This document shows positions 1 to 64,000 of a stretch of DNA of 64,000 bases, piece after piece; the first letter of the stretch is position 1, and every line of letters starts with the position of its first letter. The DNA lies in assembly GCA_965220815.1 (NCBI GenBank), contig OZ244846.1, positions 4,145,045-4,209,044 of the forward strand, read 5' to 3'. The DNA comes from Gammaproteobacteria bacterium (lineage in GTDB: Bacteria > Pseudomonadota > Gammaproteobacteria > Eutrophobiales > Eutrophobiaceae). Both the position numbers and the translations under genes were made by a program. The notes under the pieces were generated by a model. The model saw only the letters and a list, made by a program, of their open reading frames with translations, did no database searches and was not told where the DNA came from.

Positions 1-179
1 AGGCAGGAATTTCAAGGAAGAAAAAGAGCCTGCTCGCTTATGATGACAAGTATCATCCCTCCAGGCTGGTCAGGACGACACTGATGAACCTGCGGCAAGA
101 TGGCAGGATAATCAATATCCCGTTGTACCTGTTGCACAGGTTTCCGGGCATTGTTCTTGGGGATTCACCTTGAGCAGCA

Positions 180-407
180 TTAAGTATCCGGGGTATCAGG
201 AATTTTGGTGCCCGCCAACTGTCTGGCTTTCTGTTTGACAGATTCCATATTAAGCTCCCCGGTTTGGCCGATCTCAATGCCTTGCGTAATCGCCACCTGA
301 AGGGCGGCAAACTTCTCCGGCCAGCCGTCCTTTGATAGGTCGGGAGCGGTATCCGGGTCAAAATCCCGATGTGTTGAGTCTTCGTTCACGTTGGTTTTCG
401 ACTGCAT
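180..407 (-). CDS. small hypothetical protein (75 aa). Its C-terminal half loosely resembles the ParD-type antitoxin C-terminus, but no RHH N-terminus is evident.
   Basis: ORF track. Stop TAA overlaps the ATG of a 22-codon downstream ORF. No recognisable partner toxin. Confidence 0.3.
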   Translation of the reverse strand: MQSKTNVNEDSTHRDFDPDTAPDLSKDGWPEKFAALQVAITQGIEIGQTGELNMESVKQKARQLAGTKIPDTPDT

Positions 408-465
408 AAGTATGAATTAATGTTATTACAATCAATCGACTTGATTCAAGAACATACCTCTTCCC

Positions 466-509
466 TTGACATTCAGTACGTTAAAGCGTACGTTACTACG
501 ATGGAGGTG
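466..509 (+). promoter_or_regulatory. yefM-yoeB promoter / operator region
   Basis: TTGACA at 466-471. 8-bp direct repeat GTACGTTA at 476-483 and 488-495, 12 bp start-to-start, the geometry known for YefM-YoeB operators built on GTAC cores. GGAGGTG Shine-Dalgarno at 503-509, then ATG at 514. Confidence 0.45.
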
Positions 510-513
510 TATT

Positions 514-756
514 ATGGTCACAGTTAATGCAACAGAAGCTCGTTCCAGGTTATATAACCTGATTGATGAAGCATCCCAAACGCACAAACCGATCGTCATT
601 ACCGGGAAAAGACACAACGCGGTCCTTCTCGCAGAGGAGGACTGGAATGCCATCAATGAAACCCTCCACCTGGTTTCAATTCCCGGTATGCGAGAGTCCA
701 TCATTGAGGGAATGGAGGCCAGCCTTGAAGAATGCGATAAGGAACTCGATTGGTAG
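514..756 (+). CDS. yefM: type II antitoxin, Phd/YefM family
   Basis: MVTVNATEARSRLYNLIDEASQTHKPIVITGKRHNAVLL is a typical YefM N-terminus. ATG at 514 preceded by an SD. The ORF-track start at 466 is an upstream TTG. Confidence 0.85.
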   Translation: MVTVNATEARSRLYNLIDEASQTHKPIVITGKRHNAVLLAEEDWNAINETLHLVSIPGMRESIIEGMEASLEECDKELDW

Positions 757-1016
757 TGTGGGAACTGTATTTTACCCGGCAAGCCAAAAAAGACGCCAAA
801 AAACTGGCCGTTGCCGGCCTCAAAGAAAAAGCCGAAGCATTGCTTGCCATTCTCCAGGAAAATCCATATCAAACCCCGCCCCCTTATGAAAAACTGCTGG
901 GAGATTTGACCGGAACCTACTCCCGGAGAATTAATATTCAACACCGATTGGTTTACCAAGTGCTGGATGACAAAAAAGCCGTAAAAGTATTACGTCTCTG
1001 GACACACTACGAATAG
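750..1016 (+). CDS. yoeB: type II toxin, Txe/YoeB family (RelE superfamily mRNA interferase)
   Basis: Colinear similarity to E. coli YoeB (…SRRINIQHRLVYQV…LRLWTHY). Start is TTG 750 or GTG 756, overlapping the yefM stop (TAGTG). Confidence 0.85.
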   Translation: MVVWELYFTRQAKKDAKKLAVAGLKEKAEALLAILQENPYQTPPPYEKLLGDLTGTYSRRINIQHRLVYQVLDDKKAVKVLRLWTHYE

Positions 1017-1162
1017 TAGTTCTGAATATTGGTATCAAGTACGACAACCCGCACGAATGGTGTCTACTTCATCATCAACCAGTTCGAGAATCTCTCGTGG
1101 GTCATATCCGGCGAAAGAAATTTGACACTACCCGTCTTTCTTCCCTCCATTGGTAATAAACC

Positions 1163-2377
1163 TCAACCGATATTCGGCACGGCGCCGAATACACCGCCCA
1201 GGTACTTTTTATAGTAGTTGTCTACTCTTCTGACCCCGGAGATGTCTTTTAACCCGAATACCTGGGTTCTGCCGTCAGGAGTTTTCTCAGTGAAATAGAT
1301 TTCCTCTTTTTCCAGATGCTCCAGTAAAGATGCGTTGTGGCATGCCATAATTAATTGGGCGTTATGGGGATTGGTTCGTTCATCGTGGAACCAGCCGATG
1401 ATTTCCGGCATCAGGGCCGGGTGAACGTCATTGTCTATTTCATCAAGAACCAGTAATCCTCCTGATTCAAGCACATGGTCAATATAGGGAAACAGGGTAA
1501 AAAACTTTTGTGTGCCCTGCGATTCCAAAATGTATGGCACTTCACAATTTAACCCGGAATGTTTGAAAACAGGCTCTGGTACATGGTTATAAATTGTACT
1601 GATGACAACATTATCGATGCCCAAATCCAGCATTCGTAATTTACTGTTCAGTTTTTTCAGCACATCCTCGTTTGATGCATAAAATTTAGTGATCAGATTC
1701 TCATCAAAATCATTTTTTTGCAGTGTAGATATATTTGTGAAAATTGAATTTAATACCGAAGTGAAAGCATTCGAGACTGCATGGTTATATGGAACCAGTG
1801 TGGGTATGACACTGGCATTATCCCGAAAGGTTTGAAGCGGATAATCTTTTACTTTGACTTTAAATTCGGGGGAATCCTTTATTTGTTCCCTTTCACGATA
1901 GAACAACCTGCGGAATTTACCTTCCGGCGCAAAATACAAGCCTTCTGACTCAACAACAGGCCTGGCTTCTGATTGGAGTAGAGTTTTATTGCCGGGATCG
2001 TGTCGTATCTCCAGGCTGTATCGATAAATACAAGACTTTCCTGCCTCTATCAAATCGCTGTCGAATTCAACTTCAAATCGTGAAATACTATGCTTGGCCT
2101 CTAAATCGAGGAACGGCATCAGGTGTAAAGTATTTGTAGGTGTCAGATTAAACGATTCGGTCAAAAACCACTTTAAAAATCCCAACGCTCGCAATACGGT
2201 CGTCTTACCTGAAGCATTTGCGCCAAAAATTGAAACTACCTTGGGAATCCTGGTAGCGGATATTTCCTTATTAATGGCGAAGCAGGGAGAATCCGGCGCA
2301 TTGCTGGGCACAGCAAGGTCAAGAACCTGTTTGTCCTTAATCGAAAAGAAATTTTCGATTGATATCTTCCTTAGCAT
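1163..2377 (-). CDS. AAA_21 / AAA_15-type ABC-like ATPase (abortive-infection-associated ATPase family), solo
   Basis: Walker A GANASGKTT, Walker B LLVLDEID followed by a His. AT-rich codon usage distinct from neighbours. Confidence 0.7.
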   Translation of the reverse strand: MLRKISIENFFSIKDKQVLDLAVPSNAPDSPCFAINKEISATRIPKVVSIFGANASGKTTVLRALGFLKWFLTESFNLTPTNTLHLMPFLDLEAKHSISRFEVEFDSDLIEAGKSCIYRYSLEIRHDPGNKTLLQSEARPVVESEGLYFAPEGKFRRLFYREREQIKDSPEFKVKVKDYPLQTFRDNASVIPTLVPYNHAVSNAFTSVLNSIFTNISTLQKNDFDENLITKFYASNEDVLKKLNSKLRMLDLGIDNVVISTIYNHVPEPVFKHSGLNCEVPYILESQGTQKFFTLFPYIDHVLESGGLLVLDEIDNDVHPALMPEIIGWFHDERTNPHNAQLIMACHNASLLEHLEKEEIYFTEKTPDGRTQVFGLKDISGVRRVDNYYKKYLGGVFGAVPNIG

Positions 2378-2485
2378 GGCTTTACGACAAAAATAATACT
2401 TATTTACGAAAATAACGTGTTATAAATATGTGTTAAATGTAACATAAGACATTTTTTTGTCGATATCAAGTCTTAACAGATCCTT

Positions 2486-3391
2486 TTACTTATCTTCCAG
2501 CACTCCCCGACACGCGGCCGGCAAATCAGCCATCATAATTTCAGGAGGTTGATCTTCCGGATCCCGCGGCGGCGGATACAGCGCTTCATCGGTGAACCAC
2601 CATTCCAGTTCCTCGTTGCAGCCATCGCCTTCGGGAGGCGGTTCCTGGTCGAGGCACGCGCCTGTTTCCGGGCAATGCAGGCGTACGTGAAAATGGGAGT
2701 CGTGACCCCACCACGGGCGCACCTTGCGCAGCCAGTCGGCATCTTCCTCCGTCCGGTCCCGGCACAGGCGTCGCTTGATCGCCGCGTTTACGAAGATGCG
2801 GGCAACGGCCTCGTCACGCGCCGCGGCCTTGATGATCTTTGAGTGCGCGCCGGTCCAGGTGTCGTTCACCTGCAACCGGTTCGCCGCGACCATGGAGGAC
2901 GAACTGATCTGTTCCCGCTCTGCTGCGCTCAGTTCCAGGCTGTCCGGCGCACGCAGCCAGATATCGGCATCGAGACCAATCTGGTGCGAACGGTGGCTGG
3001 AAACCATGGGCCCGCCGCGGGGATGGCTGATATCTCCCACGTAGAGGCCAGGCCAGCCGGCGCCCTGCGCGGCATCGGATAACCGCTCAATGAACGCGAT
3101 CATTTCCGGATGGCCCCAGTTACGGTTGCGGGACAGGCGCATCGCTTGCCAGCGAGCGCCTGTCTCGGGAAGCTGCGCCGCGCCTGCCAGGCACCCTGCG
3201 GCATAACCGCCGAGCGGGGCAGATGCAGCCTTCGTAGGCGCATCAATCGCACTGAAAGCAAACTTGGCTGGCTGCTCGTCTTGCGCACCTGCGCTGAAAG
3301 CGGTTGAAAAGGTGAGGGCGAATATCAATACCCATCCAGCACGGCGGGCGAGCAGGCTATCTGTGAAAACACTTATATTTGGCTTAAACAA
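2486..3391 (-). CDS. mepA: penicillin-insensitive murein endopeptidase MepA
   Basis: Colinear with E. coli MepA (GHPEMIAFIERL, HQIGLDADIWL, RIFVNAAIKRRLC, WLRKVRPWWGHDSHFHVRL). Signal-peptide-like N-terminus. Confidence 0.75.
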   Translation of the reverse strand: MFKPNISVFTDSLLARRAGWVLIFALTFSTAFSAGAQDEQPAKFAFSAIDAPTKAASAPLGGYAAGCLAGAAQLPETGARWQAMRLSRNRNWGHPEMIAFIERLSDAAQGAGWPGLYVGDISHPRGGPMVSSHRSHQIGLDADIWLRAPDSLELSAAEREQISSSSMVAANRLQVNDTWTGAHSKIIKAAARDEAVARIFVNAAIKRRLCRDRTEEDADWLRKVRPWWGHDSHFHVRLHCPETGACLDQEPPPEGDGCNEELEWWFTDEALYPPPRDPEDQPPEIMMADLPAACRGVLEDK

Positions 3392-3521
3392 GGTACCTGT
3401 TCGGAGAACTGTCTGGGTGACGAAAGGGGGTCGGAATGACGGGCTTAACCAGAAAAATACACCTCCTTATCGTGAATTTTACAGGCCAGGACGAATAATT
3501 CAAGACGATGCTGTTTTCTGA

Positions 3522-3950
3522 CTAATCTGTCGGAGTGAACTCGTCCATACTTGGCGGATAGGTATCATATTTCGGCAGGTCATCGTTGACCTCGCACCAG
3601 CTTGCCTTTGACGGCCAGAACATGTGTGCGGCATGCCCGATTTCAACCTCCCCGTCCAGGGTGGCGGCAGTGGCGGCCAGCACCTCGCCGCCGTTGATTT
3701 CCGCGACCAGGGCGGAACCGCACACGCTGCAGAACAGCCTGGCGGAGTGGGAGCTGGACTGGTAGCGGGCGACCAGTTCCTCGCCTTCCAGCCAGGTGAA
3801 ATGCTTCGGGGCCACAGGTTCGATATAAGTGCCGAACGCGGCGCCGTGGTATTTCTGGCAGAAGGTACAGTGGCAATGATCGATATCATCGGACGTGGTG
3901 TTCACTTCGTAGCGGATTTTTCCGCAAAGGCAACTGCCTTGGGCTTTCAT
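3522..3950 (-). CDS. GFA (glutathione-dependent formaldehyde-activating / CENP-V-like) family protein
   Basis: CLCG…CHC…C and CSVCGS zinc-binding cysteine motifs typical of the GFA domain. Confidence 0.65.
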   Translation of the reverse strand: MKAQGSCLCGKIRYEVNTTSDDIDHCHCTFCQKYHGAAFGTYIEPVAPKHFTWLEGEELVARYQSSSHSARLFCSVCGSALVAEINGGEVLAATAATLDGEVEIGHAAHMFWPSKASWCEVNDDLPKYDTYPPSMDEFTPTD

Positions 3951-3991
3951 GGCGACCTCTGATCAGGTTGAGAACCTGTAGATATTATGCC

Positions 3992-5611
3992 TCATCCATC
4001 CCGCATCTGCTTGAAGCCCGCCACGAACCGGCTCAAGGTGTTGGACATGAGGCCGCGCGCCAGGCTGATGTCGATCAGTTGGAAGCACGTGTCATCCTCG
4101 AAAGCCTGTTCCAGGGCGGTGTGCAGCTCTTTTTTCGTGCCGGCCGAGTGACCGCGGCCTCCCAGGTTGTTGGCCAGGGCGGCGTAGTCCAGCTTGTCCA
4201 GGTCATTGAACGCGGATTCCGGTTGAAACGCCCGCAGCATCTCCCAACTGCTGTTGTTGAATACCAGCACGATGGGGTTCCAGCCGTAGCGCCGGCAATT
4301 GAGCAGTTCCATCCCGGTCATCTGGAATGCCCCGTCCCCCACCAGGATGAGCGGCCGGCGGCCGGTAGCGGCCTGCACCCCCAGGCCGGACGGCACGCCG
4401 TAGCCCATGGTGGCGTAATAACCCGGCGCCACCAGTTCGGTGTATTCCATATCCATGGCCGTGAACAGGCAGTCGCCCATGTCCGCGGCGATGGGCAATG
4501 CGCCGTAACGGTGAAACATGTCGTTCACCGCAGTGGCGATATCCGTGGGCGTGACAGGCGTATCCGTTAATTCCAGGCCTGTCGGGTAATCGGATAAGGC
4601 AGCGTCATGCCGGGGTTTGTCCGGCAGCTTGTTGTTCAGTGCCAGCACCAGTTCCTGCAGGGGGATGTTGTGGTAAGTGTGAAACCCCAGTGACACCGAA
4701 CCGTCGCAGGCCAGGATAGTCCTGCGCAGGTCGATCTTCTTCTCCGAGATACCGAAGTTGGTATCCGACAGTAATACCCCGAGCAGGAACAGGCCGTCGG
4801 AGGACTCGACCAGACCGGTCAGCGCCTGTTCCCCGGCTATCCCCATGTAGGTGCCGCGGAAGTCCACCGGCTGTCCCGCCAGCAGTCCCTTGCCCATGAA
4901 GGTCGTAGCCACAGGGATGCCCAGTTTCCGGCTCAGCAGGGCAACGTCCTGCTCCAGTCCGTAGCGGCGTATCTCCACCCCCACCATCAGCACCGGGGAG
5001 CGGGCCTGTGCCAGGGATTCGATGATCTCATCCGTGCAGGCATCCAGGGCATCGGCGTCGCAGTCACTGGTCAGCGGCAAAATGGGAACCGGATCGCAGG
5101 CATCGAAGACCCTGTCCCGCGGCACTTCAATATAAACAGGACGGGACTCGATAATGCAGTTTTTGAGCGCCCGGGCAATCAGTTCGGGCGCCAGTGCCGG
5201 ATCCTCCAGGATCACCTGGTCGCAGGTCACTTCCCTGTACACCTGCACCTGGGAATTGAGTTGCTTGGCCTGGTGGTGCACCAGCAGGCCGGTGGACTTG
5301 TCCGCCATCCCCGGACCACCGGATATGACGATAACCGGCGATTTTTCCGCGTAGGCCGCGGCGATGGGATTGACCATGTTGAGCGCCCCGGCCCCGTAGG
5401 TAACCGCCGCTACCGAGGGTTTGGAATGGAAACGCGCCGCAGCATCGGCGGCGAACCCCACTGCAGGCTCATGGCTCAGGGTGTACAGCGGCAGGATGCC
5501 GGTCTCTTCGATAACCTTGAATAAAGGTAAGGCAAAATCGCCGGGGATGCCGAAAATCTCTTTCACCCCGTATCCTTGTAAGGCCTTGAGTAATTGCTCG
5601 GCAAGATTCAT
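3992..5611 (-). CDS. thiamine-pyrophosphate-dependent alpha-keto acid decarboxylase (indolepyruvate / phenylpyruvate decarboxylase-like)
   Basis: TPP enzyme N-terminal GIPGDFALPLF, central and C-terminal TPP-binding regions (GDGAFQMT). Start taken at MNLAEQLLKAL (5611). The ORF-track start is 5647. Confidence 0.75.
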   Translation of the reverse strand: MNLAEQLLKALQGYGVKEIFGIPGDFALPLFKVIEETGILPLYTLSHEPAVGFAADAAARFHSKPSVAAVTYGAGALNMVNPIAAAYAEKSPVIVISGGPGMADKSTGLLVHHQAKQLNSQVQVYREVTCDQVILEDPALAPELIARALKNCIIESRPVYIEVPRDRVFDACDPVPILPLTSDCDADALDACTDEIIESLAQARSPVLMVGVEIRRYGLEQDVALLSRKLGIPVATTFMGKGLLAGQPVDFRGTYMGIAGEQALTGLVESSDGLFLLGVLLSDTNFGISEKKIDLRRTILACDGSVSLGFHTYHNIPLQELVLALNNKLPDKPRHDAALSDYPTGLELTDTPVTPTDIATAVNDMFHRYGALPIAADMGDCLFTAMDMEYTELVAPGYYATMGYGVPSGLGVQAATGRRPLILVGDGAFQMTGMELLNCRRYGWNPIVLVFNNSSWEMLRAFQPESAFNDLDKLDYAALANNLGGRGHSAGTKKELHTALEQAFEDDTCFQLIDISLARGLMSNTLSRFVAGFKQMRDG

Positions 5612-5695
5612 TTTTGAGTCATGGTCAAATCTGGTGTATGGCCTCATAGCCAGGCGGCCTGATTATGTTGCTGAACAGTCTCCTCGTTTACTCCA

Positions 5696-7774
5696 TTTAA
5701 CCCAAGTTTAACATTTTCCGCCTGTCGGGACGGGGAATCAGGGTGATTTTGGCGGGTTTTCGGTCGTAACCCATTGATTTATGGTAAGGGGGGAGTAGTG
5801 TAGTGCCATAATATTTATTTTCTTGTTGACTCGCTCCGCCACCCCCGGTATCCTCTCCCCTATGTTCATCCGGCGCACCAAAACCCGCGCCACCACCACC
5901 GGCGAGGCCTACTACACCCACCGCCTGGTGCGTTCCGAACGCATCGGCGAGAAAGTGCGTCAGCGCACGCTGCTCAATCTCGGTCGCCACTTCGACGTCG
6001 CCCGCCAGGACTGGCCCGCACTGTGCCAGCGCATCGACGCGCTGCGCGCCGGTCAGATGGCCCTGTACGCCGATGGTCCGCCGGCGCTGGAGACCCATGC
6101 CCGGCACATCGCCGAACAGTTGCTCGCCCGCGACCGGGACGCACACCGGGAGACGCCGCCGGGCCGGGACCTGCAGGCGGTAGACGTGGGCTCGCTGGCA
6201 CTGGTGCGCCCGCGCTCGGTGGGGGTCGAGCACGTTGCGTTGTGGGCCATCGAGCAACTCGGCCTGCGGGCACGGCTGGAAGCACTCGGCATCGGCCCGT
6301 CCCTGCGCGCGGCGGCGCTCGGCTCGATTGTCGCCCGTCTGGCGCAACCCGGCTCGGAGGCCGCCGCGGCGCGCTGGCTGCGTGAGCGCAGCGCCCTGGG
6401 CGAGCTGCTGGGGGTGGACTTTGAGACTCAGCATCCCATACAGTTGTACCGCGCCTCCGATGCCCTCATGGCGCACCGGGACGCCATCGAGCAGCACCTG
6501 TTCGACCAGGCCATGGACCTGTTCACGCTGGCGCCCACCGTCACCCTCTATGACCTCAGCAACACCTACTTCGAGGGCGAGGCGGCCCAACAGCCCAAGG
6601 CGCGCCGCGGCCACGCCAAGGACAAGCGCACCGATTGCCCGCTGCTCACCCTGGGGCTGGTGCTCGATGCCAGCGGCTTCGTGCGCCGCTCGCAGGTGTT
6701 CGCCGGCAACGTGCGCGAACACCACACCCTGGCCGACATGCTTACCGCACTGGATACGCCGCCCGGCGCCCTGGTGGTCATGGACCGCGGCATCGCCACC
6801 GAGGACCGCCTGGCCTGGCTGCGCGAGCAGGGCTACCGCTACCTGGTGGTCAGCCGCGAACGCACCCGGCAGTTCGACCCCGAGGGCGCGGTGCGCATCG
6901 AGACCGCCTCAAAGCAGGGCGTGCAACTGCAGCGGGTGCTCGATGAGGACGCCGGCGAAGTGCGCCTGTACTGCTACTCCGAAGCCCGCGCCGCCAAGGA
7001 ACAAGGCATCGCCGAGCGCTTCGCCCAACGCCTCGAGACCGCCCTCACGCAACTTAACGAGGGACTGGCCAGACCGCGCACCCGCAAACGTATCGACCAC
7101 GTCCACCAGCGCATCGGACGTATCAAGGAAAACAGCCACGGCATCGCCCAGCACTACGATATCACCGTCGAGACCGACCAGACCGGCCAACGCGCCAGGG
7201 CGGTGCGCTTCACCCGCAACGCCCGGCCCGGCTCCCTGCTCACCCACCCGGGCGTGTACTGCCTGCGCAGCAACCGGACCGACTGGGACGAGGACACCCT
7301 GTGGCGCACCTACTTCATGCTCACCGACGTCGAGGCCGTGTTCCGCTCGTTAAAGTCCGAGCTGGGCCTGCGTCCCATCTACCACCACAAACCACTACGC
7401 GCCGAAGGGCACCTGTTCATCACCGTCATCGCCTACCAGTTGGTGCAGGTGATCCGGACCCGCCTGCGTAAGGCTGGCGAACACGCCAGTTGGACCACCC
7501 TGCGCCGCATCCTGGCAGGACAACAACGCATCACCGCCACCTTCCGCCGGGATGACGGGCGCACCCTGCACGTGCGCAAGGCCACCCTGGCCGAGCCGCC
7601 GCAGCAGGCAATCTACGATGCGCTGGGCATTGATTCATCACCGGGAGGTGTCCGCAAAAACCTCGTCTGAACCCTTCGACCTGGACCCCGGCGTCCACAT
7701 GTAGTGCCACTCGGCTGGCCAGATCTTCGTAACTGGCTGATATACAACAAGTTCGTAAAGACCTATGTTAAAGA
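5696..7774 (+). mobile_element. IS1634-family insertion sequence (IS4 superfamily)
   Basis: GC-rich body 5823-7680 between AT-rich flanks. Imperfect 18-bp inverted repeat TTAACCCAAGTTTAACAT (5696-5713) / ATGTTAAAGATGGGTTAA (7757-7774, 16/18 matching). Direct copies of GTAGTGCCA at 5799 and 7701. Exact ends are uncertain. Confidence 0.5.
5862..7670 (+). CDS. IS1634-family transposase
   Basis: N-terminus MFIRRTKTRATTTGEAYYTHRLVRSERIGEKVRQRTLLNLG is the hallmark of IS1634-type transposases. DDE region present downstream. Confidence 0.8.
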   Translation: MFIRRTKTRATTTGEAYYTHRLVRSERIGEKVRQRTLLNLGRHFDVARQDWPALCQRIDALRAGQMALYADGPPALETHARHIAEQLLARDRDAHRETPPGRDLQAVDVGSLALVRPRSVGVEHVALWAIEQLGLRARLEALGIGPSLRAAALGSIVARLAQPGSEAAAARWLRERSALGELLGVDFETQHPIQLYRASDALMAHRDAIEQHLFDQAMDLFTLAPTVTLYDLSNTYFEGEAAQQPKARRGHAKDKRTDCPLLTLGLVLDASGFVRRSQVFAGNVREHHTLADMLTALDTPPGALVVMDRGIATEDRLAWLREQGYRYLVVSRERTRQFDPEGAVRIETASKQGVQLQRVLDEDAGEVRLYCYSEARAAKEQGIAERFAQRLETALTQLNEGLARPRTRKRIDHVHQRIGRIKENSHGIAQHYDITVETDQTGQRARAVRFTRNARPGSLLTHPGVYCLRSNRTDWDEDTLWRTYFMLTDVEAVFRSLKSELGLRPIYHHKPLRAEGHLFITVIAYQLVQVIRTRLRKAGEHASWTTLRRILAGQQRITATFRRDDGRTLHVRKATLAEPPQQAIYDALGIDSSPGGVRKNLV

Positions 7775-7778
7775 TGGG

Positions 7779-9062
7779 TTAAACTTTGTTAAACAAAAAT
7801 TTCTTATTCACCAGGATGAAAGATAAAAACACGTAGATGGAAAAACCAATAACAATCGCGTCTACTGCAGGAACGGTTGTAAATACAATCATCTTATTAT
7901 CTGACAGGTAACCTGTTAATGAACCCAGAATCCAGGCAAGAAACGCTACGGGATTATACCGGGGGGCGCGTTGCAATGCTTCATCAGTATAACGCTGTTT
8001 GTGTAACCAAAAATAATCCGCCAGGTAAACACCGGCAACGGGCGGTATCATGAAAGCAAGAAATTTCAGGAAATAAAGAAAGTTATCCAGGATCGGCAGC
8101 ATGGCTATCAACGTACCTGCAAAACCGACGACGATAACCAGCTTCCATTTAGCCACTGTCTCCGCGATGGTGGCAAAGACCAGGGACGCGGAATAAAGGT
8201 TATAAGCGTTAGTGGTCCAGGTAGCCAACAGCAATAATGTAAGGCCAGGCACACCCAGACCGACAATAAGGATAACCTTTAGAAAGTCTGCTTCAGCGGT
8301 GGCGACGACCGGTATCGCGGCAAGTAATAAAACAACAGGCACTCCGAGCCCGAAGCTAAATGACGCCGCCTGAACAGCATCAGTAGGTGAACGAGCATAG
8401 CGGCAAACATCGGGAAACATGGTCGTAGCAACAATGAAACCACCAATTCCGGCAGAAATCCCTTCCGTGAGCCCCATCTTCGCCTCATGATCAACGTTCA
8501 ATCCAAAAGAAGTGGCTGCCACGTAAACCAGCCAGCCCAGCAAGCACACCATGATCGGTACCGCCAGCTTGGACAAACGGTCCAACCCTTTAAAGCCAAA
8601 AATGGCAACCGCAATCATTAATCCTGAAGCCATAACCAGGTAGAAACGATGGCTTAATGGCTCCCCTCCCATGTCGCGCACTATGACCTCGACGGCGCGC
8701 GCAAACATATCAACGGTGGCGCCATACCACCCCAGCACGGTAATGCCGATAAATGCGCTGACAATTCTGGCGCCCGTATGGCCGAATGAATACCGGATGA
8801 TAACCCAGGTTGTCAGCCGGGTGCGTGCAGCGAGCACCCCGGTAGCGCCGGCAATAACGGACAATGCGATACCTGCAATGAAAAAAGCCACAATAGCCTG
8901 CTTAAGTCCCAGGGCACTGGCCAGTTGCGCCCCCACCAGAAACACCGGCAGGGTAATCATCGCACCTACAAGAACAACTGTGATCTTTAACCCGCTGACG
9001 GTTATCGAATCCGGCACGCGGTGGCGAGAGTAATCTTCAGTCAGTTGATCGAAATTCCGCAT
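7779..9062 (-). CDS. NCS1 family nucleobase:cation symporter (cytosine/purine/hydantoin permease-like)
   Basis: 12-TM profile and an N-terminal region typical of CodB/NCS1 permeases. Confidence 0.75.
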   Translation of the reverse strand: MRNFDQLTEDYSRHRVPDSITVSGLKITVVLVGAMITLPVFLVGAQLASALGLKQAIVAFFIAGIALSVIAGATGVLAARTRLTTWVIIRYSFGHTGARIVSAFIGITVLGWYGATVDMFARAVEVIVRDMGGEPLSHRFYLVMASGLMIAVAIFGFKGLDRLSKLAVPIMVCLLGWLVYVAATSFGLNVDHEAKMGLTEGISAGIGGFIVATTMFPDVCRYARSPTDAVQAASFSFGLGVPVVLLLAAIPVVATAEADFLKVILIVGLGVPGLTLLLLATWTTNAYNLYSASLVFATIAETVAKWKLVIVVGFAGTLIAMLPILDNFLYFLKFLAFMIPPVAGVYLADYFWLHKQRYTDEALQRAPRYNPVAFLAWILGSLTGYLSDNKMIVFTTVPAVDAIVIGFSIYVFLSFILVNKKFLFNKV

Positions 9063-9073
9063 CTGTATCGTGC

Positions 9074-10813
9074 CTAGAGTTTCAGAACTACCTTGCCGGT
9101 TGCAGGTTTGGCGCTACAGAGCAAAACCTGATTCTCTTCAGGTTGATGAGTTAAACTGAAATCATAATGTACCTTTCCTTCTTCCAGCCCAACACTGCAA
9201 CTCTGGCATACGCCCATACGACATGCATTATCGGGAGACAAACCCGCGGATTCGGCAAGCTCCAGCAGTGTCATATCTCCTTCAGCCGTCCATTGAACGG
9301 TTTTCCCCGTATGTGAAAAAACGACGGTAGCACTATCGATTTGCCCGTGCTGATAGCTGCCGCTATTAGGCAGAAACGATTCCTGAAATACGCGATCAGG
9401 ATTAGCCCCGGCGCCGGTTAATTCAGAATACAATTTATCCTGAAACACCGGTGGCCCGCACATATAGATATCGATGTCCACCAACGGCATGTCGATGCGT
9501 TTGCCCCCATGGAGGATATGGCAACCTTCCATGAACTTCTGAATGTGCTCCAGGGACAGATAGCCTCCCAACTGGTAGTCTTTTCCCTTTTTATCCTCCG
9601 CGGCAGGCTGGTCATAAACATGCAGCATGGGAACATTATATTCCTCCGCTATCTGGTCCAGTTCAGCACGAAAAGCCTGTGCGGCCCGGTTCCGGCAGCA
9701 ATGAATAAAATATAGAGGCGGCGCCTTTTCCCCACGCGCCAGGTGGGACTTGAGCATGGAAAATAAAGGTGTGATCCCAATCCCGCCGGCAATCAGCAGT
9801 ATGGGTTTGAAACTACTGCGGTCCAGTACGAAACGACCCATGGGTGGGCAGATCGATAAACGTCCGCCTGCTTTGATGTGCTTGTGCATAAACCCGGAAC
9901 CCAGGCCTTGCGGTTCTTTTTTGATACTTAAACGATAGTGATCCGGTTCATCCTGGTAATCCGACAGACTCCAGACCCGGAGCAGTGGTGACTCAGTATC
10001 AACGGGGACCTGTACAGTGAGAAATTGACCTGCTCGAAACCCTGCCAACGGCTGATTATCCTGCGGCTTTAAGACGAAGGATTTTATCTCCTCTGTTTCG
10101 TCAATGACCTCGGCGACCTTGAATTCACGCCAACCTTGCCAACGGCCAAGCTGCGTGCGTTCCTGGTCCAGGACCTGGTAAAGTTTGTTACGCAAGAGCA
10201 GTGCGGCAGTTTCGCTGAGACCCGGGAGGGCAAGGACATGTCGTAACGTGGCTTCATCAATGTCCTTGCCAAAGATATATTGGGCAATTTCATTTATCGC
10301 AATACTGTCTGTAGCTTTGCCGATTATCTTCACTTCATCCCCGGCCTGGATCATCCCCGGCCTGTCCACATTGAAATACACCCCGCTTTTCCCGGAAACG
10401 GCGAATTCCCGGATAAAGCTGGCCGGCTGGCGCATACGCCAACACAATTTGAAACAGGGCACCCGCGGACCGGATACTTTCAGTTGCACTTGTTCACCGA
10501 TGGAAAGTACATCACCAACCTGAAACTGCGCCTCATCCAGTCCGGCAATGGACAGGTTTTCTGCGAAAAACCCCGGCGGCCAGCCTTCAAATTTTACATC
10601 CAGCCGATCCGCCCAGAATTGATAGTGTTCCGGTGCAATGGCATACACCGCATCCGTATGCACCGCTACTTCATTTCCTTCTATGCCGTGCTCGTTTATT
10701 CGTACCGGACCGGTCATCGGGGTTTTCAGGTAGGCAGTCTTTACTGATTGACCATGGATATCCAGTTCCTGTGTCTTACCAACACAGACATTTATCAGTT
10801 TCATCGTCGTCAT
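9074..10813 (-). CDS. MOSC domain / FNR-like FAD-NAD(P) reductase / plant-type 2Fe-2S ferredoxin fusion oxidoreductase
   Basis: N-terminal MOSC beta-barrel region. RVWSLS (RxYS-like FAD motif) and GGIGITP NAD-binding motif. C-terminal CxxxxCxxC ferredoxin cluster. Confidence 0.65.
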   Translation of the reverse strand: MTTMKLINVCVGKTQELDIHGQSVKTAYLKTPMTGPVRINEHGIEGNEVAVHTDAVYAIAPEHYQFWADRLDVKFEGWPPGFFAENLSIAGLDEAQFQVGDVLSIGEQVQLKVSGPRVPCFKLCWRMRQPASFIREFAVSGKSGVYFNVDRPGMIQAGDEVKIIGKATDSIAINEIAQYIFGKDIDEATLRHVLALPGLSETAALLLRNKLYQVLDQERTQLGRWQGWREFKVAEVIDETEEIKSFVLKPQDNQPLAGFRAGQFLTVQVPVDTESPLLRVWSLSDYQDEPDHYRLSIKKEPQGLGSGFMHKHIKAGGRLSICPPMGRFVLDRSSFKPILLIAGGIGITPLFSMLKSHLARGEKAPPLYFIHCCRNRAAQAFRAELDQIAEEYNVPMLHVYDQPAAEDKKGKDYQLGGYLSLEHIQKFMEGCHILHGGKRIDMPLVDIDIYMCGPPVFQDKLYSELTGAGANPDRVFQESFLPNSGSYQHGQIDSATVVFSHTGKTVQWTAEGDMTLLELAESAGLSPDNACRMGVCQSCSVGLEEGKVHYDFSLTHQPEENQVLLCSAKPATGKVVLKL

Positions 10814-10953
10814 AAATTTTTTGAGGAATACTCTCTCGATAAATTATGTAAGCAACACAATATCAGGAATTGGAAAACCAGGTAGCGGGGCATGGCCACA
10901 GCTGGTGGCCATGCCCTTAACCAAAATACTTGTTCGCCGGAATTACTCTCGCG

Positions 10954-13149
10954 TTATTCGAAAGTATAACGGACGCTGACCCCCCAGGTCAGGGGCGGGA
11001 TATAGTTTGCTGCAAGTGTGCTCTGGCCGGCTATCGCCTGCGGCAAACTCAACATGAAGGGAGTGGAATCATTCAAATAATTGTATGCGCGTTCATCCGT
11101 CAGGTTCTTGCCCCACAAGGTAAACGCCCAGTTGGATTTCAATTCCCAGGTGATACTGGCATTGACGATACTGTCCAGCCCGTTAACAATTCCCGGTTCA
11201 TTGGCCGGATCCTGGAAGTACTCGTCCTTGTGCTGTACATCCAACCGCATCCTCAACGCGCCCTTGTCGCCAAGCTGCTGCCTGTATGCCATCCCTGTCG
11301 AAAAGGCATGGGGAGGTGAAACCATTTCGTTACCCGGAAACAGTTCGTCCGAGGTATATTCTCCATCAAAGTAATTATAGTTGATCCACGCGGTCAACCC
11401 CTCTGTAATGGCTGCATTGAGTTCAACATCCACCCCTTCAGCTTCCGCTTTACCGGCGTTGGTCTGCAAAAAAGTTGTGCCTACAAGTTGCGATACCTGC
11501 AAGTCCGTATAATCCACCATGTAGCCTGTTATGTTGGCGGTCACGCGATTGTCGAACCAGCTTGAACGCACGCCGATTTCATAGTTTTTTGCGCTTTCAG
11601 GATTAAGGGGTACGGTATGGGCATCGGCAGTCGGGAGGCCGAATTGAATAAAACCGCCGCTCTTGAAGCCCTCTGAATACGTCGCATAGACCATGATGTC
11701 TTCGGTAAGGTCGAAGTCAAGGGTCACGCGTGAGGTATACTTGGACCAGGACTCGGACACCGGCAGACTGAAGGGCGCGCCAGTGGTAAAAATAAAGCTG
11801 GTGCCTGCATGCGAAACCACGCCGTCCTTTTTGTCGTGAGTATAGCGTCCGCCTACCGTCAGGCGCAGGTTATCCAGTATGGAAAATGTTCCCTGGAAAA
11901 AACCGGAAATACTGTCGGTTTCATTGTTCAGGGTGGTATCCAGGAAATCAGGCTCCGCCGCCCCCGGAAAAAGATCGCCAATAATCGTTCCCTCGGCAAA
12001 ATCAGTTACGAAGTTACGATCACGGGTGTGATCAATGTAAAGATAGTACATGCCGACAACCCAGTTCAAGCGTCCTTGAATGGCATCATCACCGCTGATC
12101 CTGAGTTCCTGGGTAAACTGTTCCAGGTCGAATTCCTGGGTTTCCACAAGCAGGTCAGGCAGCGGTGAACCGAAAACATCGGTTGCGGGTAATTTTCCTT
12201 CGTCCTCGTAGTAAGCCGATATGGACTTGATTTGAGCAAACCCCATATCCCAGTCTACAACCATTGAGGCGCCCCAGGAGGTCCGGTCAACCCCGCCGTC
12301 ATTGGGTTGGTTTGTGGTATCGGGATCATCCTCCGGCATAAATCCTCCAAACTCGGCAGAAGTGGGAGCCGGCCCGACGTAATCCCGGTGCTGGCCGAAA
12401 CCCGTATCACGCATCAAATCGGCCTGTAACAGAACCTCAAATTCATCGTTGGGAACGAATCGCAACTGCGCCTTACCGCTTTGTTTGTCTACGCTGTCAA
12501 CGTGATTTCCCGTCGCCTGGTTAAACGTATAGCCATCGCGGGTCTTGCTGGAAAACGCAATGGAACCGTAGACGCCGCTGTCTTCCATTAACGGACCGCT
12601 GACAACTCCTTTTATGTCAATCAGATCAAAGCGGCCCGAACCTGCCTCGAGAACAATCCGGGTCTTTTCGGTAGGTTTTTTAGTGACTACGTTTATCAGT
12701 CCGCCCACCACATTTCGGCCGAACAAGGTGCCCTGCGGTCCACGCAGGACTTCAATGCGTTCCACATCGAACAAGGCCAGGTCCCAATCCGTTACCCGCC
12801 CCTTGTAAACATCATCGACAAACATGGCTACCGGCTGATCAAGTCCCGGCCCATCTTCACCGGACTGCGCCCCGCGCAAGGTCGGCAATGCCTGTACGCG
12901 CGTAAATGGCGCAAGATGCAAATTGGGAATATGGCCGACCAGGTCGGTCGTACCATCGATCCTCGCTTCGTTGATGTAGGTCTCGTTGAATGCGGTCACG
13001 GCCACAGGTACATCCTGCAACGACTGTTCACGCTTTTCTGCAGTCACTATTATCTCTTCAATTTGTATTTGTCCATAGACGGCCTGCAGATTCATTACTG
13101 CAAACAAAATCAATATAAGTTTACTGATAATATTATGCTTAACTTTCAT
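10954..13149 (-). CDS. TonB-dependent outer-membrane receptor
   Basis: Signal peptide MKVKHNIISKLILILFAVMNLQA. TonB box / plug (EEIIVTAEKREQSLQDVPVAVTAF). C-terminal beta-barrel. Start moved to ATG 13149, preceded by GGAGGG. Confidence 0.8.
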   Translation of the reverse strand: MKVKHNIISKLILILFAVMNLQAVYGQIQIEEIIVTAEKREQSLQDVPVAVTAFNETYINEARIDGTTDLVGHIPNLHLAPFTRVQALPTLRGAQSGEDGPGLDQPVAMFVDDVYKGRVTDWDLALFDVERIEVLRGPQGTLFGRNVVGGLINVVTKKPTEKTRIVLEAGSGRFDLIDIKGVVSGPLMEDSGVYGSIAFSSKTRDGYTFNQATGNHVDSVDKQSGKAQLRFVPNDEFEVLLQADLMRDTGFGQHRDYVGPAPTSAEFGGFMPEDDPDTTNQPNDGGVDRTSWGASMVVDWDMGFAQIKSISAYYEDEGKLPATDVFGSPLPDLLVETQEFDLEQFTQELRISGDDAIQGRLNWVVGMYYLYIDHTRDRNFVTDFAEGTIIGDLFPGAAEPDFLDTTLNNETDSISGFFQGTFSILDNLRLTVGGRYTHDKKDGVVSHAGTSFIFTTGAPFSLPVSESWSKYTSRVTLDFDLTEDIMVYATYSEGFKSGGFIQFGLPTADAHTVPLNPESAKNYEIGVRSSWFDNRVTANITGYMVDYTDLQVSQLVGTTFLQTNAGKAEAEGVDVELNAAITEGLTAWINYNYFDGEYTSDELFPGNEMVSPPHAFSTGMAYRQQLGDKGALRMRLDVQHKDEYFQDPANEPGIVNGLDSIVNASITWELKSNWAFTLWGKNLTDERAYNYLNDSTPFMLSLPQAIAGQSTLAANYIPPLTWGVSVRYTFE

Positions 13150-13212
13150 TTTCTTTCCCTCCTCGTTGCCTGCTGACATTTTTAACTGATAATTCAACCT
13201 TTCTGTTCTCAA

Positions 13213-14343
13213 TCATATATCGTCATGAATATGTTCAATTCTCTGGAATGCTTCCTCAATTCCGAAACACTCCGGCCCGAATACGTCTAACGCCTTTTGA
13301 GATCGCATAATGGGCGCAGCACTGGTGCCTATAACCTTTACTCGCTGCCCAAATTTTAGTGCTTCAACGGTAATGGGTTGTGCCGTCTCCCGATCAACTA
13401 TGGTGATCAGATCAGGGACAATAGCCAGCGTTTGACCCTTGCGTTTTGCCAGGAGATTTTCATTTTGAAATTGGATATGCACTCGATCATTCGCATCATC
13501 CATATCGCTTATTTCACAATGCCCCATAGCAAAGCCTTTGGTGGTTTCCCGCCTGATATCCGTGATTTTTCCATCGAACAAAACCTTACTATGTTTGTAG
13601 TAATCGGTACTGCGCAGGTAAGCCAGCAAAGATTCAATTGGGTTGCCGTTATCTTGACCTGAACGGATTGCCCTGCCGATCTTCAGGGCCAGAGTCAAGG
13701 TTCCTCTGACGCTATAGTCTTTCACCTGCTTACCTGTCATTGGATAACCGCTGAATAAAACGCTTAAGCCCATTTGAATAGCCGCCACCCGAATGATGTC
13801 TTCAGCGCGTTTGGGATCAGAGGTTTCCACCACTACTGTTTCCAGATGTTCGTTGACAATTACAGCCGGCGTCGCTGAAACACCGTACACATTAAAGGTC
13901 ACCATTTGGATTTCCGGAAAGGCGCGGCCCATACCATCACAATCCACCAGGGGTAACCCCAGACGCGCTGCGGCAACTATGGGCAACATGGAATTGATAC
14001 CGCCGATCTCTATTGGAGTAATCGCATCAGCTTTTCTACCAATGATGTCACCAAGCCGATTGATAGAGAGATCGATATCCTCACCGGCAGTCCCCTTTTC
14101 CAACATAACGGTGGGCGCACCCACCATGGCTGCGGTAAAAACAGCCGCATCATCGCCCAGTTCGTCGGCATCAATGATTTCCGGCATGCCGAACTCCCGT
14201 ATGGCATGCTCGGCCATCAATCTGCCGATATAAGGATCGCCACCACCACCAGTGCCCAGAAAGGCTGCGCCCTGTGCCAGGTCATATATATCTTCTACGC
14301 CAAGAGTTAATCGTTCGACATTTTCTGCTTGTACATTCAGCAT
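13213..14343 (-). CDS. DUF917 family protein (hydantoinase-associated)
   Basis: GTGGGGDPYIG motif. Typical pairing with and 7-nt overlap onto the adjacent hydantoinase gene. Confidence 0.7.
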   Translation of the reverse strand: MLNVQAENVERLTLGVEDIYDLAQGAAFLGTGGGGDPYIGRLMAEHAIREFGMPEIIDADELGDDAAVFTAAMVGAPTVMLEKGTAGEDIDLSINRLGDIIGRKADAITPIEIGGINSMLPIVAAARLGLPLVDCDGMGRAFPEIQMVTFNVYGVSATPAVIVNEHLETVVVETSDPKRAEDIIRVAAIQMGLSVLFSGYPMTGKQVKDYSVRGTLTLALKIGRAIRSGQDNGNPIESLLAYLRSTDYYKHSKVLFDGKITDIRRETTKGFAMGHCEISDMDDANDRVHIQFQNENLLAKRKGQTLAIVPDLITIVDRETAQPITVEALKFGQRVKVIGTSAAPIMRSQKALDVFGPECFGIEEAFQRIEHIHDDI

Positions 14344-15950
14344 ACGTCCAACTCCCCGGCTGTTTTAACGCGCAAACGTACTGCGTTGCCTGGAATATAA
14401 GATAAGGGCACTTCTTCAAAGTCGATCATTTCTACGCTATCTTCCAGAGCACCGGCCTCAACCGCGGCCATTACCGCCTGTTGCTTTGCATCGATAATGG
14501 CGGCATCACGCCCCACGTTTTCATAGGAATAAACTTTGTCCACCTCACCACCCACCTGAGCGATGGAAGCACCTATGGCATTGGCGACGCCGGCATGTTC
14601 AGGAATAATCACTTCTGAGGTACCGGCGATATCGCGATTAATCAGGATGGCGCCACCACCCACTAAAATCAGCGGTATCGGCCTGGCGCTGGTCTTTATC
14701 CGGTCCACACCGTCTTCCAGTATGGAATGAATCTTCGTTACGGCCATGTCAATCAAGGCCATCGGCAAATTATTCACGTAATCCCGCCTGCCAATATCCG
14801 CATAGCCGGCCGCGACGGCGATGTCGGTAGTTGTGAGCGTATTGCCACCGAATACCCGCGCCACCTCGGTCAGGCGATAACCGACTGAGCGCGGTCCGAC
14901 CCTCATGGGTTCGGCTTCTGTTACCAGGCTGCCGCCGCCAAGGCCGATGGCCAGAATGTCAGGCATGCGAAAATTCGTCCGCACACCACCGATGTCAACA
15001 GTCACGGAGGATTCTCGTGGAAAGCCATTGACCAGCATGCCAATATCGGTAGTAGTGCCGCCAATATCTGCCACAAGGGCATCTTCTACACTGGATAAAT
15101 AGGCAGCACCGCGCATACTGTTGGTCGGGCCGGAAGCAAAGGTAAGCACCGGGTATCTCTCAGCAAACCCGGCGCTCATCAATGTACCGTCATTCTGGCT
15201 GATATAGAACGATGCCTGGATTTGTAATTCTGCCAATGCTTTTCTAAAAGAAGAGATTACCTTTGTAGAGAGATCCGTCAGACTGGCATTCATGATGGCG
15301 GCATTTTCCCGCTCCAATAAACTAATCCGGCCAATACGTGAAGACAAAGTGATCGAAACCGCCGGTATTTCCTCACGCACTATCTCCGCTGCCCGCTCTT
15401 CCATATCGGCATTCACCGGAGAAAACACGCCACAGATGGCGACGCTGCGTATACCTTTTCGTCTCAGTTCTCCCGCAGCCCGGGCAACAGCCTGTTCATC
15501 CAGTGGAGATATTTCACGACCATCGAATTCGTAACCACCCTTGACCAGGTGCAGGTTATCGCCAATGACATTCGCAATATCCGGTGGCCAATCTATCATT
15601 GGGGGCAAACCACGGGTGGCGGGTAAGGCAAGGCGTATCACACCAACAGGCAACAAGCTGCGCCGCTCGACAAAGGCATTGGTAAACTGGGTTGTGCCGA
15701 TCATGACGGAGTCTATTTCTCCGGCCGGAACGCCGGTACCATCCATGACATGACTGATTGCACTGACAATTCCATCGCTGATGTTGGCACTGGTAGGGGC
15801 TTTATAACTCGCTTTTACTACGCGGGCATCCATTAACACCGCATCGGTATTGGTCCCCCCTACGTCAACGCCTATTCTCACTGTCGATTGCTCCGCCAGG
15901 AATAATTGGATCAATTCCAGTAATACTAGGGAAAACCCATTTTTAATCAA
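14337..15950 (-). CDS. hydantoinase / oxoprolinase family protein (HyuA-like, ATP-dependent)
   Basis: N-terminal RIGVDVGGTNTDAVL ASKHA-fold phosphate-1 motif. Length and architecture of the Hydantoinase_A family. Confidence 0.75.
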   Translation of the reverse strand: MIKNGFSLVLLELIQLFLAEQSTVRIGVDVGGTNTDAVLMDARVVKASYKAPTSANISDGIVSAISHVMDGTGVPAGEIDSVMIGTTQFTNAFVERRSLLPVGVIRLALPATRGLPPMIDWPPDIANVIGDNLHLVKGGYEFDGREISPLDEQAVARAAGELRRKGIRSVAICGVFSPVNADMEERAAEIVREEIPAVSITLSSRIGRISLLERENAAIMNASLTDLSTKVISSFRKALAELQIQASFYISQNDGTLMSAGFAERYPVLTFASGPTNSMRGAAYLSSVEDALVADIGGTTTDIGMLVNGFPRESSVTVDIGGVRTNFRMPDILAIGLGGGSLVTEAEPMRVGPRSVGYRLTEVARVFGGNTLTTTDIAVAAGYADIGRRDYVNNLPMALIDMAVTKIHSILEDGVDRIKTSARPIPLILVGGGAILINRDIAGTSEVIIPEHAGVANAIGASIAQVGGEVDKVYSYENVGRDAAIIDAKQQAVMAAVEAGALEDSVEMIDFEEVPLSYIPGNAVRLRVKTAGELDVC

Positions 15951-16004
15951 TGAGTTAATCGTATAGTATCGATGCTTTTTTGCTATGTAACTTAATTATA
16001 CCAT

Positions 16005-17765
16005 TCCGGCCTCAGGGCGCGCGCAGGGGGGCGGTCTTCACAGGGTGAGACCGTAACGGAAGCTGGCGTTGCGTCGCTGCCCATGCCGGCCTGTCAGGTG
16101 GCCCCGCGCTGGCCTGTGGTCGGGAGGGGCGTTGCGGCGGCGGCGCCGGGGGGTGTAACGGGGTGGTGTGACCCCGGTCCCGGTCAGGCGGCGTCCGGCA
16201 GGGCGGTTGCCCCGTCCGGGGCGTGGTAGCCGTATTTTTCCAGCATTTTGAACCAGCGCGGTGCGTTGCGTTTCACCATCAGGGCCTCGTAGTCGGTGTG
16301 CGGGTCGTGGTAGGGGGTGTCGGTGGCCAGCATGCGGTAGAGGATGCGCAGCAGTTTGTGGGCGGTGGCGACGGTGGCGCGTTTATAGCCGCGGCGCACG
16401 GTGAGGGCTTTGTGGTAGCCTTTGAACTGGCAGTGGTGGGTGCGGGCGGCGCCGTGTGCGCACTCGATGAGGAGGGTGCGCAGGAAGGGATTGCCCTTGC
16501 GGGTGCGGCCGTGGCGGCGTTTGCCGGCGCTCTCGTTGTTGCCGGGGCACAGGCCGGCCCAGGCGGCGCAGTGGCGGGCGGAGGGGAAGACGCGGACGTC
16601 GGGGCCCAGCTCGATGAGGATGGCGCGGGCGGCGCTGTGGTCGATGCCTGGGAGGGTCATCAACAGGTCGAGTTGTTGCTGGCAGGGCGTGAGTTGCTGT
16701 TCGATGAAGGCATCGTAGTCGGCGATACGGGTCTCGGCCTGCTCGAACGCGGCCAGTTGGTCCTGCAGGACAAAGCGGGCATGTGGACGCAGGGGCGCGC
16801 TGAGGGCATCGTCCAGTGCCGTGAGTCGGGGCCGGACGTGGCCGGAGAGGGACGCCAGGATGTTGTCCGGGGCGCGTCCGGCCGCCAGTCCCTCGAGGAT
16901 GCGGCGTCCGTTGACGCCGAACAGGTCTGAGAGCAGGCCGCCGACCCGGAGGCCGGCGCCGTCGAGGACCTGGTGGATGCGGGTGCGCAGGGTGGCGCGC
17001 AGGCGCACGACCTTGTGGCGCTGGCGTGACACCTTGCGCAGGGCGCGGAAGTCGGCGGGGGGCACGAAGCTGGGGGCGCACAGGCCGAACTGGCAGATAC
17101 GCGCCAGCCAGACGCTGTCGGCGATGTCGGTCTTGCGTCCCTTGAGTTGCTTGACGTGCTGGGCGTGCACCAGTATCGGTTCGATGCCGGCGCTCTCCAG
17201 GGCCTCGAAGACGACCTCCCAGTAGACGCCGGTGGCCTCCATCACGGCGGCGCTGACCTGGTGGTCCAGCAGCCAATCGACCAACTCGCCAAGGCCGGCG
17301 GGCAGGGCGCTGAAGCTGCGGGTGTGGGTCTCGGCCTCGGCATTGGGCCGGGCCAGGCGCACGGTGGCGGTGATTTGCATCTTGTGCACGTCCAGGCCGG
17401 CGGCGCGGGCGTGGATGACGTTTAAGGTATCAGTGTGTACACTATCAGACATAACGCTTCCTCCAAATGGGTGGTGTGATACAGGGTGCGGGAACGGGAG
17501 CAACGGGCAGCTGGCTCGTCTCCCGGATGGGAGACGGCGCATTTTGCTGTGCGTCCTCGGCAGTGCCGGGTACAAAGCGGGGCACGATGCCGTTGCTCGG
17601 GAACAGTTTAGAGTCGGGCTCATAAGGCGCCGCAAAAAAAAAGCGTCCTCAGTCTCGCTCCCGCCCCGCCAGTGTGCACCAGGACGAGGCGTTAGCCAAC
17701 GTCGGGGCCGCGGGTTGCCCGTGGCCCTGGCGTTTCTCAGTTACATGCAATCGGGGCGTGCAGAG
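16005..17765 (-). mobile_element. IS110-family insertion sequence (copy 1)
   Basis: Abrupt shift to very GC-rich sequence between AT-rich flanks. Contains the IS110 transposase. IS110 elements lack terminal inverted repeats, so ends are approximate. Confidence 0.45.
16184..17452 (-). CDS. IS110-family (DEDD) transposase
   Basis: MSDSVHTDTLNVIHARAAGLDVHKMQI… N-terminal DEDD domain. C-terminal Transposase_20-type region (GIDHSAARAILIELGPD). ATG located at 17452. Confidence 0.85.
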   Translation of the reverse strand: MSDSVHTDTLNVIHARAAGLDVHKMQITATVRLARPNAEAETHTRSFSALPAGLGELVDWLLDHQVSAAVMEATGVYWEVVFEALESAGIEPILVHAQHVKQLKGRKTDIADSVWLARICQFGLCAPSFVPPADFRALRKVSRQRHKVVRLRATLRTRIHQVLDGAGLRVGGLLSDLFGVNGRRILEGLAAGRAPDNILASLSGHVRPRLTALDDALSAPLRPHARFVLQDQLAAFEQAETRIADYDAFIEQQLTPCQQQLDLLMTLPGIDHSAARAILIELGPDVRVFPSARHCAAWAGLCPGNNESAGKRRHGRTRKGNPFLRTLLIECAHGAARTHHCQFKGYHKALTVRRGYKRATVATAHKLLRILYRMLATDTPYHDPHTDYEALMVKRNAPRWFKMLEKYGYHAPDGATALPDAA

Positions 17766-20184
17766 AACTGATCATGAGAGTTTAGTAGGGCAAAAAATTG
17801 CATATGGGTAGGTTAATTGCACAAATGGGTAGGGTAGACTAAACTATTAAACGGAACAGTTATGATTATCCAGGACAACTATCAGATGCCAAACGATAGC
17901 GGTCGCTTGCTACTGAACAGGATGCGACCACTTCGCCGCAACGTTGCATCAATAAAACGGCAGAGTTTACTGGAAAGACTCGAACAGCAGAAAGACACTC
18001 ACCTCAGCATTATCCATGCGCCGGCAGGTTATGGAAAAACCGCCTTGCTTACACAATACTATGAGCAACTGCAGACACGGAACCAACATTGTGGTTGGCT
18101 TACCCTGGACAGCAGCGACGATGATCCGGTGCAATTCCTGGCATATCTTATTGCCTCACTGGACTCAACGACACTTATCCCGAAAGATATATTGGATGCA
18201 GCATTCAACGGATTTCACGGACTTGAGGAAAACGAAACCTTTAATATTATCGTCAATTGCCTCTCAGGATTCCAGACACCAGTTTACATTTTACTTGATG
18301 ACTACCACCTTCTTCAGGCAAGCCCCAGCCAGCGACGCGTACAGAAGTTAATAGAATTAACACTCGAAAATACACACTTCATTATATCCAGCAGGGAAGT
18401 TCCTACCTCATTAAAAGGGCGCTTACAGGTATCCGGTTCTTATTTTGAATTGACGGCCAGCGATCTTGCATTGACAAAGTCAGAAACCATCGAGCTGCTG
18501 GGATTATCAGGACAAATAAATATAACTGATGAACTTGTCAGTCTGTTACACGAAAAAACAGAGGGCTGGGCCGCAGCGATTGAGTTCGCCAAAAACTGGT
18601 TAACCAAGAATACCGAAATCGATGTTAACAGCTTTATCAATCAATCAACGGATTTCTCGACATTTGTCATGACTGAGATTTTCAATCAGCTTCCAGTTGA
18701 TTTACAAGGTGTCATGGTAGATACATCAATAGTCAGCCAATTTGATGGAGATATCATCAATGTTGTCTGTGCACGAAACGATGGCTGGCAAGTATTGGAA
18801 AAACTTTTTCAGCACGACCTGATCATTCCCCTCGATGAGGCAAGTACATCGTATCGATACCATCATTTGCTGACAGTATTTCTTCTAAACCGGTTTCGTA
18901 AGAAGAATGATAAAGACAAAAGTGAATTGCACAAACTCGCATCAGAATGGTATCTGGCGACTGATAATTCTGCTGAGTCCATAAGACATGCCATTGCCTG
19001 TAGTGATCCGGAATTTCTTGCATCGGTGACCGAGCGGTCCGGAGGCTGGCGTTTCGTTCTGGATGGAAGAATTTCGACCTTAACTTCCATACTTGAAGTC
19101 CTGCCACTGGAAACATTTCAGAACTATCCCCGAACCTACTTAGGCTACATTATGCTGATTGCGAAGCACGGAAATGTTCACGAAGCGTCAGTGGAGTTTA
19201 ATAACTTCCGCGACAATACACATGGTTTTACCATATTGAATGAATCCCCCTTACCTTCTTTTTTTGCGGTAGAAGCCAATGTAGTAGAATTTTTCCTTGG
19301 TGGAATAGGAGATAGACCGCAAACTCCACAATATATCGCCAGAATGGAATCTGCCCTTAAGGGGATAGATAAACAGGATCATCTTCTACAAGCCAATATG
19401 TTGAACTACCTCAGTTTTGGTTACTTCGATTACGGTAGTTTTGAGAAAGCCTTTAATGCGGGGGAAGATGCAATTTTTCACTATAAGGAATTACGTTCTA
19501 TATATGGTGAAAACTTTCTCTATTTCCACCTGGGGAAAATATGTCTTGCCCAGGGTCGGCTGCGTGATGCAGAACAGATTTACAATGAAGGATACCGACT
19601 GGCCGTTAATAATTTCGGGACTGACAGTGACATGGCTGCCATTGCCGCCGCGCATCTGGCAGAAGTAGCATATGAAAAAAGTGAGTTTGAACAGGCACAA
19701 ACCTACCTGGCTATTGCCTTCCCCAGAATAGAACAATCAGAAGCCTGGTTCGATGTGTATCTTTCTGCCTATTTGACTGCCGCGAATATTGCCGGTATCC
19801 AGGAAGGTGCCGGTGCTGCAATGAAGGTGTTGATTGACGCATTCCGCACCGGCAAACGCCGCAAGATTCACAGGCTACGCATATTCAGTATTTGTCAGCA
19901 GGCTCGTATTTTTATCCGGGAGGGCCGCTTACAAAGGGCAGGTTGGATCATTAATCGTTTACAGTTTGAATCATTCATTAATCCAACTACCGAGAATGAG
20001 TTCATCAGTCATCGAGTCATTGAAGAAATTGGTTCAACTACAGCCTATTACTTTACACAAAATGAACGCCCTCTCGATGCAATCAAGGTAATTGATTCCT
20101 TGCTGAAAACAGCGAAACGTAATAACGGTCGCCGGGGTTTGATTTCACTGTATATCCTGCTAAGTCTGGCTTATTTTAAGCTAG

Positions 20185-21802
20185 CAGTCTGTCGGACTTA
20201 GGCGCCAAGATTGTTTTTATAGACCATGATTCATGCCCTGTTATCACAGCAAGGCATACTTGCCAGTGAACTCACTCTATATGTGTCCTACCTTGACGTA
20301 GTCAGACCCCAATCAATGCCCAAACCGGCAGGCACAGGCCGGCCACGTTCGCACTCAGGCCAATTGCAGCTTGTGTAACCGTTTACAGTTGTACGCCAGG
20401 GCCAACAACTGCCACTCACCCGTTACCTTGGCATGACCGCGCAGCAGAAACTGCCGAAACCCCATAACCTGCTTCATGATGCCAAACACCGGCTCCACCG
20501 TTTGTTGACGCAGTCGGTAGCTGGCCCGGTTGTCCGCCTCGGACAACTTCTCCTGCATCGCCACCAGCCAGGGCGCCTTCGGCGGCTTGGTCTCGGTCAC
20601 CTTCTCCGGGTCCGGCAACGGACGAAAGTCATGCTGCCGACGCCGGTCTTCCGTGCCCACCGCCACCAGGACGTCTATCTTCCGGCCCGTCAGTGTCTCG
20701 ACTTCGGTCTCCGTCGCATAGCCGTTGTCCGCCAACACCTGCGTGGGTGTCCCTACCTTCGCCGGCACCGTGTCAACGTCAGCCACCAGTTCGTTGCGGT
20801 CGCTGGCACACCGGCTCACCCGCGCGCCCAATACCAACTGGCTGCCGTCCACATCCACCACCGCCTGCGCATTGTACGCCTGCTGGTACTCACTGCGCTT
20901 GTTCTTGCGCATCAACTCGCTGTCCGCATCCGTCAGGTTCACCTGGGACTCCGCCGCCGGCGCCTCGGCCGGCGGCTTGATACGGCGTCCCTTCGCCCGG
21001 CCTTCACGCTGCTCGCGCGCCGCCACCTTGCGCGCATACTCAGCCTGCTCCGCCGCGGCCTGCGCCTTGGCCTGGCGCGCCAGACGGGCGCACGCTGCAT
21101 CCAACTGCGAGGCCAGCTGCTCCCGGCGCGCCAGGTCTCTCGGCAACTGCTGCGGGTCTGTCTCATCCTGGCTGTCCGCACGCTCGGCCTGGCCCAGCAA
21201 GTCCCGCACCTCACCCCGCAACTGCTCGCGCAACTGCACCGCCCGGTCATAGCGGATGCTGCGCCGCTTGCTGGCGTTCGCCTTCATCTTCGTCCCGTCC
21301 ACGCTCACCCGGCCTACCTTCAACAACTTCAACTCCTTCGCCAGCAGCAATACCTCCACGAAACCCGCCTCCACCGCCGCCCGGTTCTCGCGCCGAAACT
21401 TGCATAGCGTGTCATGGTCCGGGTGCGTGTTCGCCGTCACGTAACGCACCCCGATATCACGGTACGTCGCACGCTCAATCCGGCGCGAAGAAAAAATCCC
21501 GTTCGCATAACAGTACACCAGCAACGCCAGCATCATGCGCGGATGATACTGCGCCGAGCCCGTGCCCCGGACGTTCACCACAAACTCACTGAGCGGCACC
21601 CGCTCCACCGCGGCAACAACAAAATGCGCCAGGTCGTCCTCAGGCAGCCACTCGCGCAAATCCGGCGGTAATAAATACGGTTGTGTGCGGTCACTTTGTA
21701 CAAAGTTTTGCATTGGAATGTAGCCTCTATCGCTCGTGCACTGTTATCATCAAACCATGTCGTCTATTATACCCCTATGCAAACCCTAAGTCCGACAGAC
21801 TG
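20185..21802 (-). mobile_element. IS1182-family (IS5 superfamily) insertion sequence with a 4-bp CTAG target duplication
   Basis: Perfect 18-bp terminal inverted repeats CAGTCTGTCGGACTTAGG (20185-20202) / CCTAAGTCCGACAGACTG (21785-21802). Flanked by direct CTAG at 20181-20184 and 21803-21806. Confidence 0.75.
20355..21713 (-). CDS. IS1182-family transposase (DUF772 N-terminus + DDE_Tnp_1_6 C-terminus)
   Basis: YHPRMMLALLVYCYANGIFSSRRIE N-terminal motif. C-terminal LADNGY…QTVEPVFGIMKQ…GEWQLLALAYNCKRL. Confidence 0.8.
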   Translation of the reverse strand: MQNFVQSDRTQPYLLPPDLREWLPEDDLAHFVVAAVERVPLSEFVVNVRGTGSAQYHPRMMLALLVYCYANGIFSSRRIERATYRDIGVRYVTANTHPDHDTLCKFRRENRAAVEAGFVEVLLLAKELKLLKVGRVSVDGTKMKANASKRRSIRYDRAVQLREQLRGEVRDLLGQAERADSQDETDPQQLPRDLARREQLASQLDAACARLARQAKAQAAAEQAEYARKVAAREQREGRAKGRRIKPPAEAPAAESQVNLTDADSELMRKNKRSEYQQAYNAQAVVDVDGSQLVLGARVSRCASDRNELVADVDTVPAKVGTPTQVLADNGYATETEVETLTGRKIDVLVAVGTEDRRRQHDFRPLPDPEKVTETKPPKAPWLVAMQEKLSEADNRASYRLRQQTVEPVFGIMKQVMGFRQFLLRGHAKVTGEWQLLALAYNCKRLHKLQLA

Positions 21803-22302
21803 CTAGGAAAACAAAAGCCGGCGCTGACCAGGTTGAACGACGCAGTATCGCATGCCATATTTGAGGGATTCAAAAGACCATTCCTGGAATACGGTAAAGA
21901 CCAGCGGGTAATACTGGAGTTGGCGCTTTCCAACAACCAGTTGTTTCCTATCAACCGATTGAAACGATCTTTCCTGGCTGAACTTATAAATATGATCGAC
22001 CTGGAAAACCGAAATCGTGAACGTCATTCACCAGGCGTGCTAACTTTCAGAGAACGGGAGATCGTGAAATATATTTATAATGGGTATTCGAATAAGGAAA
22101 TAGCTCGAAGTCGTAATTGTTCAGAGAATACGGTGAAATTTCACTTAAAAAACATTTTTTTGAAGTTTGGTGTCAAAAATAGAAAAGCTCTGGCGCGAAT
22201 AGCCTGGGAGCACATTGATATGTGACCCCAGACCATGAGTTACCGTGACTTCGAGGAAATAAGTCAGGACCGGATAATGCTTAGCAATAATACGCCGCCA
22301 AC

Positions 22303-22671
22303 TCAACCCATATGGAAAAAATCTAGCTTGTTTCCGTCGAGGTCTCGAAAATAAGCGGCATAAAAACCCGGCATGCGCTCTCCAGGCGCACCTTCATCTG
22401 TGCCTCCCAGTTCCAGGGCCTTCTCGTACAATCTATCCACCGCTTCTTTGCTGTCCACTGCCAGGGCGACCATCGCGCCATTACCTGGTGTTGCAGGATT
22501 GCCGTCAAACGGCTCGATTACACCAAATAAAGGCGAGCCCTCGCCGGAACTCCAGGTAACCAGACGTTTAAGTTCAAGCGCTCTTGCTGCACCAATTTCT
22601 CCAAGTAATGCATCATAGTAGGCGGCTGCGCGCTCCAGGTCGTTAGTACCAATTGTTACATAACCAATCAT
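22303..22671 (-). CDS. VOC (glyoxalase / bleomycin-resistance / dioxygenase) family protein
   Basis: MIGYVTIGTNDLERAAAYY… typical VOC-fold start; 122 aa. Confidence 0.65.
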   Translation of the reverse strand: MIGYVTIGTNDLERAAAYYDALLGEIGAARALELKRLVTWSSGEGSPLFGVIEPFDGNPATPGNGAMVALAVDSKEAVDRLYEKALELGGTDEGAPGERMPGFYAAYFRDLDGNKLDFFHMG

Positions 22672-22765
22672 AATTACTCCTTAATGGAAAAGTCCGGTAT
22701 ATTACCGGGATGAATGAATACCGCCGAAGATTATACTAAATCTGAATGCATCCGTCCCGCGCCGA

Positions 22766-23569
22766 TTAGTAGCAGCTGTCGCAAAAATCAAGCGCCAGCC
22801 TGTTGAAATCATCGGCAAACTCATGGAAAGATAGATGCGCGGGGATCACCCTGGTCCGTGCATTCGGCTGATTCTCATCGATCCATTTCCCCGCGGCCTG
22901 TTTCCAATCCTCGCGGACAACCTGTAATACCGGAATCTCTTTATCTATTCTACGGGCAATCTCCCGGTAATCCAGGTCAAAACCGGTCCTGATAAGCTCG
23001 CAGGCAATGGCCTCCGGGGTTTTGGCCGCTTCACTCACCATCTCCTGTACGAACTTGCTGTCGGGGGTATTGACGTAACAATGGTGCAGGTAGTGTTCAA
23101 AGAATTTCAGATGGCCGTATTCCGTGAGCATCCCCAGGCCGGCCTGCAGTTCCTGCTCCTCTCCCTCCCCCCAGTCAGACCCGTTTTCTTTCCTGATTTT
23201 CGGGGGCTCGTCAATGCTGATAAAACCGCGCACGTTACCGGTACCGTACTTCTGAAAACAGGAATAGGCGGCCGATACGCCCATGGACCAACCGGCAATG
23301 ATGCAATTCTCCAGCCCGAGACGAGCGATGAATTCATGCAGGTCGGCGCCATGCTGATCATAATTATTGCCGTGAGACGTCACACTTGATTCACCGTGAC
23401 TGCGGGGGTCATAGGCCAGGACCCGGTAACGCTCGGCGAAGACCGGCAGGTTTCTCTCGAAGACTTTCGTGGTGTAAGTCCAGCCCGGTATGAAAATCAC
23501 CGGTTTGCCGGCGCCATATTCTACGTAAGCGAGCGTTAATTCATCGGATATAACGAGCCGCTTTTTCAT
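22766..23569 (-). CDS. alpha/beta-fold hydrolase
   Basis: GWSMG nucleophile elbow. HGxP-like oxyanion region (FIPGW). 267 aa. Confidence 0.7.
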   Translation of the reverse strand: MKKRLVISDELTLAYVEYGAGKPVIFIPGWTYTTKVFERNLPVFAERYRVLAYDPRSHGESSVTSHGNNYDQHGADLHEFIARLGLENCIIAGWSMGVSAAYSCFQKYGTGNVRGFISIDEPPKIRKENGSDWGEGEEQELQAGLGMLTEYGHLKFFEHYLHHCYVNTPDSKFVQEMVSEAAKTPEAIACELIRTGFDLDYREIARRIDKEIPVLQVVREDWKQAAGKWIDENQPNARTRVIPAHLSFHEFADDFNRLALDFCDSCY

Positions 23570-25878
23570 CAGAAGTCCTTGCGGACTTCGATACCGAAAC
23601 TGCGCGGGCGATTCGTCATGATACGCGGCCGTCCGGGCTTCTCCGCAGCAATGGAGCGGTTATCGGACAGGTTGGCGTGGTCGTTGGTCGCGTTTTTCAT
23701 GAACAGGGCCACATTCCAACTGCCTGCCTGGTAGGCGCCGATACGGAAATTCAGCAACTCGAATGAATCCCGCACCCGGGGCGGAATGGTGCCGCTCACG
23801 TTGTTGGCGCTGAGACTGTCGTCATAATAGGAATAATCGCCACGGATATAACCTTCCCAGCCGGTAAACAGGGGGAAGCTGTATTCGGCTGCCGCGTTGA
23901 AGGTTACCTCAGGCACCTGCAGAATACGATCTCCCTTAACCGTGCCTATGAGGTCGTCACCTTTTGTTATTTTGGCGTCGGTATAGCCAAAGCCCATGGA
24001 AACATGCAAACCTTCCACCGGCGCCGCCTGCAGTTCGACTTCTACTCCCTTGTTCTTCGCAGAACCTGAATTGGCCACGTACTGGAAGCCGCAAGCCAGG
24101 CGGTTCGTTTGCAGGGTATCGTCCCAGTTGATATTGAAGGCGGCAACGTTCAGGTTAACCCGGTCATCAAACAACGATGACTTCATGCCGAGCTCATAAT
24201 TCCACAGCGAGTCGGACTCGAAGGTCGCTACGTCTTCGTTGGTGATACCCAGGTCTGCAAGTTCAGCGGCGCAAAAGGCCACGGGTACGGGCATATTCAC
24301 GCCACCTTCGCGAAAACCCTTGGAAGCGGACCCGTATATCAGCAAATCCTCGGTCACATCCAGTTCCATCAGGACCTTGGGTACAACCCTGGAACTGCTG
24401 CGCCTGGGAGGCATGACAATCGCCGGGCCGCCGTTGACAAAGCCCCCGCGATCGGCGCTGAAGTCGATGGTGGTCTCCGACCAGCGTGCGCCCGCGGTCA
24501 ACCTCAGGCTGTCGCTCAGCCTCAGCGTCAGCTCACCGAAAACCGCAATTTCCTCGGTATCCTTGTCGTCGTAAGTATGAAACACCATGTCGGACCCGAG
24601 CAGACCGGGCGGCACGGGTACCGGGAACCCGGGAGCAATGCCGGTTAATATCGAGTTCAGGATGCCGGTGAACTGCGCATTGATGCCGGGCGCAAACGAC
24701 GGCGGATAATTGAGTATATGCTCCCTGTCCTCGTAGAACACGCCCAGGGTCATGGCCACGCCGTCAAACGGCAGGTCGCCGAAATCGGCAATCAACCGGG
24801 TTTCATGCACGAACGAGGTGTCTTCCTCTTCTTCATAGACAAAACTCGGTATGTGGGGCTCGGGCAAGCCGCTGGCCGCGAATATCAAGCCGTCCAGCGT
24901 TCCTGTCTGATCCTCGTACTCCTCGATCTTCCGGTCGAACCCTGCCGTGGTGGATACGAGCTCGCCAAATCCGGTATCGATATTCACGGTCACGCTGGCC
25001 AGCCACCATTCCTCCTCGCCGGGTTCCTCGATGTTGTTATGCCGGGGCACGTCAAAATTGCCCGGGGAGAGGTCGGCAAGAGGCAGGTTATCCGAATCCG
25101 TGCGCTGGTACATGAACCGGGGCCTGATACTGATGTTGTCCGCAGCGTTCCAGACGAAAGAGATGGCGCCGCCGTAATACTCATCGTCATCAATGTTATT
25201 CACCGTATTGAACGCGGGCCGGTTGGAGCCGGCAATATGCACCCGGTCAAACACGCCGGAATTCTGCGCGTAGTAAAACAACGCACGCGCGCCCAGCACG
25301 CCTTCCACGATCGGCGCGTTCACACTGCCGTCCACGCGCCAGTTGATGTCTCCCTCCTTGACGTCCGAAATTGACGCTCCAAAGTAACCGTCGAACTCGT
25401 CGGCGTCCGCCTGTTTCGTGATAACGCGCACCGTCCCGCCCATGGAGCGGGCGCCGTAAAGGGTACCCTGGGGACCGCGCAAGACCTCCACCCGGGAAAT
25501 ATCCGAGACCCTCGGGTTCATGTATTCCGGCACCGGGATGTCATCAATGTAAAAGCCGGTCGCGCCGACCACGCCGCCGCCCGCCACACCGCGGATCGCG
25601 GGAGAGCCCGAATTGAAACGGCCATCGGCCTCGTTACTGAAGCCCAGGTTGGGTATCTTGACACCGTAGTCGAATATGCCCTCGGCGCCGATACGCTGCA
25701 GTTCGAACTCGCCCAGGGCCGTGATGGACATGGGCGTATCCTGCAGGCTGGTCTCGCGCTTGGTCGCGGTGACGATGATCTCCTCGATGACCTGGGCCTG
25801 GCCTGCCGTCGCCGCTACCGTGAGCAGCACAAACAAACACCCATGCCGAACGTGGGTGATAATATTCTTTTTAATCAT
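23569..25878 (-). CDS. TonB-dependent outer-membrane receptor
   Basis: Signal peptide MIKKNIITHVRHGCLFVLLTVAATAGQA. Plug EEIIVTATKRETSLQDTPMSI. C-terminal F. Start moved to ATG 25878, preceded by GGAGG. Confidence 0.8.
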   Translation of the reverse strand: MIKKNIITHVRHGCLFVLLTVAATAGQAQVIEEIIVTATKRETSLQDTPMSITALGEFELQRIGAEGIFDYGVKIPNLGFSNEADGRFNSGSPAIRGVAGGGVVGATGFYIDDIPVPEYMNPRVSDISRVEVLRGPQGTLYGARSMGGTVRVITKQADADEFDGYFGASISDVKEGDINWRVDGSVNAPIVEGVLGARALFYYAQNSGVFDRVHIAGSNRPAFNTVNNIDDDEYYGGAISFVWNAADNISIRPRFMYQRTDSDNLPLADLSPGNFDVPRHNNIEEPGEEEWWLASVTVNIDTGFGELVSTTAGFDRKIEEYEDQTGTLDGLIFAASGLPEPHIPSFVYEEEEDTSFVHETRLIADFGDLPFDGVAMTLGVFYEDREHILNYPPSFAPGINAQFTGILNSILTGIAPGFPVPVPPGLLGSDMVFHTYDDKDTEEIAVFGELTLRLSDSLRLTAGARWSETTIDFSADRGGFVNGGPAIVMPPRRSSSRVVPKVLMELDVTEDLLIYGSASKGFREGGVNMPVPVAFCAAELADLGITNEDVATFESDSLWNYELGMKSSLFDDRVNLNVAAFNINWDDTLQTNRLACGFQYVANSGSAKNKGVEVELQAAPVEGLHVSMGFGYTDAKITKGDDLIGTVKGDRILQVPEVTFNAAAEYSFPLFTGWEGYIRGDYSYYDDSLSANNVSGTIPPRVRDSFELLNFRIGAYQAGSWNVALFMKNATNDHANLSDNRSIAAEKPGRPRIMTNRPRSFGIEVRKDF

Positions 25879-26006
25879 TACTACCTCCGTAACAGGTGCA
25901 GTCGGATGATTTGACAAGTAACAGTATTACTGCTTGAATTAAGAGAGTGTTATCCTCAATGCGCAAGAAAGTCGTATTTTTCAAACAGATTTGGTGAATA
26001 CGTGCG

Positions 26007-26996
26007 ATGGATTATCCGATTTGCGCAAAAAACCCCCTGATCAGGAAACTTCATCACCGGGATATCGATGAACAGGCGGCGCGGCTGACCGGTTACGATC
26101 AATCCTACCAGCAGATCAGCAGGGGCTCTTTCCGCGGCACTTTCACCACTTGTGATGTGGACCCGGAACTGAGTCTGTTCTTTGAGAAGACCAACCAGGT
26201 GCTGTATCAGAATGCCATGGTCCCGCGTGATTATTACGCAATCGGCCTGCTGATGAATACCGACAGAACGCTGGTGTTGAACTGTGAACCTTTCCCGAAA
26301 GGCGCGGCGTTTATTTTACCTCCCGGTTCCGAGATGGAGGGCATCTCATCACCGGACATGAAAATCTGTATCGTCCATGTTTCCTGCGATTTGCTGAAGC
26401 GGGCGCTGCAACACCAGTACCGGGAGTTGAACCTGTTCAGCCCGGATTATCTTCCATATATGCTCATTCAGAACGAAAAAGAAACCCGGCCGTTGATTTC
26501 AATACTGGAAGATTTCCATTCCGGGGCGGATAAGGCACATCTTTCACTGGAAAGCGCGAACCAGTTGGCGGCGCTGAAAAATGCCCTGGTAGAAACGATA
26601 TGTTCGGTATTTATCACAAGGAAGGATCAGAGCAGGACTAAATCCGGCATCACGACGATAACCAGGCACCACCGTCTGTTTCATGATGCTCTCGATATCA
26701 TCAAGGACAACATCTGTGAGGAATTGACTGTCGGGAAACTGTGTGAGGAGTTGGCGACGTCACGGCGCACGCTGGAATACGTGTTCAATGAGAACATCAA
26801 AATGAGCCCGGCCAGGTATATCAGGGCCTTGCGGCTCAATAATATCCGGCGGGAAATCATGTCAAGGGAACCCGGCACCCTGGGCGACATCGCGGCAAAA
26901 TGGGGCATCTGGCACCTGGGCCGCTTCTCCAGGGATTACTACGAGCTTTTTGGGGAACTACCCTCCACGACCAAGGGGAACTTTATCAGGCGTTAA
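26007..26996 (+). CDS. AraC-family transcriptional regulator
   Basis: C-terminal double HTH (…RRTLEYVFNENIKMSPARYIRALRLNNIRREI…). Confidence 0.75.
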   Translation: MDYPICAKNPLIRKLHHRDIDEQAARLTGYDQSYQQISRGSFRGTFTTCDVDPELSLFFEKTNQVLYQNAMVPRDYYAIGLLMNTDRTLVLNCEPFPKGAAFILPPGSEMEGISSPDMKICIVHVSCDLLKRALQHQYRELNLFSPDYLPYMLIQNEKETRPLISILEDFHSGADKAHLSLESANQLAALKNALVETICSVFITRKDQSRTKSGITTITRHHRLFHDALDIIKDNICEELTVGKLCEELATSRRTLEYVFNENIKMSPARYIRALRLNNIRREIMSREPGTLGDIAAKWGIWHLGRFSRDYYELFGELPSTTKGNFIRR

Positions 26997-28081
26997 CGGG
27001 AGACCGAGTCGGGATATCCGTCCCTTTCTCCGCCCAGGACGCCGCGCCGGACCTGGTCCTGCTCGATGGACTCGAACAGCGCCTGAAAGTTGCCCTCGCC
27101 GAAACCCTCATTGCCTTTGCGCTGAATGATCTCGAAGAAGATCGGACCGATGACGTTTGCGGTAAAGATCTGCAGCAGGAGTCCCTGGCCCTCCAGGGGG
27201 GCGCCGTCAACCAGAATGCGCCGCTGCCTGAGTGCGTCCAGGTCTTCACCATGGCCGGGGACGCGCCGGTCCACTCCTTCATAGTAACTGTCAGGCGTGT
27301 CCTGGAATACGACGTCATGGCGGTGTAATGCATCAACGGTTGCATGGATGTCATCCGTTGCCAGGGCGATGTGCTGGATTCCCTCGCCGCGATATTCGCT
27401 CAGGTATTCCTCGATCTGCGATTTATCGTCCGCGGACTCGTTGATCGGGATGCGTATTTTGCCGCAGGGACTGGTCATAGCGCGGCTCTTCAGGCCGGTC
27501 AGCTTCCCCTCGATATCGAAGTACTTCAACTCGCGAAAGTTGAACAGTGTCTCGTAGAACCCGGCCCACCTGTCCATGTTGCCGCGCCGGACGTTGTGGG
27601 TAAGGTGGTCCACGCAGGTCAAACCGGCGCCCATGACGTGGTGATCGGCCTCAATCGGGATGAAATCCACGTCGTAGATGGTCCTGTCCTCGTAGCGGTC
27701 AACCAGGTATACGCGGCTGCCTCCAATCCCTTCTATGGCGGGTATATTCAATTCCATGGGTCCGGGTCTGGCCTCCACCCCATGCGCGCCGAGATCAAGC
27801 GCCCGGGCGTAGGCCCTGGCCGCGTCCTTCACACGGAAGGCGACCGCGCAGATGGACGGCCCGTGCTGTTCCGCAAACTGCTGGGCGAAACTGTCCGGCT
27901 CGGCGTTGATGATGAAATTAATATCGCCCTGGGAATGCAGGGTCACGTTCTTGCTGCGGTGTTTCGCCGTTGCCGGGAAACCCATCTTTTCAAACAGGTT
28001 ACGCAGCAACTCCGGGTCGGGTGCGGTGTATTCGATGAACTCGAAACCGTCGGTGCCCATTGGGTTGTAGATGTCTGTCAT
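26993..28081 (-). CDS. hppD: 4-hydroxyphenylpyruvate dioxygenase
   Basis: MTDIYNPMGTDGFEFIEYTAP… and two VOC modules with the HPPD iron ligands. ATG located at 28081. Confidence 0.85.
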   Translation of the reverse strand: MTDIYNPMGTDGFEFIEYTAPDPELLRNLFEKMGFPATAKHRSKNVTLHSQGDINFIINAEPDSFAQQFAEQHGPSICAVAFRVKDAARAYARALDLGAHGVEARPGPMELNIPAIEGIGGSRVYLVDRYEDRTIYDVDFIPIEADHHVMGAGLTCVDHLTHNVRRGNMDRWAGFYETLFNFRELKYFDIEGKLTGLKSRAMTSPCGKIRIPINESADDKSQIEEYLSEYRGEGIQHIALATDDIHATVDALHRHDVVFQDTPDSYYEGVDRRVPGHGEDLDALRQRRILVDGAPLEGQGLLLQIFTANVIGPIFFEIIQRKGNEGFGEGNFQALFESIEQDQVRRGVLGGERDGYPDSVSR

Positions 28082-28181
28082 GCGGTTGACCTCATCCTGG
28101 TAAATAGTTGCATCTACAACTAATATTAGTTGCACAAACAACTTTTGTCAACCAGGATTGTGCCAAAATTGTGCGAAGCCT

Positions 28182-28261
28182 GGGGTCAGAGTAAAATCCT
28201 GTAGAATATTGCCAATGGCGAGGTCAGAGATGATTTTACTCTGGCCCCAAACATTGACCCC
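28182..28261. repeat. REP-like palindromic element, long variant
   Basis: GGGGTCAGAGTAAAAT (28182-28197) … ATTTTACTCTGGCCCC (28233-28248), then a terminal TGACCCC. About 35-bp conserved spacer. Lies in the divergent hppD / marR promoter region. Confidence 0.6.
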
Positions 28262-28274
28262 ATAGTTCTTTATC

Positions 28275-28727
28275 ATGCAACATCGTAAACCCCTGCAACT
28301 GGAAGCGTTTCTCCCTTACCGCTTGTCCTTGCTGTCAAATGCAATCAGTGGCGCCATCGCTGCCGTGTACGGTGACAAGTTCGCCATTTCCATGCCGGAG
28401 TGGCGTATCATGATGATCCTGGCGGAATACCCTGACATATCTGCGGACGAGGTCTGCCGCCGCACAAAAATCGAAAAATCCGTGGTTTCCCGCGCTGTGG
28501 CTCGACTGCTGAAACGCCATCTCATCAACCGGGACATGGATGAAAAAGACCGGCGCCGTTCAATATTGAGGCTTTCCGAGACCGGCCTGTCCGTCTATGA
28601 TGAAGTGATGCCCATTGCCAGGGATTACGAAGCAAAACTGTTGTCCGATTTAAGCGCCGGAGAACTTGAAACCTTTAACGATATGATTGACAGACTGATG
28701 GAAAAGGCAGCCCGTATTGAATATTAA
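28275..28727 (+). CDS. MarR-family transcriptional regulator (HpaR-like)
   Basis: Winged-HTH core ADEVCRRTKIEKSVVSRAVARLLKRHLINR…RRRSILRLSETG. Confidence 0.75.
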   Translation: MQHRKPLQLEAFLPYRLSLLSNAISGAIAAVYGDKFAISMPEWRIMMILAEYPDISADEVCRRTKIEKSVVSRAVARLLKRHLINRDMDEKDRRRSILRLSETGLSVYDEVMPIARDYEAKLLSDLSAGELETFNDMIDRLMEKAARIEY

Positions 28728-28753
28728 TTTCAGTAATAATTGACAGGAGAATA

Positions 28754-29845
28754 TTGATGGAATTAGCCGTTCTCGGCGGCGGACACGGCTCTTATGCCGC
28801 TGCTGCGACTCTCACCGAACAAGGTCACCAGGTGCGTTTCTGGCGCCGTGACAGGAAAGCATTCGAACCGGTATTGCGCTCCGGGTCCGTCAACATCCTG
28901 GACAGCAACGGGGGACGGGAGGTGAAGATACACCGCGTCACGACCGATCTCGCTGATGCACTAGACGGGGTGGAATTGATAGTGATTCCCCTGCCGGCGC
29001 TGACCCACGAAGCCCTGGCAAAAGCGATGGCGCCCCATTTAAGCGACGGCCAGGTCGTTTATCTCCCGCCAGGCACTTTCGGCAGCTACATCTTTGCCAA
29101 AGCCATGCGTGATGCAAGAAACCAGGCAGACGTCAGTTTTGCCGAAACCGGCACCTTACCTTACCTGGCCAGGAAACGCGCAGCCAACCTGGTCGCCGTC
29201 AGCGCCTACGCCACTCGCCTGCCCACCGGTGTCTTTCCGGCGAAAAACTCTGCTCATGCCTTCCCCATACTCGAACAGGCATACCCGGTCATCGAGCGTA
29301 TCGAGGACGCCCTGAGCGGCGCCCTGATGAATGCCGGCCCCATTATCCACCCGCCGTTGATCATGATGAACGCCGGTCCCATGGAGCATTTCGACGAGTG
29401 GGACATCCACAACGAAGGCACACAACCTTCCATCCGCCGCGTCACGGACGTACTGGATGCGGAGAGGATCGCCATCCGCGAGGCATTCGGCTACGCCCCG
29501 CCCCATTTTCCCCTGGCCGACCATTACAGCCTGGGCGGCGACGAGTGGATGTACGGTAATGCCGCCCATGAGAAACTGACTGACAGTGAAGACTGGCGTG
29601 AATACATCGACCTGACAAGCCACCGGTACATGACCGAGGATATGGAACTGGGCCTGGCGTTGCTGGTCTCCTGCGCCGATTACCATGGGCTGGACACGCC
29701 CGTATCCCGCGGCCTGCTGGCTCTCGGTTCGGCAATAACGGGACGGGATTTCCGTGAGACGGGGCGAACCCTGGGGAACCTCGGCCTTGCCGGTATGGAC
29801 CGTGAAGCCCTGGCTGAATTGCTGTATGAAGGTATCCGTAGATGA
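28754..29845 (+). CDS. NAD(P)-dependent opine (octopine / nopaline) dehydrogenase family protein
   Basis: N-terminal Rossmann LAVLGGGHGSYAAAATL. Family-typical length and C-terminal domain. Confidence 0.6.
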   Translation: MMELAVLGGGHGSYAAAATLTEQGHQVRFWRRDRKAFEPVLRSGSVNILDSNGGREVKIHRVTTDLADALDGVELIVIPLPALTHEALAKAMAPHLSDGQVVYLPPGTFGSYIFAKAMRDARNQADVSFAETGTLPYLARKRAANLVAVSAYATRLPTGVFPAKNSAHAFPILEQAYPVIERIEDALSGALMNAGPIIHPPLIMMNAGPMEHFDEWDIHNEGTQPSIRRVTDVLDAERIAIREAFGYAPPHFPLADHYSLGGDEWMYGNAAHEKLTDSEDWREYIDLTSHRYMTEDMELGLALLVSCADYHGLDTPVSRGLLALGSAITGRDFRETGRTLGNLGLAGMDREALAELLYEGIRR

Positions 29846-29891
29846 TATATCCGCAGATTACGCAGATTAACGCAGCTTCTATTGCTGGTGA

Positions 29892-30911
29892 ATGACGCAT
29901 CGAGCGAATCTGCAAGTGACAGGGGAAGCCATAAAAAACAGACGTATTCTTGCTGCCGGCGCTGGACGCATGGGCAGGGGGATTGCCCACATGTTTGCCT
30001 ATGCGGGCTATCCGGTCACTCTGCTTGACGTGAAGGAACGCGACGGGAAAGGGTACAGCCAACTGGTCGATACCGCGCTGGCTGAAGTTGAAACAAACCT
30101 GGTGTTCCTGTCCGAACTTGGTCATATCACCACTGTACAGGTAAAAAAAGTCCTTGAACTCATCCAGGTCAAGCCACTTGCGAGCGCAGCCGGCGAGCTT
30201 GCCGCAGCCGATATCGTCATTGAAGGGGTGCCGGAGACCCGGGATGCGAAAAAGTACGCACTTGAACTGGTCGGAGCGCATGCCCGCGATGATGCCATCG
30301 TGACCTCCACTACCTCTTCCATGCTGGTGACCGAGCTCAAGCAGTGGGTGAAGCGGCCGGAGCGTTTCCTGAATACGCATTTTCTCAACCCTGCCTACCT
30401 GATCCCGCTGGTGGAGGTCAGTCCGTCCCCGGAAACTGATGAGGATGTGGTAACTGACGTCATTGCCCTGTTCGAGGCTATCGGCAAAGTGCCGGTCCGG
30501 TGCTCCGCATCACCGGGTATGATCATCCCGCGCCTGCAATCCCTGCTGATGGCGGAAGCCTGCCGCATGGTGGAAGAAGGTGTGGCCACCCCGGCGGACC
30601 TCGACAAGGCCATCACCCACGGCTTCGGTCCGCGTTATGCGACCCTGGGGGTGATGGAGTTCATCGACTGGGGCGGGGTCGATATCCTCTACTACGCCGG
30701 CCATTACCTGTCAAAGGCGCTGGATTCCCCGCGCCACGCCCCGCCGGAGGAAGTGACAAGAATGATGGAGGACGGGCGCAAGGGCATGCGCGAGGGGCAG
30801 GGTTATTATGATTTTCGCAACATGGACGTGGATGCCTGGCAAAAGGAAAAACTGACCCGCTTCGTCACCCTGCTGGGCGGCCTGGGGCAGATTCCGAAAC
30901 CCGGCGTCTGA
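29892..30911 (+). CDS. 3-hydroxyacyl-CoA dehydrogenase family protein (L-carnitine / 3-hydroxybutyryl-CoA dehydrogenase-like)
   Basis: Rossmann AAGAGRMGRGIAHMFA. 3HCDH N- and C-terminal domains. Confidence 0.7.
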   Translation: MTHRANLQVTGEAIKNRRILAAGAGRMGRGIAHMFAYAGYPVTLLDVKERDGKGYSQLVDTALAEVETNLVFLSELGHITTVQVKKVLELIQVKPLASAAGELAAADIVIEGVPETRDAKKYALELVGAHARDDAIVTSTTSSMLVTELKQWVKRPERFLNTHFLNPAYLIPLVEVSPSPETDEDVVTDVIALFEAIGKVPVRCSASPGMIIPRLQSLLMAEACRMVEEGVATPADLDKAITHGFGPRYATLGVMEFIDWGGVDILYYAGHYLSKALDSPRHAPPEEVTRMMEDGRKGMREGQGYYDFRNMDVDAWQKEKLTRFVTLLGGLGQIPKPGV

Positions 30912-30927
30912 CGATCGGAAAAATCCA

Positions 30928-31010
30928 GGGGTCAGAGTAAAATCCTGGAAAACATCGCCAGTGGCAGTGCCAGTGGTGATTTTACTCTGACCCCAACATA
31001 TTCTGACCCC
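30928..31010. repeat. REP-like palindromic element, long variant
   Basis: GGGGTCAGAGTAAAAT (30928-30943) … ATTTTACTCTGACCCC (30979-30994) … TGACCCC (31004-31010). Sits between convergent gene ends. Confidence 0.6.
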
Positions 31011-31017
31011 TTAATTC

Positions 31018-31637
31018 TTAATCGATCAGGATAATCCCCTTGTTCTTCATGTAGTCGGTGATTATCCCCACTTCTTCTTCGACAGTCATCCGGTCGGTGC
31101 GGAGGTGGATTTCCGGACTTTTCGGTTCCTCGTAGGGATCGTCAATCCCGGTAAAGTTCCTGATCTCCCCTGCTCGGGCTTTCTTGTACAAGCCTTTGGG
31201 ATCGCGCTGCTCTGCGGTCTCCAGGGAGCAATCCACGTGTATCTCGATAAATTCGAACCCCGCCTCCCGGTGTAATTCCCGTACCCGGTCGCGGTCCGCC
31301 CGGTAAGGACTGATAAAGGCGGACAGGACCAGCAGGCCCGCATCCACAAAAAGTTTGGAGATCTCACCGATGCGGCGGATGTTCTCCGTCCGGTCCTCCG
31401 CGGAGAAACCTAAATTCCTGTTTATGCCCATGCGGATATTGTCGCCGTCCAGCCGGTAGCTCAGCTTTCCATATTCGTAAAGAACCGCCTCAAGCGCGAC
31501 TGCAATGGTGCTCTTGCCGCTGCCCGAGAGGCCGGTAAACCAGAGGGTCGCCCCTTTCTGACCCAGAAACCGGTTCCGGTCCGCGCGGGTGATGTCTCCT
31601 TCATGCCAGTGAACATTGGTCGCTTTTTGTTTTGTCA
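31018..31637 (-). CDS. cysC: adenylyl-sulfate (APS) kinase
   Basis: P-loop GLSGSGKST and the full APS-kinase core. GTG at 31637 gives the canonical ~206 aa. Upstream in-frame ATGs at 31704 and 31758 would extend into the divergent thiolase gene. Confidence 0.75.
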
Positions 31638-31702
31638 CGTTCTGTACCTGTGTATTACTGTTCCGATTGAGCGGATGAGAGGAAAACAGTTTAACATGTA
31701 GC

Positions 31703-32911
31703 ATGAACCAGGATATATCCGGAACCAGGGTGAATAACGACAGAAAACCGGTAGTCATCAGTTACGCAGCCAGTAAAGTGGGACGGCTGGAACAGGCGCG
31801 CTTCGAGCATGAAATCCTGGCAGACCTGGTGATCGATGCCGTGCGCTCTGCCGGCCTTGAAAAGGCGGATATCGGCTCCGCCGTGTTCACCGGACCCACG
31901 CCTGCCACGCGCCAGCGGGCCTTCGCCACGTTCATGGCGAGCCGGCTGGGGTTGCGCTGTCACGGACAGATCGCCGAAGTCACAAACCTGGGCATTACCG
32001 GCGGTCTGGCCTTCGACCAGGCCTGTGCCGATATCCGGAGCGGACGGGTCAAAGCAGCGCTCGCACTGGGAATAGAGTACAACTCGGGAGTCGATGCTGC
32101 GACCATGATGGAATCCGGGATACGTGCGGCAGGCGATGTAAATTTCCAGGCTCCTTTCGGAGTGACGCCTATCGCCTGGTACGCGCTGGACGCCGACCGT
32201 TACCTGTTCGAGACCGGGACCACCCGGCGCGATCTTGCCGCAATCGCAGTCAAGAACCGCCGACACGCCATGCTCAACCCCCTGGCCCAGTTCAACTCGC
32301 CCCTGACCGTTGAGGACGTATTGCAGCAACCCCCCATCGTCGAACCGCTCGGGCGTTTCGACGTGCCGCCGCGCAGTGACGGCGCCATTTGCCTTGTGAT
32401 TACATCCGGGCAGGTTGCACGCGAGCTTGGAAAACCTTTTTTACGGGTTCTGGGACGGGGGTTTGCCCACGACGGACACCACCAGGTCGGCTGCAAGCCC
32501 CACGATATGATCGACTTTCCCGCCGCCAGGGAAGCAACCAGGCAGGCGCTTGATGATGCAGGCACAAGGCTGGAACACATCGATGTTGCGGAATTATATG
32601 CCCCCTGCACGATAACGGAGGCGCTGGTTACCGAATCGATCGGGCTGACGGACAAAGGCAAAGGCGCGATCGCAGCGGCAGACGGTGAGACTGCAATCGG
32701 CGGGCGGATCCCGGTATGCACCTCCGGCGGTTGCCTGTCCCGCGGTCATCCGCCCGGCCTGACCGCCCTGTACGGCATTGCTGAATTATTCGACCAACTC
32801 ACGCACGGGGCAGGTGAACGGCAGGTTGCCGGCGCCGGCCTGGGGCTGCACATGTGCGAACTGGGCAATTACAACGCCGCCCTTGCCCACGTGATGGATG
32901 CCGGGAGCTGA
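31703..32911 (+). CDS. thiolase-like protein (SCP-x / non-condensing thiolase family)
   Basis: Thiolase fold with C-terminal GG[CS] region. Immediately followed by a DUF35 partner, as is typical for this family. Confidence 0.7.
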   Translation: MNQDISGTRVNNDRKPVVISYAASKVGRLEQARFEHEILADLVIDAVRSAGLEKADIGSAVFTGPTPATRQRAFATFMASRLGLRCHGQIAEVTNLGITGGLAFDQACADIRSGRVKAALALGIEYNSGVDAATMMESGIRAAGDVNFQAPFGVTPIAWYALDADRYLFETGTTRRDLAAIAVKNRRHAMLNPLAQFNSPLTVEDVLQQPPIVEPLGRFDVPPRSDGAICLVITSGQVARELGKPFLRVLGRGFAHDGHHQVGCKPHDMIDFPAAREATRQALDDAGTRLEHIDVAELYAPCTITEALVTESIGLTDKGKGAIAAADGETAIGGRIPVCTSGGCLSRGHPPGLTALYGIAELFDQLTHGAGERQVAGAGLGLHMCELGNYNAALAHVMDAGS

Positions 32912-32913
32912 TC

Positions 32914-33327
32914 ATGGATATCATCAAGGTCCCCGGACGCCTTCCACTATTACCGGAATACTCCAGTTTCACCGAGACGTTCCGGCAAGGTCTGGAGGCA
33001 GGAAAATTCATGACGACCAGGTGCGCCGCATGCGGTAAATTGACGTTTCCTCCGAAACAATATTGCCCGAACTGCTGGTCGGACGAGATGAACTGGGTCG
33101 AACTGTCAGGAAAAGGCGTCCTGTACGCAAGAACGACCATCCACGCCGCGGCCACACAATTCCGGGACGAAGTGCCGTTCAGCGTCGGCATTGTCGATCT
33201 GGAAGAAGACGTCAGGCTGGTTACGGGTTTAATCGATGACCCGGCACGGATCGAAAACGATGCTGCAATCAGGCTGGTAGCATTGTCATACGAAGACGGG
33301 CTGTTATTCGCGGCAACACCGGCATAA
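32914..33327 (+). CDS. Zn-ribbon / OB-fold protein (DUF35 family), thiolase partner
   Basis: CAACGKLTFPPKQYCPNC zinc ribbon followed by an OB-fold region. Starts 3 nt after the thiolase stop. Confidence 0.65.
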   Translation: MDIIKVPGRLPLLPEYSSFTETFRQGLEAGKFMTTRCAACGKLTFPPKQYCPNCWSDEMNWVELSGKGVLYARTTIHAAATQFRDEVPFSVGIVDLEEDVRLVTGLIDDPARIENDAAIRLVALSYEDGLLFAATPA

Positions 33328-33336
33328 CAGATATGT

Positions 33337-33481
33337 GGGGTCAGAGTAAAAATACACAGAGACAATGGGGACGGACTTCAAGTCCGTCCCCGGCATGCCG
33401 AGATGTGTGGGGTCAGAGTAAAATTTCTGGCGAAATTCTTACTCTGACCCCGGAATTCGCCGGAAATTTTACTCTGACCCC
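33337..33481. repeat. tandem cluster of REP-like elements plus an embedded GC hairpin
   Basis: Arms GGGGTCAGAGTAAAA at 33337 and 33409. Right arms (T)TTACTCTGACCCC ending 33451 and 33481. Perfect hairpin GGGGACGGACT-tcaa-AGTCCGTCCCC at 33367-33391. Confidence 0.6.
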
Positions 33482-33589
33482 TGATATCAACGGGTTATCC
33501 TGCATAGGGAAAATGCGGCATTGCATAAATTTTTGCTAGGATAAGGTACTAGAATAATTTTGAGTGGTCTTTCCTTTACGGGGGTCGTT

Positions 33590-35956
33590 GTGGATAAAAA
33601 GTATCTCTTACCTGTTATATCCGGTTTCCTGTTAATGCTGGTTTCCACCCTGACCGGCGCCCAGGCGGTGCTTGAAGAGGTTGTGGTGACCGCCCAGAAA
33701 CGTGAACAGTCCATCCAGGACGTGCCTATCTCAATAACGGCGATAAGTGGGGAAAATCTGCAGGCTAATATCGTTCAGGATGTATACGATCTTCGTGCGA
33801 CCGTGCCTGCGCTTGAGGTCAGGGGTGTGGACCCGCCCAGCCAGGGCGCCGCGTTCGCCATCAGGGGTCTGGGATCTTCAGTTTTTAACATGGGATTTGA
33901 ACCGACTGTCGGTACGTTTGTCGATGGTGTATATATCAGTCGCTCCGGCCTGGTGGCGAGCAGTGACCTGCTTGACCTTGACAGGGTAGAAGTTTTGAAA
34001 GGGCCTCAGGGTACATTATTCGGCAAGAACACCACCGGTGGCGTTGTCCATTTCATAACGAATAAACCCTCGTTTGATGAAGTCGAAGGATCTGCTGAAG
34101 TAACCTACCAGGAATATGACCAGGTCAGGGTGAGAGGCGTGATTAATGTGCCTGTCCAGGACAACTTCGCGGCCCGTATCGCCGCTTCCTGGCATAACGG
34201 AGACGGCTATCTTGACAACGCCAACGGCGAGGATCTCAATGACCGGGACCGTTTCACGATTCGCGGCCAGTTGATGTGGGAGCCGAGCGCCGATTTGAAC
34301 ATACGGGTTATTGCCGACTACAGTGAAGTGGATGAGAACTGTTGCTGGCCGGTACGGAATACCAACAACCCGCTTAACGCGTTTGTAAACGTGCCTCTGG
34401 CTGCCGCGAATGGTTCCAATGTAATTGACCCGCCTGATGTGGACAACCTCCGTGTAGCCGCTAACGGCGACCTGATCTTCGACGCCGAAGACTTTGGCAT
34501 ATCCGGTGAAATAAACTGGCAACTGGGTAATATTACGGTGACTTCCATCACGGCGTACAGGGATTACCAGGACCTGAATACCAAGGACAACGACTTTACC
34601 GGTGTGGATATATTAACCAATACAGACACCTTGCCCGAGGTGAGTATTGTCTCGGAAGAATTCCGTATTGCCGGAGTGAGTGAGGACATAGGTATCGGTC
34701 AGTCACTGGACTGGGTAGTTGGATTCTATTATGCCAACGAGAAGGTCCAGCGTACCCGGGAATTTGTCTGGGGACCGCAAATCACTTCGTTTCCATTTTT
34801 TGCCCCCGGCTTGTTCGGCAATATTCCAGGCCGGGCTTTCTATGATCAATTCAGCCAGGAAGTGGATACGATAGCCGGTTTTGGGCATATCACCATCGAC
34901 ATCAATGACAAGCTGTCCCTGACAGGTGGCGTCCGATATACCAATGACGACAAAAACGCCAGTCACAGGGGTCAGACAGGTAATGCCATGGCGCCTTTCA
35001 ATAACCTGCCGCTGGCGGTAGTGCATGATTTCGACGCCAAACGGGAAGACAGCGAAGCCACGGGCACGGCCAGTATCCAGTACCAAGTGACGGACAATGT
35101 CATGGGGTTTTTCACCTACAGCCGCGGCTATAAATCAGGCGGCATCAGCCTGAACCGGGATGCGGCAGGTAATGCGCTGGGATTTGGTCACCCGGTATTC
35201 GGGTGCCCGCCGGGAGGCACCCCGGTACCTGCATCGCCATTCTGTGCTTTCCCGCCGGGCGATCCTACATTTGACCCGGAATTTGCCGATCATTACGAAA
35301 TCGGCTTCAAAAGCACGCTGTTCAACAACCGGATGCGGTTAAACGCTTCTCTCTGGAAAACGGAGTTTGAAGGACTGCAGCTCCAGACGTTAAGGCCGGA
35401 CGGCTCTTTTCAGGTCATCAATGTATCAGGAGCAACTTCGCAAGGCATTGAGGCAGATGTAAATATTGCCGCTACCGATTACCTGGACGTCTTTTTCGCA
35501 GTTCAATTCCTGGATGCGGATTTTGACGATAACGCTCCGGCATTAACACCAGGACTGCCGCCAATGGGCGGCGAGGACCTGCCTTTCGCATCCGACATTA
35601 CCGGTAACCTGGGCGCCAATCTCAACCTGCCAATCGGTGACAGCGGCTGGAACTTTTTCCTCAACGGCAACCTGTTTTTCCGGAGCGAATATTTTTCCTT
35701 CACGGAACCGGACCCCGCCCGCACCCAGAAAGCACATGAACTGCTGAGTCTTCGTGGCGGCGTGAGTTCGCCCGATGGACAATGGGAACTCGCGGTGTGG
35801 TGCCGCAACTGCACGGATGAAAGGTATAAATACAGTGATTTTGCCATTCCGTTTGACGGAGCAATACTCTCCCCGCCAGGCACCCCACTCGGAACGCTTT
35901 GGTCACACTATGGTTCACCCAGGTTTGTCGGGGTAACCGGCACTTTCCGTTTCTGA
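33590..35956 (+). CDS. TonB-dependent outer-membrane receptor
   Basis: GTG start 33590 giving signal peptide (M)DKKYLLPVISGFLLMLVSTLTGAQA. Plug EEVVVTAQKREQSIQDVPISITAI. C-terminal F. Confidence 0.8.
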   Translation: MDKKYLLPVISGFLLMLVSTLTGAQAVLEEVVVTAQKREQSIQDVPISITAISGENLQANIVQDVYDLRATVPALEVRGVDPPSQGAAFAIRGLGSSVFNMGFEPTVGTFVDGVYISRSGLVASSDLLDLDRVEVLKGPQGTLFGKNTTGGVVHFITNKPSFDEVEGSAEVTYQEYDQVRVRGVINVPVQDNFAARIAASWHNGDGYLDNANGEDLNDRDRFTIRGQLMWEPSADLNIRVIADYSEVDENCCWPVRNTNNPLNAFVNVPLAAANGSNVIDPPDVDNLRVAANGDLIFDAEDFGISGEINWQLGNITVTSITAYRDYQDLNTKDNDFTGVDILTNTDTLPEVSIVSEEFRIAGVSEDIGIGQSLDWVVGFYYANEKVQRTREFVWGPQITSFPFFAPGLFGNIPGRAFYDQFSQEVDTIAGFGHITIDINDKLSLTGGVRYTNDDKNASHRGQTGNAMAPFNNLPLAVVHDFDAKREDSEATGTASIQYQVTDNVMGFFTYSRGYKSGGISLNRDAAGNALGFGHPVFGCPPGGTPVPASPFCAFPPGDPTFDPEFADHYEIGFKSTLFNNRMRLNASLWKTEFEGLQLQTLRPDGSFQVINVSGATSQGIEADVNIAATDYLDVFFAVQFLDADFDDNAPALTPGLPPMGGEDLPFASDITGNLGANLNLPIGDSGWNFFLNGNLFFRSEYFSFTEPDPARTQKAHELLSLRGGVSSPDGQWELAVWCRNCTDERYKYSDFAIPFDGAILSPPGTPLGTLWSHYGSPRFVGVTGTFRF

Positions 35957-36018
35957 TTTCGCTTTCACGGCAGCCTGATGGGAGCGAACTGCAACAGTTC
36001 GCTCCCTCCTGTTAATCC

Positions 36019-36993
36019 ATGAAGCACCGCCGGCTTTTAGTTTTACTGTTCCTGCCGGCCTGTCTGGCGGGTTCTTTTGCAAAAGCGGAAGCAACGTGGG
36101 CGGAGAAAAGCGAAACCACGCGTATGCTGATGCAGGAAATGGACAAGACCATCAATCTCCCGGACAGAAACAAGGCATATGATGATTACATGAAATTATT
36201 CGCCGGGGAACTCCAGGCTTACGGGTTGCTTGAATCAGGCCCGGCGGATCTGGAGTACGTTAAACAACACTATAAACCGGTGTTCGAAAATTTTGATGAC
36301 GGCTCGCTGGTAACGGACACGCTGGTGGTGGCCGGAAACATGGCAGCGCAGCGTTACCATTCCCTGTTTACCCTGAATGGCAGTTTCGACGGTGTTTACT
36401 ACGAGGACAAACTGGCTGCGATAAGGGGCTTCACTTTTTTTGAATTTAATGAGCATAACCGGATAATCAGGCGCTGGTCGAACCACGACCATGCCTACCG
36501 GATGGGACAATTACTGGGCGCCAAGGGAAGAGAACAGGGAGCGCTTCTTTCGAAACAGCTCAACGGTCCCGGCCTGTCCGCCCAAAAAGTAGAGGAACGT
36601 ATCAGGGCTCTTGTCGCAGCGGCTAACCGGATTCACGACCCCACGCTACGAATGGCTGCGGTTATGGCCATGTTCTCGCAGAACGTAAAAGCATGGGGTG
36701 TAGCTGAAACTGAAGCAGGATATAACGGATTATCCAGGTATTTTTCCGGTATCTGGGAGTTTTTCCCCGACCTTGTTTTCGTCCCTGGTGACGTGTTGTC
36801 GGCCTGGTGGTTTGGCGCAACAATTCTTAACGGACATGGTACATGGAGGAAAAACGGCCAAAGCCATCATGCTAGCGACATTATTCGCAAGGTAACGATT
36901 GAGTTGATTGTCCGTTTTGACGACCAAGCCAGGATAGATACAGTCTATCTTTACCAGCATCCTATCGAGAGACCAGCGGAAAATCCAGGCTAG
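36019..36993 (+). CDS. secreted protein with NTF2-like (SnoaL-type) domains, function unknown
   Basis: Signal peptide MKHRRLLVLLFLPACLAGSFA. Two NTF2-like repeats by composition. Domain call is low confidence. Confidence 0.45.
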   Translation: MKHRRLLVLLFLPACLAGSFAKAEATWAEKSETTRMLMQEMDKTINLPDRNKAYDDYMKLFAGELQAYGLLESGPADLEYVKQHYKPVFENFDDGSLVTDTLVVAGNMAAQRYHSLFTLNGSFDGVYYEDKLAAIRGFTFFEFNEHNRIIRRWSNHDHAYRMGQLLGAKGREQGALLSKQLNGPGLSAQKVEERIRALVAAANRIHDPTLRMAAVMAMFSQNVKAWGVAETEAGYNGLSRYFSGIWEFFPDLVFVPGDVLSAWWFGATILNGHGTWRKNGQSHHASDIIRKVTIELIVRFDDQARIDTVYLYQHPIERPAENPG

Positions 36994-38324
36994 CCCGGCA
37001 TCAGGTTTTTCCTGCCCAGCCAGCGCCGAATGACGCCGTGCCTGTGCTTGTTGATGGGATAGTTGTACAGCAACACTGCCCCGGCGATGCCTATAACTGC
37101 GGGCAGGAACATCCCTACGAAGATGAGTCCCCGGATTGCGTATGCATCATTCTCACCCATGGGTTGAAATCCCAGAACGCCCAGCAAGGGCAAGGCGATA
37201 CCCACTCCGCCGGCAAAGGCGACCTTTACCATGAAGTTGTAAACCGCCATGTATATCGCTGCATCATCACTGCCGCCTTTCATCATGCCATACTCGATGG
37301 TGTCGGCGATCAAAGCCGGCGGCATCACCCAGATAACCGAGATGATGGGTCCATGCACCAGGGCAACCAGCAACAATTGCGAAAAATCGCCGGGGGCGAC
37401 CAGCAGGTACAGGGGCTGGACCGCAAGATACCCAAAGCCTCCCCAGAACAGGGCCCGGTGCCGGCCATAACGGTTGCCGAACCTGACCCACAACGGGAGA
37501 CAGGCAATGCCGATCACGTATTGAATCAGGACAAACTTCAGAAATCCCGAACGCGGCATCTGCAATATGTGTTCGAACGTGAATATTAGCGATGCATTCA
37601 TCACACTGCCGCCAAGCCAGAGAAAAAAAACGCCGATGACCAAGCGCACGAAAGGTTTGTTTACAAACAGTAGCCTCAAAGCGGAAAACAGGCCGTGTTT
37701 ACCCGATTCCACGAACGTGGTCTTGGGCGTGACCAGCGTCGCTCCGGAAGCCGCAACCGGAAGCAGGATCAGCAGGAACACGACGTACACCCATAATATT
37801 TCCCGCAATGCAGGATTTTCTTCCCGCAAAAACACGACGGGCAACAGGGTTGCAAGAATGATCCCTATCATGGTGCCCGTCTCCCGGTAGCCGTTGATAC
37901 GGGTGCGCGCGGCATAATCCCGGGACAGTTCAGCACCCCAGGACAGGTAGGGTATCTGCACGGTCGTCCAGGCCACGTAAAAGACCAGGGCCACGACGAA
38001 CAGGTAGGTTTTGCTGACGGAAACAGGCGGACTCAGGAACAGGTAGAGACTGATCATCAGCAGCGGTACGCCGGCTACGATCCAGGGCTTGCGGCGTCCC
38101 CAGGGTCCGCGGGTCCGGTCCGACAGGTTACCGATCACGGGGTCCGTTATCGCGTCCCAGGCGCGGGCAATAAAGAATATGCCGCCAACCGCGGCCAGTT
38201 CCAGTCCCAGTTCCGCGGCGTAAAACGGCGGAACGTAGATGATCAGTGGCATCCCCAGCATAGCCAGGGGGATAGCCGGCAACATATAGGCCAGTAGTGA
38301 AGTTCTGTCTGTTGCAGATCTCAT
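36990..38324 (-). CDS. MFS transporter, glycoside-pentoside-hexuronide (GPH) : cation symporter family
   Basis: GPH signature region GNLSDRTRGPWGRRKPW. 12 predicted TM segments. Confidence 0.75.
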   Translation of the reverse strand: MRSATDRTSLLAYMLPAIPLAMLGMPLIIYVPPFYAAELGLELAAVGGIFFIARAWDAITDPVIGNLSDRTRGPWGRRKPWIVAGVPLLMISLYLFLSPPVSVSKTYLFVVALVFYVAWTTVQIPYLSWGAELSRDYAARTRINGYRETGTMIGIILATLLPVVFLREENPALREILWVYVVFLLILLPVAASGATLVTPKTTFVESGKHGLFSALRLLFVNKPFVRLVIGVFFLWLGGSVMNASLIFTFEHILQMPRSGFLKFVLIQYVIGIACLPLWVRFGNRYGRHRALFWGGFGYLAVQPLYLLVAPGDFSQLLLVALVHGPIISVIWVMPPALIADTIEYGMMKGGSDDAAIYMAVYNFMVKVAFAGGVGIALPLLGVLGFQPMGENDAYAIRGLIFVGMFLPAVIGIAGAVLLYNYPINKHRHGVIRRWLGRKNLMPG

Positions 38325-38356
38325 GTCATGCCTCCTTCATTTTTATTACCGCGGAC

Positions 38357-39940
38357 TTATCCGGCTAATGCGGACTTCATCAGGTCCGCACCCTTCTCAC
38401 CGATCATGAGCACCGTGGCATTGGTATTGCCGGTGACCAGGGTCGGCATGACGGAAGCGTCTATGACCCATAACCCGTCAACACCTCTTACCTTAAGGTC
38501 CGGGCCGACAACGGCCTGTGCGTCATGCCCCATCCTGCATGTCCCGACCGGGTGGTACATGGGGAAAGCCGCATCCTTCACGAAGTCCCTGAGTTGATCG
38601 CCGGCAAACATCTCATCATCCGGATGACGCCAGCGCGACAGGTAGCCGGCAAAGGCTGGCTGCTCCGTGATCCTCCTGGCCAACCGGCATGCATCTATGA
38701 GTTGTTCAATATCCTCCTCAGAGTCCAGCATCGGGTAATGAATCCTGGGAGGCGCCAGCGGGTCGGGGGAACGCAAGGTAATCTCTCCCCTGCTCCGAGT
38801 CTGCATCAGGCCGACCGCACCGCCTGCGATCTTTTCTTTGCTGAGGGTGGCGCTGTTGTCACCGATATCGATATGAAACGGCGCCATGGTAACCTGAATA
38901 TTGGGTGTCCTGTATTTCTCTCGAGTGCGGATGAATGCGTGGACGTGGGCGATGGGGGTCGTCAGCAATCCTTTCCCATTTACCAGGAATTGAAACAACT
39001 GCCCCAGATTATGCAACAGGCCGGTCCGGCTCCCCAGGGTCTCGCCGTTAACGTCAAAGGAATAACGGATGCCGGTGTGTTCCTGCAGGTTTTTACCTGT
39101 CCCCGGGGCATCTGCAATACAATCGATGCCCATGCGGTTAAGCACCTGGGCATCCCCGATACCGGACAGTTGCAACAGCTTTGGCGAAGCGATAGCCCCT
39201 GCACTTATGATGACAGCGGAGCGAGCCAGCGCCTTGCGGGGTTGTGTATCCCCGTCTTTGATGAATTCGACACTATTGGCCCTGCGGCCATCAAACAGCA
39301 CACGGGTAACCCGGGTGTTGAGTTGTATTTGCAGGTTGGCCCGTTTCCTTGCCGGACGCAGGTATGCCTGTGCGGCAGACTCGCGCCAGCCCCTGCGCTG
39401 GGCCACCTGGACTAAATCCACCCCTTCATGGTTCGCCCCGTTCAGGTCGTGGCTCCTGGGGATACCCGCCTCCTGCGCGGCCATGAGCCAGGCAAGAGTC
39501 AAAGGACTGTCAACGTGCAGGTCTTCCACCGAGTGGGGGCCTTCCCCACCCCGCCAGTCGTCCCCACCACGGCGATTACATTCCAGCCGTTTGAAACAGG
39601 GTAAAACCGACTCGTAATCCCAGCCATTACACCCCAGTTCCGACCAGCGGTCATAATCGTTGGGGTGGCCGCGAACAAACATCATGCCGTTAATGGCGCT
39701 GCCCCCGCCCAGACAAAGGCCGCTCCACCAGGTGTCCACCTTGCCGGCGCGGGTTGGGTCCGGTTCGGCCTCATACATCCAGTTGAACCTCGGACTGAAG
39801 ACGGCAGCGCCGCTGGCCGCGGGGATACGGCTGAAGGGATGCCTGTCGCTGCCGCCTGCCTCTATCAACAAAACGGAAAGCGAGGGGTCTTCGGACAGGC
39901 GTCCTGCAACTACACAACCGGCTGTACCGCCGCCGACCAC
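38357..39940 (-). CDS. GMC-family FAD-dependent oxidoreductase (choline / alcohol dehydrogenase-like)
   Basis: GGGTAGC FAD motif. GMC signature regions. C-terminal catalytic His region. Only a GTG is available as start at 39940. The in-frame upstream sequence encodes …DAIIEFDIIV without an ATG. Confidence 0.7.
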   Translation of the reverse strand: MVGGGTAGCVVAGRLSEDPSLSVLLIEAGGSDRHPFSRIPAASGAAVFSPRFNWMYEAEPDPTRAGKVDTWWSGLCLGGGSAINGMMFVRGHPNDYDRWSELGCNGWDYESVLPCFKRLECNRRGGDDWRGGEGPHSVEDLHVDSPLTLAWLMAAQEAGIPRSHDLNGANHEGVDLVQVAQRRGWRESAAQAYLRPARKRANLQIQLNTRVTRVLFDGRRANSVEFIKDGDTQPRKALARSAVIISAGAIASPKLLQLSGIGDAQVLNRMGIDCIADAPGTGKNLQEHTGIRYSFDVNGETLGSRTGLLHNLGQLFQFLVNGKGLLTTPIAHVHAFIRTREKYRTPNIQVTMAPFHIDIGDNSATLSKEKIAGGAVGLMQTRSRGEITLRSPDPLAPPRIHYPMLDSEEDIEQLIDACRLARRITEQPAFAGYLSRWRHPDDEMFAGDQLRDFVKDAAFPMYHPVGTCRMGHDAQAVVGPDLKVRGVDGLWVIDASVMPTLVTGNTNATVLMIGEKGADLMKSALAG

Positions 39941-39992
39941 AATGATGTCAAATTCGATGATGGCGTCCCCTGTGTAAGATACCTGGATACCT

Positions 39993-40051
39993 GGGGTCAG
40001 AGTAAAAATTCTCCGAATTTCTTACTCTGACCCCAATGATCCTCTGACCCC
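39993..40051. repeat. REP-like palindromic element, short variant
   Basis: GGGGTCAGAGTAAAAATTCTCCGAATTTCTTACTCTGACCCC, then CTCTGACCCC. Confidence 0.6.
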
Positions 40052-40063
40052 GACTGCTCCCCC

Positions 40064-40552
40064 TTACGGCGTATTGTTATTCCCCATATCCAGGATAATC
40101 TTCCATGTGCCGTCGTCCTGGCGTTCCCATAACAGGATATATTTGCCTTGTCGCGGGTTAGTCCAATTTTCGGCACCTGCGTCTTCAGGAACAAAATTGG
40201 CGACAAAATTGCCGCGTGTGAGCGCCCAGTCGCCCTCCGTAATCACAGAATCGACGGTTACGTCCAGTTGCTCAATATTGAAAGTGCTGTGAACGGTCTC
40301 CGCAAACCGGCGCAGCGCCTGCTTTCCCTCAAGTACCGGTAACGTGTTATGCATGCCGACTGCATCATCGGCAAAGATGTCCAACCAGCGTTCAGTATCA
40401 CCCGATTTATACGGCTTGATATAAGAATTGAGCACCAAATGTTCGAAATCCGGAAGGGGTACATCATGCTGCTCCCGTTTGGAGCAACCAGGCACCAGCA
40501 GCAGTAATACCAACATGAGAATCACTAAGAAATATTTATCCTCCCTGCCCAT
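40064..40552 (-). CDS. SnoaL-like / DUF4440 (NTF2 superfamily) putative lipoprotein
   Basis: N-terminus MGREDKYFLVILMLVLLLLVPGC (lipobox-like). NTF2-like core. Start chosen at ATG 40552. The ORF track begins at TTG 40639. Confidence 0.5.
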   Translation of the reverse strand: MGREDKYFLVILMLVLLLLVPGCSKREQHDVPLPDFEHLVLNSYIKPYKSGDTERWLDIFADDAVGMHNTLPVLEGKQALRRFAETVHSTFNIEQLDVTVDSVITEGDWALTRGNFVANFVPEDAGAENWTNPRQGKYILLWERQDDGTWKIILDMGNNNTP

Positions 40553-40666
40553 GCAATTCAAATAATTATCGGGAGTCAGATAAAGTTGTGTAATCAGCAT
40601 ATCTTCAGTTTCATGATAATAGTTCCCCCATGATAACAACGGACATAGCGATATTAAAGCTACGAA

Positions 40667-41233
40667 ATGGCTGCAATTTATTATCGGACTATGTCATTAC
40701 AACGTATTGACAAAATGCCGGATGCCTGGCATGATGCAGTCATGCCAAAGACCAGCCAGCTTCAAATCCGAATTGATGCCGACCAGAAAGAACGTATCCG
40801 GCAACGCGCGCAGAATGCGGGAATGGATATATCGAAATGGGTGTTGCGCCAACTCCTGCCTCCTGCCGGGGAACGTTTTCAAACGCTTTGCAAAGAACTC
40901 GCAGAAAAGCGCACGCTACGCGCCTACACGCTTGCGGAGTTACACGATTTCTTCAAATGCCTTGAACCACGGGAATTTTCCAGGGCGATGCAATATCCCC
41001 CTGCTGCTCAACTACCGTCCTTTGAAGCAAACTACCTGGCGGCGATGATTGAATATGCCGCTGCCGCAAGAAATGTGCCTGTCCCCGAGTGGGTGAAAAA
41101 TACAGAACCTCTCCAGACGCCCTGGTTTGCTTCATCCCTGCAAGGCCTGCGGTTGTACTTGTTGACACACTCCCCGCCTGCTTTTCGCCGGCGCAACCTT
41201 TTTGTCGACAGCAGTGTCGGAGAACGGATTTAA
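40667..41233 (+). CDS. ribbon-helix-helix (CopG/Arc-like) domain protein with an all-helical C-terminal extension, putative antitoxin / regulator
   Basis: KTSQLQIRIDADQKERIRQRAQNAGMDISKWVLRQLL is a canonical RHH beta-alpha-alpha. C-terminal RLYLLTH (Rx5H). Likely true start at M26 (ATG 40742). Confidence 0.5.
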   Translation: MAAIYYRTMSLQRIDKMPDAWHDAVMPKTSQLQIRIDADQKERIRQRAQNAGMDISKWVLRQLLPPAGERFQTLCKELAEKRTLRAYTLAELHDFFKCLEPREFSRAMQYPPAAQLPSFEANYLAAMIEYAAAARNVPVPEWVKNTEPLQTPWFASSLQGLRLYLLTHSPPAFRRRNLFVDSSVGERI

Positions 41234-41763
41234 TGGCGCTGCAAAAGGATGAGATTCACCGTTTACTGGAACGCCTCAATGATGAACTGGCCCGTGCAGG
41301 TATTACCGGAGAGTTGTACCTGGTGGGTGGCGCCGTTATGTGCCTGGCATTCAATGCGCGCCAATCAACCCGGGACCTTGATGGCTTTTTCAAACCGGCG
41401 CGTGCTGTGCGTTCGGCAGCAAAACGTGTCGCTGCAGCTCTGGGACTGGATGAAAACTGGCTCAACGATGCCGTGAAAGGATACCTGAGCAGTCAGGACG
41501 ACTTTCAGGAATACCTTGATCTTTCAAATCTACGGGTGATGATTGCAGGTCCCGAATACCTGCTGGCCATGAAATGTCTGGCCCTGCGTCTTGGTGAAGA
41601 ATTCCACGATGAGGCTGATGTGCGTTTCCTGCTCCGTTATCTGAATATTCCGAGTTACCAAAAAGCATTGGATATCATCTGTCAATATTACCCGTTGGAG
41701 CGATTCCCGCAAAAGACGCTGTACGCGTTGGAAGAAATGGTAGACGATTTGGTTCCGGATTAG
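41233..41763 (+). CDS. minimal nucleotidyltransferase-fold protein (Pol-beta superfamily; AbiEii / DUF1814-like motif), putative toxin
   Basis: LYLVGGAVMCLAF…RQSTRDLDGFF gives a GG…[ST]xDxD NTase signature. ATG overlaps the upstream stop (TAATG). Confidence 0.5.
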   Translation: MALQKDEIHRLLERLNDELARAGITGELYLVGGAVMCLAFNARQSTRDLDGFFKPARAVRSAAKRVAAALGLDENWLNDAVKGYLSSQDDFQEYLDLSNLRVMIAGPEYLLAMKCLALRLGEEFHDEADVRFLLRYLNIPSYQKALDIICQYYPLERFPQKTLYALEEMVDDLVPD

Positions 41764-41823
41764 CAGGTTGTCCCAGGTTCCATACCATCAATCAGATATG
41801 CCTGAGGAAGCTCTGACTTAGTC

Positions 41824-43359
41824 TCAGAGGTTCCCTGACTTCAGTTTGGCAAGATACTCTTCTTTTATGTGCTTCTTCTTGATCTTGCCGGAATCCTCGC
41901 GGGGCAGCCGATCAACAAACTCATAAATTCCGGGAACCTTATAGTCCGCAATCCTGATCTTGAGATAAGCCGCTACTTCATCTTTGTCCAGCATCCCCGT
42001 ATTCTCGATGATCGCCACCAGTTTTTCGCCGAACTCCGCGTCCGGGATGCCGAATACGGCACAATCGATAACATCTTCCATGGCGAGCAATTCCGCCTCG
42101 ATCTCTGCCGGATAAATATTGACGCCACCGGAAATCACCATATCCGATTGACGGGACGAAACAAACAGGAAACCCTCCTCATCCAGGTAACCGATGTCGC
42201 CTGTAACCAGAAAGCCGTTCTGGTGTAACCCCGAGGCTTTCTGTGCGTTCAGGTAAGTAACACAATCGGTACCCTCATGTTTTACACAGATAATTCCTTC
42301 TTCGAGAGGCTTGAGTCGGTTTCCCCGTTTGTCACGGATTTCAATTGCCACACCGGGAGCGGGGCAGCCGACCGTTCCCGGGCGTTCAAGCCACTGGCGG
42401 GAGGTTGAACAGGTAATGATGCCGGTTTCAGTCATGGCGTAATATTCGTGGATCACGTCTCCCCACCAATCAATCATGTGTCTTTTGACATCTGCCGGAC
42501 AAGGCGCTGCGCCGTGGGTTACGTGAACCAGAGAATCATGCCGGTATTTTGTCCGAACCTCATCGGGTAAGGCCAGCAGCCGCACAAACATGGTGGGCAC
42601 CAGGTGAAGGTGGGTGATTTCATACCGCTCTATCAATGCCAGCAAGCCTTCCGCATTGAAACGCGGCGCCAGGACCAGCGTACCCCCGGATTGCAGGACC
42701 ATGTTGGCGTAGCCGTTGGGCGCGGAATGGTACAGGGGCCCGGTCATTACCGAACGGATGGGGGTTTGGTCGAAGCCCCAGGCATAGCTTGTCCTGGCGC
42801 TGATCCTGGCGGCTATTTCAGGGGTTACGTTGTTGCGCAACACGGCCTTCGGCCTGCCGCTGCTGCCGGAGGTATAAAACAGGGGCGGTCTGAAATTCTT
42901 ATCCAGATATGCATGCGGCCTGCTCTCTTCCATCCAGTCATCCCAGTTCAGGAAACGGGGATCGCGTATATGCTCTCCAGGTTTGGCTCCGTAACCCTGC
43001 AGGATTTCAGCCGGCGGGTTTACCACGACCACTGGGATGTCTTTTATAACCTCCACCAACTCTTCAGTGAGCAAATCGGCATGGACAATTACGGCCCCGG
43101 CCCGGCAATCGGTCAGGATGAAATCGACCTCCGCCGGTTTCAAGTGCCAGTTGATCGGCACTACATCGAAACCGAGGTAGTGAGATGCCTCATGGATTAT
43201 GAAGTAGGGAATATCGTTACGTAACATGACCGCAACGGCGTCATTCTCCCGGATGCCCATGGACTGCAAGCCGGCAGCGACGCGTCGTGCTGCAGCGTCA
43301 ATGTCCGAGACAGAGCAACTTCGCTCGCCAAAGATCAGGGCGCCCGGGGGCAATTTCAC
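41824..43359 (-). CDS. AMP-dependent synthetase / acyl-CoA ligase
   Basis: AMP-binding motif FYTSGSSGRPKAV. A7 region GYGxTE-like and the A10 lysine. Confidence 0.8.
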   Translation of the reverse strand: MKLPPGALIFGERSCSVSDIDAAARRVAAGLQSMGIRENDAVAVMLRNDIPYFIIHEASHYLGFDVVPINWHLKPAEVDFILTDCRAGAVIVHADLLTEELVEVIKDIPVVVVNPPAEILQGYGAKPGEHIRDPRFLNWDDWMEESRPHAYLDKNFRPPLFYTSGSSGRPKAVLRNNVTPEIAARISARTSYAWGFDQTPIRSVMTGPLYHSAPNGYANMVLQSGGTLVLAPRFNAEGLLALIERYEITHLHLVPTMFVRLLALPDEVRTKYRHDSLVHVTHGAAPCPADVKRHMIDWWGDVIHEYYAMTETGIITCSTSRQWLERPGTVGCPAPGVAIEIRDKRGNRLKPLEEGIICVKHEGTDCVTYLNAQKASGLHQNGFLVTGDIGYLDEEGFLFVSSRQSDMVISGGVNIYPAEIEAELLAMEDVIDCAVFGIPDAEFGEKLVAIIENTGMLDKDEVAAYLKIRIADYKVPGIYEFVDRLPREDSGKIKKKHIKEEYLAKLKSGNL

Positions 43360-44369
43360 GCAAGCAAACCCTGGTCCAGTCCGTCCCGGCCGCGCCTGAT
43401 CAAATCGGCAAAGCCGTCAATATCGATGTTTGAACCACAGACAATGAGCGCGACCCGTTTGCCCCTGAGCCGGTCTGCAAGGGGTCCGAATGCAGCAGCC
43501 GTGGTGGCGGCGCCGGCAGGTTCGACCGCCAGTTTCATGTGCTCAAACAGGATGGCGGCCGCGGCGGCAAGCTCGTCGTCCGATACCAGGACCAGGTCGT
43601 CCAAAGAACGCTCGCACATCGCATAGCAGTAGTCGGCGGTGAACGGCGGGGCCAGGCTGTCGGCTATCGTTGACAGTTCAGTCAGGCTCTGTGGCGAACC
43701 CGCTTCCAGGCTCTTCTTCATCACGGCGGCCCCTTCGGGTTCAACACCGTAAACCTTGCAGTCCGGATTCAGCAACCCGGTTACCACCCCGACACCGGAA
43801 CACAAGCCACCGCCGCCGATGGGCACAACCACGGCGTCCAGGTCTGCTACCGCAGCGTGCAACTCAAGGCCGCAGGCGCCGGTGGCTTCCGTAATCCGCT
43901 TGCCTTCGAAAGGGTGGATAAAGGTCCGCCCTTCCTTTTCCACTATTTCCTCAACCATGGCGAAGCCCACAGGCCCGTTCTCCGCTATCAGGATCTCTGC
44001 GCCCAGGGCGCGGGCGATCTCAACCCGGGCCGGGTTGGCGCTGGCCTGCATCACCACTTTTGCGCTGGTATCGACACAGCGCGCCGCGTAGGCGGCGGCA
44101 ATGGCGTGGTTGCCCGCGCTCATCGCGGTAATGCCCCGGGCAAGCTGGCCGGACGACAGGGCCAGCACGTTATTGACCGCGCCGCGGACCTTGAACGTAC
44201 CGGTCCGCTGGAACAACTCCAGCTTCAGGAATAACTCCGTGTCCGGTCCGAGCCGGGAGGCGACCGTATCCCCCTCCCAATGGAAGACCGGTGTCACCCG
44301 GGTGTAGGGTTTCAGCCTCTCGGCGGTTAAACGGAATTCTTCCAGGGTAGGGGGACTGTGCTCATTCAT
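43356..44369 (-). CDS. PLP-dependent serine / threonine dehydratase family protein
   Basis: Lys-PLP motif GTFKVRGA. Glycine-rich GGGGL loop. Fold-type II PLP enzyme. Confidence 0.75.
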   Translation of the reverse strand: MNEHSPPTLEEFRLTAERLKPYTRVTPVFHWEGDTVASRLGPDTELFLKLELFQRTGTFKVRGAVNNVLALSSGQLARGITAMSAGNHAIAAAYAARCVDTSAKVVMQASANPARVEIARALGAEILIAENGPVGFAMVEEIVEKEGRTFIHPFEGKRITEATGACGLELHAAVADLDAVVVPIGGGGLCSGVGVVTGLLNPDCKVYGVEPEGAAVMKKSLEAGSPQSLTELSTIADSLAPPFTADYCYAMCERSLDDLVLVSDDELAAAAAILFEHMKLAVEPAGAATTAAAFGPLADRLRGKRVALIVCGSNIDIDGFADLIRRGRDGLDQGLLA

Positions 44370-44398
44370 TCGACAATGCCGTCACGCAGGAAACATCA

Positions 44399-45496
44399 TT
44401 ACTTGTCAATCAGGCCTGCAAGCGCTTGGCGTATAACCTGCTCCGAGCGAAACCATACCGATGCCCGCCATTCCGGATCATCAGGAAAATGGCTCTCCAG
44501 CACTCGTGACTTGATTTCCTTTCCCGGTTCGCTGTCCACGTCACCATGATACGTCAACCAGTGGTCATCGACCAGCGCACGCAGGTTGACGTCCTGAACG
44601 TCGCTGGTGCCAAACTCCAGAACGATGGAAACAATATCCCTGTCATTGCCGGGTTTGCCGTTTGCAAGTACCGCCGACAGGCCGTCGCTGGGATGGCCGG
44701 TCGCGGGATGATGTTGCCGTTCAGGATCGCAGCCCCGTTCACGCGGCGCTACCAGCCACCTTCCGAATATTTCCCTCGCGGCGCGTAACCGCTCACCCGT
44801 ATGCATACATACAGCCATACCATAACCGTAGGGACCCAGGCCTGAATGGTAATCAACATGGCAGACCTTGCGGGCACCTCCGCAATACTTGGACAACAGG
44901 CTGCAAAACAACTCGTTCGACCATGTCGCCCCGTTACCCCCGTAGCCGAATCCTTCCGGGTACACATACTGTCCTCTCATCAGCGCATCAACGAACTTAT
45001 GGTTTTCCTCATCCGATAAGTATCTCGATAACGTGTTGCAGAACCGGGCATACGTCTCTTCCGAAAACAGGTGGTGGATACGCTCATAATCAGGATTTAC
45101 GGGCAACGGTCTGTTGAAATCGACGAAGTTCCGGGCAAGGTCAACGTTATCCTCCGTATTCCGGCGCAGGTGATGTGCGCCCCAAGGGTTGAGCGCGTGG
45201 ATAAAAAGCACGCCTGAGTCCCCCGGTATATCGGCAAACCTGTCCTCCATGAGCAGCCCCGTCTGGCAACCGGAGCCGCACATGAGCTCGGGGCCATGGA
45301 GGCCGGAACTCAGAATCAGCAGCTTATCTGCGCCCTCCTCCCCGATATAAGCGACGTCACAGGCCAGCTCGACGCCACCTGATGCCGATAGCGGGTGAAG
45401 ATGGGTCTCTGTCCTCTGACTTTTTTCCCTGCACGCTGTAAGAAACCGGGATCGCGCACTCTGGTAGTCATGCCTGAAACAGTCGTTTATATCCAT
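44399..45496 (-). CDS. DUF2817 / M14-like zinc carboxypeptidase-fold protein (succinylglutamate desuccinylase / aspartoacylase-like)
   Basis: GLHGPEL (HxxE zinc ligands) and a downstream His. Tight coupling to the upstream AraC gene. Confidence 0.5.
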   Translation of the reverse strand: MDINDCFRHDYQSARSRFLTACREKSQRTETHLHPLSASGGVELACDVAYIGEEGADKLLILSSGLHGPELMCGSGCQTGLLMEDRFADIPGDSGVLFIHALNPWGAHHLRRNTEDNVDLARNFVDFNRPLPVNPDYERIHHLFSEETYARFCNTLSRYLSDEENHKFVDALMRGQYVYPEGFGYGGNGATWSNELFCSLLSKYCGGARKVCHVDYHSGLGPYGYGMAVCMHTGERLRAAREIFGRWLVAPRERGCDPERQHHPATGHPSDGLSAVLANGKPGNDRDIVSIVLEFGTSDVQDVNLRALVDDHWLTYHGDVDSEPGKEIKSRVLESHFPDDPEWRASVWFRSEQVIRQALAGLIDK

Positions 45497-46543
45497 TTAC
45501 ACCGCAATCGGAGCATGTCCGGTCCTTACCTGCCTGGGGGTTACCCCAAAGTGCTTCCGGAACGCAGTGGTAAAATTACTCGAATACTCATAACCCAGGC
45601 TCATGGCGATTTGAGTAATCGTCATTTCCGTATTTGCCAGCAGATCACAGGCCTTCTCCATGCGCGCCCGATGCAGGTAATTATGTACGGTCGTGCCTAC
45701 GGCCTGCCTGAACACCCGCATCAACTGGGTCTCGTTCCAGGACAGGGTTTTGGCCAGTTCACTGATGGTGGGCGCTTTCGACAGGTCATTATCGAGAATT
45801 TCACATATTTCCGCGACGCGTTTGATGTCCCTTTGCCGGAGCGGGGTTTTGTCCGAGCCCGCAGCCGTCCACATTTTTGATAACTGGTCCAGCGTGTAAC
45901 AAAGCAATTCCAGGGTCTTGGCCTCAATCTGCAATTGTTGCAGGCGACCCGTGTAATTCGTCTCGAACAGGGACTTTACCGCAGAGATCATCTCCGGGCG
46001 CATACGCACGGCACAGTAATACATGTCCTTCTGCTCGCCGTACAGGAACTGCCCCAGGGGTGTGGACTTCAATAGCGACGTGCCGGAAATGATTTCTTCC
46101 AGGAACGGCGGCTCACACAACAGGGTGACCGACTGTTCGTGCTGGTGCGCCGGAAAACACTCGATCTTTTTCATGCCCGAAGGCTGGATAAGAACGCCGA
46201 AGGTCATGGGGTCCACCGGCTCAAGTTCTCCCCCCTCGGCGCCTATCTCGCTGCTGCCGCTGTAACGGAAATGGAATTTGACCACGTCATCGCTTTCGCT
46301 CATGTCGCTGTGGGCGTAATCATGTTCCACGTCGCCTATCAGGACCGCCAGCCCTTTCCTGACCATGCAGATGTCTTTTATGCCGTGAGTCTCCGGTACG
46401 GGCGTCGCCAGCCTCAAACCGAAATGACGGTCATAGGGCTGTTGTTCAAGCGGCGCATACTTGGGTGGTATATCCTGGAGCAGTTCAGACGCGGTGTCTC
46501 CCTGTTCAATTCGAACTACGGTTTCCGGTTTGCTTTCAGCCAT
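45497..46543 (-). CDS. AraC-family transcriptional regulator
   Basis: C-terminal AraC HTH (…NYLHRARMEKACDLL…ITQIAMSLGYEYSSNFTTAFRKHFGVTP). Confidence 0.75.
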   Translation of the reverse strand: MAESKPETVVRIEQGDTASELLQDIPPKYAPLEQQPYDRHFGLRLATPVPETHGIKDICMVRKGLAVLIGDVEHDYAHSDMSESDDVVKFHFRYSGSSEIGAEGGELEPVDPMTFGVLIQPSGMKKIECFPAHQHEQSVTLLCEPPFLEEIISGTSLLKSTPLGQFLYGEQKDMYYCAVRMRPEMISAVKSLFETNYTGRLQQLQIEAKTLELLCYTLDQLSKMWTAAGSDKTPLRQRDIKRVAEICEILDNDLSKAPTISELAKTLSWNETQLMRVFRQAVGTTVHNYLHRARMEKACDLLANTEMTITQIAMSLGYEYSSNFTTAFRKHFGVTPRQVRTGHAPIAV

Positions 46544-46636
46544 TAATAAACCTCTACGGTTCTGTTTTGCGCTGTCATTGTCGGCATTCCTGCCAAACGT
46601 ATAATTTTTAACACTGAAAGCAGACTTTATTACATA

Positions 46637-48157
46637 ATGGCACTCATTGACAAACCCGATTGTATGGCCTTAACCATGTTAGCCCATCTACGAAGAAGAG
46701 ATGTATTACGACACCTTGGCGCCCTGGGGGTGACGGGTGCCATCGGCCAGTTGTATTCCGGTTCCCTGTTTGCCGGACCGGACGGTGCTGACGAAAAGCT
46801 GGAACAGTTGGTAACAGGTGACGTCGTCAACCGTAGCGATGACCAGTACGAAGCCTGGCGCAACAGCATGGTCTGGCACCTGAGAAAGCCTGAGCGCTAC
46901 CCGGACACGATCATCCGGGCGCAATCCGAACAGGACGTTATCCGCGCGGTGAAATACGCCACGGACGAAGGACTTAAGGTCTCAGCCCGAAGCAGCGGTC
47001 ACAACTCTACCGGCGCCGCCCTGCGCGACGGCGGCATATTGATTGACCTGGCGCTGTTGCGGGCTGTCGAAATTGATGCTGCTCGTCAAACTGCACGCAT
47101 ACAACCTGCGCTCTGGTCGGAACAGCTTGTGCAGGAAGCCGGCACATACGGCCTCGCGTTCCCGGCCGCCCACTGCCCTACTGTGGCCCTGGGCGGTTAC
47201 CTGCTCGGCGGCGGCATGGGCTGGAATAACGCCCATTGGGGCAGCATCGCCTGTCATTCGATAATAAGCGCTGACATCGTCCTGGCCGGTGGCAGGAAGG
47301 TTACCGCCAGCGCTAATTCTCATCCGGACCTGTTCTGGGCTGTGCGCGGCGTCGGTCCCGGTTTTTTCGGGATCGTCACCGGGTTCGAATTGCAGCTTTA
47401 TCCCTTGCCGGGCGCCATATACACCAGCATGTATATCAGCCCCCTGGACGAACTGCAGACCGTGGTGGCTTCACTGGATGAGCTTAACCGGGTCAAGGAT
47501 GACCGTGTGGAGATACTGGTCCTGCTGATGCACGATCCGCAGGCGCCCGGCGACACACCGCATGGCGAGGCCAAGGTATGTATGGTAGGCGTACAGGCCT
47601 TCGCCGACACGGAAACGGAAGCAAAGTCGATGCTGGCCCCGTTTGCAAAAAGCAAGCTTGCCGCGGCAAGCGTGTTCAAGGTGGAGGAGCAGCCGTCTTC
47701 ATTTGCAAAACTGTATAACCCGGAAAACGTCGATTCCGGGATTGGCCGTTATGCGGTAGATAACATCTGGACCGACGAACCGGGCCGTGCGCTGCTGTCG
47801 CTGGCGGATCATTTCAGGAACACGCCGTCGGCCCGCACCCACGTATTATGCTCGTACGGGGTCAAGGCGGAACTGCGGGATGATGCCTGTTTTTCACGTA
47901 TCGCCGATCACTATGTAGCCAGCTACCTGCTCTGGAACGATGCGGAACACGACGAGGCCAACCACGCCTGGCTGAAACAGACAAACGACCTGCTACAACC
48001 GTACAGCAAGGGCACTTATATCAATGAGATTGAAGCGACTCTGTTTCCGGAGCGGGTCAGGTCCTGTTTTTCCGATGAGAGCTGGGCGCGTCTCGCCGAA
48101 CTGCGTAAAAAATATGATCCCGACAATATCTTTCATACCTGGCTCGGGTATGCATAG
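46637..48157 (+). CDS. FAD-linked oxidase (FAD_binding_4 / berberine-bridge-like), probable Tat substrate
   Basis: N-terminal RRRDVLRHLGALGVTGA twin-arginine-like leader. PCMH-type FAD-binding domain. BBE-like C-terminus. Confidence 0.7.
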   Translation: MALIDKPDCMALTMLAHLRRRDVLRHLGALGVTGAIGQLYSGSLFAGPDGADEKLEQLVTGDVVNRSDDQYEAWRNSMVWHLRKPERYPDTIIRAQSEQDVIRAVKYATDEGLKVSARSSGHNSTGAALRDGGILIDLALLRAVEIDAARQTARIQPALWSEQLVQEAGTYGLAFPAAHCPTVALGGYLLGGGMGWNNAHWGSIACHSIISADIVLAGGRKVTASANSHPDLFWAVRGVGPGFFGIVTGFELQLYPLPGAIYTSMYISPLDELQTVVASLDELNRVKDDRVEILVLLMHDPQAPGDTPHGEAKVCMVGVQAFADTETEAKSMLAPFAKSKLAAASVFKVEEQPSSFAKLYNPENVDSGIGRYAVDNIWTDEPGRALLSLADHFRNTPSARTHVLCSYGVKAELRDDACFSRIADHYVASYLLWNDAEHDEANHAWLKQTNDLLQPYSKGTYINEIEATLFPERVRSCFSDESWARLAELRKKYDPDNIFHTWLGYA

Positions 48158-48168
48158 CATTAATTTTT

Positions 48169-48207
48169 GGGGTCAGAGTAAAACTCTGTGAGTTTTACTC
48201 TGACCCC
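48169..48207. repeat. REP-like element, minimal perfect-hairpin variant
   Basis: GGGGTCAGAGTAAAACT-ctgtg-AGTTTTACTCTGACCCC, a 17-bp perfect stem 12 nt after the oxidase stop. Confidence 0.65.
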
Positions 48208-48231
48208 TACATTACTGGAGGCTCACTGAAA

Positions 48232-48708
48232 ATGCATACAGATAAAGAATATTCTGATCGATTTGCGCAGGAAGTCATCGACCTGCACGTTTTTTTTGAA
48301 GACTGGTTCGGCGGCTACTGCGAGAACAGCGAGGAGGTTTTTGCAGAGCGTCTGCTGGATCGGATGCACGGGGGTTTCAACATTATCCTGCCCGGAGGCA
48401 TGATGATTTACGGGGCCGATTTCTGGCCTGAATTCAGGAAACTGTACGGCAGCAACCCGGATTTTCATATCAGTATCCGCGCCGTTCAAAAGCACCCGCT
48501 TCCCGGTGATTCAATATTTCTGGTGAACTACCAGGAATGGCAGAGGAACGCCCTGCAATCCAAACCACAAGATAACGGGCGGCTGTCCTCGGCTGTTTTT
48601 GTCAACGATGAGGATGCGCCCAACGGCATAAAGTGGTTCCATGTACACGAAACGTGGCTGCCCGATGCCGTTATCGCGGCAGAAACGTACGACTGGCAAC
48701 ACAATTAA
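48232..48708 (+). CDS. hypothetical protein (158 aa)
   Basis: ORF with plausible ATG start, framed between a REP hairpin and an intrinsic terminator. Confidence 0.45.
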   Translation: MHTDKEYSDRFAQEVIDLHVFFEDWFGGYCENSEEVFAERLLDRMHGGFNIILPGGMMIYGADFWPEFRKLYGSNPDFHISIRAVQKHPLPGDSIFLVNYQEWQRNALQSKPQDNGRLSSAVFVNDEDAPNGIKWFHVHETWLPDAVIAAETYDWQHN

Positions 48709-48710
48709 AT

Positions 48711-48745
48711 AAAAGGGGGACAGATTTAAAATCTGTCCCCCTTTT
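48711..48745. terminator. bidirectional rho-independent terminator
   Basis: AAAA-GGGGGACAGAT-ttaaa-ATCTGTCCCCC-TTTT between convergent genes. The T-run overlaps the nucleoside hydrolase stop. Confidence 0.6.
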
Positions 48746-49766
48746 ATTCTGAGCTGAGTAACGTATCGGTCAACCTGTCTTTGAACGCCTGGATGTCCTG
48801 CCACTTCGTGGCGCAGTGAACGATACGGCCGTTCCGGCTGTCCACCACGGTGTAGCCGTCGTCCGTGACGCGCAGGGGCAGGTCTTCCATCACCAGGAAT
48901 TCCTGTGAATACGCTGCATGAACGGCAACGGTATCGAACAGGGTCGTGCTCATCAGGCCCGGATCAGTCCCCGGTTTGATGAAAGGCGCCAGTGGTAGCC
49001 AGATCCGGTAATTCTCGATCAAAGCCTTGAGCCAGGGATCTTCGCTGCGATAGATTCTCTGGTAATTCGCGCCAGTCAATGTTACCAGTCCGCAGGTGTC
49101 CAGCGGCGTGATGGTGCAATCCCAGGGGGCAGCGAATACTTGTTGCAGCGCTGTCGCGTCGGACTTGACGTTCCACTCTGCCGCCGGTGTCGCTACGCCA
49201 TCGTAACCTTTGTATACGGAACCGTGCATACCCACAAAACGGGCATTGCCCGCAATGGCAGGCTCCCGCCTGAGGGCCTCGGCGATATTCGGAACAGGCC
49301 CGATGCATAGCAATGTGACCGGGTCCGGAGATTGCATAACCGTATCGATCAGCGCTTGAACACCATCGCGGTACACCGTACCCGGATAGTCTTCCAGCCG
49401 ATAATCTCCTATCCACCCGCTTTGCCTGCCTGGTTCGTCAACCGGATCAAGCCCCACTCCGACAGGTATATGGGTACAACCGGTAAGCTCCAGCAACTTT
49501 GCAAACAGACGGCAACGATAGATGGCATTGCCGAAATCGCTTACCGCGAGCTTCACGTCAAACTGCGGGGAACGAAGCAGCATCAGCAATGCCCAGGTAT
49601 CGTCTATGTCATCACCGATGTCGGAATCGAGTATGACGGGTATCCTGCGCCCTTGCGCGCCGGGCAAGGACCGGTTTCCGGCAGAACCGGCTATCTGTGG
49701 AATAAGCGTCCCGCCGGCCAGAAGCGCAAGCGATGTTTCAAGAAATGAGCGTCTGGTTACAGTCAT
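48744..49766 (-). CDS. inosine-uridine-preferring nucleoside hydrolase family protein, Tat-exported
   Basis: DSDIGDDIDD (DxDxxxDD) catalytic motif. N-terminal RRSFLETSLALLAGG Tat leader. Confidence 0.8.
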   Translation of the reverse strand: MTVTRRSFLETSLALLAGGTLIPQIAGSAGNRSLPGAQGRRIPVILDSDIGDDIDDTWALLMLLRSPQFDVKLAVSDFGNAIYRCRLFAKLLELTGCTHIPVGVGLDPVDEPGRQSGWIGDYRLEDYPGTVYRDGVQALIDTVMQSPDPVTLLCIGPVPNIAEALRREPAIAGNARFVGMHGSVYKGYDGVATPAAEWNVKSDATALQQVFAAPWDCTITPLDTCGLVTLTGANYQRIYRSEDPWLKALIENYRIWLPLAPFIKPGTDPGLMSTTLFDTVAVHAAYSQEFLVMEDLPLRVTDDGYTVVDSRNGRIVHCATKWQDIQAFKDRLTDTLLSSE

Positions 49767-49782
49767 GGGAACAATAAAAAAG

Positions 49783-49820
49783 GGGTCAGAGTAAAACTCT
49801 GCGAGTTTTACTCTGACCCC
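49783..49820. repeat. REP-like element, minimal perfect-hairpin variant
   Basis: GGGGTCAGAGTAAAACT-ctgcg-AGTTTTACTCTGACCCC. Lies between the TonB receptor stop and the hydrolase start. Confidence 0.65.
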
Positions 49821-49841
49821 GTGGTATCGGCCTCACGGGTA

Positions 49842-52100
49842 CTAGAAGCTGTACCTGGCTTCCGCGCCCCAGATTCTCGGCTGGTTGACGTAACCGAGGT
49901 TGTTGGCGAAGTCGATGCCGCCGATGGGGTTATGCTCGTTGGTGATGTTACGGGCGAACATGCCGATTTCGAAGTTTCTGACCGTATCCCGGTAACCGGC
50001 GCGCAGTCCGCCTTCGAACTGTGTGCCGAAGGTGAACTCAATACTCTCATATAGAAAGTCACTGGTCTTGCCCTTCAGCTTCCAATCGGTGAACAGGTAG
50101 AGTTCAGTGCCGCTTGACAGGGGTTGGGTGACGTCCAGTTGCACGTTGGCAGTCCACTTGGGCGCATGCTGGAACGGGTTACCGTCAATAATGGCCCTGC
50201 CGTTTTCATCCAGCGGGTCCCTGCTGGTGGCCATGGGGCCTATCGGCAAAGTCAGTTGCTTATCATTAAGTTCCGTCTTGTTATAACCGAAACCGCCGGA
50301 CAGGATCATATTGTCGGTCAGGGCAATATCAACGTCGAACTCAACGCCGTAGCCGACGCCCTCATCCGCATTCAGCAGGGTCGTCGTATTGGCATCACCG
50401 CCTACCGCGACCAGTTGCATGTCATCGACCTCGTAATAGAAGCCCGCCACGTTAAGCCTTACCTTCTCGAACAGCGCCTTGAAGCCAGCCTCGTAAGACC
50501 TGATGGTCTCCGAGTCAGCGGTGGTGACTTCAGGATCATCTTGCAAGCGGTCCTGGATAGTGGGCGCCCGGAAACCGGTGGCCGCACGGAAATAGACCTG
50601 GACGTCGTCGTTGATAGCGTAAGCCAGAGACGCATCCCACCCGACGTGACTGTCCCCCAAGCTGATCAGGGGAAGCACCTCGGCAACGGGCCTGAACCTG
50701 GAATGTTCAGCATCCTTCTCATCGTCAGTGTAACGCACCCCTGCGGTTAGAGTTAATCGGTCTGTCACATTGTAGGTGCCCTGCCCAAACATAGCCCAGG
50801 CCGTGTTCTCGACATTGGAAACAGACACTGGAGTGAATTCCGTAGCGCCAGCATTTTGGTCCGAGGAGACGCTCTCCAGAACATCCTCAAAGTAGAAAAT
50901 GCCGAACTGGTAATTCAACGCCCCATCCAGGTTGCTGGCGAGGCGGAATTCCTGGGTAAGCTGCTCGACGTTCTGGTCGCCACCGGTATCGACGTTAACC
51001 ACGAAAGGTGAGGCGAACGGGTTGAAAGGCGTGCTGGGCGGACCGAACGGACCATGCGGCCCCGGTGCAAAGCCTCCACAGGTAAATAGACAGCCGTACC
51101 CCCCATCAATGTCGCCGCGGGCAAACCGGTCGTAGATGTCCTGGTATGACGTGATTGAGGTGATGGTGTGGTTGGTAAGGTCATAGTCCAGTCTCAAGGT
51201 AACCCCAAAGCTCTTTATTTTCGCCGGGTTATTGTTGCCGCCATCGAAATAGATCGTATTACGGTCGTAATTTTCATTCAGATTGTTACTGCCCTTGTCG
51301 AAAACATTGGCGCGAAACAGCGACGCAGAATTGCCGCCCTGGTCCTGGTGCTGGTACAACAGCAGCGCGCTGAAATCATCGGTGGGCGTCCACAATAACT
51401 GCGCGCGTCCGGCAAAGATATCGAACCCGCCCAGGGCGTCGTTTTCACCGGTATAGGCGTTATTGACCCAGTCCGAGCGATGCTGCGTAATGAACGAGAC
51501 CCGGCCCATCAAGGTGTTCTCAACCAGGGTGCCGCCGACGGCTCCCTCCACGTTTATCGTCCCCAGGTTACCGCCGGAAGCCTTGATATAGCCTTCCGTT
51601 TCTTCCGTGGGGCGGCGCGAATCGAACTTGAGGATTCCCGCCGTGGTGTTGCGCCCGAACAGGGTGCCCTGGGGGCCGCGAATTACCTCAATATCGTCGA
51701 GGTCGAAGATGGGAAATGATTTGAGCGACGCTTTTTCCATCGGCACTTCGTCAAAAACGATGGATACGGGTTGCGATGCGGCTGCGGTAAAATCCGCATT
51801 GCCCAGGCCACGCATGTAGAAACGCGGGGATAACCGCCCGTTGGAACTCTCCACGTGCAGTCCCGGCACCGTGCTGGCCAGTTCCAGGACATCCCCTCCG
51901 CCTGCGAACTTGGATTCAAGCCACTGACCGGACATCCTGGTGATTGAGATCGGCACGTCCTGGATGTTCTGCTCGCGTTTCTGCGCGGTTACCACTATCT
52001 CCTCCAGTACGGTCTGGGAATGAGAAGGCGCAGCGATGACACACAGCAGGGTGAAAAGACCAAACTTTGAAGTTATTCTTTTGCTTATCGTATCGCCCAT
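49842..52100 (-). CDS. TonB-dependent outer-membrane receptor
   Basis: Plug LEEIVVTAQKREQNIQDVPISI. C-terminal F. Start moved to ATG 52100 (MGDTISKRITSKFGLFTLLCVIAAPSHS signal peptide). Confidence 0.8.
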   Translation of the reverse strand: MGDTISKRITSKFGLFTLLCVIAAPSHSQTVLEEIVVTAQKREQNIQDVPISITRMSGQWLESKFAGGGDVLELASTVPGLHVESSNGRLSPRFYMRGLGNADFTAAASQPVSIVFDEVPMEKASLKSFPIFDLDDIEVIRGPQGTLFGRNTTAGILKFDSRRPTEETEGYIKASGGNLGTINVEGAVGGTLVENTLMGRVSFITQHRSDWVNNAYTGENDALGGFDIFAGRAQLLWTPTDDFSALLLYQHQDQGGNSASLFRANVFDKGSNNLNENYDRNTIYFDGGNNNPAKIKSFGVTLRLDYDLTNHTITSITSYQDIYDRFARGDIDGGYGCLFTCGGFAPGPHGPFGPPSTPFNPFASPFVVNVDTGGDQNVEQLTQEFRLASNLDGALNYQFGIFYFEDVLESVSSDQNAGATEFTPVSVSNVENTAWAMFGQGTYNVTDRLTLTAGVRYTDDEKDAEHSRFRPVAEVLPLISLGDSHVGWDASLAYAINDDVQVYFRAATGFRAPTIQDRLQDDPEVTTADSETIRSYEAGFKALFEKVRLNVAGFYYEVDDMQLVAVGGDANTTTLLNADEGVGYGVEFDVDIALTDNMILSGGFGYNKTELNDKQLTLPIGPMATSRDPLDENGRAIIDGNPFQHAPKWTANVQLDVTQPLSSGTELYLFTDWKLKGKTSDFLYESIEFTFGTQFEGGLRAGYRDTVRNFEIGMFARNITNEHNPIGGIDFANNLGYVNQPRIWGAEARYSF

Positions 52101-52201
52101 TATTGTTCTCCTGGCAGGGTAATATTGTCTTGATATTATCGCTGTGATTTTACACCAATATTTGCCCGTTGTGAATGTAGTTTTAAAAACGCCGCGCGAA
52201 C

Positions 52202-52228
52202 GGGGTGATTTTACTCTGACCCCTGAAT
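52202..52228. repeat. REP-like half element
   Basis: GGGGTGATTTTACTCTGACCCCTGAATT, a single arm with a short complementary foot. Confidence 0.5.
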
Positions 52229-52231
52229 TAT

Positions 52232-52783
52232 TCACGTTCGGAGCACGCGGCCGGTAAGCGCATCCCTGATTGCGCTGGGCCTTTTATCTCCGCCGACATT
52301 GCCTGGAACGTAACAGTTCACATCCGGGCCGAAATAAGCCCTGACGCGCCGCCGGGTTCGGGCCGGCCGGCAACCGGACGGGTTGGCGCTGGTAGAGATG
52401 AGCGCTCCTGCCCTGTCGCACAGTTGCCGTACAACGGGGTGCGCCGGCACCCGCACGGCCAGGGTATCGTGCCGGCCCGTCAGCCAACGCGGCGTAAAAG
52501 GATGCGCCGGCACCAGCCAGGTGACCGGGCCGGGCCATGAACCGGTTATTTCTTCCAGCCTGGGCACCCGGGAAAAATCCACCAGGTCGGATAACTGTTC
52601 GATGCTTGAGGCGGCAACGATCAGGCCCTTGTCGGCGGGTCGCCGCTTCAGCCGCAGCAGTTCAGCCACCGCGTCTTCATCCCAGGGGTCGCAGCCCAGG
52701 CCCATCACCGCCTCGGTGGGATAGGCGATGACGCCGCCGTCTTGCAGGGCAATCAGCGCATTATGGACGTGCCAGCTTTTCAA
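52232..52783 (-). CDS. tsaC: L-threonylcarbamoyladenylate synthase TsaC (YrdC family)
   Basis: Colinear with E. coli TsaC (VIAYPTEAVMGLGCDP…WPGPVTWLVPA…STSANPSG). TTG start at 52783. Confidence 0.8.
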   Translation of the reverse strand: MKSWHVHNALIALQDGGVIAYPTEAVMGLGCDPWDEDAVAELLRLKRRPADKGLIVAASSIEQLSDLVDFSRVPRLEEITGSWPGPVTWLVPAHPFTPRWLTGRHDTLAVRVPAHPVVRQLCDRAGALISTSANPSGCRPARTRRRVRAYFGPDVNCYVPGNVGGDKRPSAIRDALTGRVLRT

Positions 52784-52819
52784 AATAGCTTAACCGGTGG
52801 ATACCTGGGGTCGATAAAT

Positions 52820-52886
52820 GGGGTCAGAGTAAAATCTTGAGGAACGTGGCCGATAGCATGATCAGGGGAGATTTTACTCTGACCCC
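52820..52886. repeat. REP-like palindromic element, long variant
   Basis: GGGGTCAGAGTAAAAT (52820-52835), a ~35-bp spacer homologous to those at 28198 and 30944, then ATTTTACTCTGACCCC (52871-52886). Confidence 0.6.
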
Positions 52887-52892
52887 TGGATA

Positions 52893-53399
52893 TCATAGTT
52901 GCTCCTGCAATGCGGCATCCTTGGCCTGGACCGAGCGGGTCATCTGCTCCCGTTCCGCGGCGATGGCTGCGGCCAGGTCCGCGTCCTGCAGGGCGAGGAT
53001 CTGCGCGGCCAGGTAGGCGGCATTCTTCGCACCGGCCTTGCCGATCGCAACGGTGCCCACCGGGATGCCTCCCGGCATCTGCACCGTCGCCAGCAATGCA
53101 TCGATACCGCTTAACGGCCCGGCGTCCAGGGGTACGCCGATGACCGGCTTCGTGGTGGTTGCGGCCACCGCGCCGGCAAGGTGCGCGGCCAGGCCGGCGG
53201 CGGCGATGAATACCGCGCAACCCCGCGCTTCCGCGTCCCTGATGTAAGCCTTGGTTGCCTCGGGGGTACGGTGCGCGGAGGTGATTTTCACTTCCCTGGC
53301 AATGGAAAAGCTGTCCAGCACTTCAACTGTGGAACGCATTACGGGCAGGTCGGAATCGGAACCCATTAAAATTGCAACGAACGGTTTGTTTTCACTCAT
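52893..53399 (-). CDS. purE: 5-(carboxyamino)imidazole ribonucleotide mutase
   Basis: Near-colinear with E. coli PurE ([14 protein letters not shown]…SAHRTP…[10 protein letters not shown]…GVPL…GIPVGT). Confidence 0.9.
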
Positions 53400-53426
53400 C
53401 GTTATTTCTCATCATTAAAATATGCG

Positions 53427-53448
53427 GGGTCAGAGTAAAATCACCCCT
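53427..53448. repeat. REP-like half element
   Basis: GGGGTCAGAGTAAAATCACCCC followed by TGAATT, the mirror image of the copy at 52202. Confidence 0.5.
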
Positions 53449-53453
53449 GAATT

Positions 53454-55802
53454 TCACTTACGGCGTTTGCGCGCCGCCGGCGCTGCGGCAATCAGGTCCC
53501 GGCATTCCTGCAGGGTCAGGTCCCCGGCTTCCCTGTCCTTCGGTATCCTTGCGTTCTTTTTCCCATCCGTAATATACGGCCCGTAGCGTCCGTTGAGGAT
53601 GGAGATACCCTCTTTTTCAAATACCTTGATGTATTTTTCGGCGTCCGCGGCCTTCTTTTCCCGCACCAGTTCCAGCGCCCGCGGCAAATCAATCGTATAA
53701 GGATCATCCTCCTTTTTCAATGAGGCGAACTTGTCGTCATAACGCACATAAGGACCGAAGCGGCCGATGTTGACGCTGATCTTCTCACCCTCTTCGGAGA
53801 CGCCCAGTTGCCGCGGCAGGTGGAACAGTTCCAGGGCCTGTTCCAGGCTGATGGTATCCATGCGCTGGTCGGGCAGCAGGCTGGCAAACTTCGGATCTTC
53901 GGCGTCATCCCTGGCGCCGATTTGAACGAACGGCCCATAGCGTCCCATGCGCACCGTCACCGGCCTCCCGGTGGCCGGATCATCGCCCAGGCTGCGCGGG
54001 CTCACCGCTTCACTGCGGCTTACTCCACCCTCCTTGTCCTGCACCCGCGCCGAGAACGGTTCCCAGAACTCCCTCATCAGCGGGATCCACTCCTTCTCGC
54101 CCCTGGAAACGGCATCGAGTTCATCTTCCAGCCTGGCGGTAAAATCATAATCGACATAACTGTCGAAATGCTCGGTCAGGAACCTGTTCACGACGCGCCC
54201 CACGTCGGTGGGAACGAAGCGCTTCTTGACCATCTCCACGTATTCGCGGTTACGCAGGGTGGAAATGATGGCGGCATAAGTCGAGGGCCTGCCGATACCG
54301 TATTCCTCCAGGGACTTGACCAGGGTCGCCTCGGAATAACGCGGAGGAGGTTCGGTAAAATGCTGTTCGGGCCGTATTTTCAACAATCCCGCCGCATCAC
54401 CCGGCTGCATGGGAGGCAGTTTCCTCTCAGCGGCATCATTCCCCTGCCCCGTTTTGCGGTCATCTTCTCCTTCGGTATAGACAATCATGAAACCCTTTTC
54501 AACCACGGTAGCGCCGTTGGCCCGCATCAGCGCGCCGGGGCCGCATTCCAGGTCCACTGCGACCGTATCGATGACGGCCTGGGCCATCTGGCTGGCCAGC
54601 GCCCGCTTCCAGATCAACTCGTACAGCCGGAACTGCTCCCTGGACAGTTTCGAGTGGATTTCCCGGGGCACGCGCTGCACGGAAGTCGGCCGGATCGCCT
54701 CGTGCGCCTCCTGGGCGTTTTTAGACCTGGTCCGGTACCGGCGCGGGTTTTCGGGCAGGTACTTTGCGCCGTATTGTTTGTCTATGTACCGGCGCATTTC
54801 ATTGATCGCATCCGCCGCTAGGTTCACCGAGTCGGTCCTCATATAAGTAATCAGGCCGACCGCTCCTGAACCGGTATCAATACCTTCATACAACTGTTGC
54901 GCGACACGCATGGTCTGCTGTGCGGTGAACCCGAGCTTGCGCACGGCCTCCTGCTGCAGCGTGGAGGTGATGAACGGCGGCGCCGGCTGGCGCTTGCGCT
55001 GTTTACGGTCAACCTTGCTGACGATCAGCGCCCCGTTGTGCCGGGCCTCCTGCCCGGCCTGCCCGCGCTGTGCCGCGGCATTGTTTTCCAGCGCTCCCGC
55101 CACCTCCTGCGCCCGTTCTTCGTCCGTAATGCTGAACTGCTCGATTTTCCGCTCCTCATAACGCACCAGTCGGGCCTTGAACTCCATCCCCGCCCGTTCC
55201 AGGTCCGCTTCGATAGTCCAGTACTCACGGGTCTTGAACTGTTCAATTTCCTCTTCGCGTTCGACGATCATCCTCAGGGCGGGGCTCTGGACCCGGCCGG
55301 CGGAGAGACCCCTGCGAATCTTCTTCCACAATAACGGGGACAGGTTGAAGCCTACCAGGTAATCCAGGGCGCGCCTTGCCTGCTGGGCGTTGATCAGGTC
55401 CCATGAAAGCTCGCCGGGATTGTCGATGGCGCGTAATACCGCGTTCTTCGTGACCTCATGAAACACCACCCGTTTTACTTCCTTGCGCTTGAGCGCGCCG
55501 CGCTCCTTGAGCAGTTCAAACAGGTGCCATGATATGGCTTCACCTTCCCTGTCGGGGTCGGTGGCCAGGTAAAGAACGTCGGATTTCTTCAGGGCACGCA
55601 CGATCGCGTCCACGGAACGGGCATTTTTATCGATGATTTCATAACGCATGGCGAATTCCTTTTCCGGGTCCACCGCGCCGGTTTTCGGCAGCAGGTCGCG
55701 CACGTGGCCGTTGGAGGCCATAACGGTATAACCGCTGCCCAGGTAACGGTTCAAGGTCCTTGCCTTTGCAGGGGATTCAACTACAACTAATGCTTCAGAC
55801 AT
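53454..55802 (-). CDS. topA: DNA topoisomerase I
   Basis: MSEALVVVESPAKARTLNRYLG Toprim start. Catalytic Tyr region (RTDSV…). C-terminal zinc-ribbon / basic tail. Confidence 0.9.
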   Translation of the reverse strand: MSEALVVVESPAKARTLNRYLGSGYTVMASNGHVRDLLPKTGAVDPEKEFAMRYEIIDKNARSVDAIVRALKKSDVLYLATDPDREGEAISWHLFELLKERGALKRKEVKRVVFHEVTKNAVLRAIDNPGELSWDLINAQQARRALDYLVGFNLSPLLWKKIRRGLSAGRVQSPALRMIVEREEEIEQFKTREYWTIEADLERAGMEFKARLVRYEERKIEQFSITDEERAQEVAGALENNAAAQRGQAGQEARHNGALIVSKVDRKQRKRQPAPPFITSTLQQEAVRKLGFTAQQTMRVAQQLYEGIDTGSGAVGLITYMRTDSVNLAADAINEMRRYIDKQYGAKYLPENPRRYRTRSKNAQEAHEAIRPTSVQRVPREIHSKLSREQFRLYELIWKRALASQMAQAVIDTVAVDLECGPGALMRANGATVVEKGFMIVYTEGEDDRKTGQGNDAAERKLPPMQPGDAAGLLKIRPEQHFTEPPPRYSEATLVKSLEEYGIGRPSTYAAIISTLRNREYVEMVKKRFVPTDVGRVVNRFLTEHFDSYVDYDFTARLEDELDAVSRGEKEWIPLMREFWEPFSARVQDKEGGVSRSEAVSPRSLGDDPATGRPVTVRMGRYGPFVQIGARDDAEDPKFASLLPDQRMDTISLEQALELFHLPRQLGVSEEGEKISVNIGRFGPYVRYDDKFASLKKEDDPYTIDLPRALELVREKKAADAEKYIKVFEKEGISILNGRYGPYITDGKKNARIPKDREAGDLTLQECRDLIAAAPAARKRRK

Positions 55803-55836
55803 ATTTTCTTACACGCTTTATTGTTATTCTCAAAAT

Positions 55837-57003
55837 TCACTGCGACGGTTCCCGCTCAGCACGCATATACAGGCCCGGCGCAACCGCTGTTATCAATCCT
55901 TCCAGTTCCAGGTTCAACAACTTTCCCATGATGTCTTCGATGCCGAGTCCGGTCATGTCCACAATTTCATCGAGGCCTGTCGGTTCGTACCCTATATTAT
56001 CAAGCAGCACTTTTTCCCGTTCGTCAAGTGTATTGATCTTCCCCGCCCGGGCTGAGGCTCCTGCCCGGGAAATCTCTTCAAGGTTACGGAACCGGCCGAT
56101 AACGCCCGCAATATCTTCCACCCGCTCTGCGAGTCCGGCCCCTTCCCGCAACAGGCCGTGGCAACCCTGTTTCATGGGGTTCCTGATGGAACCCGGCACT
56201 GCGAACACCTCCCGGTTCTGTTCCAGGGCATGCCTTGCCGTGCTCAGCGAGCCGCTCCTGCGGGCCGCCTCAACCACCAGGACTGCCTCGCTCAGGCCGC
56301 TTATAACCCGGTTGCGGCGCGGGAAATTGTACGGCAGCGGCCGCCAGGACAGGGGGAATTCGGACACCAGGGCGCCGCTTTCACTGATCCTGTCTGCCAG
56401 TTCCGCATTGGACTTCGGATAGATGCAATTCAGCCCGTTACCCAGCACCGCCACGGTCCTGCCCTGTTGCCCCAGCGCTCCCCGGTGCGCTTCCGTATCT
56501 ATCCCCCGGGCCAGGCCGCTGGTCACCGTAATCCCCTGCCTTGCCAGTTCCCCGGCAAAATAGCGGGCGTCCCTGCGTCCGTCCATGGTAGGTTTTCGAC
56601 TCCCGACCAGGGCAACCTGGCAACTCACCAGCACTTCCGGGTCACCGCGTACGAACAGGCATGGCGGCGGCGCCGCTATCTGTTTCAATATAGCCGGGTA
56701 ATGTGGACTGTCAAGCGGGACCAGGTGGTAATCCGGACGTTCCAGGCACCGCAATGCGCGTTCAATTTCTTTCGCGTCGGGTTTTCGCAGCGCCTCGAGG
56801 ACGGGCCCCGGCAATTGGTAACGGTCGATTGCCCCGGTCCTGGCTGCATTCAGCACGGCCTGTGCAGTCCCGAAGTCCCGCAGCAATTGAGACAGGTCAT
56901 GCTCAGCCGCGGCCGCGGCATGCAACAGCGCCAGCCAGGCATATGTTTGGGAATGTTCTGAAGCCCCGTCCATGACTGTGTTCACCGATATCCTCCCTGA
57001 CAT
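55837..57003 (-). CDS. dprA: DNA-processing protein DprA (Smf)
   Basis: DprA Rossmann-like core GSRKPT…GLARGIDTEAHRGAL…AVLGNGL…VVEAARRSGSL. C-terminal winged-helix region. Confidence 0.85.
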   Translation of the reverse strand: MSGRISVNTVMDGASEHSQTYAWLALLHAAAAAEHDLSQLLRDFGTAQAVLNAARTGAIDRYQLPGPVLEALRKPDAKEIERALRCLERPDYHLVPLDSPHYPAILKQIAAPPPCLFVRGDPEVLVSCQVALVGSRKPTMDGRRDARYFAGELARQGITVTSGLARGIDTEAHRGALGQQGRTVAVLGNGLNCIYPKSNAELADRISESGALVSEFPLSWRPLPYNFPRRNRVISGLSEAVLVVEAARRSGSLSTARHALEQNREVFAVPGSIRNPMKQGCHGLLREGAGLAERVEDIAGVIGRFRNLEEISRAGASARAGKINTLDEREKVLLDNIGYEPTGLDEIVDMTGLGIEDIMGKLLNLELEGLITAVAPGLYMRAEREPSQ

Positions 57004-57115
57004 GTCAAGAAAATTCTGCTGATGCCTGCGAAGGCATGCAATGTGGAATATGTAAAAGCGTAGAGCGAATCAGGGAAGGAGTCAAACATTTCAATACATG
57101 GGGTCACCCATTAGC

Positions 57116-58369
57116 CAGGGCAAGATCATACTTTTTGTCATAAGTAAGAGGTTTTTTATTCCAATAAGATATAGATAAGTGGGGAACTCATGGGTTTTGC
57201 GGGGATCAGATCAGTAATTACCCCAAACTGAGGAGATTCCCATGAGTTTACTGACCCATTTGGCGACGATTGACGACCCGCGGCGTGATATTAACAAGAA
57301 GCATGAGTTATTGGACATTCTGTTTCTGACAGTGAGTGCGGTGCTGTCGGGGGCAGAAGGCTGGAAAGACATCAAGGAATTCGGTGATGAGAAGCTGGAT
57401 TGGCTGCGTCGCTACCGGCCGTTTTTGAACGGGATGCCGGTGGATGACACGATTGCGCGGGTGGTGCGGGCGCTGGACCCGGAGCAGTTCAACCGGGCGT
57501 TTATCGATTGGGTGAATGAGGTACGGGCGGCGTCCGGTCAGGAGCAGATAGCGCTGGACGGGAAGACCCTGCGGCGGTCTCATGACGGGGAGAAACACAC
57601 GGCCCTGCACAGCATCACGGCCTGGGGACATGAGTGCGGGTTGGTATTGGCGCAGATGAAGTCACAGGGGAAGAAGAATGAGCAGTCGTCGGTGATGGAG
57701 ATGCTGGAGTTGTTGCAGGTGAAGGGGGCGCATATCACGGCGGATGCGATGAATACGCAGAAGAAGATAGCGCAGAAGATTCACAAGAAAGGCGGCGATT
57801 ACACGTTGTCGCTGAAGGACAATCACAAGACGTTGCGCAAGGAAATACAGGCGTACTTTCATAAGGTTACGCGCGATGCGCCGCAGCAGGTAGCGGTGCA
57901 TGAGGAGGTGGACGGCGGGCATGGCCGGATAGAGAAACGCACCTGCCGGCAGTTGCCGGTGGATGAGTGGGTGAGTGGGGCGGCCAGGTGGCCGGGCTTG
58001 CAAACCCTCATTGAGATGGAGCGGGAGCGGCGCCTGCCCGGGAAAGCGGTGGAGACGGAGATACATTACTATATCAGCTCCTTGCCCGTGGATGCCCAGC
58101 GGGTGGCGCAGGGGATACGGCGGCACTGGGAGGTGGAGAACAAGGCGCATTGGGTGCTGGATGTGGCCTTTAAGGAGGATGACAGTCGCATCCGCAAGGG
58201 GGACGGGGCGGAGAACGTGGCGATTATCCGGCGCTTCTGTCTGAACCTGGCGCGGTTGGACCCCAGGAAGAACAGCATGCGGGGGAAACTCAAGCAGGCC
58301 GGGTGGAGTGATACCAGACGGGCGGAAATCCTGTTCGGAGCAGACATATAAAAGTATGCGGTTGCCCTG
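57116..58369 (+). mobile_element. ISAs1-family insertion sequence with a 10-bp target-site duplication
   Basis: Imperfect ~20-bp terminal inverted repeats CAGGGCAAGATCATACTTTT / rc CAGGGCAACCGCATACTTTT. Direct repeat ACCCATTAGC at 57106-57115 and 58370-58379. 1254 bp. Confidence 0.7.
57242..58351 (+). CDS. ISAs1-family transposase (H-repeat-associated / YhhI-like)
   Basis: MSLLTHLATIDDPRRDINKKHELLDILFL… N-terminus and DDE core characteristic of ISAs1. Confidence 0.85.
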   Translation: MSLLTHLATIDDPRRDINKKHELLDILFLTVSAVLSGAEGWKDIKEFGDEKLDWLRRYRPFLNGMPVDDTIARVVRALDPEQFNRAFIDWVNEVRAASGQEQIALDGKTLRRSHDGEKHTALHSITAWGHECGLVLAQMKSQGKKNEQSSVMEMLELLQVKGAHITADAMNTQKKIAQKIHKKGGDYTLSLKDNHKTLRKEIQAYFHKVTRDAPQQVAVHEEVDGGHGRIEKRTCRQLPVDEWVSGAARWPGLQTLIEMERERRLPGKAVETEIHYYISSLPVDAQRVAQGIRRHWEVENKAHWVLDVAFKEDDSRIRKGDGAENVAIIRRFCLNLARLDPRKNSMRGKLKQAGWSDTRRAEILFGADI

Positions 58370-58379
58370 ACCCATTAGC

Positions 58380-59830
58380 CAGTCGTTGTCAAGTGGCACA
58401 GATTAACCCTCCTGAATAAACAGGTATTATAAACCAAGCACCAGATTGAGCTACGCACCTGTTGTTTCGCTCAAGTGTTGTCGTCGTCTACCCCTACGCA
58501 ACAGTCACCCATCAGGATCAAGTCCCCCGGAGGAGACCCTGGCTTGCGCCCCAGAAACCTATCAGTACCACCCCGCGTCCACGGGCATTAAACAGATTCA
58601 CGGCCTTGACATCGACCACCCTATCGGTCGGCTCACGGTGTGGGCGTATCCTCTTCTCTGTGTGCAACGTGACGCACCCGGACCAATCAGAGTCACGGGT
58701 TATGACCCAACCTCACCGCGGGTTAACCGGGTGCGTCAAACCCTATACAAACACTTTGTCTTCGTCGAACGGCACCCCTCTCAATAGAATGTAATAACAG
58801 GCCCGCGCCAGTTTATGCGCCAGCGCCTTCAAGGCCACCACCCGGTGTGTCTTCGCCTCCTTGCGCTGGTAGAACCGACGCGCCTTGTCATGATGCCGGA
58901 CGGCCAGGTTGGCCGCCTCCATGTACGCCCAGGCCAGGTAGTGATTACCGTTCTTGCGATTGCCCTCGCCCTTCTTCCTGCCGTTGCTCTCCCGCCGAGA
59001 GGCCACACAACGACAGTAGGAGGCATACTGCCCCACACTGCCAAACCGGCTCACCGGCCCGGTCTCCAGTAAAATCGTCTGCGCCAGGATCGGCCCGATG
59101 CCGCACACACTCTGTAACAACCGGTAATCCCGGTCCGCCCGCACCTGCGCCAGCACCGCCCGCTCCAACGCCCTGACCTGCGCATCCAGGGCCCGGCTCA
59201 TATGCAAATTGCACTGCAACGCCAACTGTACGTTCGCATCGCCCAGCACCGGACACTCGAAGCCCTTGGCCTTCACCTCACTCACCGGGATCGCCTGCCC
59301 CGTCAAGCGGTGGTACTGCGTCTTGAAACTCAACAGGTGCCGGGTGCGGTCCTGCACCAGTTGCAGCCGCTTGCGCAGCACGTCCCGCAAACCCCGCAAG
59401 GCCGGCGGATAGATATACCCCGTCGGTAATATCCTTAAACGCATCAGGTGCGCCAGGTGAAACGCATCGTAGCGGTCATCCGTGCGCTTGAGACCCTGGT
59501 ACTGCACCACCTTCGCCGGATTCACCAGGCGCACCGCAAACCCCGCACCCTGCAACGCATCCGCCAGCCAGTACCAGTTGAAGGTCGACTCCACCGCCAC
59601 CGCCTCCAACTCTCGTTGATAGGGCGAGAGCGCCCCCGTAATAACCGCCGCATCGTTCCTGAAACGCCGCTCCAGCACACGCGTGTCCTGCTCGTCAATC
59701 ACGCACACGTAACTATTGTTTGAATGTAAATCAATCCCCGCATATAGTGTCATGGTCAGTCTCCTCATGTTGAATGGTAACCACCCAACAGTCTAACCTG
59801 CCTCGGCAGGTTAGGGAGACTGGCTTATGA
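58380..59830 (-). mobile_element. IS110-family insertion sequence (copy 2), approximate extent
   Basis: Contains the IS110 transposase. A 9-bp-stem hairpin TAACCTGCC-tcg-GCAGGTTA lies just upstream of the tnp start. Ends not defined (no IRs in this family). Confidence 0.35.
58743..59753 (-). CDS. IS110-family (DEDD) transposase
   Basis: MTLYAGIDLHSNNSYVCVIDE… DEDD N-terminal domain. C-terminal Transposase_20 region (GIGPILAQTILLETG). ATG at 59753. Confidence 0.85.
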   Translation of the reverse strand: MTLYAGIDLHSNNSYVCVIDEQDTRVLERRFRNDAAVITGALSPYQRELEAVAVESTFNWYWLADALQGAGFAVRLVNPAKVVQYQGLKRTDDRYDAFHLAHLMRLRILPTGYIYPPALRGLRDVLRKRLQLVQDRTRHLLSFKTQYHRLTGQAIPVSEVKAKGFECPVLGDANVQLALQCNLHMSRALDAQVRALERAVLAQVRADRDYRLLQSVCGIGPILAQTILLETGPVSRFGSVGQYASYCRCVASRRESNGRKKGEGNRKNGNHYLAWAYMEAANLAVRHHDKARRFYQRKEAKTHRVVALKALAHKLARACYYILLRGVPFDEDKVFV

Positions 59831-59877
59831 GTATCAGAGTAAACATTCTTCGAATTTCTTTCTCTGACCCCGGAATT
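59831..59877. repeat. degenerate REP-like element (short variant) abutting the IS110 copy
   Basis: GTATCAGAGTAAACATTCTTCGAATTTCTTTCTCTGACCCCGGAATT. Homologous to 33409-33458 and 39993-40034, with the left arm eroded. Confidence 0.5.
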
Positions 59878-59965
59878 GAGAGCGCCTGAATTCCCGCATT
59901 GCCCGCGGCACTTTTTTTATGGATAATGGTCAAAGGCTTACCCGGCAGAATTGAGCAGGCATCCA

Positions 59966-60472
59966 GTGTCAAGATTAACCGTATTACATTTTCCCGACCC
60001 CCGATTGCGCAAAAAGGCGCGTCCCGTTGCCGCCGTGGACGCGCAGGTCAGGCAGCTCGCCCGGGACATGCTGGAAACCATGTACGCGGAAAACGGCATC
60101 GGCCTGGCCGCCACCCAGGTGGACGTGCAGCAGCGGATCGTCGTCATGGACCTCTCGGCGGAGAGAAACGATCCGGTGACCCTGGTGAACCCGGAAATTA
60201 TGGAAAAATCCGGAACTGAGGAAATGGAGGAAGGCTGCCTTTCGGTGCCCGGATTTACCGACCTGGTGCAGCGGGCGGAAAAAATCTCCTACCGCTACCT
60301 CAACCTGGACGGTGAGGAAATCGAAGCGGAAGCAGGCGGGCTGCGCGCAGTCTGCATACAGCACGAAATCGATCATCTTGACGGAAAACTGTTCATCGAT
60401 TACCTGTCCCCGATTAAACGGCGGCGCGTGCGCAAGAAGATAGAGAAGCAGAACAAGATCCGCGCCTTGTGA
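59966..60472 (+). CDS. def: peptide deformylase
   Basis: GIGLAATQVDV, EGCLSVPG and QHEIDHLDG metal-binding motifs. GTG at 59966 gives (M)SRLTVLHFPDPRL, colinear with E. coli Def. ORF-track TTG start at 59951. Confidence 0.85.
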   Translation: MSRLTVLHFPDPRLRKKARPVAAVDAQVRQLARDMLETMYAENGIGLAATQVDVQQRIVVMDLSAERNDPVTLVNPEIMEKSGTEEMEEGCLSVPGFTDLVQRAEKISYRYLNLDGEEIEAEAGGLRAVCIQHEIDHLDGKLFIDYLSPIKRRRVRKKIEKQNKIRAL

Positions 60473-61395
60473 ACCTCTCCTTTGCCGGCACGCCTGATAT
60501 CGCGGCAGTCATTCTGGGCGCGCTGATCGATACCCCGCAGCACCGAATCCGGCATGTTTACACCCAACCCGACCGGCGGGCGGGGCGCGGCAGGAAGACC
60601 CGTCCGAGTCCGGTCAAGCAGCTCGCTCAACAGTTCGCAATTCCCGTCAAACAGCCCGCGACCCCGGCTGAACTCGCGCAGGACACCGACCTGGCCGGCC
60701 TCGATGCGCTGATCGTCGCCGCCTACGGTCTGATTATTCCTGCATCGGTCCTGTCAGGACCCCGCTACGGTTGCATCAACGTCCACACCTCGTTACTGCC
60801 CAGGTGGCGCGGCGCGGCCCCTATCCAGCGGGCAATCCAGGCGGGAGACAGGGAGACCGGTGTTTCAATCATGCTCATGGACAGCGGCATCGATACCGGG
60901 AAGATCCTGTTGCAGAAATCCTGCGGCATTCGCGACGACGATACCTCCCTGTCCCTGTCCGGGCGGCTGGCAGCGCTGGGAAGTGAATCCCTGCTCGAGG
61001 CCCTGGCCGCAACGGCAGACGCTTCCATCGACCTGACCGACCAGGACGACAGGCTCGCCACCTATGCGCACAAGGTGAGCAAGCAGGAGGCGGAAATCGA
61101 CTGGAATGCGGGGGCGGAACAGATCGGGAGGACCATCCGCGCGTTCAACCCGGCGCCGGTCGCGTTTACTAGTCTGGACAACGTGAAAATTCGCGTATGG
61201 GAAGCCATTACCCTGGATACCGGAGTGCAAAACGGCAAACCCGGCGAGATCATTGCCTACGGCCCCGAAGGACTGGACGTCACGACCGGAAGCGGAACCT
61301 TGCGCATTCTCACCCTGCAACTGGAAGGGAAGAAAAAACAGGGCATCAGGGAGATCCATAACGGCTATCCCCGCCTTTTCGTTCCGGAAAAATGA
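60469..61395 (+). CDS. fmt: methionyl-tRNA formyltransferase
   Basis: FAGTPDIAAV N-terminus, HTSLLPRWRGAAPIQ formyltransferase motif, C-terminal OB domain. GTG overlapping the def stop. Confidence 0.9.
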   Translation: MNLSFAGTPDIAAVILGALIDTPQHRIRHVYTQPDRRAGRGRKTRPSPVKQLAQQFAIPVKQPATPAELAQDTDLAGLDALIVAAYGLIIPASVLSGPRYGCINVHTSLLPRWRGAAPIQRAIQAGDRETGVSIMLMDSGIDTGKILLQKSCGIRDDDTSLSLSGRLAALGSESLLEALAATADASIDLTDQDDRLATYAHKVSKQEAEIDWNAGAEQIGRTIRAFNPAPVAFTSLDNVKIRVWEAITLDTGVQNGKPGEIIAYGPEGLDVTTGSGTLRILTLQLEGKKKQGIREIHNGYPRLFVPEK

Positions 61396-62693
61396 ACCTC
61401 CGCGCGCTTGCCGCAAAGGCCGTCCGGCGGGTTGCCGATACCGGACTGACTCTGGACGCGGCGCTGGCAGAGTGCCTGCCTGTTATCGAACGCCGGGACG
61501 ATCGCGGGTTCGTCAAGGAACTTTGCTTCGGGACCCTGCGCTGGTTCGATCAACTGGAATTCCTTCTGGAACGGTACCTGGACAAACCCCTGAAAGCGCG
61601 GGACAGCGATATCAGGATGCTTATCCTGGTCGGTCTCTACCAACTGCACCGCCTGGACACGCCCGCCCATGCAGCGATCTCGGAAACGGTAAATGCAGCG
61701 GTTGAACTTGGCAAGGAATGGGCAAAACCCCTCATCAACGCGGTGCTGAGGCGCTCGCAACGTGAATACCCGCGGCTCGAAACGGAACTTGGCCTGTACC
61801 CCGCTGCGTACTATTCCCATCCGGGATGGCTGTCGGACAGTATCAAACAGGACTGGCCCGACCTGTGGGAAGCCATTTTACAGGCGAATAATCAACGGCC
61901 GCCGCAACACCTGCGGGTAAACGTATTGCGCAGTTCCAGAGAAAATTACCTGGAGGATTTGCGGCAGGCCGGGATCCGGGCGCAATCATGTGACGCGGCG
62001 CCCTGCGCGGTTCAGGTGCTGGATCCGGTTGACGTCAACCGGTTACCCGGTTTCGATGGCGGCCAGGTATCGGTACAGGATGCCGGCGCCCAGCTTGCGG
62101 CAATCCTGCTGGACCCGCAACCGGGAGACAGGGTCCTTGACGCTTGTGCAGCGCCCGGCGGGAAAACCGCTCATATCTGCGAACTGCAACCGGCCATTGC
62201 CGAAATAACGGCCCTGGATGTCGATGAGAAACGCCTGACGCTGCTACACGACACCCTGAACAGGCTGAAGCTGGAGGCAACCGTAACCAGGGCGGATGCG
62301 GCCAGCCCGGACACCTGGTGGGACGGCCGCCTGTATGACCGCATCCTGGTGGATGCGCCGTGCAGCGCTACCGGGGTCATCCGCCGCCATCCGGATATCA
62401 AACGCCTGAAAACACCGGGACAGTTCCCAGCGTTGCAGCGTAGCCAGACAGGACTGCTGGCAGCCCTGTGGCCGTTACTGAGACCGGGCGGCAGACTGGT
62501 CTATTCAACCTGTTCCATGTTGCATGGGGAAAACGACCGGGTAGTCGAAACATTCCTTGAAAACCATCCTTCGGCAACCCCGGAAACGATCCGGTCACGA
62601 TGGGGAACCGCTGCTGCCTATGGCCGTCAACTGCTGCCTTGCCTGGATAATACAGACGGGTTTTACTACGCGATGCTGACCAAGACAGGTTGA
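61392..62693 (+). CDS. rsmB: 16S rRNA (cytosine967-C5)-methyltransferase RsmB
   Basis: NusB-like N-terminus. SAM motif LDACAAPGGKT. Catalytic PCSATG and TCS cysteine motifs. Confidence 0.9.
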   Translation: MNLRALAAKAVRRVADTGLTLDAALAECLPVIERRDDRGFVKELCFGTLRWFDQLEFLLERYLDKPLKARDSDIRMLILVGLYQLHRLDTPAHAAISETVNAAVELGKEWAKPLINAVLRRSQREYPRLETELGLYPAAYYSHPGWLSDSIKQDWPDLWEAILQANNQRPPQHLRVNVLRSSRENYLEDLRQAGIRAQSCDAAPCAVQVLDPVDVNRLPGFDGGQVSVQDAGAQLAAILLDPQPGDRVLDACAAPGGKTAHICELQPAIAEITALDVDEKRLTLLHDTLNRLKLEATVTRADAASPDTWWDGRLYDRILVDAPCSATGVIRRHPDIKRLKTPGQFPALQRSQTGLLAALWPLLRPGGRLVYSTCSMLHGENDRVVETFLENHPSATPETIRSRWGTAAAYGRQLLPCLDNTDGFYYAMLTKTG

Positions 62694-62708
62694 CAGGCAT
62701 GTCATACA

Positions 62709-63638
62709 ATGTCCAACTGTTTGAATTCATTTAACCAGTATTCGGGATACCAGTGGGAAAGATATTATTTTGTTGATCAGCATCAAATGACAGGATGTAA
62801 AATTGCAGCTTCCTTCGGGGAACAGCAAGTAAGACCAGTAGCGAGCATGACGAAAAAAAACAGACATTTAGCCCAGTTCGGATTCAGCTTCAAACGCGCC
62901 GGCGCTCATAGTGCCCGCACAATGATGCTTGAGGAACTAATCGCCTTATTGGCCTATGTCAAACATCCTGAAGCTGGTAAAAAAGACTACCTCCGAGCCA
63001 TTGATGATGAAAATTGTTTAGGCAAACGCTCCGGCAAAACCCGCAGTCTCACGTATCGACACCTGGTTGATCTTTACTCACTCGATCGCGCTAATGTCAT
63101 TTTCAGGGCTCTACTCTATTTTTGGAATCGTGACATAGATGGCCGACCCTTACTGGCGCTACTCTGCACATACGCTCGGGACCCTATTTTCCACTCGACG
63201 GCAACATTCATTCTAAAGTATCCAGAAGGCACAACGATTACCCGTGAGTCTCTCGAGGAGTTTATCGACAGCCAGGAGCCCGGTCGATTCAGCAAGGCGA
63301 CACTGACATCGACTGCTCAGAACATCAATTCGACCTGGACCAAATCCGGCCACCTCCTTGGCCGCGCCAGAAAGGTACGCACCCGAGCCAATCCAACCGC
63401 CGGGAGTGTTTCCTACGCTTTGCTCCTCGGCTATCTCACAGGCGCGCGCGGACAGGCGCTTTTTCAATCAGAATATATCAAGTTGCTTGACCGAACCTTT
63501 GATAAGACCATTGAACTTGCCGAAGAGGCCTCTCGAAAAGGATGGATCGTATTCAAGCGTGTGAGTGATGTCATTGAGGTTCTGTTCCCGAACCTGATCA
63601 ATCAAGAAGAAATGGAGTGGCTCCGTGAGCAGAATTAA
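62709..63638 (+). CDS. hypothetical protein, first gene of a post-rsmB island (start codon uncertain)
   Basis: 309-aa ORF with no recognisable catalytic motif. Internal alternative start at 62847 (MTKKNRH…). Ends with ATTAA overlapping the next gene. Confidence 0.45.
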   Translation: MSNCLNSFNQYSGYQWERYYFVDQHQMTGCKIAASFGEQQVRPVASMTKKNRHLAQFGFSFKRAGAHSARTMMLEELIALLAYVKHPEAGKKDYLRAIDDENCLGKRSGKTRSLTYRHLVDLYSLDRANVIFRALLYFWNRDIDGRPLLALLCTYARDPIFHSTATFILKYPEGTTITRESLEEFIDSQEPGRFSKATLTSTAQNINSTWTKSGHLLGRARKVRTRANPTAGSVSYALLLGYLTGARGQALFQSEYIKLLDRTFDKTIELAEEASRKGWIVFKRVSDVIEVLFPNLINQEEMEWLREQN

Positions 63639-64000
63639 ACGGCTTATTCATTCCTACAGTAAATATATCTCCATCCCGTGGCGCGATGATGCCGCTGCTG
63701 CACAGCGCGTGATATTCTGTGTTTACAACGAAAATGAAGAACGCTCATTGCGGGCCAAAGTCGGCGAATTTGAAATTGTCACGCGCCAGGCAGACCACGA
63801 ATGGGCCATGTTCGACCTGACGGACACCTTTGCCAACTGGCTCGCCTCACAACGGTACGCCAGGAGTTACTTCCAGGAGCCACATTTGCTCTCCACGTTG
63901 CTACCGAAGTACCTTGCTTTCATCGCCGATGAGTTCGAGAACTTCCTTCAAGAGAACGACACCGGAGCGAATTCCGTTGTGGCAATTCAAGGTGTCGGGT
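63625..64000 (+). CDS. hypothetical protein, second gene of the post-rsmB island (5' partial view; continues beyond the window)
   Basis: GTG 63625 preceded by GGAG at 63614-63617. Open to the window edge: (M)SRIKRLIHSYSKYISIPWRDDAAAAQRVIFCVYNENEE… Not in the ORF track because no stop falls inside the window. Confidence 0.45.
   Translation, partial: MSRIKRLIHSYSKYISIPWRDDAAAAQRVIFCVYNENEERSLRAKVGEFEIVTRQADHEWAMFDLTDTFANWLASQRYARSYFQEPHLLSTLLPKYLAFIADEFENFLQENDTGANSVVAIQGVG

Follow-up and report, generated by a model that had tools for sequence, protein, structure and literature searches.

An IS1182-family insertion in the gene of a MalT-like regulator beside a hydantoinase-like operon in a gammaproteobacterium

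We report a gene for a MalT-like regulator that has, in all probability, been knocked out recently by the insertion of an IS1182-family element, an ordinary event. The gene lies in the window, the whole stretch of 64,000 nucleotides that was analyzed (contig OZ244846.1, positions 4,145,045 to 4,209,044, GenBank assembly GCA_965220815.1), and diverges from an operon that begins with a hydantoinase-like gene. The coordinates of the features are listed in Table 1. The insertion is known from one assembly, that of the window, and no evidence contradicting the insertion itself was met.

Table 1. Features of the interrupted regulator locus (positions in the window)
Feature	Position	Strand	Basis or remark
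N-terminal part of regulator gene	17862..20184	+	Codons 1-774 and first base of codon 775; ORF list, Pfam, NCBIfam
C-terminal part of regulator gene	21807..22225	+	Last two bases of codon 775 to stop; Pfam GerE, in-frame join
IS1182-family insertion sequence	20185..21802	-	1618 bp, 61.5% G+C; inverted repeats, duplication, transposase family
Left terminal inverted repeat, CAGTCTGTCGGACTTAGG	20185..20202	+	Same 18-mer as right end, inverted
Right terminal inverted repeat	21785..21802	-	Perfect 18-bp match to left end
Left copy of duplicated target CTAG	20181..20184	.	L002 empty site with single CTAG
Right copy of duplicated target CTAG	21803..21806	.	L002 empty site with single CTAG
Transposase gene, 452 aa, apparently intact	20355..21713	-	Pfam PF05598 (DUF772), PF01609 (DDE_Tnp_1), PF13751 (DDE_Tnp_1_6)
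Double box, two direct repeats of TGGGTAGG 21 bp apart (TGGGTAGG-N13-TGGGTAGG)	17805..17833	+	Intergenic alignment
IS110-family element, ~1.8 kb	15982..17783	-	Pfam PF01548 and PF02371; NCBIfam NF033542
Hydantoinase/oxoprolinase A-like gene, 514 aa	14337..15881	-	First of divergent operon; Pfam, NCBIfam
DUF917/S-Me-THD-like gene	13213..14343	-	Second in operon
TonB-dependent receptor gene	10954..13212	-	Third in operon
MOSC-FAD-2Fe2S reductase gene	9074..10813	-	Fourth in operon

Results

The open reading frame (ORF) at 17862-20201 encodes 779 amino acids, of which the last five (AVCRT) and the TAG stop (20199-20201) are supplied by the first 17 bases of the left inverted repeat, so that the frame ends in IS sequence, as a sequence-only reading of this DNA had stated. 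The same reading placed the LuxR helix-turn-helix (HTH) downstream in a different frame, which it is, since the insertion adds 1622 bp, two more than a multiple of 3. Excision of 20185-21806 (equivalently 20181-21802), that is, of the IS with one CTAG copy, yields 2742 nt comprising 913 codons and a stop, with no internal stops. This reproduces both the 913-aa protein and the in-frame junction (...AYFKL/GKQKPALTRLN...) that had been proposed; the frame is lost if the IS alone, or the IS together with both copies of CTAG, is removed. The insertion point falls at residue 774/775, in the last TPR-like repeat and 77 residues ahead of the HTH. The gene had been described as cleanly split, which holds for the exactness of the reconstruction and not for the domain boundary, since the break lies inside the Pfam TPR_MalT match (residues 491-812, E = 1.9e-24). 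Because the break precedes the HTH, the 779-aa product would be unable to bind DNA.

The N-terminal part covers the MalT-type NTPase/arm region and most of the TPR_MalT sensor domain, with a Walker A motif (APAGYGKT, 18018-18041) and a Walker B motif (ILLDDYH) that are both conserved in all relatives. The PDB MalT structure 8bob matches residues 21-425 (E = 7.7e-31), the NCBIfam MalT model aligns over residues 25-427, and WHD_MalT is listed for the intact allele. The C-terminal part contains the end of the last TPR-like repeat, a linker, and a GerE/LuxR HTH (Pfam E = 5.3e-19, residues 852-907, ~22037-22204). The protein misses the NCBIfam MalT equivalog threshold (256 bits vs a cut-off of 537), and no maltose or maltodextrin genes lie near the regulator, whose neighbors are hydantoinase-like, DUF917, TonB-dependent receptor, reductase, hydrolase, and VOC genes. 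The regulator is thus MalT-like, as had been read from the sequence, and not MalT itself; its predicted domains place it in the STAND, or "large ATP-binding LuxR" (LAL), class. Such regulators activate their regulon in a ligand- and ATP-dependent manner, by binding to asymmetric boxes that occur as repeats beside it.

The transposase gene of the inserted element is antisense to the regulator gene. Its product scores 324.4 bits against the curated NCBIfam IS1182 model NF033551 (cut-off, 270) and below the cut-offs of all IS5 models (best, 77 bits vs 140), and therefore belongs to the IS1182 family and not to IS5. The label "IS1182-type" given earlier is thus confirmed; of the accompanying phrase "classic IS5-group target", the CTAG target stands and IS5 membership does not, the likeness being an analogy between related families. 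Residues 1-450 align end to end with annotated IS1182-family transposases, and the element length is within the ~1.3- to 2-kb range of that family. Judged against the annotated plasmid and metagenome copies, the element would qualify as a new IS under standard naming rules, because its transposase shares 56% identity with the closest annotated plasmid copy and 86% with the closest metagenome copy (L019).

The terminal inverted repeats are perfect over 18 bp, as claimed previously, and complementarity ends at base 19. With up to 3 mismatches allowed, CAGTCTGTCGGACTTAGG has two matches in the window, both at the IS ends (0.02 expected by chance). The CTAG duplication that had been read from the two flanking copies is real, because the empty site in metagenome contig L002 (...TTTTAAGCTAGGAAAAC...) has one CTAG; contigs L001 to L010 all lack the element at exactly this point. 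CTAG adjoins 88 of the 125 ends with this exact inverted repeat in metagenomes and is the usual flank of this IS clade. The window holds 13 CTAG sites vs 35 to 244 expected, and exactly one is present in the restored regulator gene. No further copies of the IS1182, IS110, or IS1634 elements were found in the window. The intact ORF, perfect ends, and undecayed target gene suggest that the IS1182 element is capable of transposition.

Comparison of the reconstructed protein with databases and a search for alleles uninterrupted across the junctions, both proposed by the sequence-only reading, led to two metagenome contigs (L001 and L002) that carry the intact 913-aa gene, with 909/913 identical amino acids and 14 to 15 synonymous differences. 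Nucleotide identity to these alleles is 99.2% in the N-terminal part and 97% in the C-terminal part. The possibility had been raised that the two fragments are separate genes in relatives; the best 120 homologs listed are all single proteins (856 to 944 aa), and the junction peptide LAYFKLGKQKPAL runs uninterrupted in relatives and is conserved in those as distant as 55% identity. All the relatives found at 55% identity or above come from uncultured Gammaproteobacteria, and the next matches are at ~30%. At three of the four amino acid differences, the window allele keeps the outgroup state, and its dN/dS relative to L002 is ~0.1; a sign of decay since the insertion is therefore absent. Both fragments are otherwise undamaged.

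The G+C content of the regulator gene is 43.8% (N-terminal part) and 41.5% (C-terminal part), compared to 61.5% for the IS and ~55% for the rest of the window. In the relatives, the regulator has 41 to 47% G+C vs 49 to 56% in the flanks, and its location and its divergent orientation to the operon are unchanged in all those examined. The earlier description of the gene as AT-rich was correct, but the acquisition proposed from it is not a recent one, because the low G+C content and the position are common to all relatives; recent horizontal acquisition argued from G+C content alone is thereby ruled out. The synonymous divergence of the regulator from its relatives is 3 to 7 times lower than that of the flanking genes; the regulator allele has thus undergone exchange by recombination.

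The divergent arrangement appears in the gene maps of L003 to L006 and, by DNA synteny and by the hydantoinase-like coding sequence that borders the intergenic alignment on its left, in L007 to L011. NCBIfam hits in the operon to thiohydantoin desulfurase models score ~110 bits vs cut-offs of 440 to 450, and, like those to caprolactamase alpha, fall far below threshold. A literature search on DUF917, S-methyl thiohydantoin, and thiohydantoin desulfurase yielded nothing usable on the operon partner. From its conserved position, the operon (hydantoinase-like, DUF917, TonB-dependent receptor, and reductase genes) is likely the regulon, the adjoining target operon that the regulator class had led the earlier reading to expect.

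The double box is conserved in all nine aligned intergenic sequences, including those of relatives at 55 to 61% amino acid identity; in L009, the first box differs at one position (GAGTAGG). At 17784-17789 there is a third copy, in degenerate form (AGTAGG). The double box is unique in the window (0 expected), and its exact pattern occurs once in 10 of 11 regulator loci and in 0 of 121 unrelated loci. Its conserved position makes it a candidate operator of the regulator.

The IS110-family element is located 78 bp upstream of the ATG of the regulator gene, with the TGGGTAGG boxes on one side and the start of the hydantoinase-like operon on the other. Its DEDD-type transposase ORF (16184-17635, with a probable start near 17449) scores 267 bits against NCBIfam NF033542 (cut-off, 140). 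The element is absent from L001 to L010, where the flanks abut, with an empty site in L001 and L002; a copy elsewhere in L011 (82% identity) defines the element ends. This insertion, in the divergent promoter region of the regulator, is independent of the IS1182 insertion. An Rfam scan of the whole window, IS110 guide RNA included, returned no family above threshold. A guide-target comparison gave short matches only: a 9-nt match (GGCCACCTC) links the L011 copy to its own flank, and the window copy gives T-run matches only. A third IS in the window, an IS1634-family element, spans ~5700-7789. A promoter and terminator scan of 15800-22400 found 6 sites vs 4.5 expected, no better than shuffles, and the consensus scan of this interval supports neither an outward promoter at the IS1182 end nor specific intergenic promoters.

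Discussion

The IS1182-family element transposed into the sole CTAG of the regulator gene and duplicated it. The native promoter would then yield only the 779-aa NTPase-sensor fragment, which lacks the DNA-binding domain, and the 139-aa HTH fragment would have lost its promoter and start codon; from these two defects, we infer that the regulator is null. The divergent operon would no longer be inducible through it. Restoration by a single excision is unlikely, because the IS110 element stands between the boxes and the operon. The regulator gene may have ceased to be of use before the IS1182 element inserted.

Two different IS elements have entered one regulatory node within 2.4 kb, and the locus might thus reflect rewiring and not simple loss, which we consider unlikely. 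Read-through from the IS110 element, or transcription from its outer end near the TGGGTAGG boxes, could allow expression of the operon in the absence of the activator. In that case the regulator would no longer be needed, and its disruption by IS1182 would be neutral or favored. The minus strand carries both the IS110 transposase and the operon (15881 downwards), and the scan found no terminator-like site between them on that strand. However, the promoter scan did no better than chance, integrated IS110-family elements are not known for strong outward promoters, and, with a third IS in the window, the nearby double hit may reflect a high IS load. A more specific proposal, to which we give slightly less credence again, is that the two insertions are a selected rewiring of one node. 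The TGGGTAGG repeats would be the operator of an uncharacterized clade of MalT-like activators in uncultured Gammaproteobacteria, which control the uptake and breakdown of a hydantoin- or thiohydantoin-like compound; the IS110 element would have uncoupled the operon from that operator or taken its place as the driver, and subsequent loss of the activator through IS1182 would have been neutral or favored. If so, spread by recombination would account for the unusually small synonymous divergence seen between lineages in the regulator allele.

It is improbable that the fragments keep an activity, whether the 779-aa piece as a ligand sink or by interference with a paralogue, or the HTH-only piece, expressed from the IS, as a ligand-independent activator. 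The isolated C-terminal domain of Escherichia coli MalT has been reported to act in the latter way, both fragments here are undamaged, and an ORF with a GTG start inside the IS (21683-22225) runs in frame into the HTH part. Yet this ORF would add 40 foreign residues, the consensus scan gave no hit for an outward promoter at the end of the IS, and the one weak promoter candidate seen by eye has a 15-bp spacer and lies downstream of the GTG. The break also destroys the last TPR-like repeat, and the window contains no regulator paralogue.

We give still less weight to an assembly artefact (a repeat mis-join) or a minority variant in the sampled population. The only relatives found are metagenome assembled, the source is apparently uncultured, and the uninterrupted alleles come from other samples; a mis-join, however, would not produce perfect inverted repeats and an exact duplication of the empty-site CTAG, and the window holds no second copy of the IS to cause a collapse. 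That the two ORFs are naturally separate genes, for a sensor protein and a small LuxR protein, has nothing in its favor beyond the ORFs as they stand and is refuted by the IS-encoded end of the first, the single-protein homologs (all of the best 120 listed), and the empty site and contiguous, conserved junction in relatives.

Under inactivation by the IS1182 element, the reading we prefer, both ORFs should be annotated together as a single pseudogene with a mobile element inside it, instead of as a sensor protein and a small LuxR protein. The case is a textbook IS knockout that leaves current understanding unchanged and is a possible marker of recent IS activity in the lineage. The locus offers a natural null allele and an intact counterpart of an uncharacterized MalT-like regulator, together with a conserved candidate operator beside a conserved candidate regulon. 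It is also a clear example of strict CTAG target preference in a genome that strongly avoids CTAG, and landing sites for this IS clade are therefore restricted.

Comparison with known systems

The regulator (913 aa) is close in size to E. coli MalT (901 aa) and shares with it an NTPase with Walker A and B motifs, a winged helix, a TPR_MalT sensor, and a C-terminal GerE/LuxR HTH. MalT governs the maltose regulon, whereas this regulator adjoins a hydantoinase-like/DUF917 operon with TonB-dependent receptors. MalT-dependent promoters carry directly repeated G-rich boxes, as does the candidate operator here, although the sequence TGGGTAGG is unlike the MalT box.

The inserted element resembles IS5 in its DDE_Tnp_1 transposase, 4-bp duplication, and CTAG target; IS5 prefers CTAG-like (YTAR) targets with a 4-bp duplication. 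IS1182-family elements on Komagataeibacter and Acetobacter plasmids have a single DDE transposase of ~450 aa with DUF772 and DDE_Tnp_1_6, as found here, and the shared features extend to a length of ~1.6 kb, terminal inverted repeats that start with CAG(C/T)CTGTCGG, and a palindromic tetranucleotide duplicated at the target. The Komagataeibacter plasmid element (56% identity) has related inverted repeats and CTAG at both ends. Insertion in a regulator gene is likewise documented for another IS1182-family element: in Pseudomonas syringae pv. actinidiae, ISPsy36 inactivates hrpR (PMC8027508). ISPsy36 duplicates GGCC, whereas CTAG is duplicated here.

The MalT-like LuxR regulator gene is interrupted by an IS1182-family element bounded by the 18-mer CAGTCTGTCGGACTTAGG and its exact reverse complement, with pairing stopping at base 19. 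The 18-mer occurs only twice in the window when up to three mismatches are allowed (0.02 expected by chance), and CTAG lies directly outside both copies. The ORF beginning at 17862 enters the left repeat and stops at 20201, giving a 779-aa product that ends in five foreign codons (AVCRT). In silico removal of 20185 to 21806 leaves 2,742 nt, or 913 codons and a single terminal stop, with the junction ...AYFKL/GKQKPALTRLN...; taking out the element together with neither CTAG copy, or with the two of them, breaks the frame. A sequence-only reading had proposed the split by an IS with perfect 18-bp repeats, the CTAG duplication, the 779-aa ORF ending in IS sequence, and the exact 913-aa reconstruction with its junction. 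That finding holds, and so does its central interpretation: a regulator gene has been knocked out by an IS, an ordinary event.

Features of the window and of metagenome contigs carrying the 18-mer
Feature	Location	Strand	Remarks
AAA_21/AbiEii-like ATPase gene	1163-2377	minus	~42% G+C
IS1634-family element	~5700-7789	plus (transposase)	Transposase ORF 5823-7670, ~70% G+C
NCS1-type permease gene	7779-9062	minus	Stop codon at IS boundary
IS110-family element	15982-17783	minus (transposase)	In divergent promoter region, 78 bp upstream of regulator ATG
Double box	17805-17833		Intergenic alignment
Target duplication CTAG	20181-20184; 21803-21806		Directly outside both inverted repeats
IS1182-family element	20185-21802	minus (ORF)	1618 bp; single ORF 20355-21713, 452 aa
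18-bp inverted repeats	20185-20202; 21785-21802
Glyoxalase/VOC-family gene	22303-22671	minus	122 aa
Short repeats	28176-28274; 30922-31023
Short repeats	33408-33457; 39992-40034; 59834-59877
~40-bp repeat	48169-48208; 49781-49820		Either side of ORF 48744-49766
Short repeat pair, contig L017	7717-7913
Short repeat pair, contig L057	4497-4704
Short repeat pair, contig L086	7771-7930
Short repeat pair, contig L101	8339-8499
Short repeat pair, contig L106	2257-2336
Short repeat pair, contig L111	2982-3141

Uninterrupted alleles, sought in relatives, were found. The best protein matches to the reconstructed regulator were P0001 (913 aa, nominally 100% identity) and P0002 (915 aa, 90%). P0001 is encoded by two metagenome contigs, L001 and L002, which match the window on both IS flanks at 97 to 99% identity and are missing the IS. 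The empty site of L002 reads ...TTTTAAGCTAGGAAAAC... with one CTAG; L001 carries the synonymous variant CTCG. Exact comparison of the window allele with P0001 gave 4 amino acid and 14 to 15 synonymous differences, so the nominal 100% is rounding; at three of the four amino acid positions, the window allele has the outgroup state. The remaining hits among the best 120 listed are single proteins of 856 to 944 aa, and in relatives as distant as 55% identity the junction peptide is unbroken and conserved. The dN/dS of the regulator relative to L002 is approximately 0.1. Purifying selection acted on the regulator gene up to the insertion, no decay has followed, and the insertion is recent.

Pfam matches in the reconstructed protein comprise a MalT-like TPR region (residues 491 to 812, E = 1.9e-24), a GerE/LuxR helix-turn-helix (HTH) (residues 852 to 907, E = 5.3e-19), and weaker P-loop NTPase matches at the N terminus. 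Residues 21 to 425 resemble the solved N-terminal module of Escherichia coli MalT (8bob; E = 7.7e-31), and Walker A (APAGYGKT) and Walker B (ILLDDYH) motifs are kept in all relatives. The NCBIfam MalT equivalog score is 256 bits against a cutoff of 537, which rules out MalT proper; together with the domain matches, it makes the protein a MalT-like STAND/LuxR regulator. The split, described as clean, can be reversed exactly but does not fall at a domain boundary, since the break at residue 774/775 lies within the TPR_MalT match, 77 residues N-terminal of the HTH. The pattern LAYFKL/GKQKPAL places it at the turn within the final TPR-like repeat.

The gene had also been considered AT-rich and probably acquired. 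Its low G+C content holds (41 to 47% in every relative versus 49 to 56% in the flanks), but because relatives share both this composition and the position, recent acquisition is not supported. Synonymous divergence from the relatives' contigs L003 and L007 is 0.17 to 0.28 in the regulator and 0.7 to 1.8 in flanking genes (L007 alone, 0.25 to 0.28 and 0.76 to 1.8). Against L008, it is 0.22 to 0.37 upstream, 0.41 to 0.48 in the regulator, and 0.9 to 1.2 downstream, and against L002, 0.02 to 0.03 in the regulator and 0.19 in the hydantoinase-like gene. Across 4000 to 28000, the values for L003, L007, and L008 shift abruptly at gene borders: the locus is a recombination mosaic, and the history of the regulator allele is separate from that of its surroundings. 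Between the regulator and an alpha/beta-hydrolase gene, the window, L001, and L002 contain a VOC-family gene; the hydrolase directly follows the regulator in L003 to L005 and, by DNA synteny, in L007 to L010.

A look at the adjacent candidate regulon revealed a divergent operon encoding a hydantoinase/oxoprolinase A-like protein, a DUF917 (S-Me-THD-like) protein, a TonB-dependent receptor, and a MOSC-FAD-2Fe2S reductase. The regulator and hydantoinase-like genes are divergent neighbors in every relative, including those at 55 to 61% identity. Between them lie two direct repeats of TGGGTAGG, 21 bp apart; window positions 17784 to 17840 read TGGGTAGG-N13-TGGGTAGG with a degenerate third copy, AGTAGG. 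This double box is kept in all nine aligned sequences (one mismatch in L009) and occurs once in the window and once each in 10 of 11 regulator loci, whereas all 121 unrelated loci compared lack it; it is a candidate operator of the regulator.

Comparison with L003 to L011 identified two further insertions private to the window. An IS110-family element (transposase, 267 bits; cutoff, 140) interrupts the 181-bp intergenic region exactly between the double box and the divergent operon. It is absent from L001 to L010, and the L001 and L002 flanks join without it as GATGCTTTTTT/CAGTAGGAT. A copy elsewhere in L011 (1123 to 2910, 82% identity) defines the ends common to both, GCTATGTAACTT... and ...CATGA(G/A)(A/G)GTTT. 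The L011 copy is flanked by the palindrome GGCCACCTCT/AGAGGTGGCC, to which there is a 9-nt match within the 3′ noncoding end of the element; the window copy is at a less similar site, a T-run followed by AGTAGG. The other insertion, of the IS1634 family (transposase, 298 bits; cutoff, 100), has imperfect inverted repeats, AACCCAAGTTTAACAT and AACCCATCTTTAACAT, and adjoins the 3′ end of the permease gene. About 0.8 kb of that gene (8013 to 8838) is missing in L003 to L010, where there is only a 105-aa ORF; the permease is thus decayed in relatives and longer in the window. Elsewhere, the ATPase gene may be a defense or toxin-antitoxin component, and the ~40-bp repeat is palindromic, as it matches itself in both orientations.

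Because the 779-aa product has no HTH, and the HTH fragment no promoter or start codon, the allele is predicted to be activator null. Activator-dependent induction of the divergent operon would then be lost, and the IS110-family insertion would separately uncouple the operon from the double box. Alternatively, read-through from the IS110-family element, which is oriented like the operon, may drive operon expression and would have made the regulator dispensable; promoter and terminator scans gave support neither for nor against read-through. The value of the locus is mainly for annotation; it also supplies a naturally occurring mutant, together with its wild-type counterpart, of an uncharacterized MalT-like regulator.

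This genome strongly avoids CTAG, with 13 sites in the window, including the duplicate copy, versus 244 expected from base composition and 35 from a Markov model. The only CTAG in the restored regulator gene is the insertion site. At several other sites, CTAG coincides with the stop codon of a minus-strand ORF (9074, 36990, and 49842).

The transposase contains DUF772, DDE_Tnp_1, and DDE_Tnp_1_6 (Pfam) and scores 324 bits against the NCBIfam IS1182 model (cutoff, 270); every score against the NCBIfam IS5 models is under the cutoff. The element is probably a new IS within that family. When a metagenome collection was scanned for the exact 18-mer, at least 120 contigs matched. Among the matches listed, CTAG adjoins 88 of 125 ends with enough flank, other ends mostly have the one-base variants CTGG, TTAG, CTAA, CCAG, or TTAA, and the identical 18-mer bounds elements whose transposases are just 42 to 86% identical to that of the window. 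The end sequence and CTAG preference are therefore properties of a deep clade. Paired 18-bp inverted repeats 80 to 210 bp apart, mostly CTAG flanked, are also present on metagenome contigs; they are miniature, nonautonomous (MITE-like) elements with the ends of this clade, and their interiors recur in many further contigs.

The nearest annotated relatives are IS1182-family transposases of Komagataeibacter and Acetobacter plasmids (56% identity, end-to-end alignment). One of these plasmid elements shares the architecture of the window element, having the inverted repeat CAGCCTGTCGGGTTGGGG and CTAG at both ends. ISPsy36, a published IS1182-family element, likewise targets a palindromic tetranucleotide, GGCC, and was located within hrpR, a regulator gene (PMC8027508).

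Follow-up and report, generated by a model that had tools for sequence, protein, structure and literature searches.

Are the short palindromic repeats that recur between the genes of this uncultured gammaproteobacterium mobile elements and, if so, to which class do they belong? A first-pass annotation of the window (the whole stretch of 64,000 nucleotides analysed here) had listed at least ten intergenic loci with inverted copies of one motif and had proposed a mobile MITE/REP family. When the 64-kb window was searched with GGGGTCAGAGTAAAA, allowing up to 2 mismatches, 19 matches were obtained against 0.10 expected (100 shuffles, maximum 1). All 19 were found within 28182-59871 and were distributed over ten intergenic loci (28.2-59.9 kb, about 32 kb), in agreement with the annotation. 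The copies start with GGGG and finish with CCCC, the sole GTAA being located within an arm, and GGGGTCAG was present in every copy. The proposal of mobility also held, given the unrelated flanks, the turnover between strains and the ends that match the inverted repeats around genes of a widespread class of single-strand DNA (Y1) transposases in other bacteria. The repeats form a genuine family of small, apparently mobile palindromic DNA elements. No RNA family of Rfam 15 was matched at gathering score anywhere in the window, and a literature search by sequence (GGGGTCAGAG / CTCTGACCCC) returned primers and unrelated hits only.

Three structural variants had been described. The long, short and minimal forms were all recovered, but single 22-nt units constitute a fourth form and a nested compound is present as well. 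The long form is 67 nt and was found at 28182-28248 (HPPD/MarR divergent promoter region), 30928-30994 (between convergent genes) and 52820-52886 (between purE and yrdC-like genes). The short form (42-43 nt) is located at 33409-33451 and, as 42 nt identified by motif match and folding, at 39993-40034. The minimal form is a 39-nt hairpin at 48169-48207 (motif match and folding) and at 49782-49820 on the minus strand; the second starts at 49782 and not 49783, and the perfect stem has 18 bp and not 17. The single 22-nt units are GGGGTGATTTTACTCTGACCCC at 52202-52223, in the yrdC/TonB interval, and its complement GGGGTCAGAGTAAAATCACCCC at 53426-53447, between topA and purE. Singlets (22 nt) and inverted doublets (39-67 nt, with arms of 15-18 nt) are therefore both present, all of them intergenic. 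Partial extra ends were observed beside the long forms 28182 (TGACCCC, 28255-28261), 30928 (TTCTGACCCC, 31001-31010) and 52820 (GGGGTC, 52806-52811) and beside the short form 39993 (CTCTGACCCC, 40042-40051). The region 33337-33481, previously taken for a tandem, is instead a nested compound: between outer arms at 33337-33351 and 33467-33481 lie a GGGGACGGA hairpin (33367-33391), which is unrelated, and the short form 33409-33451. A hairpin of a second type, GGGGGACAGATTTAAAATCTGTCCCCC at 48715-48741, is preceded by an A-run and followed by a T-run and lies outside the family; hairpins of this type trade sites with family members between strains.

Every copy was located outside credible genes, as the annotation had stated, and the only reading frames with which copies overlap are spurious or have an over-extended start. 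The WGQSK peptides in the ORF track are explained by the repeat family, since tGGGGTCAGAGTAAA does read WGQSK. The DNA flanking the window copies is mutually unrelated, and at five sister MAG loci (L063, L100, L105, L103 and L113) the repeat was the sole sequence in common with the window, which argues for independent insertions rather than one duplicated segment, the alternative that had been named as a refutation. Many related contigs terminate exactly at the repeat, and the repeat is probably the cause of these assembly breaks. An over-represented short motif that often forms inverted pairs near gene ends is also what DNA uptake sequences would look like. This explanation is, however, scarcely credible: neither coding sequence nor the 16.7-kb accessory island contains the motif, which occurs letter for letter in distant genera and is positioned at the flanks of transposase genes.

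The association with transposase genes was found in other genomes. Of 119 blocks of 8 kb that carry the motif, 5 contained genes of the Y1_Tnp type. P0001, P0002, P0006, P0053 and P0069, all homologous to the L107 protein, were taken without prior knowledge of their flanks, and in all five contexts fetched a gene for a 231-240 aa Y1 transposase was accompanied by one or two GGGGTCAGAG ends. Four of these genes had inverted ends on both sides, of the pattern (ATCAAA)GGGGTCAGAGT... / ...ACTCTGACCCC(TTTGAT), and for P0069, which is cut by a contig end, the downstream GGGGTCAGAG-type end only was seen. Such a unit is called a TIRtron; in it, inverted GGGGTCAGAG... ends enclose the gene, present in one copy, of a TIRYT-type IS200-like Y1 (HUH) tyrosine transposase. 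A composite pattern in which 86-146 nt separate the exact 15-mer from the QRGNN codons of the transposase matched at least 120 metagenome stretches, with the 15-mer about 100-146 nt upstream of the QRGNN codons, as well as two TIRtrons in viral-collection contigs (L009 and L022). The 15-mer alone gave 33 hits in viral contigs, mostly single and at chance level, two of them being L009 and L022. Among the metagenomic matches listed (L167-L286), an inverted right end was located -3 to +92 nt from the stop codon in 48 of 62 complete ORFs, and in 12 of those 48 the TGA of CTCTGACCCC is itself the transposase stop codon; flanking of a Y1 gene by inverted repeats was likewise found in L159-L166 and L009. 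The transposase ORF was interrupted in 38 of the 122 metagenomic TIRtron matches listed (about a third). The encoded proteins show PF01797 over residues about 20-130, the motifs LMxNHVH, GTLWEGRF and YIELNPVRA, and a conserved tail of ~100 aa. Two further candidates, L152 and L142, were not accepted into the family: other GGGG-type repeats (GGGGACGGGGG and GGGGACATCACTGAT), and not GGGGTCAGAG, flank their transposases.

Paired terminal inverted repeats with ends that begin GGGGTC would also be expected if the elements were MITEs derived from a DDE transposon, such as one of the Tn3 family, whose inverted repeats also begin with GGGG. We regard this origin as very improbable: the arms (15-18 nt) and elements (39-67 nt) are far below the size of miniature elements derived from Tn3, the window's own DDE transposases, ISAs1-like and IS5-like, have unrelated ends, a filled/empty site described below lacks a target-site duplication, and the arms are identical to the flanks of Y1 transposase genes.

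The consensus of the TIRs flanking TIRYT genes is GGGGWSAS, or GGGG[AT][CG]A[CG] (Di Nocera et al. 2013, PMC3733652; subclass 2.1, PMC6006769), and GGGGTCAG fits this signature. TIRYT corresponds to TnpAY1 subclass 2.1 (Quentin et al. 2018, PMC6006769) and to RAYT Group 1 (Bertels et al. 2017, PMC5581495). Subclass 2.1 proteins are about 238 aa long, with NHVH, W[EQ], YIELNP and a C-terminal extension (Table 1, PMC6006769), features that were matched by the associated 231-240 aa proteins. Canonical REPs and REPINs belong to RAYT Groups 2/3 and TnpAY1 subclasses 2.2, 2.4, 2.5, 2.7 and 2.8, and their criterion is GT[AG]G at the 5' foot of the hairpin (PMC6006769, PMC3733652). No copy of the family has a GT[AG]G foot; the canonical-REP trait of short intergenic palindromes in singlets and inverted doublets was observed, at ten loci in 32 kb. 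Judged by its sequence, the family consists of GGGGWSAS-type terminal inverted repeats of TIRYT / TnpAY1 subclass 2.1 and not of canonical REPs, and it is a fresh example of an already known kind of genomic parasite.

The copies are probably non-autonomous, REPIN/MITE-like elements derived from the terminal inverted repeats of TIRtrons. In each element the left end would essentially abut the right end, the gene between them having been removed, and such a junction gives a near-perfect palindrome that is able to extrude as a hairpin in single-stranded DNA. By analogy with IS608 TnpA and with TnpA-REP of E. coli, the conserved GGGGTCAGAG end might be bound, in single-stranded DNA at replication forks, by a TIRYT whose gene lies or once lay elsewhere in the genome; the enzyme would then cut and rejoin the DNA and so move or copy units without target-site duplication. 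The single units, the 1.5-mers, the inverted loops and the nested forms may then be products of recombination and slippage among copies, and individual copies, such as the terminator-like 49782-49820, might be open to co-option. To our knowledge, transposition of the TIRYT type has never been shown experimentally. Two additions to this scheme were dropped. Single ends did not yield a stable hairpin that would present the motif in its loop, and the folds obtained showed little strength or consistency (-0.1 to -2.9 kcal/mol, z +0.7 to -2.3); the recognition feature of the enzyme is for this reason only putative. The long-form spacer is not identified as a piece of TIRtron interior, given that local alignments with the sampled interiors scored no better than shuffles; the only conserved structure in this spacer was an invariant GCC...GGC mini-stem without covariation.

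Turnover was examined by comparison with strains that are 88-98% identical, loci L034-L039 and L287-L291 among those compared. The strains differ in whether a unit is present or absent, in loop orientation and by indels, and some sites hold another hairpin instead. The 52202 unit is present in the window and L036 and is replaced by a clean 27-nt gap in L034, L035, L037 and L039, with no target-site duplication at this filled/empty site between yrdC and TonB. At the 53426 site most strains carry the 22-nt unit and L038 the full 67-nt long form. The 9-nt loop of the 48169 hairpin is inverted relative to L034, L035 and L037. The 30928 long form has a 6-nt spacer indel in L287 and L288, and L288 lacks 72 nt of the 33337 compound (about 33334-33405), bounded by the 18-nt direct repeat TGTGGGGTCAGAGTAAAA. 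The 28182 long form was kept in 5/5 related strains (L287-L291) and the 52820 long form was present in the strains sampled; the three long forms are fixed across all strains sampled. Some of the polymorphisms could be deletions or recombination events instead of insertions.

This bears on the possibility that the repeats are a relic population, spread by a TIRYT that has since been lost, in which strain differences reflect deletion, slippage, hairpin-templated repair and homologous recombination. The fixed long forms, the direct repeats bounding the 72-nt and 6-nt indels and the interrupted ORFs among the metagenomic TIRtrons are compatible with it. So is the failure to find the cognate enzyme. 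The annotation had reported no RAYT/TnpA-REP gene in the window, and indeed tblastn with 62 transposases detected neither a transposase gene nor a remnant, whether in the window or at 16 loci of related strains. Protein searches with L107-type and L211-type queries gave, among the best 120 hits, no homologue on the 4,346,575-bp source contig and none for other members of the 90% cluster of the window purE. The cognate enzyme may be absent from the source genome, although such top-120 lists are weak evidence for absence. Against a relic, the 27-nt unit is cleanly present or absent with flanking repeats that are too short to drive deletion, and one and the same site holds different element types in different strains. 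We therefore consider the relic explanation unlikely, and origin from TIRtron ends remains our preferred reading.

Folded as single strands, the copies gave -16 to -24 kcal/mol (z about -9). A different reading takes them for immobile terminators, mRNA stabilisers or protein-binding sites of the host whose likeness has been kept by selection. The 49782-49820 hairpin is located directly 3' of the TonB-receptor gene and is followed by TTTTTT; in L034, L035, L037 and L038 its site is occupied by another terminator-like hairpin, GGGGGACAGA with a T-run, and in L036 a compensatory pair of changes, A to G and T to C, affects both arms with pairing kept. It is, however, the only one of ~10 copies with the arrangement of an intrinsic terminator (GC-rich stem followed by a T-tract, 3' of a gene); other copies are found within operon-like gene pairs and, in one case, between divergent promoters. 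Selection for termination would not keep a specific 15-mer across orders, and the identical 15-mer flanks transposase genes of distant genera. A host-selected origin thus appears improbable.

The repeats are themselves targets of insertion. The copy near 59831, annotated earlier as a short form, proved to be a complete element of which the main part (59834-59871) is separated from its last four bases (GGGG, 57100-57103) by a 2.7-kb IS inserted between CTCTGA and CCCC; the uninterrupted element in L034 and L035 reads GGGGTCAGAGAAAGAAATTCGAAGAATGTTTACTCTGA followed directly by CCCC. The insertion is an IS1111/IS110-type element (57104-59833, minus strand) with TCA at each junction and a transposase gene at 58743-59768 (minus strand), in which an ISAs1-like IS (57116-58369, transposase gene 57242-58351) is nested with a 10-bp target duplication, ACCCATTAGC. 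Relatives of the 57104-59833 IS occupy the same position in the arm of other repeat copies elsewhere; in all of these ISs the subterminal inverted repeats are short and the 3' non-coding region is long. A second IS110-type gene (16184-17635) was not accepted as a repeat-targeted insertion, being only 26% identical and lacking a clear split arm. The repeat-specific IS provides a putative natural case of sequence-programmed IS110/IS1111 targeting.

The dense, unannotated repeats of an uncultured 4.35-Mb gammaproteobacterium are now assigned to a named transposase class. Published TIRYT repeat families are described as 'moderately abundant', subclass 2.1 was scored as without REPs and the frequency of the Group 1 flanking 16-mer was low (12); TIRYT/subclass 2.1 can now be tied to REPIN-like populations, and one 15-mer was conserved over at least 120 environmental loci. 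A joint reading in three parts is advanced tentatively, its chances falling somewhat short of even. If it is true, GGGGTCAGAG(TAAAA) would be a nearly invariant recognition end of subclass 2.1 across many bacterial orders, subclass 2.1 would give rise, in some marine Gammaproteobacteria not yet cultured, to dense REPIN-like populations, contrary to the published no-REP view, and these populations would support a dedicated IS1111-type IS that lands between CTCTGA and CCCC. There would then be three layers: a host, a transposase-dependent repeat and an IS parasitising the repeat. The family also supplies a concrete oligonucleotide substrate for the first biochemistry on TIRYT enzymes, and its strain-level turnover offers markers for population typing.

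Compared with known systems, the family most resembles the TIRs of TIRtrons, with ends that fit the consensus, that flank genes for ~238-aa NHVH/YIELNP proteins, sometimes overlapping the gene 3' end, and that are found between genes singly, as dimers and in clusters. It differs from published TIRYT families in its density of ~10 loci per 32 kb of core genome and in the recurrence of an exact 15-mer in at least 120 metagenomic TIRtrons, and from published TIRtrons in that the cognate gene of the source genome was not found in the window, the strain loci or the best 120 protein hits. With the REP/BIME/REPIN systems and RAYTs of E. coli and Pseudomonas it shares short intergenic palindromes in singlets and inverted doublets, ends that flank a single-copy Y1 transposase, occupancy that varies among strains and use as an insertion target by IS110-family elements. 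Unlike REPs, in which each unit is a stable hairpin, the arms of its doublets pair almost perfectly with each other, the conserved part is GGGGTCAGAG, the outer end, instead of a GT[AG]G foot, and the associated protein is of a different subclass with a C-terminal extension of roughly 100 aa. The HUH/Y1 catalytic family, the lack of a visible target-site duplication and the presumed single-strand hairpin substrate are shared with IS200/IS605, which has different left and right subterminal hairpins and is multi-copy with its gene, whereas here the ends form inverted repeats and the gene is typically present only once. IS4321 and IS5075 are IS110/IS1111-family elements with a fixed insertion position in Tn21-type inverted repeats. 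Like these and the REP-targeting members of IS110/IS1111, the window IS takes one fixed position in a repeat; unlike them, it has the GGGGTCAGAG family as its target.

Nineteen matches to the repeat core GGGGTCAGAGTAAAA with at most two mismatches were found in the whole window, against 0.10 expected by chance, and all of them were confined to 28182-59871. Together with a reading of the individual loci, this bears out the abundant palindromic repeat family described in the first-pass annotation. The three structural variants proposed there were recovered as paired-arm elements, namely a long form of 67 nt (28182, 30928 and 52820), a short form of 42-43 nt (33409 and 39993) and a minimal form of 39 nt with a perfect 18-bp stem, GGGGTCAGAGTAAAACTCTGTGAGTTTTACTCTGACCCC (48169 and 49782, 97% identical to each other), but further forms were also present: single 22-nt units (52202-52223 and 53426-53447), a nested compound (33337-33481) and a cut copy of a short element (59834-59871). 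When folded as single strands the paired forms gave energies of -16 to -24 kcal/mol (z about -9), and no significant fold was obtained for the 22-nt unit on its own.

Palindromic doublets and single units were both intergenic, and every type of intergenic space was occupied among ordinary chromosomal genes (HPPD, MarR, TonB-dependent receptors, purE, yrdC-like, topA and dprA). The copy at 28182 lies in a divergent promoter region, upstream of marR, that at 30928 between convergent gene ends, and others between co-directional genes. An intrinsic-terminator T-tract was found on one copy only (49782-49820, minus strand), and Rfam gave no match anywhere in the window. Other GGGG...CCCC hairpins in the window are GGGGGACAGATTTAAAATCTGTCCCCC at 48715-48741 and GGGGACGGACTTCAAGTCCGTCCCC at 33367-33391. 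The former also fits the published consensus GGGGWSAS, and at two sites it and GGGGTCAGAG elements substitute for each other from strain to strain; it may be no more than a terminator, or it may belong to another small family.

Exact-protein look-ups provided eleven loci, from strains with 88-98% identity to the window, which were aligned site by site. Sites differed between strains. At the yrdC-TonB site the window and the related strain L036 have a 27-nt unit that four strains cleanly lack, and no target duplication distinguishes filled from empty alleles. The topA-purE site carries the full 67-nt long form in strain L038 versus a 22-nt unit in the other strains, and at two sites strains have either a GGGGTCAGAG element or another hairpin, GGGGGACAGAT...ATCTGTCCCCC. 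Smaller differences included inversion between strains of the 9-nt loop of the hairpin at 48169, absence from strain L288 of 72 nt of the compound at 33337 (a segment bounded by an 18-nt direct repeat), a 6-nt spacer indel in the copy at 30928 in L287 and L288, and alteration of both arms (A to G, T to C) with pairing kept in the L036 orthologue of the 49782 copy. The long forms at 28182, 30928 and 52820 were found in all strains sampled. The units at 52202-52223 and 53426-53447 form a perfect 22-nt inverted pair bracketing 1.2 kb with the purE and yrdC-like genes; a composite mobile unit was considered for this pair and rejected, because the two have separate histories, one unit being absent in four strains.

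The copies are neither restricted to the window nor parts of one duplicated segment, since five loci from sister MAGs (L063, L100, L103, L105 and L113) have the repeat alone in common with it; this agrees with their earlier description as independent insertions. No copies occur in the first 28 kb of the window, which is partly explained by a transposase-rich accessory island of 16.7 kb (5616-22299) that is absent from strain L287. Its transposase genes are of DDE (5823-7670), IS110 (16184-17635) and IS5-like type (20355-21713, with 35-nt inverted repeats at 20168 and 21785). A hydantoinase operon is also located on the island, as are genes for a TonB receptor and a STAND NTPase; its GC content is uneven (0.50-0.62), and it contains no repeat copies.

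The copy at 59831, degenerate at first sight, is a complete short element, uninterrupted in strains L034 and L035 and split in the window between CTCTGA and CCCC by a 2.73-kb insertion. The insertion is an IS1111/IS110-type IS (57104-59833; DEDD transposase at 58743-59768, minus strand) with 15-nt subterminal inverted repeats and TCA at both junctions. Nested in its 3' non-coding part is an ISAs1-like IS (57116-58369; transposase with DDE_Tnp_1 and DDE_Tnp_1_assoc at 57242-58351) with inverted repeats of 20 nt and a 10-bp duplication of its target, ACCCATTAGC. Relatives of the IS1111-type element with 90% identical transposases are found at this position in further copies of the repeat, as shown by their differing outer flanks; one of these relatives lies in a long-form right arm. 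Another relative, 76% identical, is inserted between CCTGA and CCCC, and several contigs of relatives end exactly at the repeat. The shared position in other copies points to repeat-specific targeting. The IS carries GACTCTGA and GGGTGAC segments, and its 3' non-coding region of about 380 nt includes GACTCTGATTGG and ATGGGTGAC, which resemble the target and donor junctions and could be guide-RNA segments; targeting is possibly RNA-guided.

A link to transposase genes was obtained from other genomes. The pattern GGGGTCAGAG, 17-47 nt, CTCTGACCCC was found in at least 119 blocks; the 119 listed come from very diverse bacteria, the exact TAAAA extension being present, among the matches listed, in Pseudohongiella, Rheinheimera, Lysobacterales MAGs and others, and 5 of the 119 encode PF01797 (Y1_Tnp) proteins. 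In one of these loci, L107, GATCAAAGGGGTCAGAGTAAG lies about 75 nt upstream of the Y1 start codon. There are more than 7,700 homologues of the L107 protein, and the best 120 of them are 231-240 aa long, about 60% identical and mostly metagenomic. Five homologue contexts were fetched without prior knowledge of their flanks, and in four (the L107 lineage, P0002, P0006 and Zobellella aerophila) the gene was bounded on both sides by inverted ...ATCAAAGGGGTCAGAGT(AA/CA)TTGATT and AATCAA..ACTCTGACCCCTTTGAT ends; the fifth, from Pseudoalteromonas ruthenica, showed the downstream end only, the locus being cut by the contig end. A composite pattern (the exact 15-mer, an 86-146-nt gap and codons for the invariant QRGNN), with a roughly estimated chance expectation far below one, matched at least 120 metagenome stretches and two IMG/VR contigs, one of which (L009) carries a complete gene preceded by two copies of the window's own 15-mer and followed by one inverted copy. 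The inverted right end was found at -3 to +92 nt from the stop in 48 of 62 complete ORFs, and in 12 of those 48 the TGA of CTCTGACCCC serves as the stop codon. Typically atatttGGGGTCAGAGTAAAAACTC is followed by the gene and then by GAGTTTTTACTCTGACCCCaaatat, and the minimal hairpin GGGGTCAGAGTAAAACTCTGTGAGTTTTACTCTGACCCC amounts to these two ends joined.

Immediately beyond many window elements (at 28255-28261, 31001-31010, 40042-40051 and 52806-52811) there are partial tandem outer ends, (CT)GACCCC plus 7-10 nt; such ends were common among the fetched contexts and also occur just beyond transposase flanks elsewhere (L159, L164, L165, L166 and L260); they may be the footprint of a cleavage and joining reaction. 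In 38 of the 122 pattern matches listed the transposase ORF is broken before 200 aa inside the locus; L252, with a 76-aa ORF, keeps both ends, and the viral-collection contig L022 holds a truncated copy. Decayed TIRtrons appear common in nature. Different inverted repeats, likewise beginning with GGGG, flank Y1 transposases of other clades in a proteobacterial MAG (L152, 1003-1826, GGGGACGGGGGTAATTAA) and a Planctomycetaceae MAG (L142, 6228-6975, GGGGACATCACTGAT), so a GGGG start may be general for this class.

The repeat ends are identical in sequence to the flanks of these Y1 genes, and by analogy with the biochemistry of IS608 TnpA and E. coli TnpA-REP (cited in PMC6006769 and PMC3733652) a TIRYT would act on the conserved end in single-stranded DNA, cutting and rejoining it, while the remaining forms would arise through recombination, slippage and hairpin-templated repair between copies. 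A single-end hairpin with the motif in its loop recurs in several lineages and folds weakly. As noted previously for the window, no Y1 transposase gene or fragment was found there, nor in the related-strain loci, and no homologue from the source contig was among the best 120 protein matches listed. A relic population, left by a TIRYT now lost from the lineage, is therefore a live alternative to mobilization by an enzyme still present.

The repeats form a dense family that is new but belongs to a known kind, TIRYT-associated repeats with GGGGWSAS ends, on which little work has been done, and the earlier reading as a mobile REP/MITE-like family was right in substance. Di Nocera et al. 2013 (PMC3733652) described RAYT-like genes flanked by terminal inverted repeats with GGGGWSAS rather than GTAG REPs, coined the names TIRtrons and TIRYTs and reported, from a handful of species, repeat families that they termed "moderately abundant". 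Quentin et al. 2018 (PMC6006769) assigned 20 of 26 TIRYTs to TnpAY1 subclass 2.1 (median 238 aa, NHVH, YIELNP and a C-terminal HTH-like tail), which corresponds to Bertels Group 1 and was scored as having no REP; the flanking 16-mer frequency of Group 1 was low (12; Bertels et al. 2017, PMC5581495). Because the linked transposases match the protein features of subclass 2.1, GGGGTCAG fits GGGGWSAS and the GT[AG]G tag that defines canonical REPs is missing, the family is assigned to the TIRYT/TIRtron kind and not to canonical REP/REPIN, although it behaves like REPIN populations. Three points are noteworthy in this comparison: the 15-mer is invariant in many environmental lineages, an IS is specific to the repeat, and the dense family contrasts with the "no REP" score published for subclass 2.1.

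Follow-up and report, generated by a model that had tools for sequence, protein, structure and literature searches.

The systems closest to the locus described here are toxin-antitoxin modules built around nucleotidyltransferases (NTases). The AbiE system (AbiEi/AbiEii), known from Streptococcus agalactiae and Lactococcus, was first assigned to type IV and has lately been reclassified as a type VII toxin-antitoxin/abortive infection system. Its NTase, AbiEii, carries the motifs hG[GS] (motif I), an arginine with DhD (II), K..R (III) and +DxxD (IV), and mutation of each of them abolishes toxicity (Dy et al. 2014, PMC3985639). In MenT1 of Mycobacterium tuberculosis the residues of interest are R37, T39, R40 and D41 (PMC11375011). 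Antitoxin-induced auto-phosphorylation has been reported for MenA1/MenT1, MenA3/MenT3 and AbiEi/AbiEii, and the mechanistic precedents are found in PMC7450476, PMC10435456, PMC11375011 and bioRxiv 10.64898/2026.01.19.700257. AbiE/MenAT-type NTase toxins occur in abundance; they matter for phage defence as well as for the physiology of M. tuberculosis, and the antitoxins that neutralise them are strikingly unrelated.

The Pfam family DUF6036 (PF19502) exists as a name only, with no function, partner or structure described, and a literature search found neither a paper mentioning DUF6036 or PF19502 nor an experiment on any DUF6036 protein. Analysis of a 64,000-nucleotide stretch of gammaproteobacterial DNA (hereafter the window) revealed a two-gene cassette in which an NTase of this family is encoded together with a small DNA-binding protein, and which is probably a toxin-antitoxin module.

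A mobile two-gene cassette

The two same-strand open reading frames proposed by an earlier, sequence-only reading of this DNA are real, spanning 40667/40742-41233 and 41233-41763, and they overlap as that reading described, the TAA stop codon of the first sharing one base with the ATG of the second (TAATG). Gene 1 (40742..41233, + strand) codes for a predicted antitoxin/repressor of 163 amino acids, as judged from homolog lengths and a Pfam ribbon-helix-helix (RHH) match. Gene 2 (41233..41763, + strand) codes for a DUF6036-family, AbiEii/MenT-like NTase of 176 amino acids, a predicted toxin in view of its motifs and the Pfam matches of its relatives. The start of gene 1 had been placed at 40667; since most homologs are 163 aa long, the true start is almost certainly the ATG at 40742. 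The 75 nt upstream of 40742 hold the promoter and operator, and the conservation of 'RID' in longer ORF calls is only apparent, being the translated -35 box and palindrome.

The earlier picture of an RHH gene followed by, and tightly coupled to, an AbiEii-like NTase gene is borne out by the homologous loci. Of 80 loci from more than eight phyla, all 80 have a homolog of gene 1 immediately before gene 2. Overlaps of 1 or 4 nt occur in 47 of 78 loci, with gaps of no more than 13 nt in the remainder, and the divergences of the two proteins correlate (r = 0.91). In all 78 loci gene 2 is more conserved than gene 1; a toxin more conserved than its antitoxin is the usual pattern. A natural single-chain fusion, RHH-CTD-NTase (P0291), occurs on two contigs from two samples. 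Stable fusion of a toxin to its antitoxin is unusual for a lethal toxin, and counts against the toxin-antitoxin interpretation.

The pairing extends to distant relatives. DUF6036 homologs of 31-37% identity are located on plasmids of Mycobacterium, Rhodococcus, Brevibacillus and Tessaracoccus, each with a small upstream partner gene, and one distant homolog, on a M. intracellulare plasmid, lies within a toxin-antitoxin island beside RES-Xre and PIN modules. A practical annotation rule results: where a 'hypothetical protein' gene precedes a DUF6036 gene, the two are to be taken as cognate partners.

Comparison with two relatives (L002 and L003) defined the extent of the cassette, comprising promoter/operator and both genes, since the only DNA that these loci have in common with the window by blastn is 40678..41781 (+ strand). 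The L002 match shows 91.7% identity over 40692-41781 and the L003 match 85.7% identity over 40678-41743; similarity fades about 10-15 nt upstream of the operator palindrome and about 20 nt past the stop codon. In L002, a related metagenome-assembled genome (MAG), the cassette occupies another site and is more similar to that of the window than are the flanks, which show 77-84% identity in a different order. The cassette was found in at least 585 loci (species-level genomes) of more than eight phyla, among them Gammaproteobacteria, Binatia, Thermodesulfobacteriota, Alphaproteobacteria, Planctomycetota, Nitrospirota, Bdellovibrionales and others, and one MAG carries two copies. The commonest flanking gene family occurs in at most 9 of 80 loci, and no conserved third gene was found in the flanks of these 80 loci. 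With neighbours differing at nearly every locus, another site in L002 and a patchy distribution across phyla, the pair is horizontally mobile rather than core, in agreement with the horizontal insertion suggested earlier, and the 1.1-kb cassette is a self-contained mobile unit. When an empty site was sought by way of the SnoaL-like neighbour, metagenome contigs yielded only proteins of about 27% identity to it.

The suggested mode of insertion did not fare as well. The pair had been described as flanked by REP elements; one REP-like palindrome is indeed present upstream, at 39985-40051, belonging to a family with 19 matches in the window where chance would give 0.31, and there is none downstream. 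Between the upstream element and the pair lies a gene for a SnoaL-like lipoprotein (40064-40639, minus strand), and the element is absent from the near-identical relative L001; REP-mediated insertion is not supported. The abortive-infection or defence label is likewise not borne out: the flanks of the cassette in the window are metabolic genes, no defence neighbour recurs in the 80 loci, and PADLOC returned only AbiEii for gene 2 (E 0.05). No defence-island, prophage or plasmid context was detected in the window, and no gene 2 homologs in phage records or IMG/VR viral contigs.

The nucleotidyltransferase and its partner

The GG...DxD signature noticed in gene 2 is conserved, G32, G33, D48 and D50 being invariant even among relatives of 32-38% identity, over which R43 is also invariant and T46 nearly so. 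All four AbiEii/MenT motifs are present. Motifs I and II, identified by conservation (G32-G33...R43-Q-S45-T46-R-D48-L-D50, 41326..41382, + strand), read L-V-G32-G33, x14, D48-L-D50, with R43; the spacing is x14 and not x15. Motifs III and IV (K114-C-L-A117-L-R119...H125-D126-E-A-D129, 41572..41619, + strand), likewise identified by conservation, include invariant K114, D126 and D129, with A117 and R119 at least 90% conserved. This subfamily has His for Lys/Arg in motif IV and a K-to-R spacing of 5 instead of 7, and the distant, actinobacterial relatives read RDxxD, equivalent to the AbiEii '+DxxD'. T46 aligns with T39, the phospho-acceptor of MenT1.

The gene 2 protein of the window scores 15.2 bits (E 0.019) against Pfam DUF6036, the gathering cutoff being 23.6, and has no Pfam AbiEii match at E <= 1. 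As it falls below the Pfam thresholds, its assignment rests on relatives and motifs. Among 40 relatives at 65-94% identity, 33 match DUF6036 at E <= 0.01 (26.4 bits for P0058), and 23 match AbiEii (PF08843) at E <= 0.01, several of them above the 22.5-bit cutoff (29.0 bits for P0054); the AbiEii matches are partial, covering profile positions 3-56 or 117-204 of 238. By tblastn, gene 2 matches NCBI-named DUF6036 plasmid genes over its full length (E 1e-14 to 1e-23), and these homologs score 29-36 bits on the Pfam model. Membership of DUF6036 is thus established, at the level of sequence, by transitive homology. A relaxed tblastn search with a DUF6036 protein retrieved no AbiEii-annotated genes, and therefore the link to AbiEii rests on the Pfam HMM matches and the motifs. 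The enzyme family comprises more than 6,400 clusters at 90% identity.

Structural searches added little. The gene 2 profile (A2) matched no PDB sequence, MenT and AbiEii included, even at E <= 10, and searches of PDB sequences with A2, with the gene 1 profile (A1) and with a pair of distant DUF6036 proteins yielded nothing relevant. The AF2 model of gene 2 has a pLDDT of 78, falling below 50 over residues 42-52, and Foldseek retrieved no NTase with it from PDB or BFVD.

The N-terminal RHH proposed for gene 1 was confirmed: residues 2-38 (40745-40855, + strand) match the NikA-like model PF21983 with 27.5-27.7 bits against a cutoff of 27. The same model matches 40 of 40 members of the gene 1 family, while the RHH models of TacA1 and ParD match 19 and 16 of the 40, respectively. 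The remainder of the protein, residues 41-163 (40862-41230, + strand), is a C-terminal domain of about 120 aa with no match in Pfam, NCBIfam or PDB. It is all-helical and well folded in the AF2 model, with a pLDDT of about 90 against 83.7 for gene 1 overall, and nothing significant was found by Foldseek of this model against PDB (best E 1.8). The combined PADLOC and NCBIfam searches pointed to no convincing family, PADLOC giving nothing for gene 1 and NCBIfam at best MobA (E 8e-4); tblastn of gene 1 against plasmids gave no match. No AbiEi Pfam family was matched among the 40 members, placing gene 1 outside AbiEi/COG5340.

A profile of this partner domain retrieves 919 clusters at 50% identity. 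The most conserved motif among 40 homologs is S144-P-P-A-F-R-R-R-N-L-F-V-D-S-S158 (41171..41215, + strand), in which F148, R149, R151, N152, L153, F154 and D156 are invariant. The invariant polar residues of the domain (D69, E95, Y98, R149, R151, N152, D156 and R162) exceed the needs of a passive inhibitor, which counts against the toxin-antitoxin interpretation. In the plasmid loci L081-L083 and on contig L084 the partner domain lies beside the NTase without an RHH; where distant DUF6036 genes on plasmids have RHH-less partners, these still carry its motif, as SPPAFRRRGIFITDSS and SPYEFKIRNIFVKENA. Alignment of the gene 1 partner domain with these RHH-less partners by hhalign gave a probability of 94% (E 9e-8). 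The RHH is fused to the partner in the proteobacterial and Binatia subfamily and not in the plasmid subfamilies.

The earlier description of the module as unclassified therefore needs dividing. Relatives of the NTase had already been named DUF6036 family nucleotidyltransferase by NCBI; what is undescribed is the partner domain, for which there is no family name, structural relative or literature, and the system as a whole.

Operator, promoter and proposed mechanism

A sigma-70-type promoter (40707..40735, + strand) precedes gene 1, with the -35 hexamer TTGACA at 40707-40712, a 17-nt spacer and an extended -10 element, TG-CATGAT, at 40730-40735. Its promoter scan score is 10/12, with TG preceding the -10, and the ATG of gene 1 begins 6 nt past the -10. 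The -35 hexamer is embedded in the right arm of a candidate operator of 21 bp, the 9+9-bp palindrome TGTCATTAC-AAC-GTATTGACA at 40692..40712 (no strand assigned), which occurs once in the window against 0 copies expected by chance. The consensus TGTCAATAC-N3/4-GTATTGACA, with up to two mismatches, precedes gene 1 in 78 of 81 loci spread over many phyla, and in the same 78 of 81 it overlaps the -35 box; a palindrome at this position is a hallmark of autoregulation. The start codon follows the -35 hexamer at a distance of 28-30 nt in 75 of 78 loci, too close for a Shine-Dalgarno sequence to fit, and the mRNA is therefore predicted to be leaderless. An Rfam search of 39800-42000 gave nothing but one sub-threshold chance match.

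As the sequence shows, the sigma-70 promoter, with its -35 box inside the palindrome, drives a bicistronic mRNA that is predicted to be leaderless, and on it translation of gene 2 is coupled to that of gene 1 through the TAATG overlap. Beyond this, the following scheme is proposed. The gene 1 product would dimerise by its RHH, bind the palindrome and repress its own operon, while its conserved C-terminal domain would bind and neutralise the gene 2 product. The NTase, once released from its partner, would halt growth by extending an RNA with nucleotides, the likeliest target being tRNA 3' ends, as with the MenT toxins. Its neutralisation may take the form of active-site occlusion or of antitoxin-induced auto-phosphorylation of T46. 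The toxicity of the gene 2 product is predicted from analogy, and the proposed neutralisation by its partner has indirect support in the strict co-occurrence, the correlated divergence and the natural fusion. The cassette may serve in addiction or stabilisation, in the stress response or in phage defence.

The generic layout of toxin-antitoxin loci is present, namely a two-gene operon for small proteins with translational coupling and a palindromic operator at its own promoter, and so is the mobility typical of them, in the form of variable neighbourhoods and a patchy distribution. The cassette is accordingly regarded, with moderate confidence, as an autonomous, horizontally mobile two-gene unit of toxin-antitoxin type. 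The best reading, favoured to a similar degree on the analogies set out below, is that of an AbiE/MenAT-like toxin-antitoxin module which regulates itself and whose antitoxin belongs to a new family.

Alternative explanations and comparison with known systems

Several other explanations were considered. It is unlikely that the locus is no toxin-antitoxin system at all and consists of a mobile benign enzyme with its regulator, the NTase modifying a small molecule, an antibiotic or RNA, or tuning the repressor as a switch. The Pol-beta NTase clan contains antibiotic nucleotidyltransferases, Makarova 2009 proposed the same alternative for mobile NTase pairs, and the MenT homolog MenT2 has no detectable toxicity; the metabolic flanks in the window and the tolerated fusion protein would also suit such a pair. 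Against it, no metabolic or resistance neighbour recurs across the 80 loci, and multi-copy occurrence, scattering over phyla and relocation are typical traits of selfish modules. In addition, the distant mycobacterial homolog lies inside a toxin-antitoxin island, and the nearest family by motifs consists of toxins.

A further, rather speculative possibility is that the 120-aa partner domain represents a new fold which does more than plug the enzyme and, through the invariant SPPxFRRRNLFVDSS, forms a covalent-modification switch with the DUF6036 NTase. Two forms of such a switch, both tentative, can be envisaged: T46 would be auto-phosphorylated at the prompting of the partner, or the partner would itself be nucleotidylated by the NTase. 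Either form might couple the modification directly to an RHH repressor acting on a cross-phylum operator and leaderless promoter. If true, the cassette would amount to a regulatory or toxic circuit of undescribed type, self-contained and independent of the host, whose target is possibly not tRNA.

Reversed polarity is somewhat less probable still. The C-terminal domain of gene 1 would then be toxic and the NTase would be a type VII-like antitoxin, as in HEPN-MNT systems, nucleotidylating for example Y98 or S157. Small NTases do serve as antitoxins in those systems, and MNT-HEPN pairs and RHH-HEPN fusions are both covered by Makarova 2009; the firmly predicted fold of the C-terminal domain, its many invariant polar residues and the natural fusion of both parts in one protein fit this arrangement as well. 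However, the NTase has the AbiEii/MenT-specific motifs III and IV, which are marks of toxins, and it is the more conserved partner in every one of the 78 loci, whereas the DNA-binding domain and the upstream position, both antitoxin-like, belong to gene 1. Neither the window protein nor its 40 relatives match NTP_transf_2, which also speaks against reversed polarity and, together with motifs III and IV, against gene 2 as a classical MNT.

The HEPN reading of the gene 1 tail, in which gene 1 would be an RHH-HEPN fusion RNase paired with an MNT and RLYLLTH its Rx5H motif, is very improbable and was rejected. R137 of 'R137-LYLLT-H143' is nearly invariant in 40 homologs, the C-terminal domain is all-helical and archaea possess RHH-HEPN fusions; the idea fails because the His is not conserved, its column reading H/N/R/C/Q/I/G/S across the 40 homologs. 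Moreover, HEPN Pfam families match 0 of 40 gene 1 members, Foldseek against PDB found no HEPN structure, the RHH-less plasmid partners lack an Rx4-6H motif entirely, and the NTase is DUF6036/AbiEii-like, not a COG1708/COG1669 MNT. Finally, a plasmid mobilisation remnant, in which gene 1 would be a relaxosome accessory protein of the NikA/MobA type in line with its best matches, is scarcely credible, as the NikA-like match spans just the 37-residue RHH, which TacA and ParD antitoxin models match too, no relaxase or transfer gene occurs in the window flanks or recurs in the 80 loci, and the contig on which the window's gene 2 product is recorded measures 4.35 Mb.

Under the toxin-antitoxin interpretation, the cassette would define a large branch of AbiE/MenAT-type systems. 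Its partner domain would be a third or fourth independent antitoxin solution, with which it can be asked whether induced auto-phosphorylation is universal. Compact at 1.1 kb, with an operator, a promoter and a predicted leaderless start that are conserved between phyla, the cassette may help to show how such units function whatever the host, and may be of use as a portable regulatory element.

Among known systems, HEPN-MNT type VII modules resemble the cassette in being mobile two-gene modules of a small Pol-beta-fold NTase and a small helical protein. They differ in gene order and roles, the MNT antitoxin lying upstream and the HEPN toxin downstream, and also in that the NTase of the cassette is of AbiEii type, not NTP_transf_2, and Rx4-6H is unconserved in gene 1.

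The resemblance to MenAT concerns the enzyme. MenT1 is a compact NTase with T39/R40/D41, K137 and D152, to which T46/R47/D48, K114 and D129 of gene 2 correspond, and the spacing from K to D is 15 residues in both. T46 and K114 lie 68 residues apart and their MenT1 counterparts 98, which makes the core of gene 2 shorter; the gene 2 profile matches no MenT chain in PDB at E <= 10, and Foldseek retrieved none. MenAT also supplies the proposed mechanism, tRNA 3'-end extension with antitoxin-induced auto-phosphorylation of an active-site Ser/Thr. MenA1, at 68 aa, has no DNA-binding domain, and MenA3 is AbiEi-like; since MenA antitoxins come from unrelated families, a further antitoxin family fits the pattern.

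The overall organisation is closest to that of AbiE. Both systems are bicistronic, with a two-domain antitoxin (N-terminal DNA-binding, C-terminal antitoxicity; predicted for the cassette) upstream and an NTase with motifs I-IV downstream, gene 2 relatives matching PF08843 above cutoff. The AbiE antitoxin binds inverted repeats in its own promoter, where the cassette has its candidate palindromic operator. In contrast to AbiE, the cassette has a single palindrome, at the -35 box, instead of two inverted repeats, its mRNA is predicted to be leaderless, and phage defence is not indicated by PADLOC, flanks or viral homolog searches. The AbiEii profile has 238 positions, whereas the gene 2 product has about 176 aa and is a member of a distinct Pfam family, DUF6036. 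No similarity of the gene 1 C-terminal domain to AbiEi/COG5340 was detectable by Pfam or by Foldseek against a PDB copy expected to hold 6Y8Q, and the cassette antitoxin carries an RHH where that of AbiE carries a winged HTH.

Gene structure and control region

ORF analysis of the window revealed two same-strand ORFs in the region. The longest ORF of gene 1 starts at position 40667 and would yield a protein of 188 aa; this start was rejected, since homologs of gene 1 are mostly 163 aa long and alignment conservation extends from Met26 of the longest ORF onward, which places the start at the ATG at 40742 (gene 1, 40742-41233, plus strand). The TAA stop codon of gene 1 (41231-41233) and the ATG of gene 2 (41233-41235; gene 2, 41233-41763, plus strand) have one base in common, confirming the TAATG overlap described in the sequence-only reading.

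A palindrome, TGTCAATAC-N3/4-GTATTGACA, is present upstream of gene 1 in 78 of 81 loci; it occurs once in the window, at 40692-40712, and is a candidate operator. The promoter scan identified a good sigma-70 promoter here (TTGACA, 17-nt spacer, TG-CATGAT; score 10/12) whose -35 hexamer is provided by the right arm of the palindrome, and the start codon of gene 1 (ATG or GTG) lies 28-30 nt past this hexamer in 75 of 78 loci. The mRNA of the two genes is predicted to be leaderless, since transcription is expected to begin at the start codon itself, leaving no space for a ribosome-binding site. Anatomically, the cassette is built like an autoregulated toxin-antitoxin operon. Because of this arrangement ahead of the ATG, gene 1 is often given too early a start by gene callers, and the false N-terminal extensions seemingly have 'RID' or 'VNTHVLT' in common, both strings being the translated palindrome.

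Gene 2 and an AMP-binding ligase gene converge on a short inverted repeat, CTCTGA-N-TCAGAG (41800-41830), which is possibly a terminator common to both; it lies outside the REP-like family described below and was not called by the terminator scan.

The nucleotidyltransferase and its partner domain

Residues 2-38 of gene 1 form a ribbon-helix-helix (RHH) domain, matching the Pfam NikA-like model at 27.5 bits (cutoff 27). All 40 family members searched match this model, and the antitoxin RHH models ParD and TacA likewise match many of them. The remaining 120 residues gave no match in Pfam, NCBIfam or PADLOC, nor in a profile search against PDB sequences. AlphaFold2 predicts a confident helical domain here (pLDDT about 90), and a Foldseek search of the gene 1 model against the PDB returned nothing similar (best E-value 1.8); this partner domain has no name and no detected structural relative. 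Invariant among homologs are FE(A)NY (94-98), PWF (127-129) and the C-terminal motif SPPxF-R-R-R-N-L-F-V-D-S-S (144-158).

The gene 2 protein of the window alone gave weak matches to DUF6036 (E 0.019), DUF2204 and PADLOC AbiEii (E 0.05). Among 40 relatives, 33 match DUF6036 and 23 match AbiEii at E <= 0.01, some exceeding the Pfam gathering cutoffs, and one homolog is named 'DUF6036 family nucleotidyltransferase' in one source. Plasmid genes of the same name in Mycobacterium, Rhodococcus, Brevibacillus and Tessaracoccus were recovered by tblastn over the full length of gene 2 at 31-37% identity. Gene 2 is assigned to the DUF6036/AbiEii-type nucleotidyltransferases (NTases) through these relatives, its own matches being weak.

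AbiEii/DUF1814 toxins are defined by four motifs (Dy et al. 2014, PMC3985639), with which the family alignment was compared. Motif I corresponds to G32-G33, motif II to R43 ... D48-L-D50, motif III to K114-x-x-A117-x-R119, and motif IV to H125-D126-x-x-D129 (RDxxD in actinobacterial relatives); G32, G33, R43, D48, D50, K114, D126 and D129 are invariant down to 32-38% identity. T46-R47-D48 parallels T39-R40-D41 of MenT1, and the 15-residue spacing from K114 to D129 equals that of K137-D152 in MenT1 (PMC11375011). The family profile matched no PDB sequence, and the AlphaFold2 model (pLDDT 78, below 50 exactly across residues 42-52) retrieved no NTase in Foldseek; support for the NTase fold therefore comes from sequence motifs and HMM matches rather than from structure.

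The DUF6036 genes of actinobacterial and Bacillota plasmids all follow a tightly coupled 'hypothetical' gene encoding 114-161 aa without RHH, whose product ends in SPPAFRRRGIFITDSS, SPYEFKIRNIFVKENA or SPASFALHGILIEESS. The RHH-less partner loci comprise plasmids NZ_CP012886.2, NZ_CP144923.1 and NZ_CP019608.1 (L081-L083) and one contig (L084), where the partner is likewise followed by an NTase. The plasmid partners align with the gene 1 family in hhalign with 94% probability (E 9e-8). When 1.8 billion representatives were searched with a partner-domain profile, 919 50%-identity clusters were recovered, in two architectures: RHH-bearing proteins of about 163 aa and RHH-less ones of about 123-131 aa. 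A natural single-chain RHH-partner-DUF6036 NTase fusion of 344 aa (P0291, L085:3001-4035) keeps the operator palindrome upstream (L085, about 2950-2971); such fusions occur on two contigs, L085 and a second JGI contig, from two samples, and would offer a convenient template for modelling the gene 1-gene 2 complex. It is the partner domain that defines the system.

The M. intracellulare plasmid copy adjoins toxin-antitoxin modules of the RES-Xre and PIN kinds. The RHH-less partner gene of Brevibacillus is itself preceded by another small overlapping gene (L082:1748-2092), whose product might act in trans as the DNA-binding component.

Distribution, coupling and mobility

One genome per species was scanned, giving at least 585 loci, in Gammaproteobacteria, Binatia, Thermodesulfobacteriota, Alphaproteobacteria, Planctomycetota, Nitrospirota, Bdellovibrionales, Gemmatimonadota and others; the closest relatives among the matches listed are Gammaproteobacteria MAGs. 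Neighbourhoods were analysed for 80 of these loci, and a gene 1 homolog lies directly upstream of the gene 2 homolog in every one. In 47 of 78 loci the two genes share 1 or 4 nt, and any gap between them is at most 13 nt; their divergences correlate (r = 0.91), the NTase being always the more conserved (mean identity 66% vs 51%). The commonest flanking gene family occurs in at most 9 of the 80 loci, such recurrences reflecting lineage synteny, and no third component was found in the flanks. Gene 1 and gene 2 are an obligate unit. The MAG JA6.bin17 carries two diverged copies (L037 and L070; 81% amino-acid identity for gene 1, 88% for gene 2). A HigA-like HTH antitoxin gene is present near the cassette in five of the 80 loci (L020, L035, L059, L073 and L074), which suggests that the cassette sometimes clusters with other toxin-antitoxin modules.

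In the window, the neighbours are ordinary metabolic genes: a GMC oxidoreductase (38357-39940), a SnoaL-like lipoprotein (40064-40639) and the AMP-binding ligase (41824-43359), all on the minus strand, and further a PLP-dependent enzyme, a DUF2817 protein and an AraC-family regulator. A 4.35-Mb contig on record carries the exact gene 2 protein. The relative L001 shows the same gene order as the window. In L002, a more distant MAG locus, the cassette lies within the same syntenic block but displaced by about 6 kb, flanked by the homologs of window 45478-48124 and 48214-48740, and is 91.7% identical to that of the window vs 77-84% for the flanks; in L003, it is the only DNA shared with the window. 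The similar stretch extends from some 10-15 nt ahead of the palindrome to about 20 nt past the stop codon; the mobile unit is roughly 40678-41781. No terminal repeats or recombinase were seen at this unit, and no homologs were found in phage genomes or viral contigs.

A minus-strand DUF2817 gene (44399-45496, 365 aa, Pfam E 9.7e-83) is missing from L001 and L002, both collinear on either side; this is a one-gene indel.

A REP-like family (GGGGTCAGAGTAA[A/G]A..., mostly inverted pairs), also present in L002, has 19 matches in the window vs 0.31 expected by chance, including copies at 28182-28248, 30928-30994, 33337-33481, 39985-40051, 48169-48207 (a pair), 49782-49820, 52208-52223, 52820-52886, 53426-53441 and 59856-59871. 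The copy at 39985-40058 is a recent insertion, since it is missing from the otherwise 99%-identical L001. In L002, the cassette fills the intergenic space (L002:5238-6575, against window 48125-48213) that holds the pair 48169-48207 in the window. Intergenic REP-bearing gaps may be landing places of such cassettes; no junction sequence common to these two sites was seen.

Interpretation and comparison with known systems

The cassette is probably a toxin-antitoxin system with the NTase as toxin. What the sequences show is the build of the cassette, the coupling of its genes, the geometry of operator and promoter, its mobility, the assignment of the NTase at family level and the link between NTase and partner domain; DNA binding, toxicity, target and mode of neutralisation are inferred. 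The N-terminal RHH of gene 1 would bind DNA, and its C-terminal domain would neutralise the NTase. By analogy with MenT1/3/4 and AbiEii, gene 2 may block translation via extension of tRNA 3' ends (PMC7450476, PMC10435456). Gene 1 would neutralise the NTase through binding, possibly by inducing auto-phosphorylation of the conserved T46, for which an antitoxin precedent exists (PMC11375011; bioRxiv 10.64898/2026.01.19.700257).

A benign pair of enzyme and regulator is unlikely, and reversed polarity of the HEPN-MNT kind is somewhat less likely again. The sequence-only reading of an RHH-HEPN protein with a minimal NTase (MNT) is very improbable: it took 'RLYLLTH' of gene 1 for a HEPN-like Rx5H motif, whose Arg is near-invariant, but the His column varies among homologs (H/N/R/C/Q/I/G/S), and the motif was rejected. 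A mobilisation remnant is scarcely credible.

The most distinctive features of this putative toxin-antitoxin family are its size, an operator and predicted leaderless promoter conserved across phyla, and a partner domain modelled with confidence that has no detectable relative. A literature search found no paper mentioning DUF6036 or PF19502. From work on MenAT and AbiE it is established that the antitoxins of such NTase toxins are unrelated to one another; one more antitoxin family is therefore expected rather than surprising. The cassette resembles AbiE in that a two-domain upstream protein, with predicted N-terminal DNA binding and C-terminal neutralisation, is followed by an AbiEii/MenT-type NTase; it differs in having an RHH where AbiE has a winged HTH, and in its unrelated, undescribed neutralising domain.

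What the first reader, a model, noticed from the sequence alone, without database searches (positions are those of the whole stretch)
62694..64000. Two overlapping genes of unknown function replace the expected trkA slot right after def-fmt-rsmB; candidate lead genes of an unrecognised (possibly BREX-like) system
In the E. coli-type arrangement trkA follows def-fmt-rsmB. Here rsmB is followed by a 309-aa ORF and, overlapping its stop, a second ORF that runs off the window. Neither matches a family I can name from sequence with confidence. The tight overlap (GTG inside …GTGAGCAGAATTAA) and the position next to a core-gene boundary are typical of defence-island insertion points. The second protein's motif IPW…RVIFCVYNENEE…EFEIV and the two-small-genes-first layout resemble the brxA/brxB start of BREX loci. 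That resemblance is from memory only and is unverified.
Basis: partly seen in the sequence, partly recalled or inferred. Interest (0 to 1): 0.7.

Follow-up and report, generated by a model that had tools for sequence, protein, structure and literature searches.

The report
Start of a type 1 BREX locus
The two overlapping genes after rsmB are brxA and brxB, the first genes of an ordinary type 1 BREX anti-phage system that inserted between rsmB and an IclR-family regulator gene; this is a known kind of system, not a new one.

Summary
After def-fmt-rsmB there is an ORF ending at 63638. A second ORF starts at GTG 63625, overlaps it by 14 nt and runs off the window. Both are recognisable. ORF1 is BrxA (PADLOC PDLC02450, E=1.9e-107; AlphaFold model pLDDT 97.6, best PDB match BrxA 7ZGE). 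ORF2 is the first 125 residues of BrxB (PDLC02469, E=2.7e-47). BrxA most likely starts at ATG 62847 (263 aa), not at 62709 (309 aa).

Two same-lineage genomes share the rsmB junction at 98.6% identity. There the locus continues brxC, pglX, pglZ (NCBIfam "BREX-1 PglZ type B") and brxL, with variable cargo genes in between, and the next gene is an IclR-family regulator. In BREX-less relatives (RsmB 82% identical) that regulator follows rsmB directly. The island is therefore a clean 15.6-18.3 kb insertion. trkA is not displaced: in one relative (L092) it starts about 8 kb past brxL.

The same cassette sits in unrelated contexts elsewhere, with edges at window 62766 and 10 nt after brxL. The BREX guess and the insertion idea were right; "unrecognised system" and "trkA slot" were not. 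This is a known kind of system and interest is low. Whether this genome's locus is complete cannot be seen from the window.

The parts
61392..62693 (+). rsmB (16S rRNA m5C methyltransferase). Core gene forming the left flank of the island. Not part of BREX.
   Evidence: Pfam PF01189, PF22458 and PF01029. DNA homology with BREX-less relatives L044/L045/L046 runs to 62701 and stops there.
62702..62765 (.). 64-bp AT-rich junction (GC 36%). Shared only with same-lineage genomes L001 and L035. Absent both from BREX-less relatives and from copies of the cassette in other contexts.
   Evidence: (98.6% identity to L001/L035). A promoter-like AAGACA-N17-TACAAT at 62682-62710 overlaps its start (consensus match only).
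62766..62846 (+). Conserved 81-bp leader of the BREX cassette, at its left edge. Presumed promoter and 5' UTR of brxA.
   Evidence: Homology to L002, L003 and L042, which have different upstream genes, starts at 62766. The regulatory role is inferred and was not tested.
62847..63638 (+). brxA, 263 aa. A three-part helix-turn-helix DNA-binding protein: a BrxA core plus an extra C-terminal winged helix. The mechanical ORF extends upstream to ATG 62709.
   Evidence: PADLOC PDLC02450 E=1.9e-107, profile positions 2-259 of 259. AF2 pLDDT 97.6. Foldseek best PDB hit 7ZGE_A BrxA, E=1.9e-4, TMt 0.65. Profile search of PDB gives 7ZGE first, E=4e-4. hhalign against pEFER BrxA gives 91% probability. No Pfam or NCBIfam hit.
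63625..64000 (+). brxB, the first 125 of about 183 codons, cut by the window end. GTG start, 14-nt overlap with brxA, GGAG 7 nt upstream (probable translational coupling).
   Evidence: PADLOC PDLC02469 E=2.7e-47, profile 1-126 of 184. 121-124 of 125 residues identical to the full-length BrxB of L001, L035 and L042. The L001 protein passes Pfam PF08747 BrxB (34 bits, cut-off 26.8).

Best explanation
Window 62766-64000 is the 5' end of a type 1 BREX (bacteriophage exclusion) cassette. It holds a conserved leader, brxA (62847-63638) and the first two thirds of brxB (63625 onward).

In the two sequenced same-lineage genomes the cassette continues brxC, pglX, pglZ (type B) and brxL, with variable accessory defence genes between brxC and pglX and between pglX and pglZ. 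It occupies the roughly 20-bp spacer between rsmB and an IclR-family regulator gene.

Mechanism, inferred from studied type 1 systems and not shown here:
- PglX, together with BrxA, BrxB, BrxC and PglZ, N6-methylates one strand of a 6-bp non-palindromic motif in host DNA.
- Unmethylated incoming phage DNA is recognised and its replication is blocked.
- BrxB is an inactive STAND-like adaptor that binds PglZ, a metal-dependent nuclease, and docks it on the N-terminal AAA+ domain of BrxC.
- BrxA is a multi-HTH dsDNA-binding protein that modulates BrxC DNA binding and self-association. Here it carries a third, C-terminal winged helix.
- BrxL is an AAA+/Lon-like DNA-binding ring needed for restriction in most systems.

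The 14-nt brxA/brxB overlap with a Shine-Dalgarno sequence inside brxA suggests translational coupling of the two small subunits.
For: Identity of the two genes.

Synteny: 39 genome loci carry this BrxA, nearly all followed by BrxB and a roughly 1150-aa BrxC.

Downstream genes in relatives:
- L001: BrxC is PDLC02489 and PglX is PDLC02528, both E=0.
- L042, a complete relative 95% identical in DNA over 62766-64000: NCBIfam gives BrxC NF033441 at 952 bits (cut-off 400), PglZ NF033450 'BREX-1 PglZ type B' at 971 bits (cut-off 400), and BrxL TIGR02688 at 449 bits (cut-off 329).
- Same-lineage loci L091 and L092 both show the full six genes followed by iclR.

Insertion: the BREX-less relatives L044, L045 and L046 have rsmB followed directly by iclR. 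Homology with them stops at window 62701 and resumes 7 nt before the iclR ATG.

Mobility: the same cassette, with edges at 62766 and 10 nt after the brxL stop, lies in unrelated contexts. BrxA is 75-86% identical across Verrucomicrobiota, Bacteroidota, Chlorobiota and Desulfobacterota. The BREX part has GC 50%, against 60% for def-fmt-rsmB.

Mechanism, from the literature: PMC9240713 (BrxA binds dsDNA through two HTH motifs), PMC12205998 (PglZ is a nuclease and forms a PglZ:BrxB complex), PMC13326643 (BrxB-BrxC-PglZ core complex; BrxA and BrxB modulate BrxC), PMC12839542 (three-part BrxA variants; embedded auxiliary effectors), PMC6326788.
Against: - Only brxA and 68% of brxB lie in the window. 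brxC, pglX, pglZ and brxL are seen only in relatives (93-96% DNA identity), so completeness in this genome is not shown.
- Exact-sequence look-ups of the window's own proteins found no contig.
- Pfam PF08849 (BrxA/DUF1819) and NCBIfam do not hit this BrxA. Homology to canonical BrxA is remote: 19% identity in the structural alignment.
- PglX of the relative scores below NCBIfam's BREX-1 cut-off (359 bits against 500), though BREX-1 is the best-scoring type.
- No methylation or phage-resistance data exist for this PglZ-type-B subfamily, as far as I found.
Confidence: 0.9

Rival explanations
1. The locus in this particular genome is a decayed or truncated BREX remnant: brxA-brxB followed by disrupted or missing core genes. 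It would then be non-functional.
For: The window ends inside brxB, so nothing downstream is seen. This genome is IS-active, with a 2.8-kb IS insertion at 57096-59884 that L001 and L035 lack. One relative contig (L041) shows only fragmentary pglX calls of 386 and 246 aa.
Against: brxA and the brxB fragment are intact and 94-99% identical in protein to those of complete loci. Both same-lineage genomes carry all six core genes uninterrupted.
Confidence: 0.08
2. The pair belongs to another BREX type (5 or 6) or to a BREX-related system that merely shares BrxA/BrxB-like proteins.
For: BrxA- and BrxB-like proteins occur in all BREX types (PMC12839542). This BrxA is atypical: 263 aa with no DUF1819 hit.
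Against: Relatives with 93-95% identical brxA-brxB DNA end in pglZ type B plus brxL, not in brxHII, brxD or brxE. The BREX-5 PglZ model scores only 49 bits against 971 for BREX-1 type B.
Confidence: 0.02
3. The two genes are conserved housekeeping neighbours of rsmB with a non-defence role.
For: They are tightly packed after a core operon with no predicted terminator in between.
Against: Relatives with 82% and 67% identical RsmB lack them. The same genes occur next to unrelated genes in many phyla. They give strong matches to defence profiles.
Confidence: 0.01

Closest known systems
Type 1 BREX of Escherichia fergusonii plasmid pEFER (brxR-brxA-brxB-brxC-brxU-pglX-pglZ-brxL; NC_011743; BrxA structure 7ZGE)
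   Same: Same six core families in the same order. brxA and brxB overlap. An accessory defence gene is embedded among the core genes. The BrxA fold matches over about 190 residues. pEFER BrxA and BrxB hit the same PADLOC profiles as the window proteins, at E=7e-7 and 3.5e-4.
   Different: pEFER BrxA is 199 aa with two HTH motifs (DUF1819); here BrxA is 263 aa with an extra C-terminal winged helix and no Pfam hit. pEFER PglZ is 'type A' at 885 aa; here it is type B at 781 aa. pEFER has a WYL regulator, BrxR, upstream; none lies upstream here, where rsmB abuts the cassette. Sequence identity is in the twilight zone.
Unannotated BREX-1 locus on Pseudomonas veronii 1YdBTEX2 plasmid LT599585 (L040)
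   Same: Hits the identical PADLOC sub-family models for all six genes (PDLC02450, 02469, 02489, 02528, 02566, 02506). BrxA is 259 aa and 44% identical. Cargo genes sit between pglX and pglZ.
   Different: It is plasmid-borne, has a WYL-domain gene directly upstream, and carries different cargo (a 325-aa protein plus a GmrSD/Orf5-like enzyme).
Orthologous chromosomal loci in Gammaproteobacteria MAGs JAJDUB010000070 (L001/L091) and CBDBDW010000002 (L035/L092)
   Same: Same rsmB junction (98.6% identity over the 64-bp junction). brxA-brxB DNA is about 94.5% identical. The same iclR right flank follows.
   Different: Cargo differs between the two. L091 has a 1179-aa unknown protein, an AAA_15/21 ATPase and DUF4276. 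L092 has a Schlafen/AlbA_2-HATPase_c_4 protein and DUF3644 (PDC-S19). Their brxC and pglX are only 84-87% identical to each other. Both lack the window's IS insertion at 57096-59884.
SspB of the Ssp phosphorothioate-sensing systems (PDB 6LB9, 6JUF)
   Same: Second-best structural matches to the BrxA model. The shared HTH arrangement is already noted in PMC9240713.
   Different: This is fold-level resemblance only. No ssp or dnd genes are in the neighbourhood, and TM-scores are lower when normalised to the target.

Membership tests
BREX type 1 system | brxA: small multi-HTH DNA-binding protein encoded first in the operon | tested here: met
   PADLOC PDLC02450 E=1.9e-107. AF2 model pLDDT 97.6, best PDB match 7ZGE BrxA. 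Profile-to-PDB search and hhalign support remote homology.
BREX type 1 system | brxB (DUF1788) immediately downstream of brxA | tested here: met
   PDLC02469 E=2.7e-47 over the 125 residues present. The near-identical full-length orthologue passes Pfam PF08747.
BREX type 1 system | brxC P-loop ATPase, pglX N6-adenine methyltransferase, pglZ and brxL, in that order, in the same locus | not testable with these tools
   All lie beyond the window end at 64000. They are present in same-lineage L091 and L092 and in L042: BrxC NF033441 at 952 bits, PglZ NF033450 at 971 bits, BrxL TIGR02688 at 449 bits. PglX matches BREX_1_MTaseX best, at 359 bits, below the 500-bit cut-off.
BREX type 1 system | One-strand m6A methylation of a 6-bp non-palindromic motif, and exclusion of unmethylated phage | not testable with these tools
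   Needs a methylome and phage assays.
Pfam PF08849 (BrxA / DUF1819) | Score above the gathering threshold against the Pfam HMM | tested here: not met
   No Pfam family at E<=0.01 and no precomputed Pfam domain on any of 120 homologues. The protein is a remote, longer branch. It fits the 'tripartite BrxA' variants described in PMC12839542.
Pfam PF08747 (BrxB / DUF1788) | Score above the gathering threshold | tested here: inconclusive
   The window fragment gives no hit. The region that matches Pfam, residues 101-169 of the full protein, is mostly beyond the window end. The L001 orthologue scores 34 bits against a 26.8-bit cut-off.
BREX types 5 and 6 | BrxHII or BrxHI helicase (plus BrxD and BrxE) instead of BrxL | tested here: not met
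   Relatives end in BrxL. The BREX-5 PglZ model scores only 49 bits.
Genomic island inserted at a core-gene boundary | An empty site in related genomes, and the same cassette in other contexts | tested here: met
   Empty site in L044, L045 and L046. Both junctions mapped. Other contexts in L002, L003, L042 and L041. No flanking direct or inverted repeat of 7 nt or more, no tRNA and no recombinase gene.

The most novel reading that the evidence does not exclude
The BREX-1/PglZ-B cassette moves between phyla as a sharply bounded unit, from 81 bp upstream of brxA to 10 bp after brxL. It has no recombinase, tRNA target or flanking repeats, which would imply an undescribed way of acquiring it. Its internal cargo slots turn over even between genomes that share the same insertion. 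One slot can hold a widespread 1179-aa protein with no Pfam, PADLOC or NCBIfam match, which also occurs alone in a Microbulbifer mobile island. That protein would be an uncharacterised single-gene defence candidate and may also lie just beyond this window.
Probability: 0.2. Interest if true: 0.45.

Novelty: new member of a known kind. Interest (0 to 1): 0.15.

Why it matters
Mainly as an annotation fix. In this large BREX-1 subfamily, BrxA forms 1169 clusters at 50% identity. BrxA, and in the relatives checked BrxB too, get no Pfam (BrxA) or NCBIfam name, and the BrxA homologues listed are labelled 'hypothetical protein' where named at all. From sequence alone the start of the locus therefore looks unknown. 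The case also gives a cleanly mapped example of a BREX island dropped into a 20-bp core-gene spacer, with cargo that differs between near-identical insertions. It does not open a new biological question.

Tried and rejected
- Exact-sequence look-ups of the window's BrxA (three alternative starts) and RsmB found no contig. The window's own continuation could not be fetched.
- Pfam and NCBIfam gave nothing for BrxA or the BrxB fragment. phmmer of BrxA against PDB gave nothing. BrxB against PDB gave only weak DUF1788 hits (E=0.08).
- The first AF2 run used a shallow alignment of sequences 75-94% identical and was unusable (pLDDT 51). hhalign with that alignment gave 3.5% probability. Both were superseded by the diverse alignment A3.
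- trkA, iclR, DUF4390 and NtrY/X homologues were searched for in the window by tblastn and none was found. The 'trkA replaced' idea was rejected after trkA was seen downstream in L092.
- Target-site duplications or terminal inverted repeats at the island ends: none of 7 nt or more. tRNA genes within 45-64 kb: none. Intrinsic terminator between rsmB and brxA: none predicted.
- An Ssp/Dnd affiliation, suggested by the SspB fold hits, was rejected because no such genes are nearby.

Full report
**Observation.**
- rsmB (61392-62693; Pfam PF01189, PF22458 and PF01029) follows def and fmt.
- A + strand ORF ends at 63638.
- A second ORF starts at GTG 63625, inside ...GTGAGCAGAATTAA, and stays open to 64000. 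The quoted peptide motifs are present.
- A GGAG lies 7 nt before the GTG. With the 14-nt overlap this suggests translational coupling, which is an inference.

**Identity of the two genes.**
- PADLOC does. ORF1 matches BrxA model PDLC02450 end to end (E=1.9e-107). The ORF2 fragment matches positions 1-126 of the 184-position BrxB model PDLC02469 (E=2.7e-47).
- The BrxB fragment is 121-124 of 125 residues identical to full-length proteins in relatives. One of these passes Pfam PF08747 BrxB.

**Is this BrxA a true homologue of BrxA, or only its positional counterpart?** I tested this in four ways.
- Canonical pEFER BrxA (DUF1819) and BrxB (DUF1788) hit the same PADLOC models at E=7e-7 and 3.5e-4.
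- A whole-library HMMER search found 1169 clusters at 50% identity. A 100-sequence alignment of these (A3) gave 91% hhalign probability against pEFER BrxA. It also placed PDB 7ZGE (BrxA) first in a profile search, at E=4e-4.
- AlphaFold2 on that alignment gave a pLDDT of 97.6.
- Foldseek against PDB returned 7ZGE_A BrxA as the best hit (E=1.9e-4, TM 0.65 normalised to the target, 190 columns). SspB and the DUF1819 structure 3BHW followed.

The extra C-terminal 60 or so residues (helices 202-230, hairpin 235-246, helix 253-261) form a further winged helix. This matches the 'tripartite BrxA' subset described in PMC12839542.

**Start codon of brxA.** The 309-aa ORF is probably an over-call.
- The profile alignment starts at residue 48.
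- 263 aa is the usual called length among homologues.
- The DNA shared with copies of the cassette in unrelated contexts (L002, L003, L042) begins at 62766, downstream of ATG 62709.
- The ATG at 62787 is lost in L003, while ATG 62847 is conserved in all copies.

**What lies downstream (seen only in relatives).** The window's own continuation is not on record.
- A genome scan found 39 loci with this BrxA. Two Gammaproteobacteria MAGs, L001 and L035, are syntenic with the window from about 50.1 kb to its end at 93-96% DNA identity. The exception is a 2.8-kb IS insertion present only in the window.
- In these two and in L042 (95% identical over 62766-64000) the locus reads brxA, brxB, brxC, pglX, pglZ, brxL.
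- Supporting scores: PADLOC gives E=0 for BrxC and PglX. NCBIfam gives BrxC at 952 bits (cut-off 400), 'BREX-1 system phosphatase PglZ type B' at 971 bits (cut-off 400) and BrxL TIGR02688 at 449 bits (cut-off 329). PglX matches the BREX-1 model best but below its cut-off.
- This is canonical type 1 BREX of the PglZ-B subfamily. A Pseudomonas veronii plasmid carries the same sub-family models for all six genes.

**Insertion and the trkA question.**
- Metagenome relatives with 82% (L044, L045) and 67% (L046) identical RsmB have an IclR-family regulator gene about 20 bp after rsmB. Their homology with the window stops at 62701.
- I fetched the region around pglZ in the L001 and L035 contigs. brxL is followed by that same iclR gene, and homology to the BREX-less genomes resumes 7 nt before its ATG.
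- The island is 18.3 kb in L001 and 15.6 kb in L035.
- In L092 the order beyond iclR is MFS transporter, FAD oxidase, DUF4390, NtrY-like kinase, sigma54 response regulator, trkA. More distant relatives show rsmB-DUF4390-kinase-regulator-trkA.
- So trkA is nearby but was never directly adjacent to rsmB here, and BREX does not replace it.

**Cassette edges and mobility.**
- The edges, defined by other contexts, are window 62766 on the left and 10 nt after the brxL stop on the right.
- There are no flanking repeats, tRNA genes or recombinase genes.
- The BREX part has GC 50%, against 60% for def-fmt-rsmB.
- BrxA is 75-86% identical across several phyla, which indicates frequent horizontal transfer.

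**Mechanism (by homology, not shown here).**
- PglX-dependent one-strand m6A marking of a 6-bp motif distinguishes self from non-self (PMC6326788, PMC11842806).
- BrxB binds PglZ, a metal-dependent nuclease (PMC12205998).
- BrxB, BrxC and PglZ form a core complex whose assembly and DNA binding are modulated by BrxA and BrxB (PMC13326643).
- BrxA binds dsDNA through HTH motifs (PMC9240713).
- No BrxR/WYL regulator precedes brxA here, unlike in pEFER and the P. veronii plasmid.

**Verdict.** The BREX and island-insertion reading is correct. The 'unrecognised system', 'trkA slot' and 309-aa details are not. This is a new member of a well-known kind of system. Interest is low, apart from variable and partly uncharacterised cargo seen in relatives. 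Whether the locus is complete in this genome remains untested.

Noticed in passing
window 57096-59884: A 2.8-kb insertion between dprA and def that same-lineage genomes L001 and L035 lack. It carries an ISAs1-like DDE transposase (57242-58351 +; PF13808 and PF01609) and an IS110-family transposase (58743-59768 -; PF01548 and PF02371).
   Followed up: partly
window 39993-40034, about 33431-33450 and about 59851-59870; L046 3146-3188: A roughly 42-bp palindromic REP-like element (GGGGTCAGAGTAAAAATTC...GAATTTCTTACTCTGACCCC). At least 3 half-site matches occur in the window, against 0.01 expected by chance. One copy sits at the right end of the IS insertion, near the IS110-family gene. Another fills the rsmB-iclR spacer of the BREX-less relative L046.
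   Followed up: partly
L042 10001-13540; L091 4640-8179; L001 18368-20788; L090 10001-13543: A 1179-aa protein lies between pglX and pglZ in some relatives. It has no Pfam, PADLOC or NCBIfam match, yet about 1460 homologues (75% identity or more among those listed), all unnamed or labelled 'hypothetical'. It also occurs alone in a Microbulbifer mobile island next to AlpA and DUF927 genes. This makes it a candidate uncharacterised defence gene.
   Followed up: partly
L091 vs L092 (contigs of L001 and L035): Two genomes with the same insertion site have 96% identical pglZ, brxL and right flank, but only 84-87% identical brxC and pglX, and different cargo. L091 has the 1179-aa protein, an AAA_15/21 ATPase and DUF4276. 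L092 has a Schlafen/AlbA_2-HATPase_c_4 protein and DUF3644 (PDC-S19). The middle of the island has been exchanged by recombination.
   Followed up: partly
L039 17998-20775: An open reading frame of at least 926 aa after pglX with no PADLOC hit. This is another unexplained cargo gene in a related BREX locus.
   Followed up: no
L002, L010, L012, L014, L021, L023-L026, L028, L029, L031, L034, L035 (between brxC and pglX): A gene of roughly 570-594 aa recurs in the brxC-pglX slot of many loci. Where tested (L002; L092, the contig of L035) it is a Schlafen/AlbA_2 plus HATPase_c_4 protein. This matches the Schlafen-kinase-wHTH auxiliary effectors reported in PMC12839542.
   Followed up: partly
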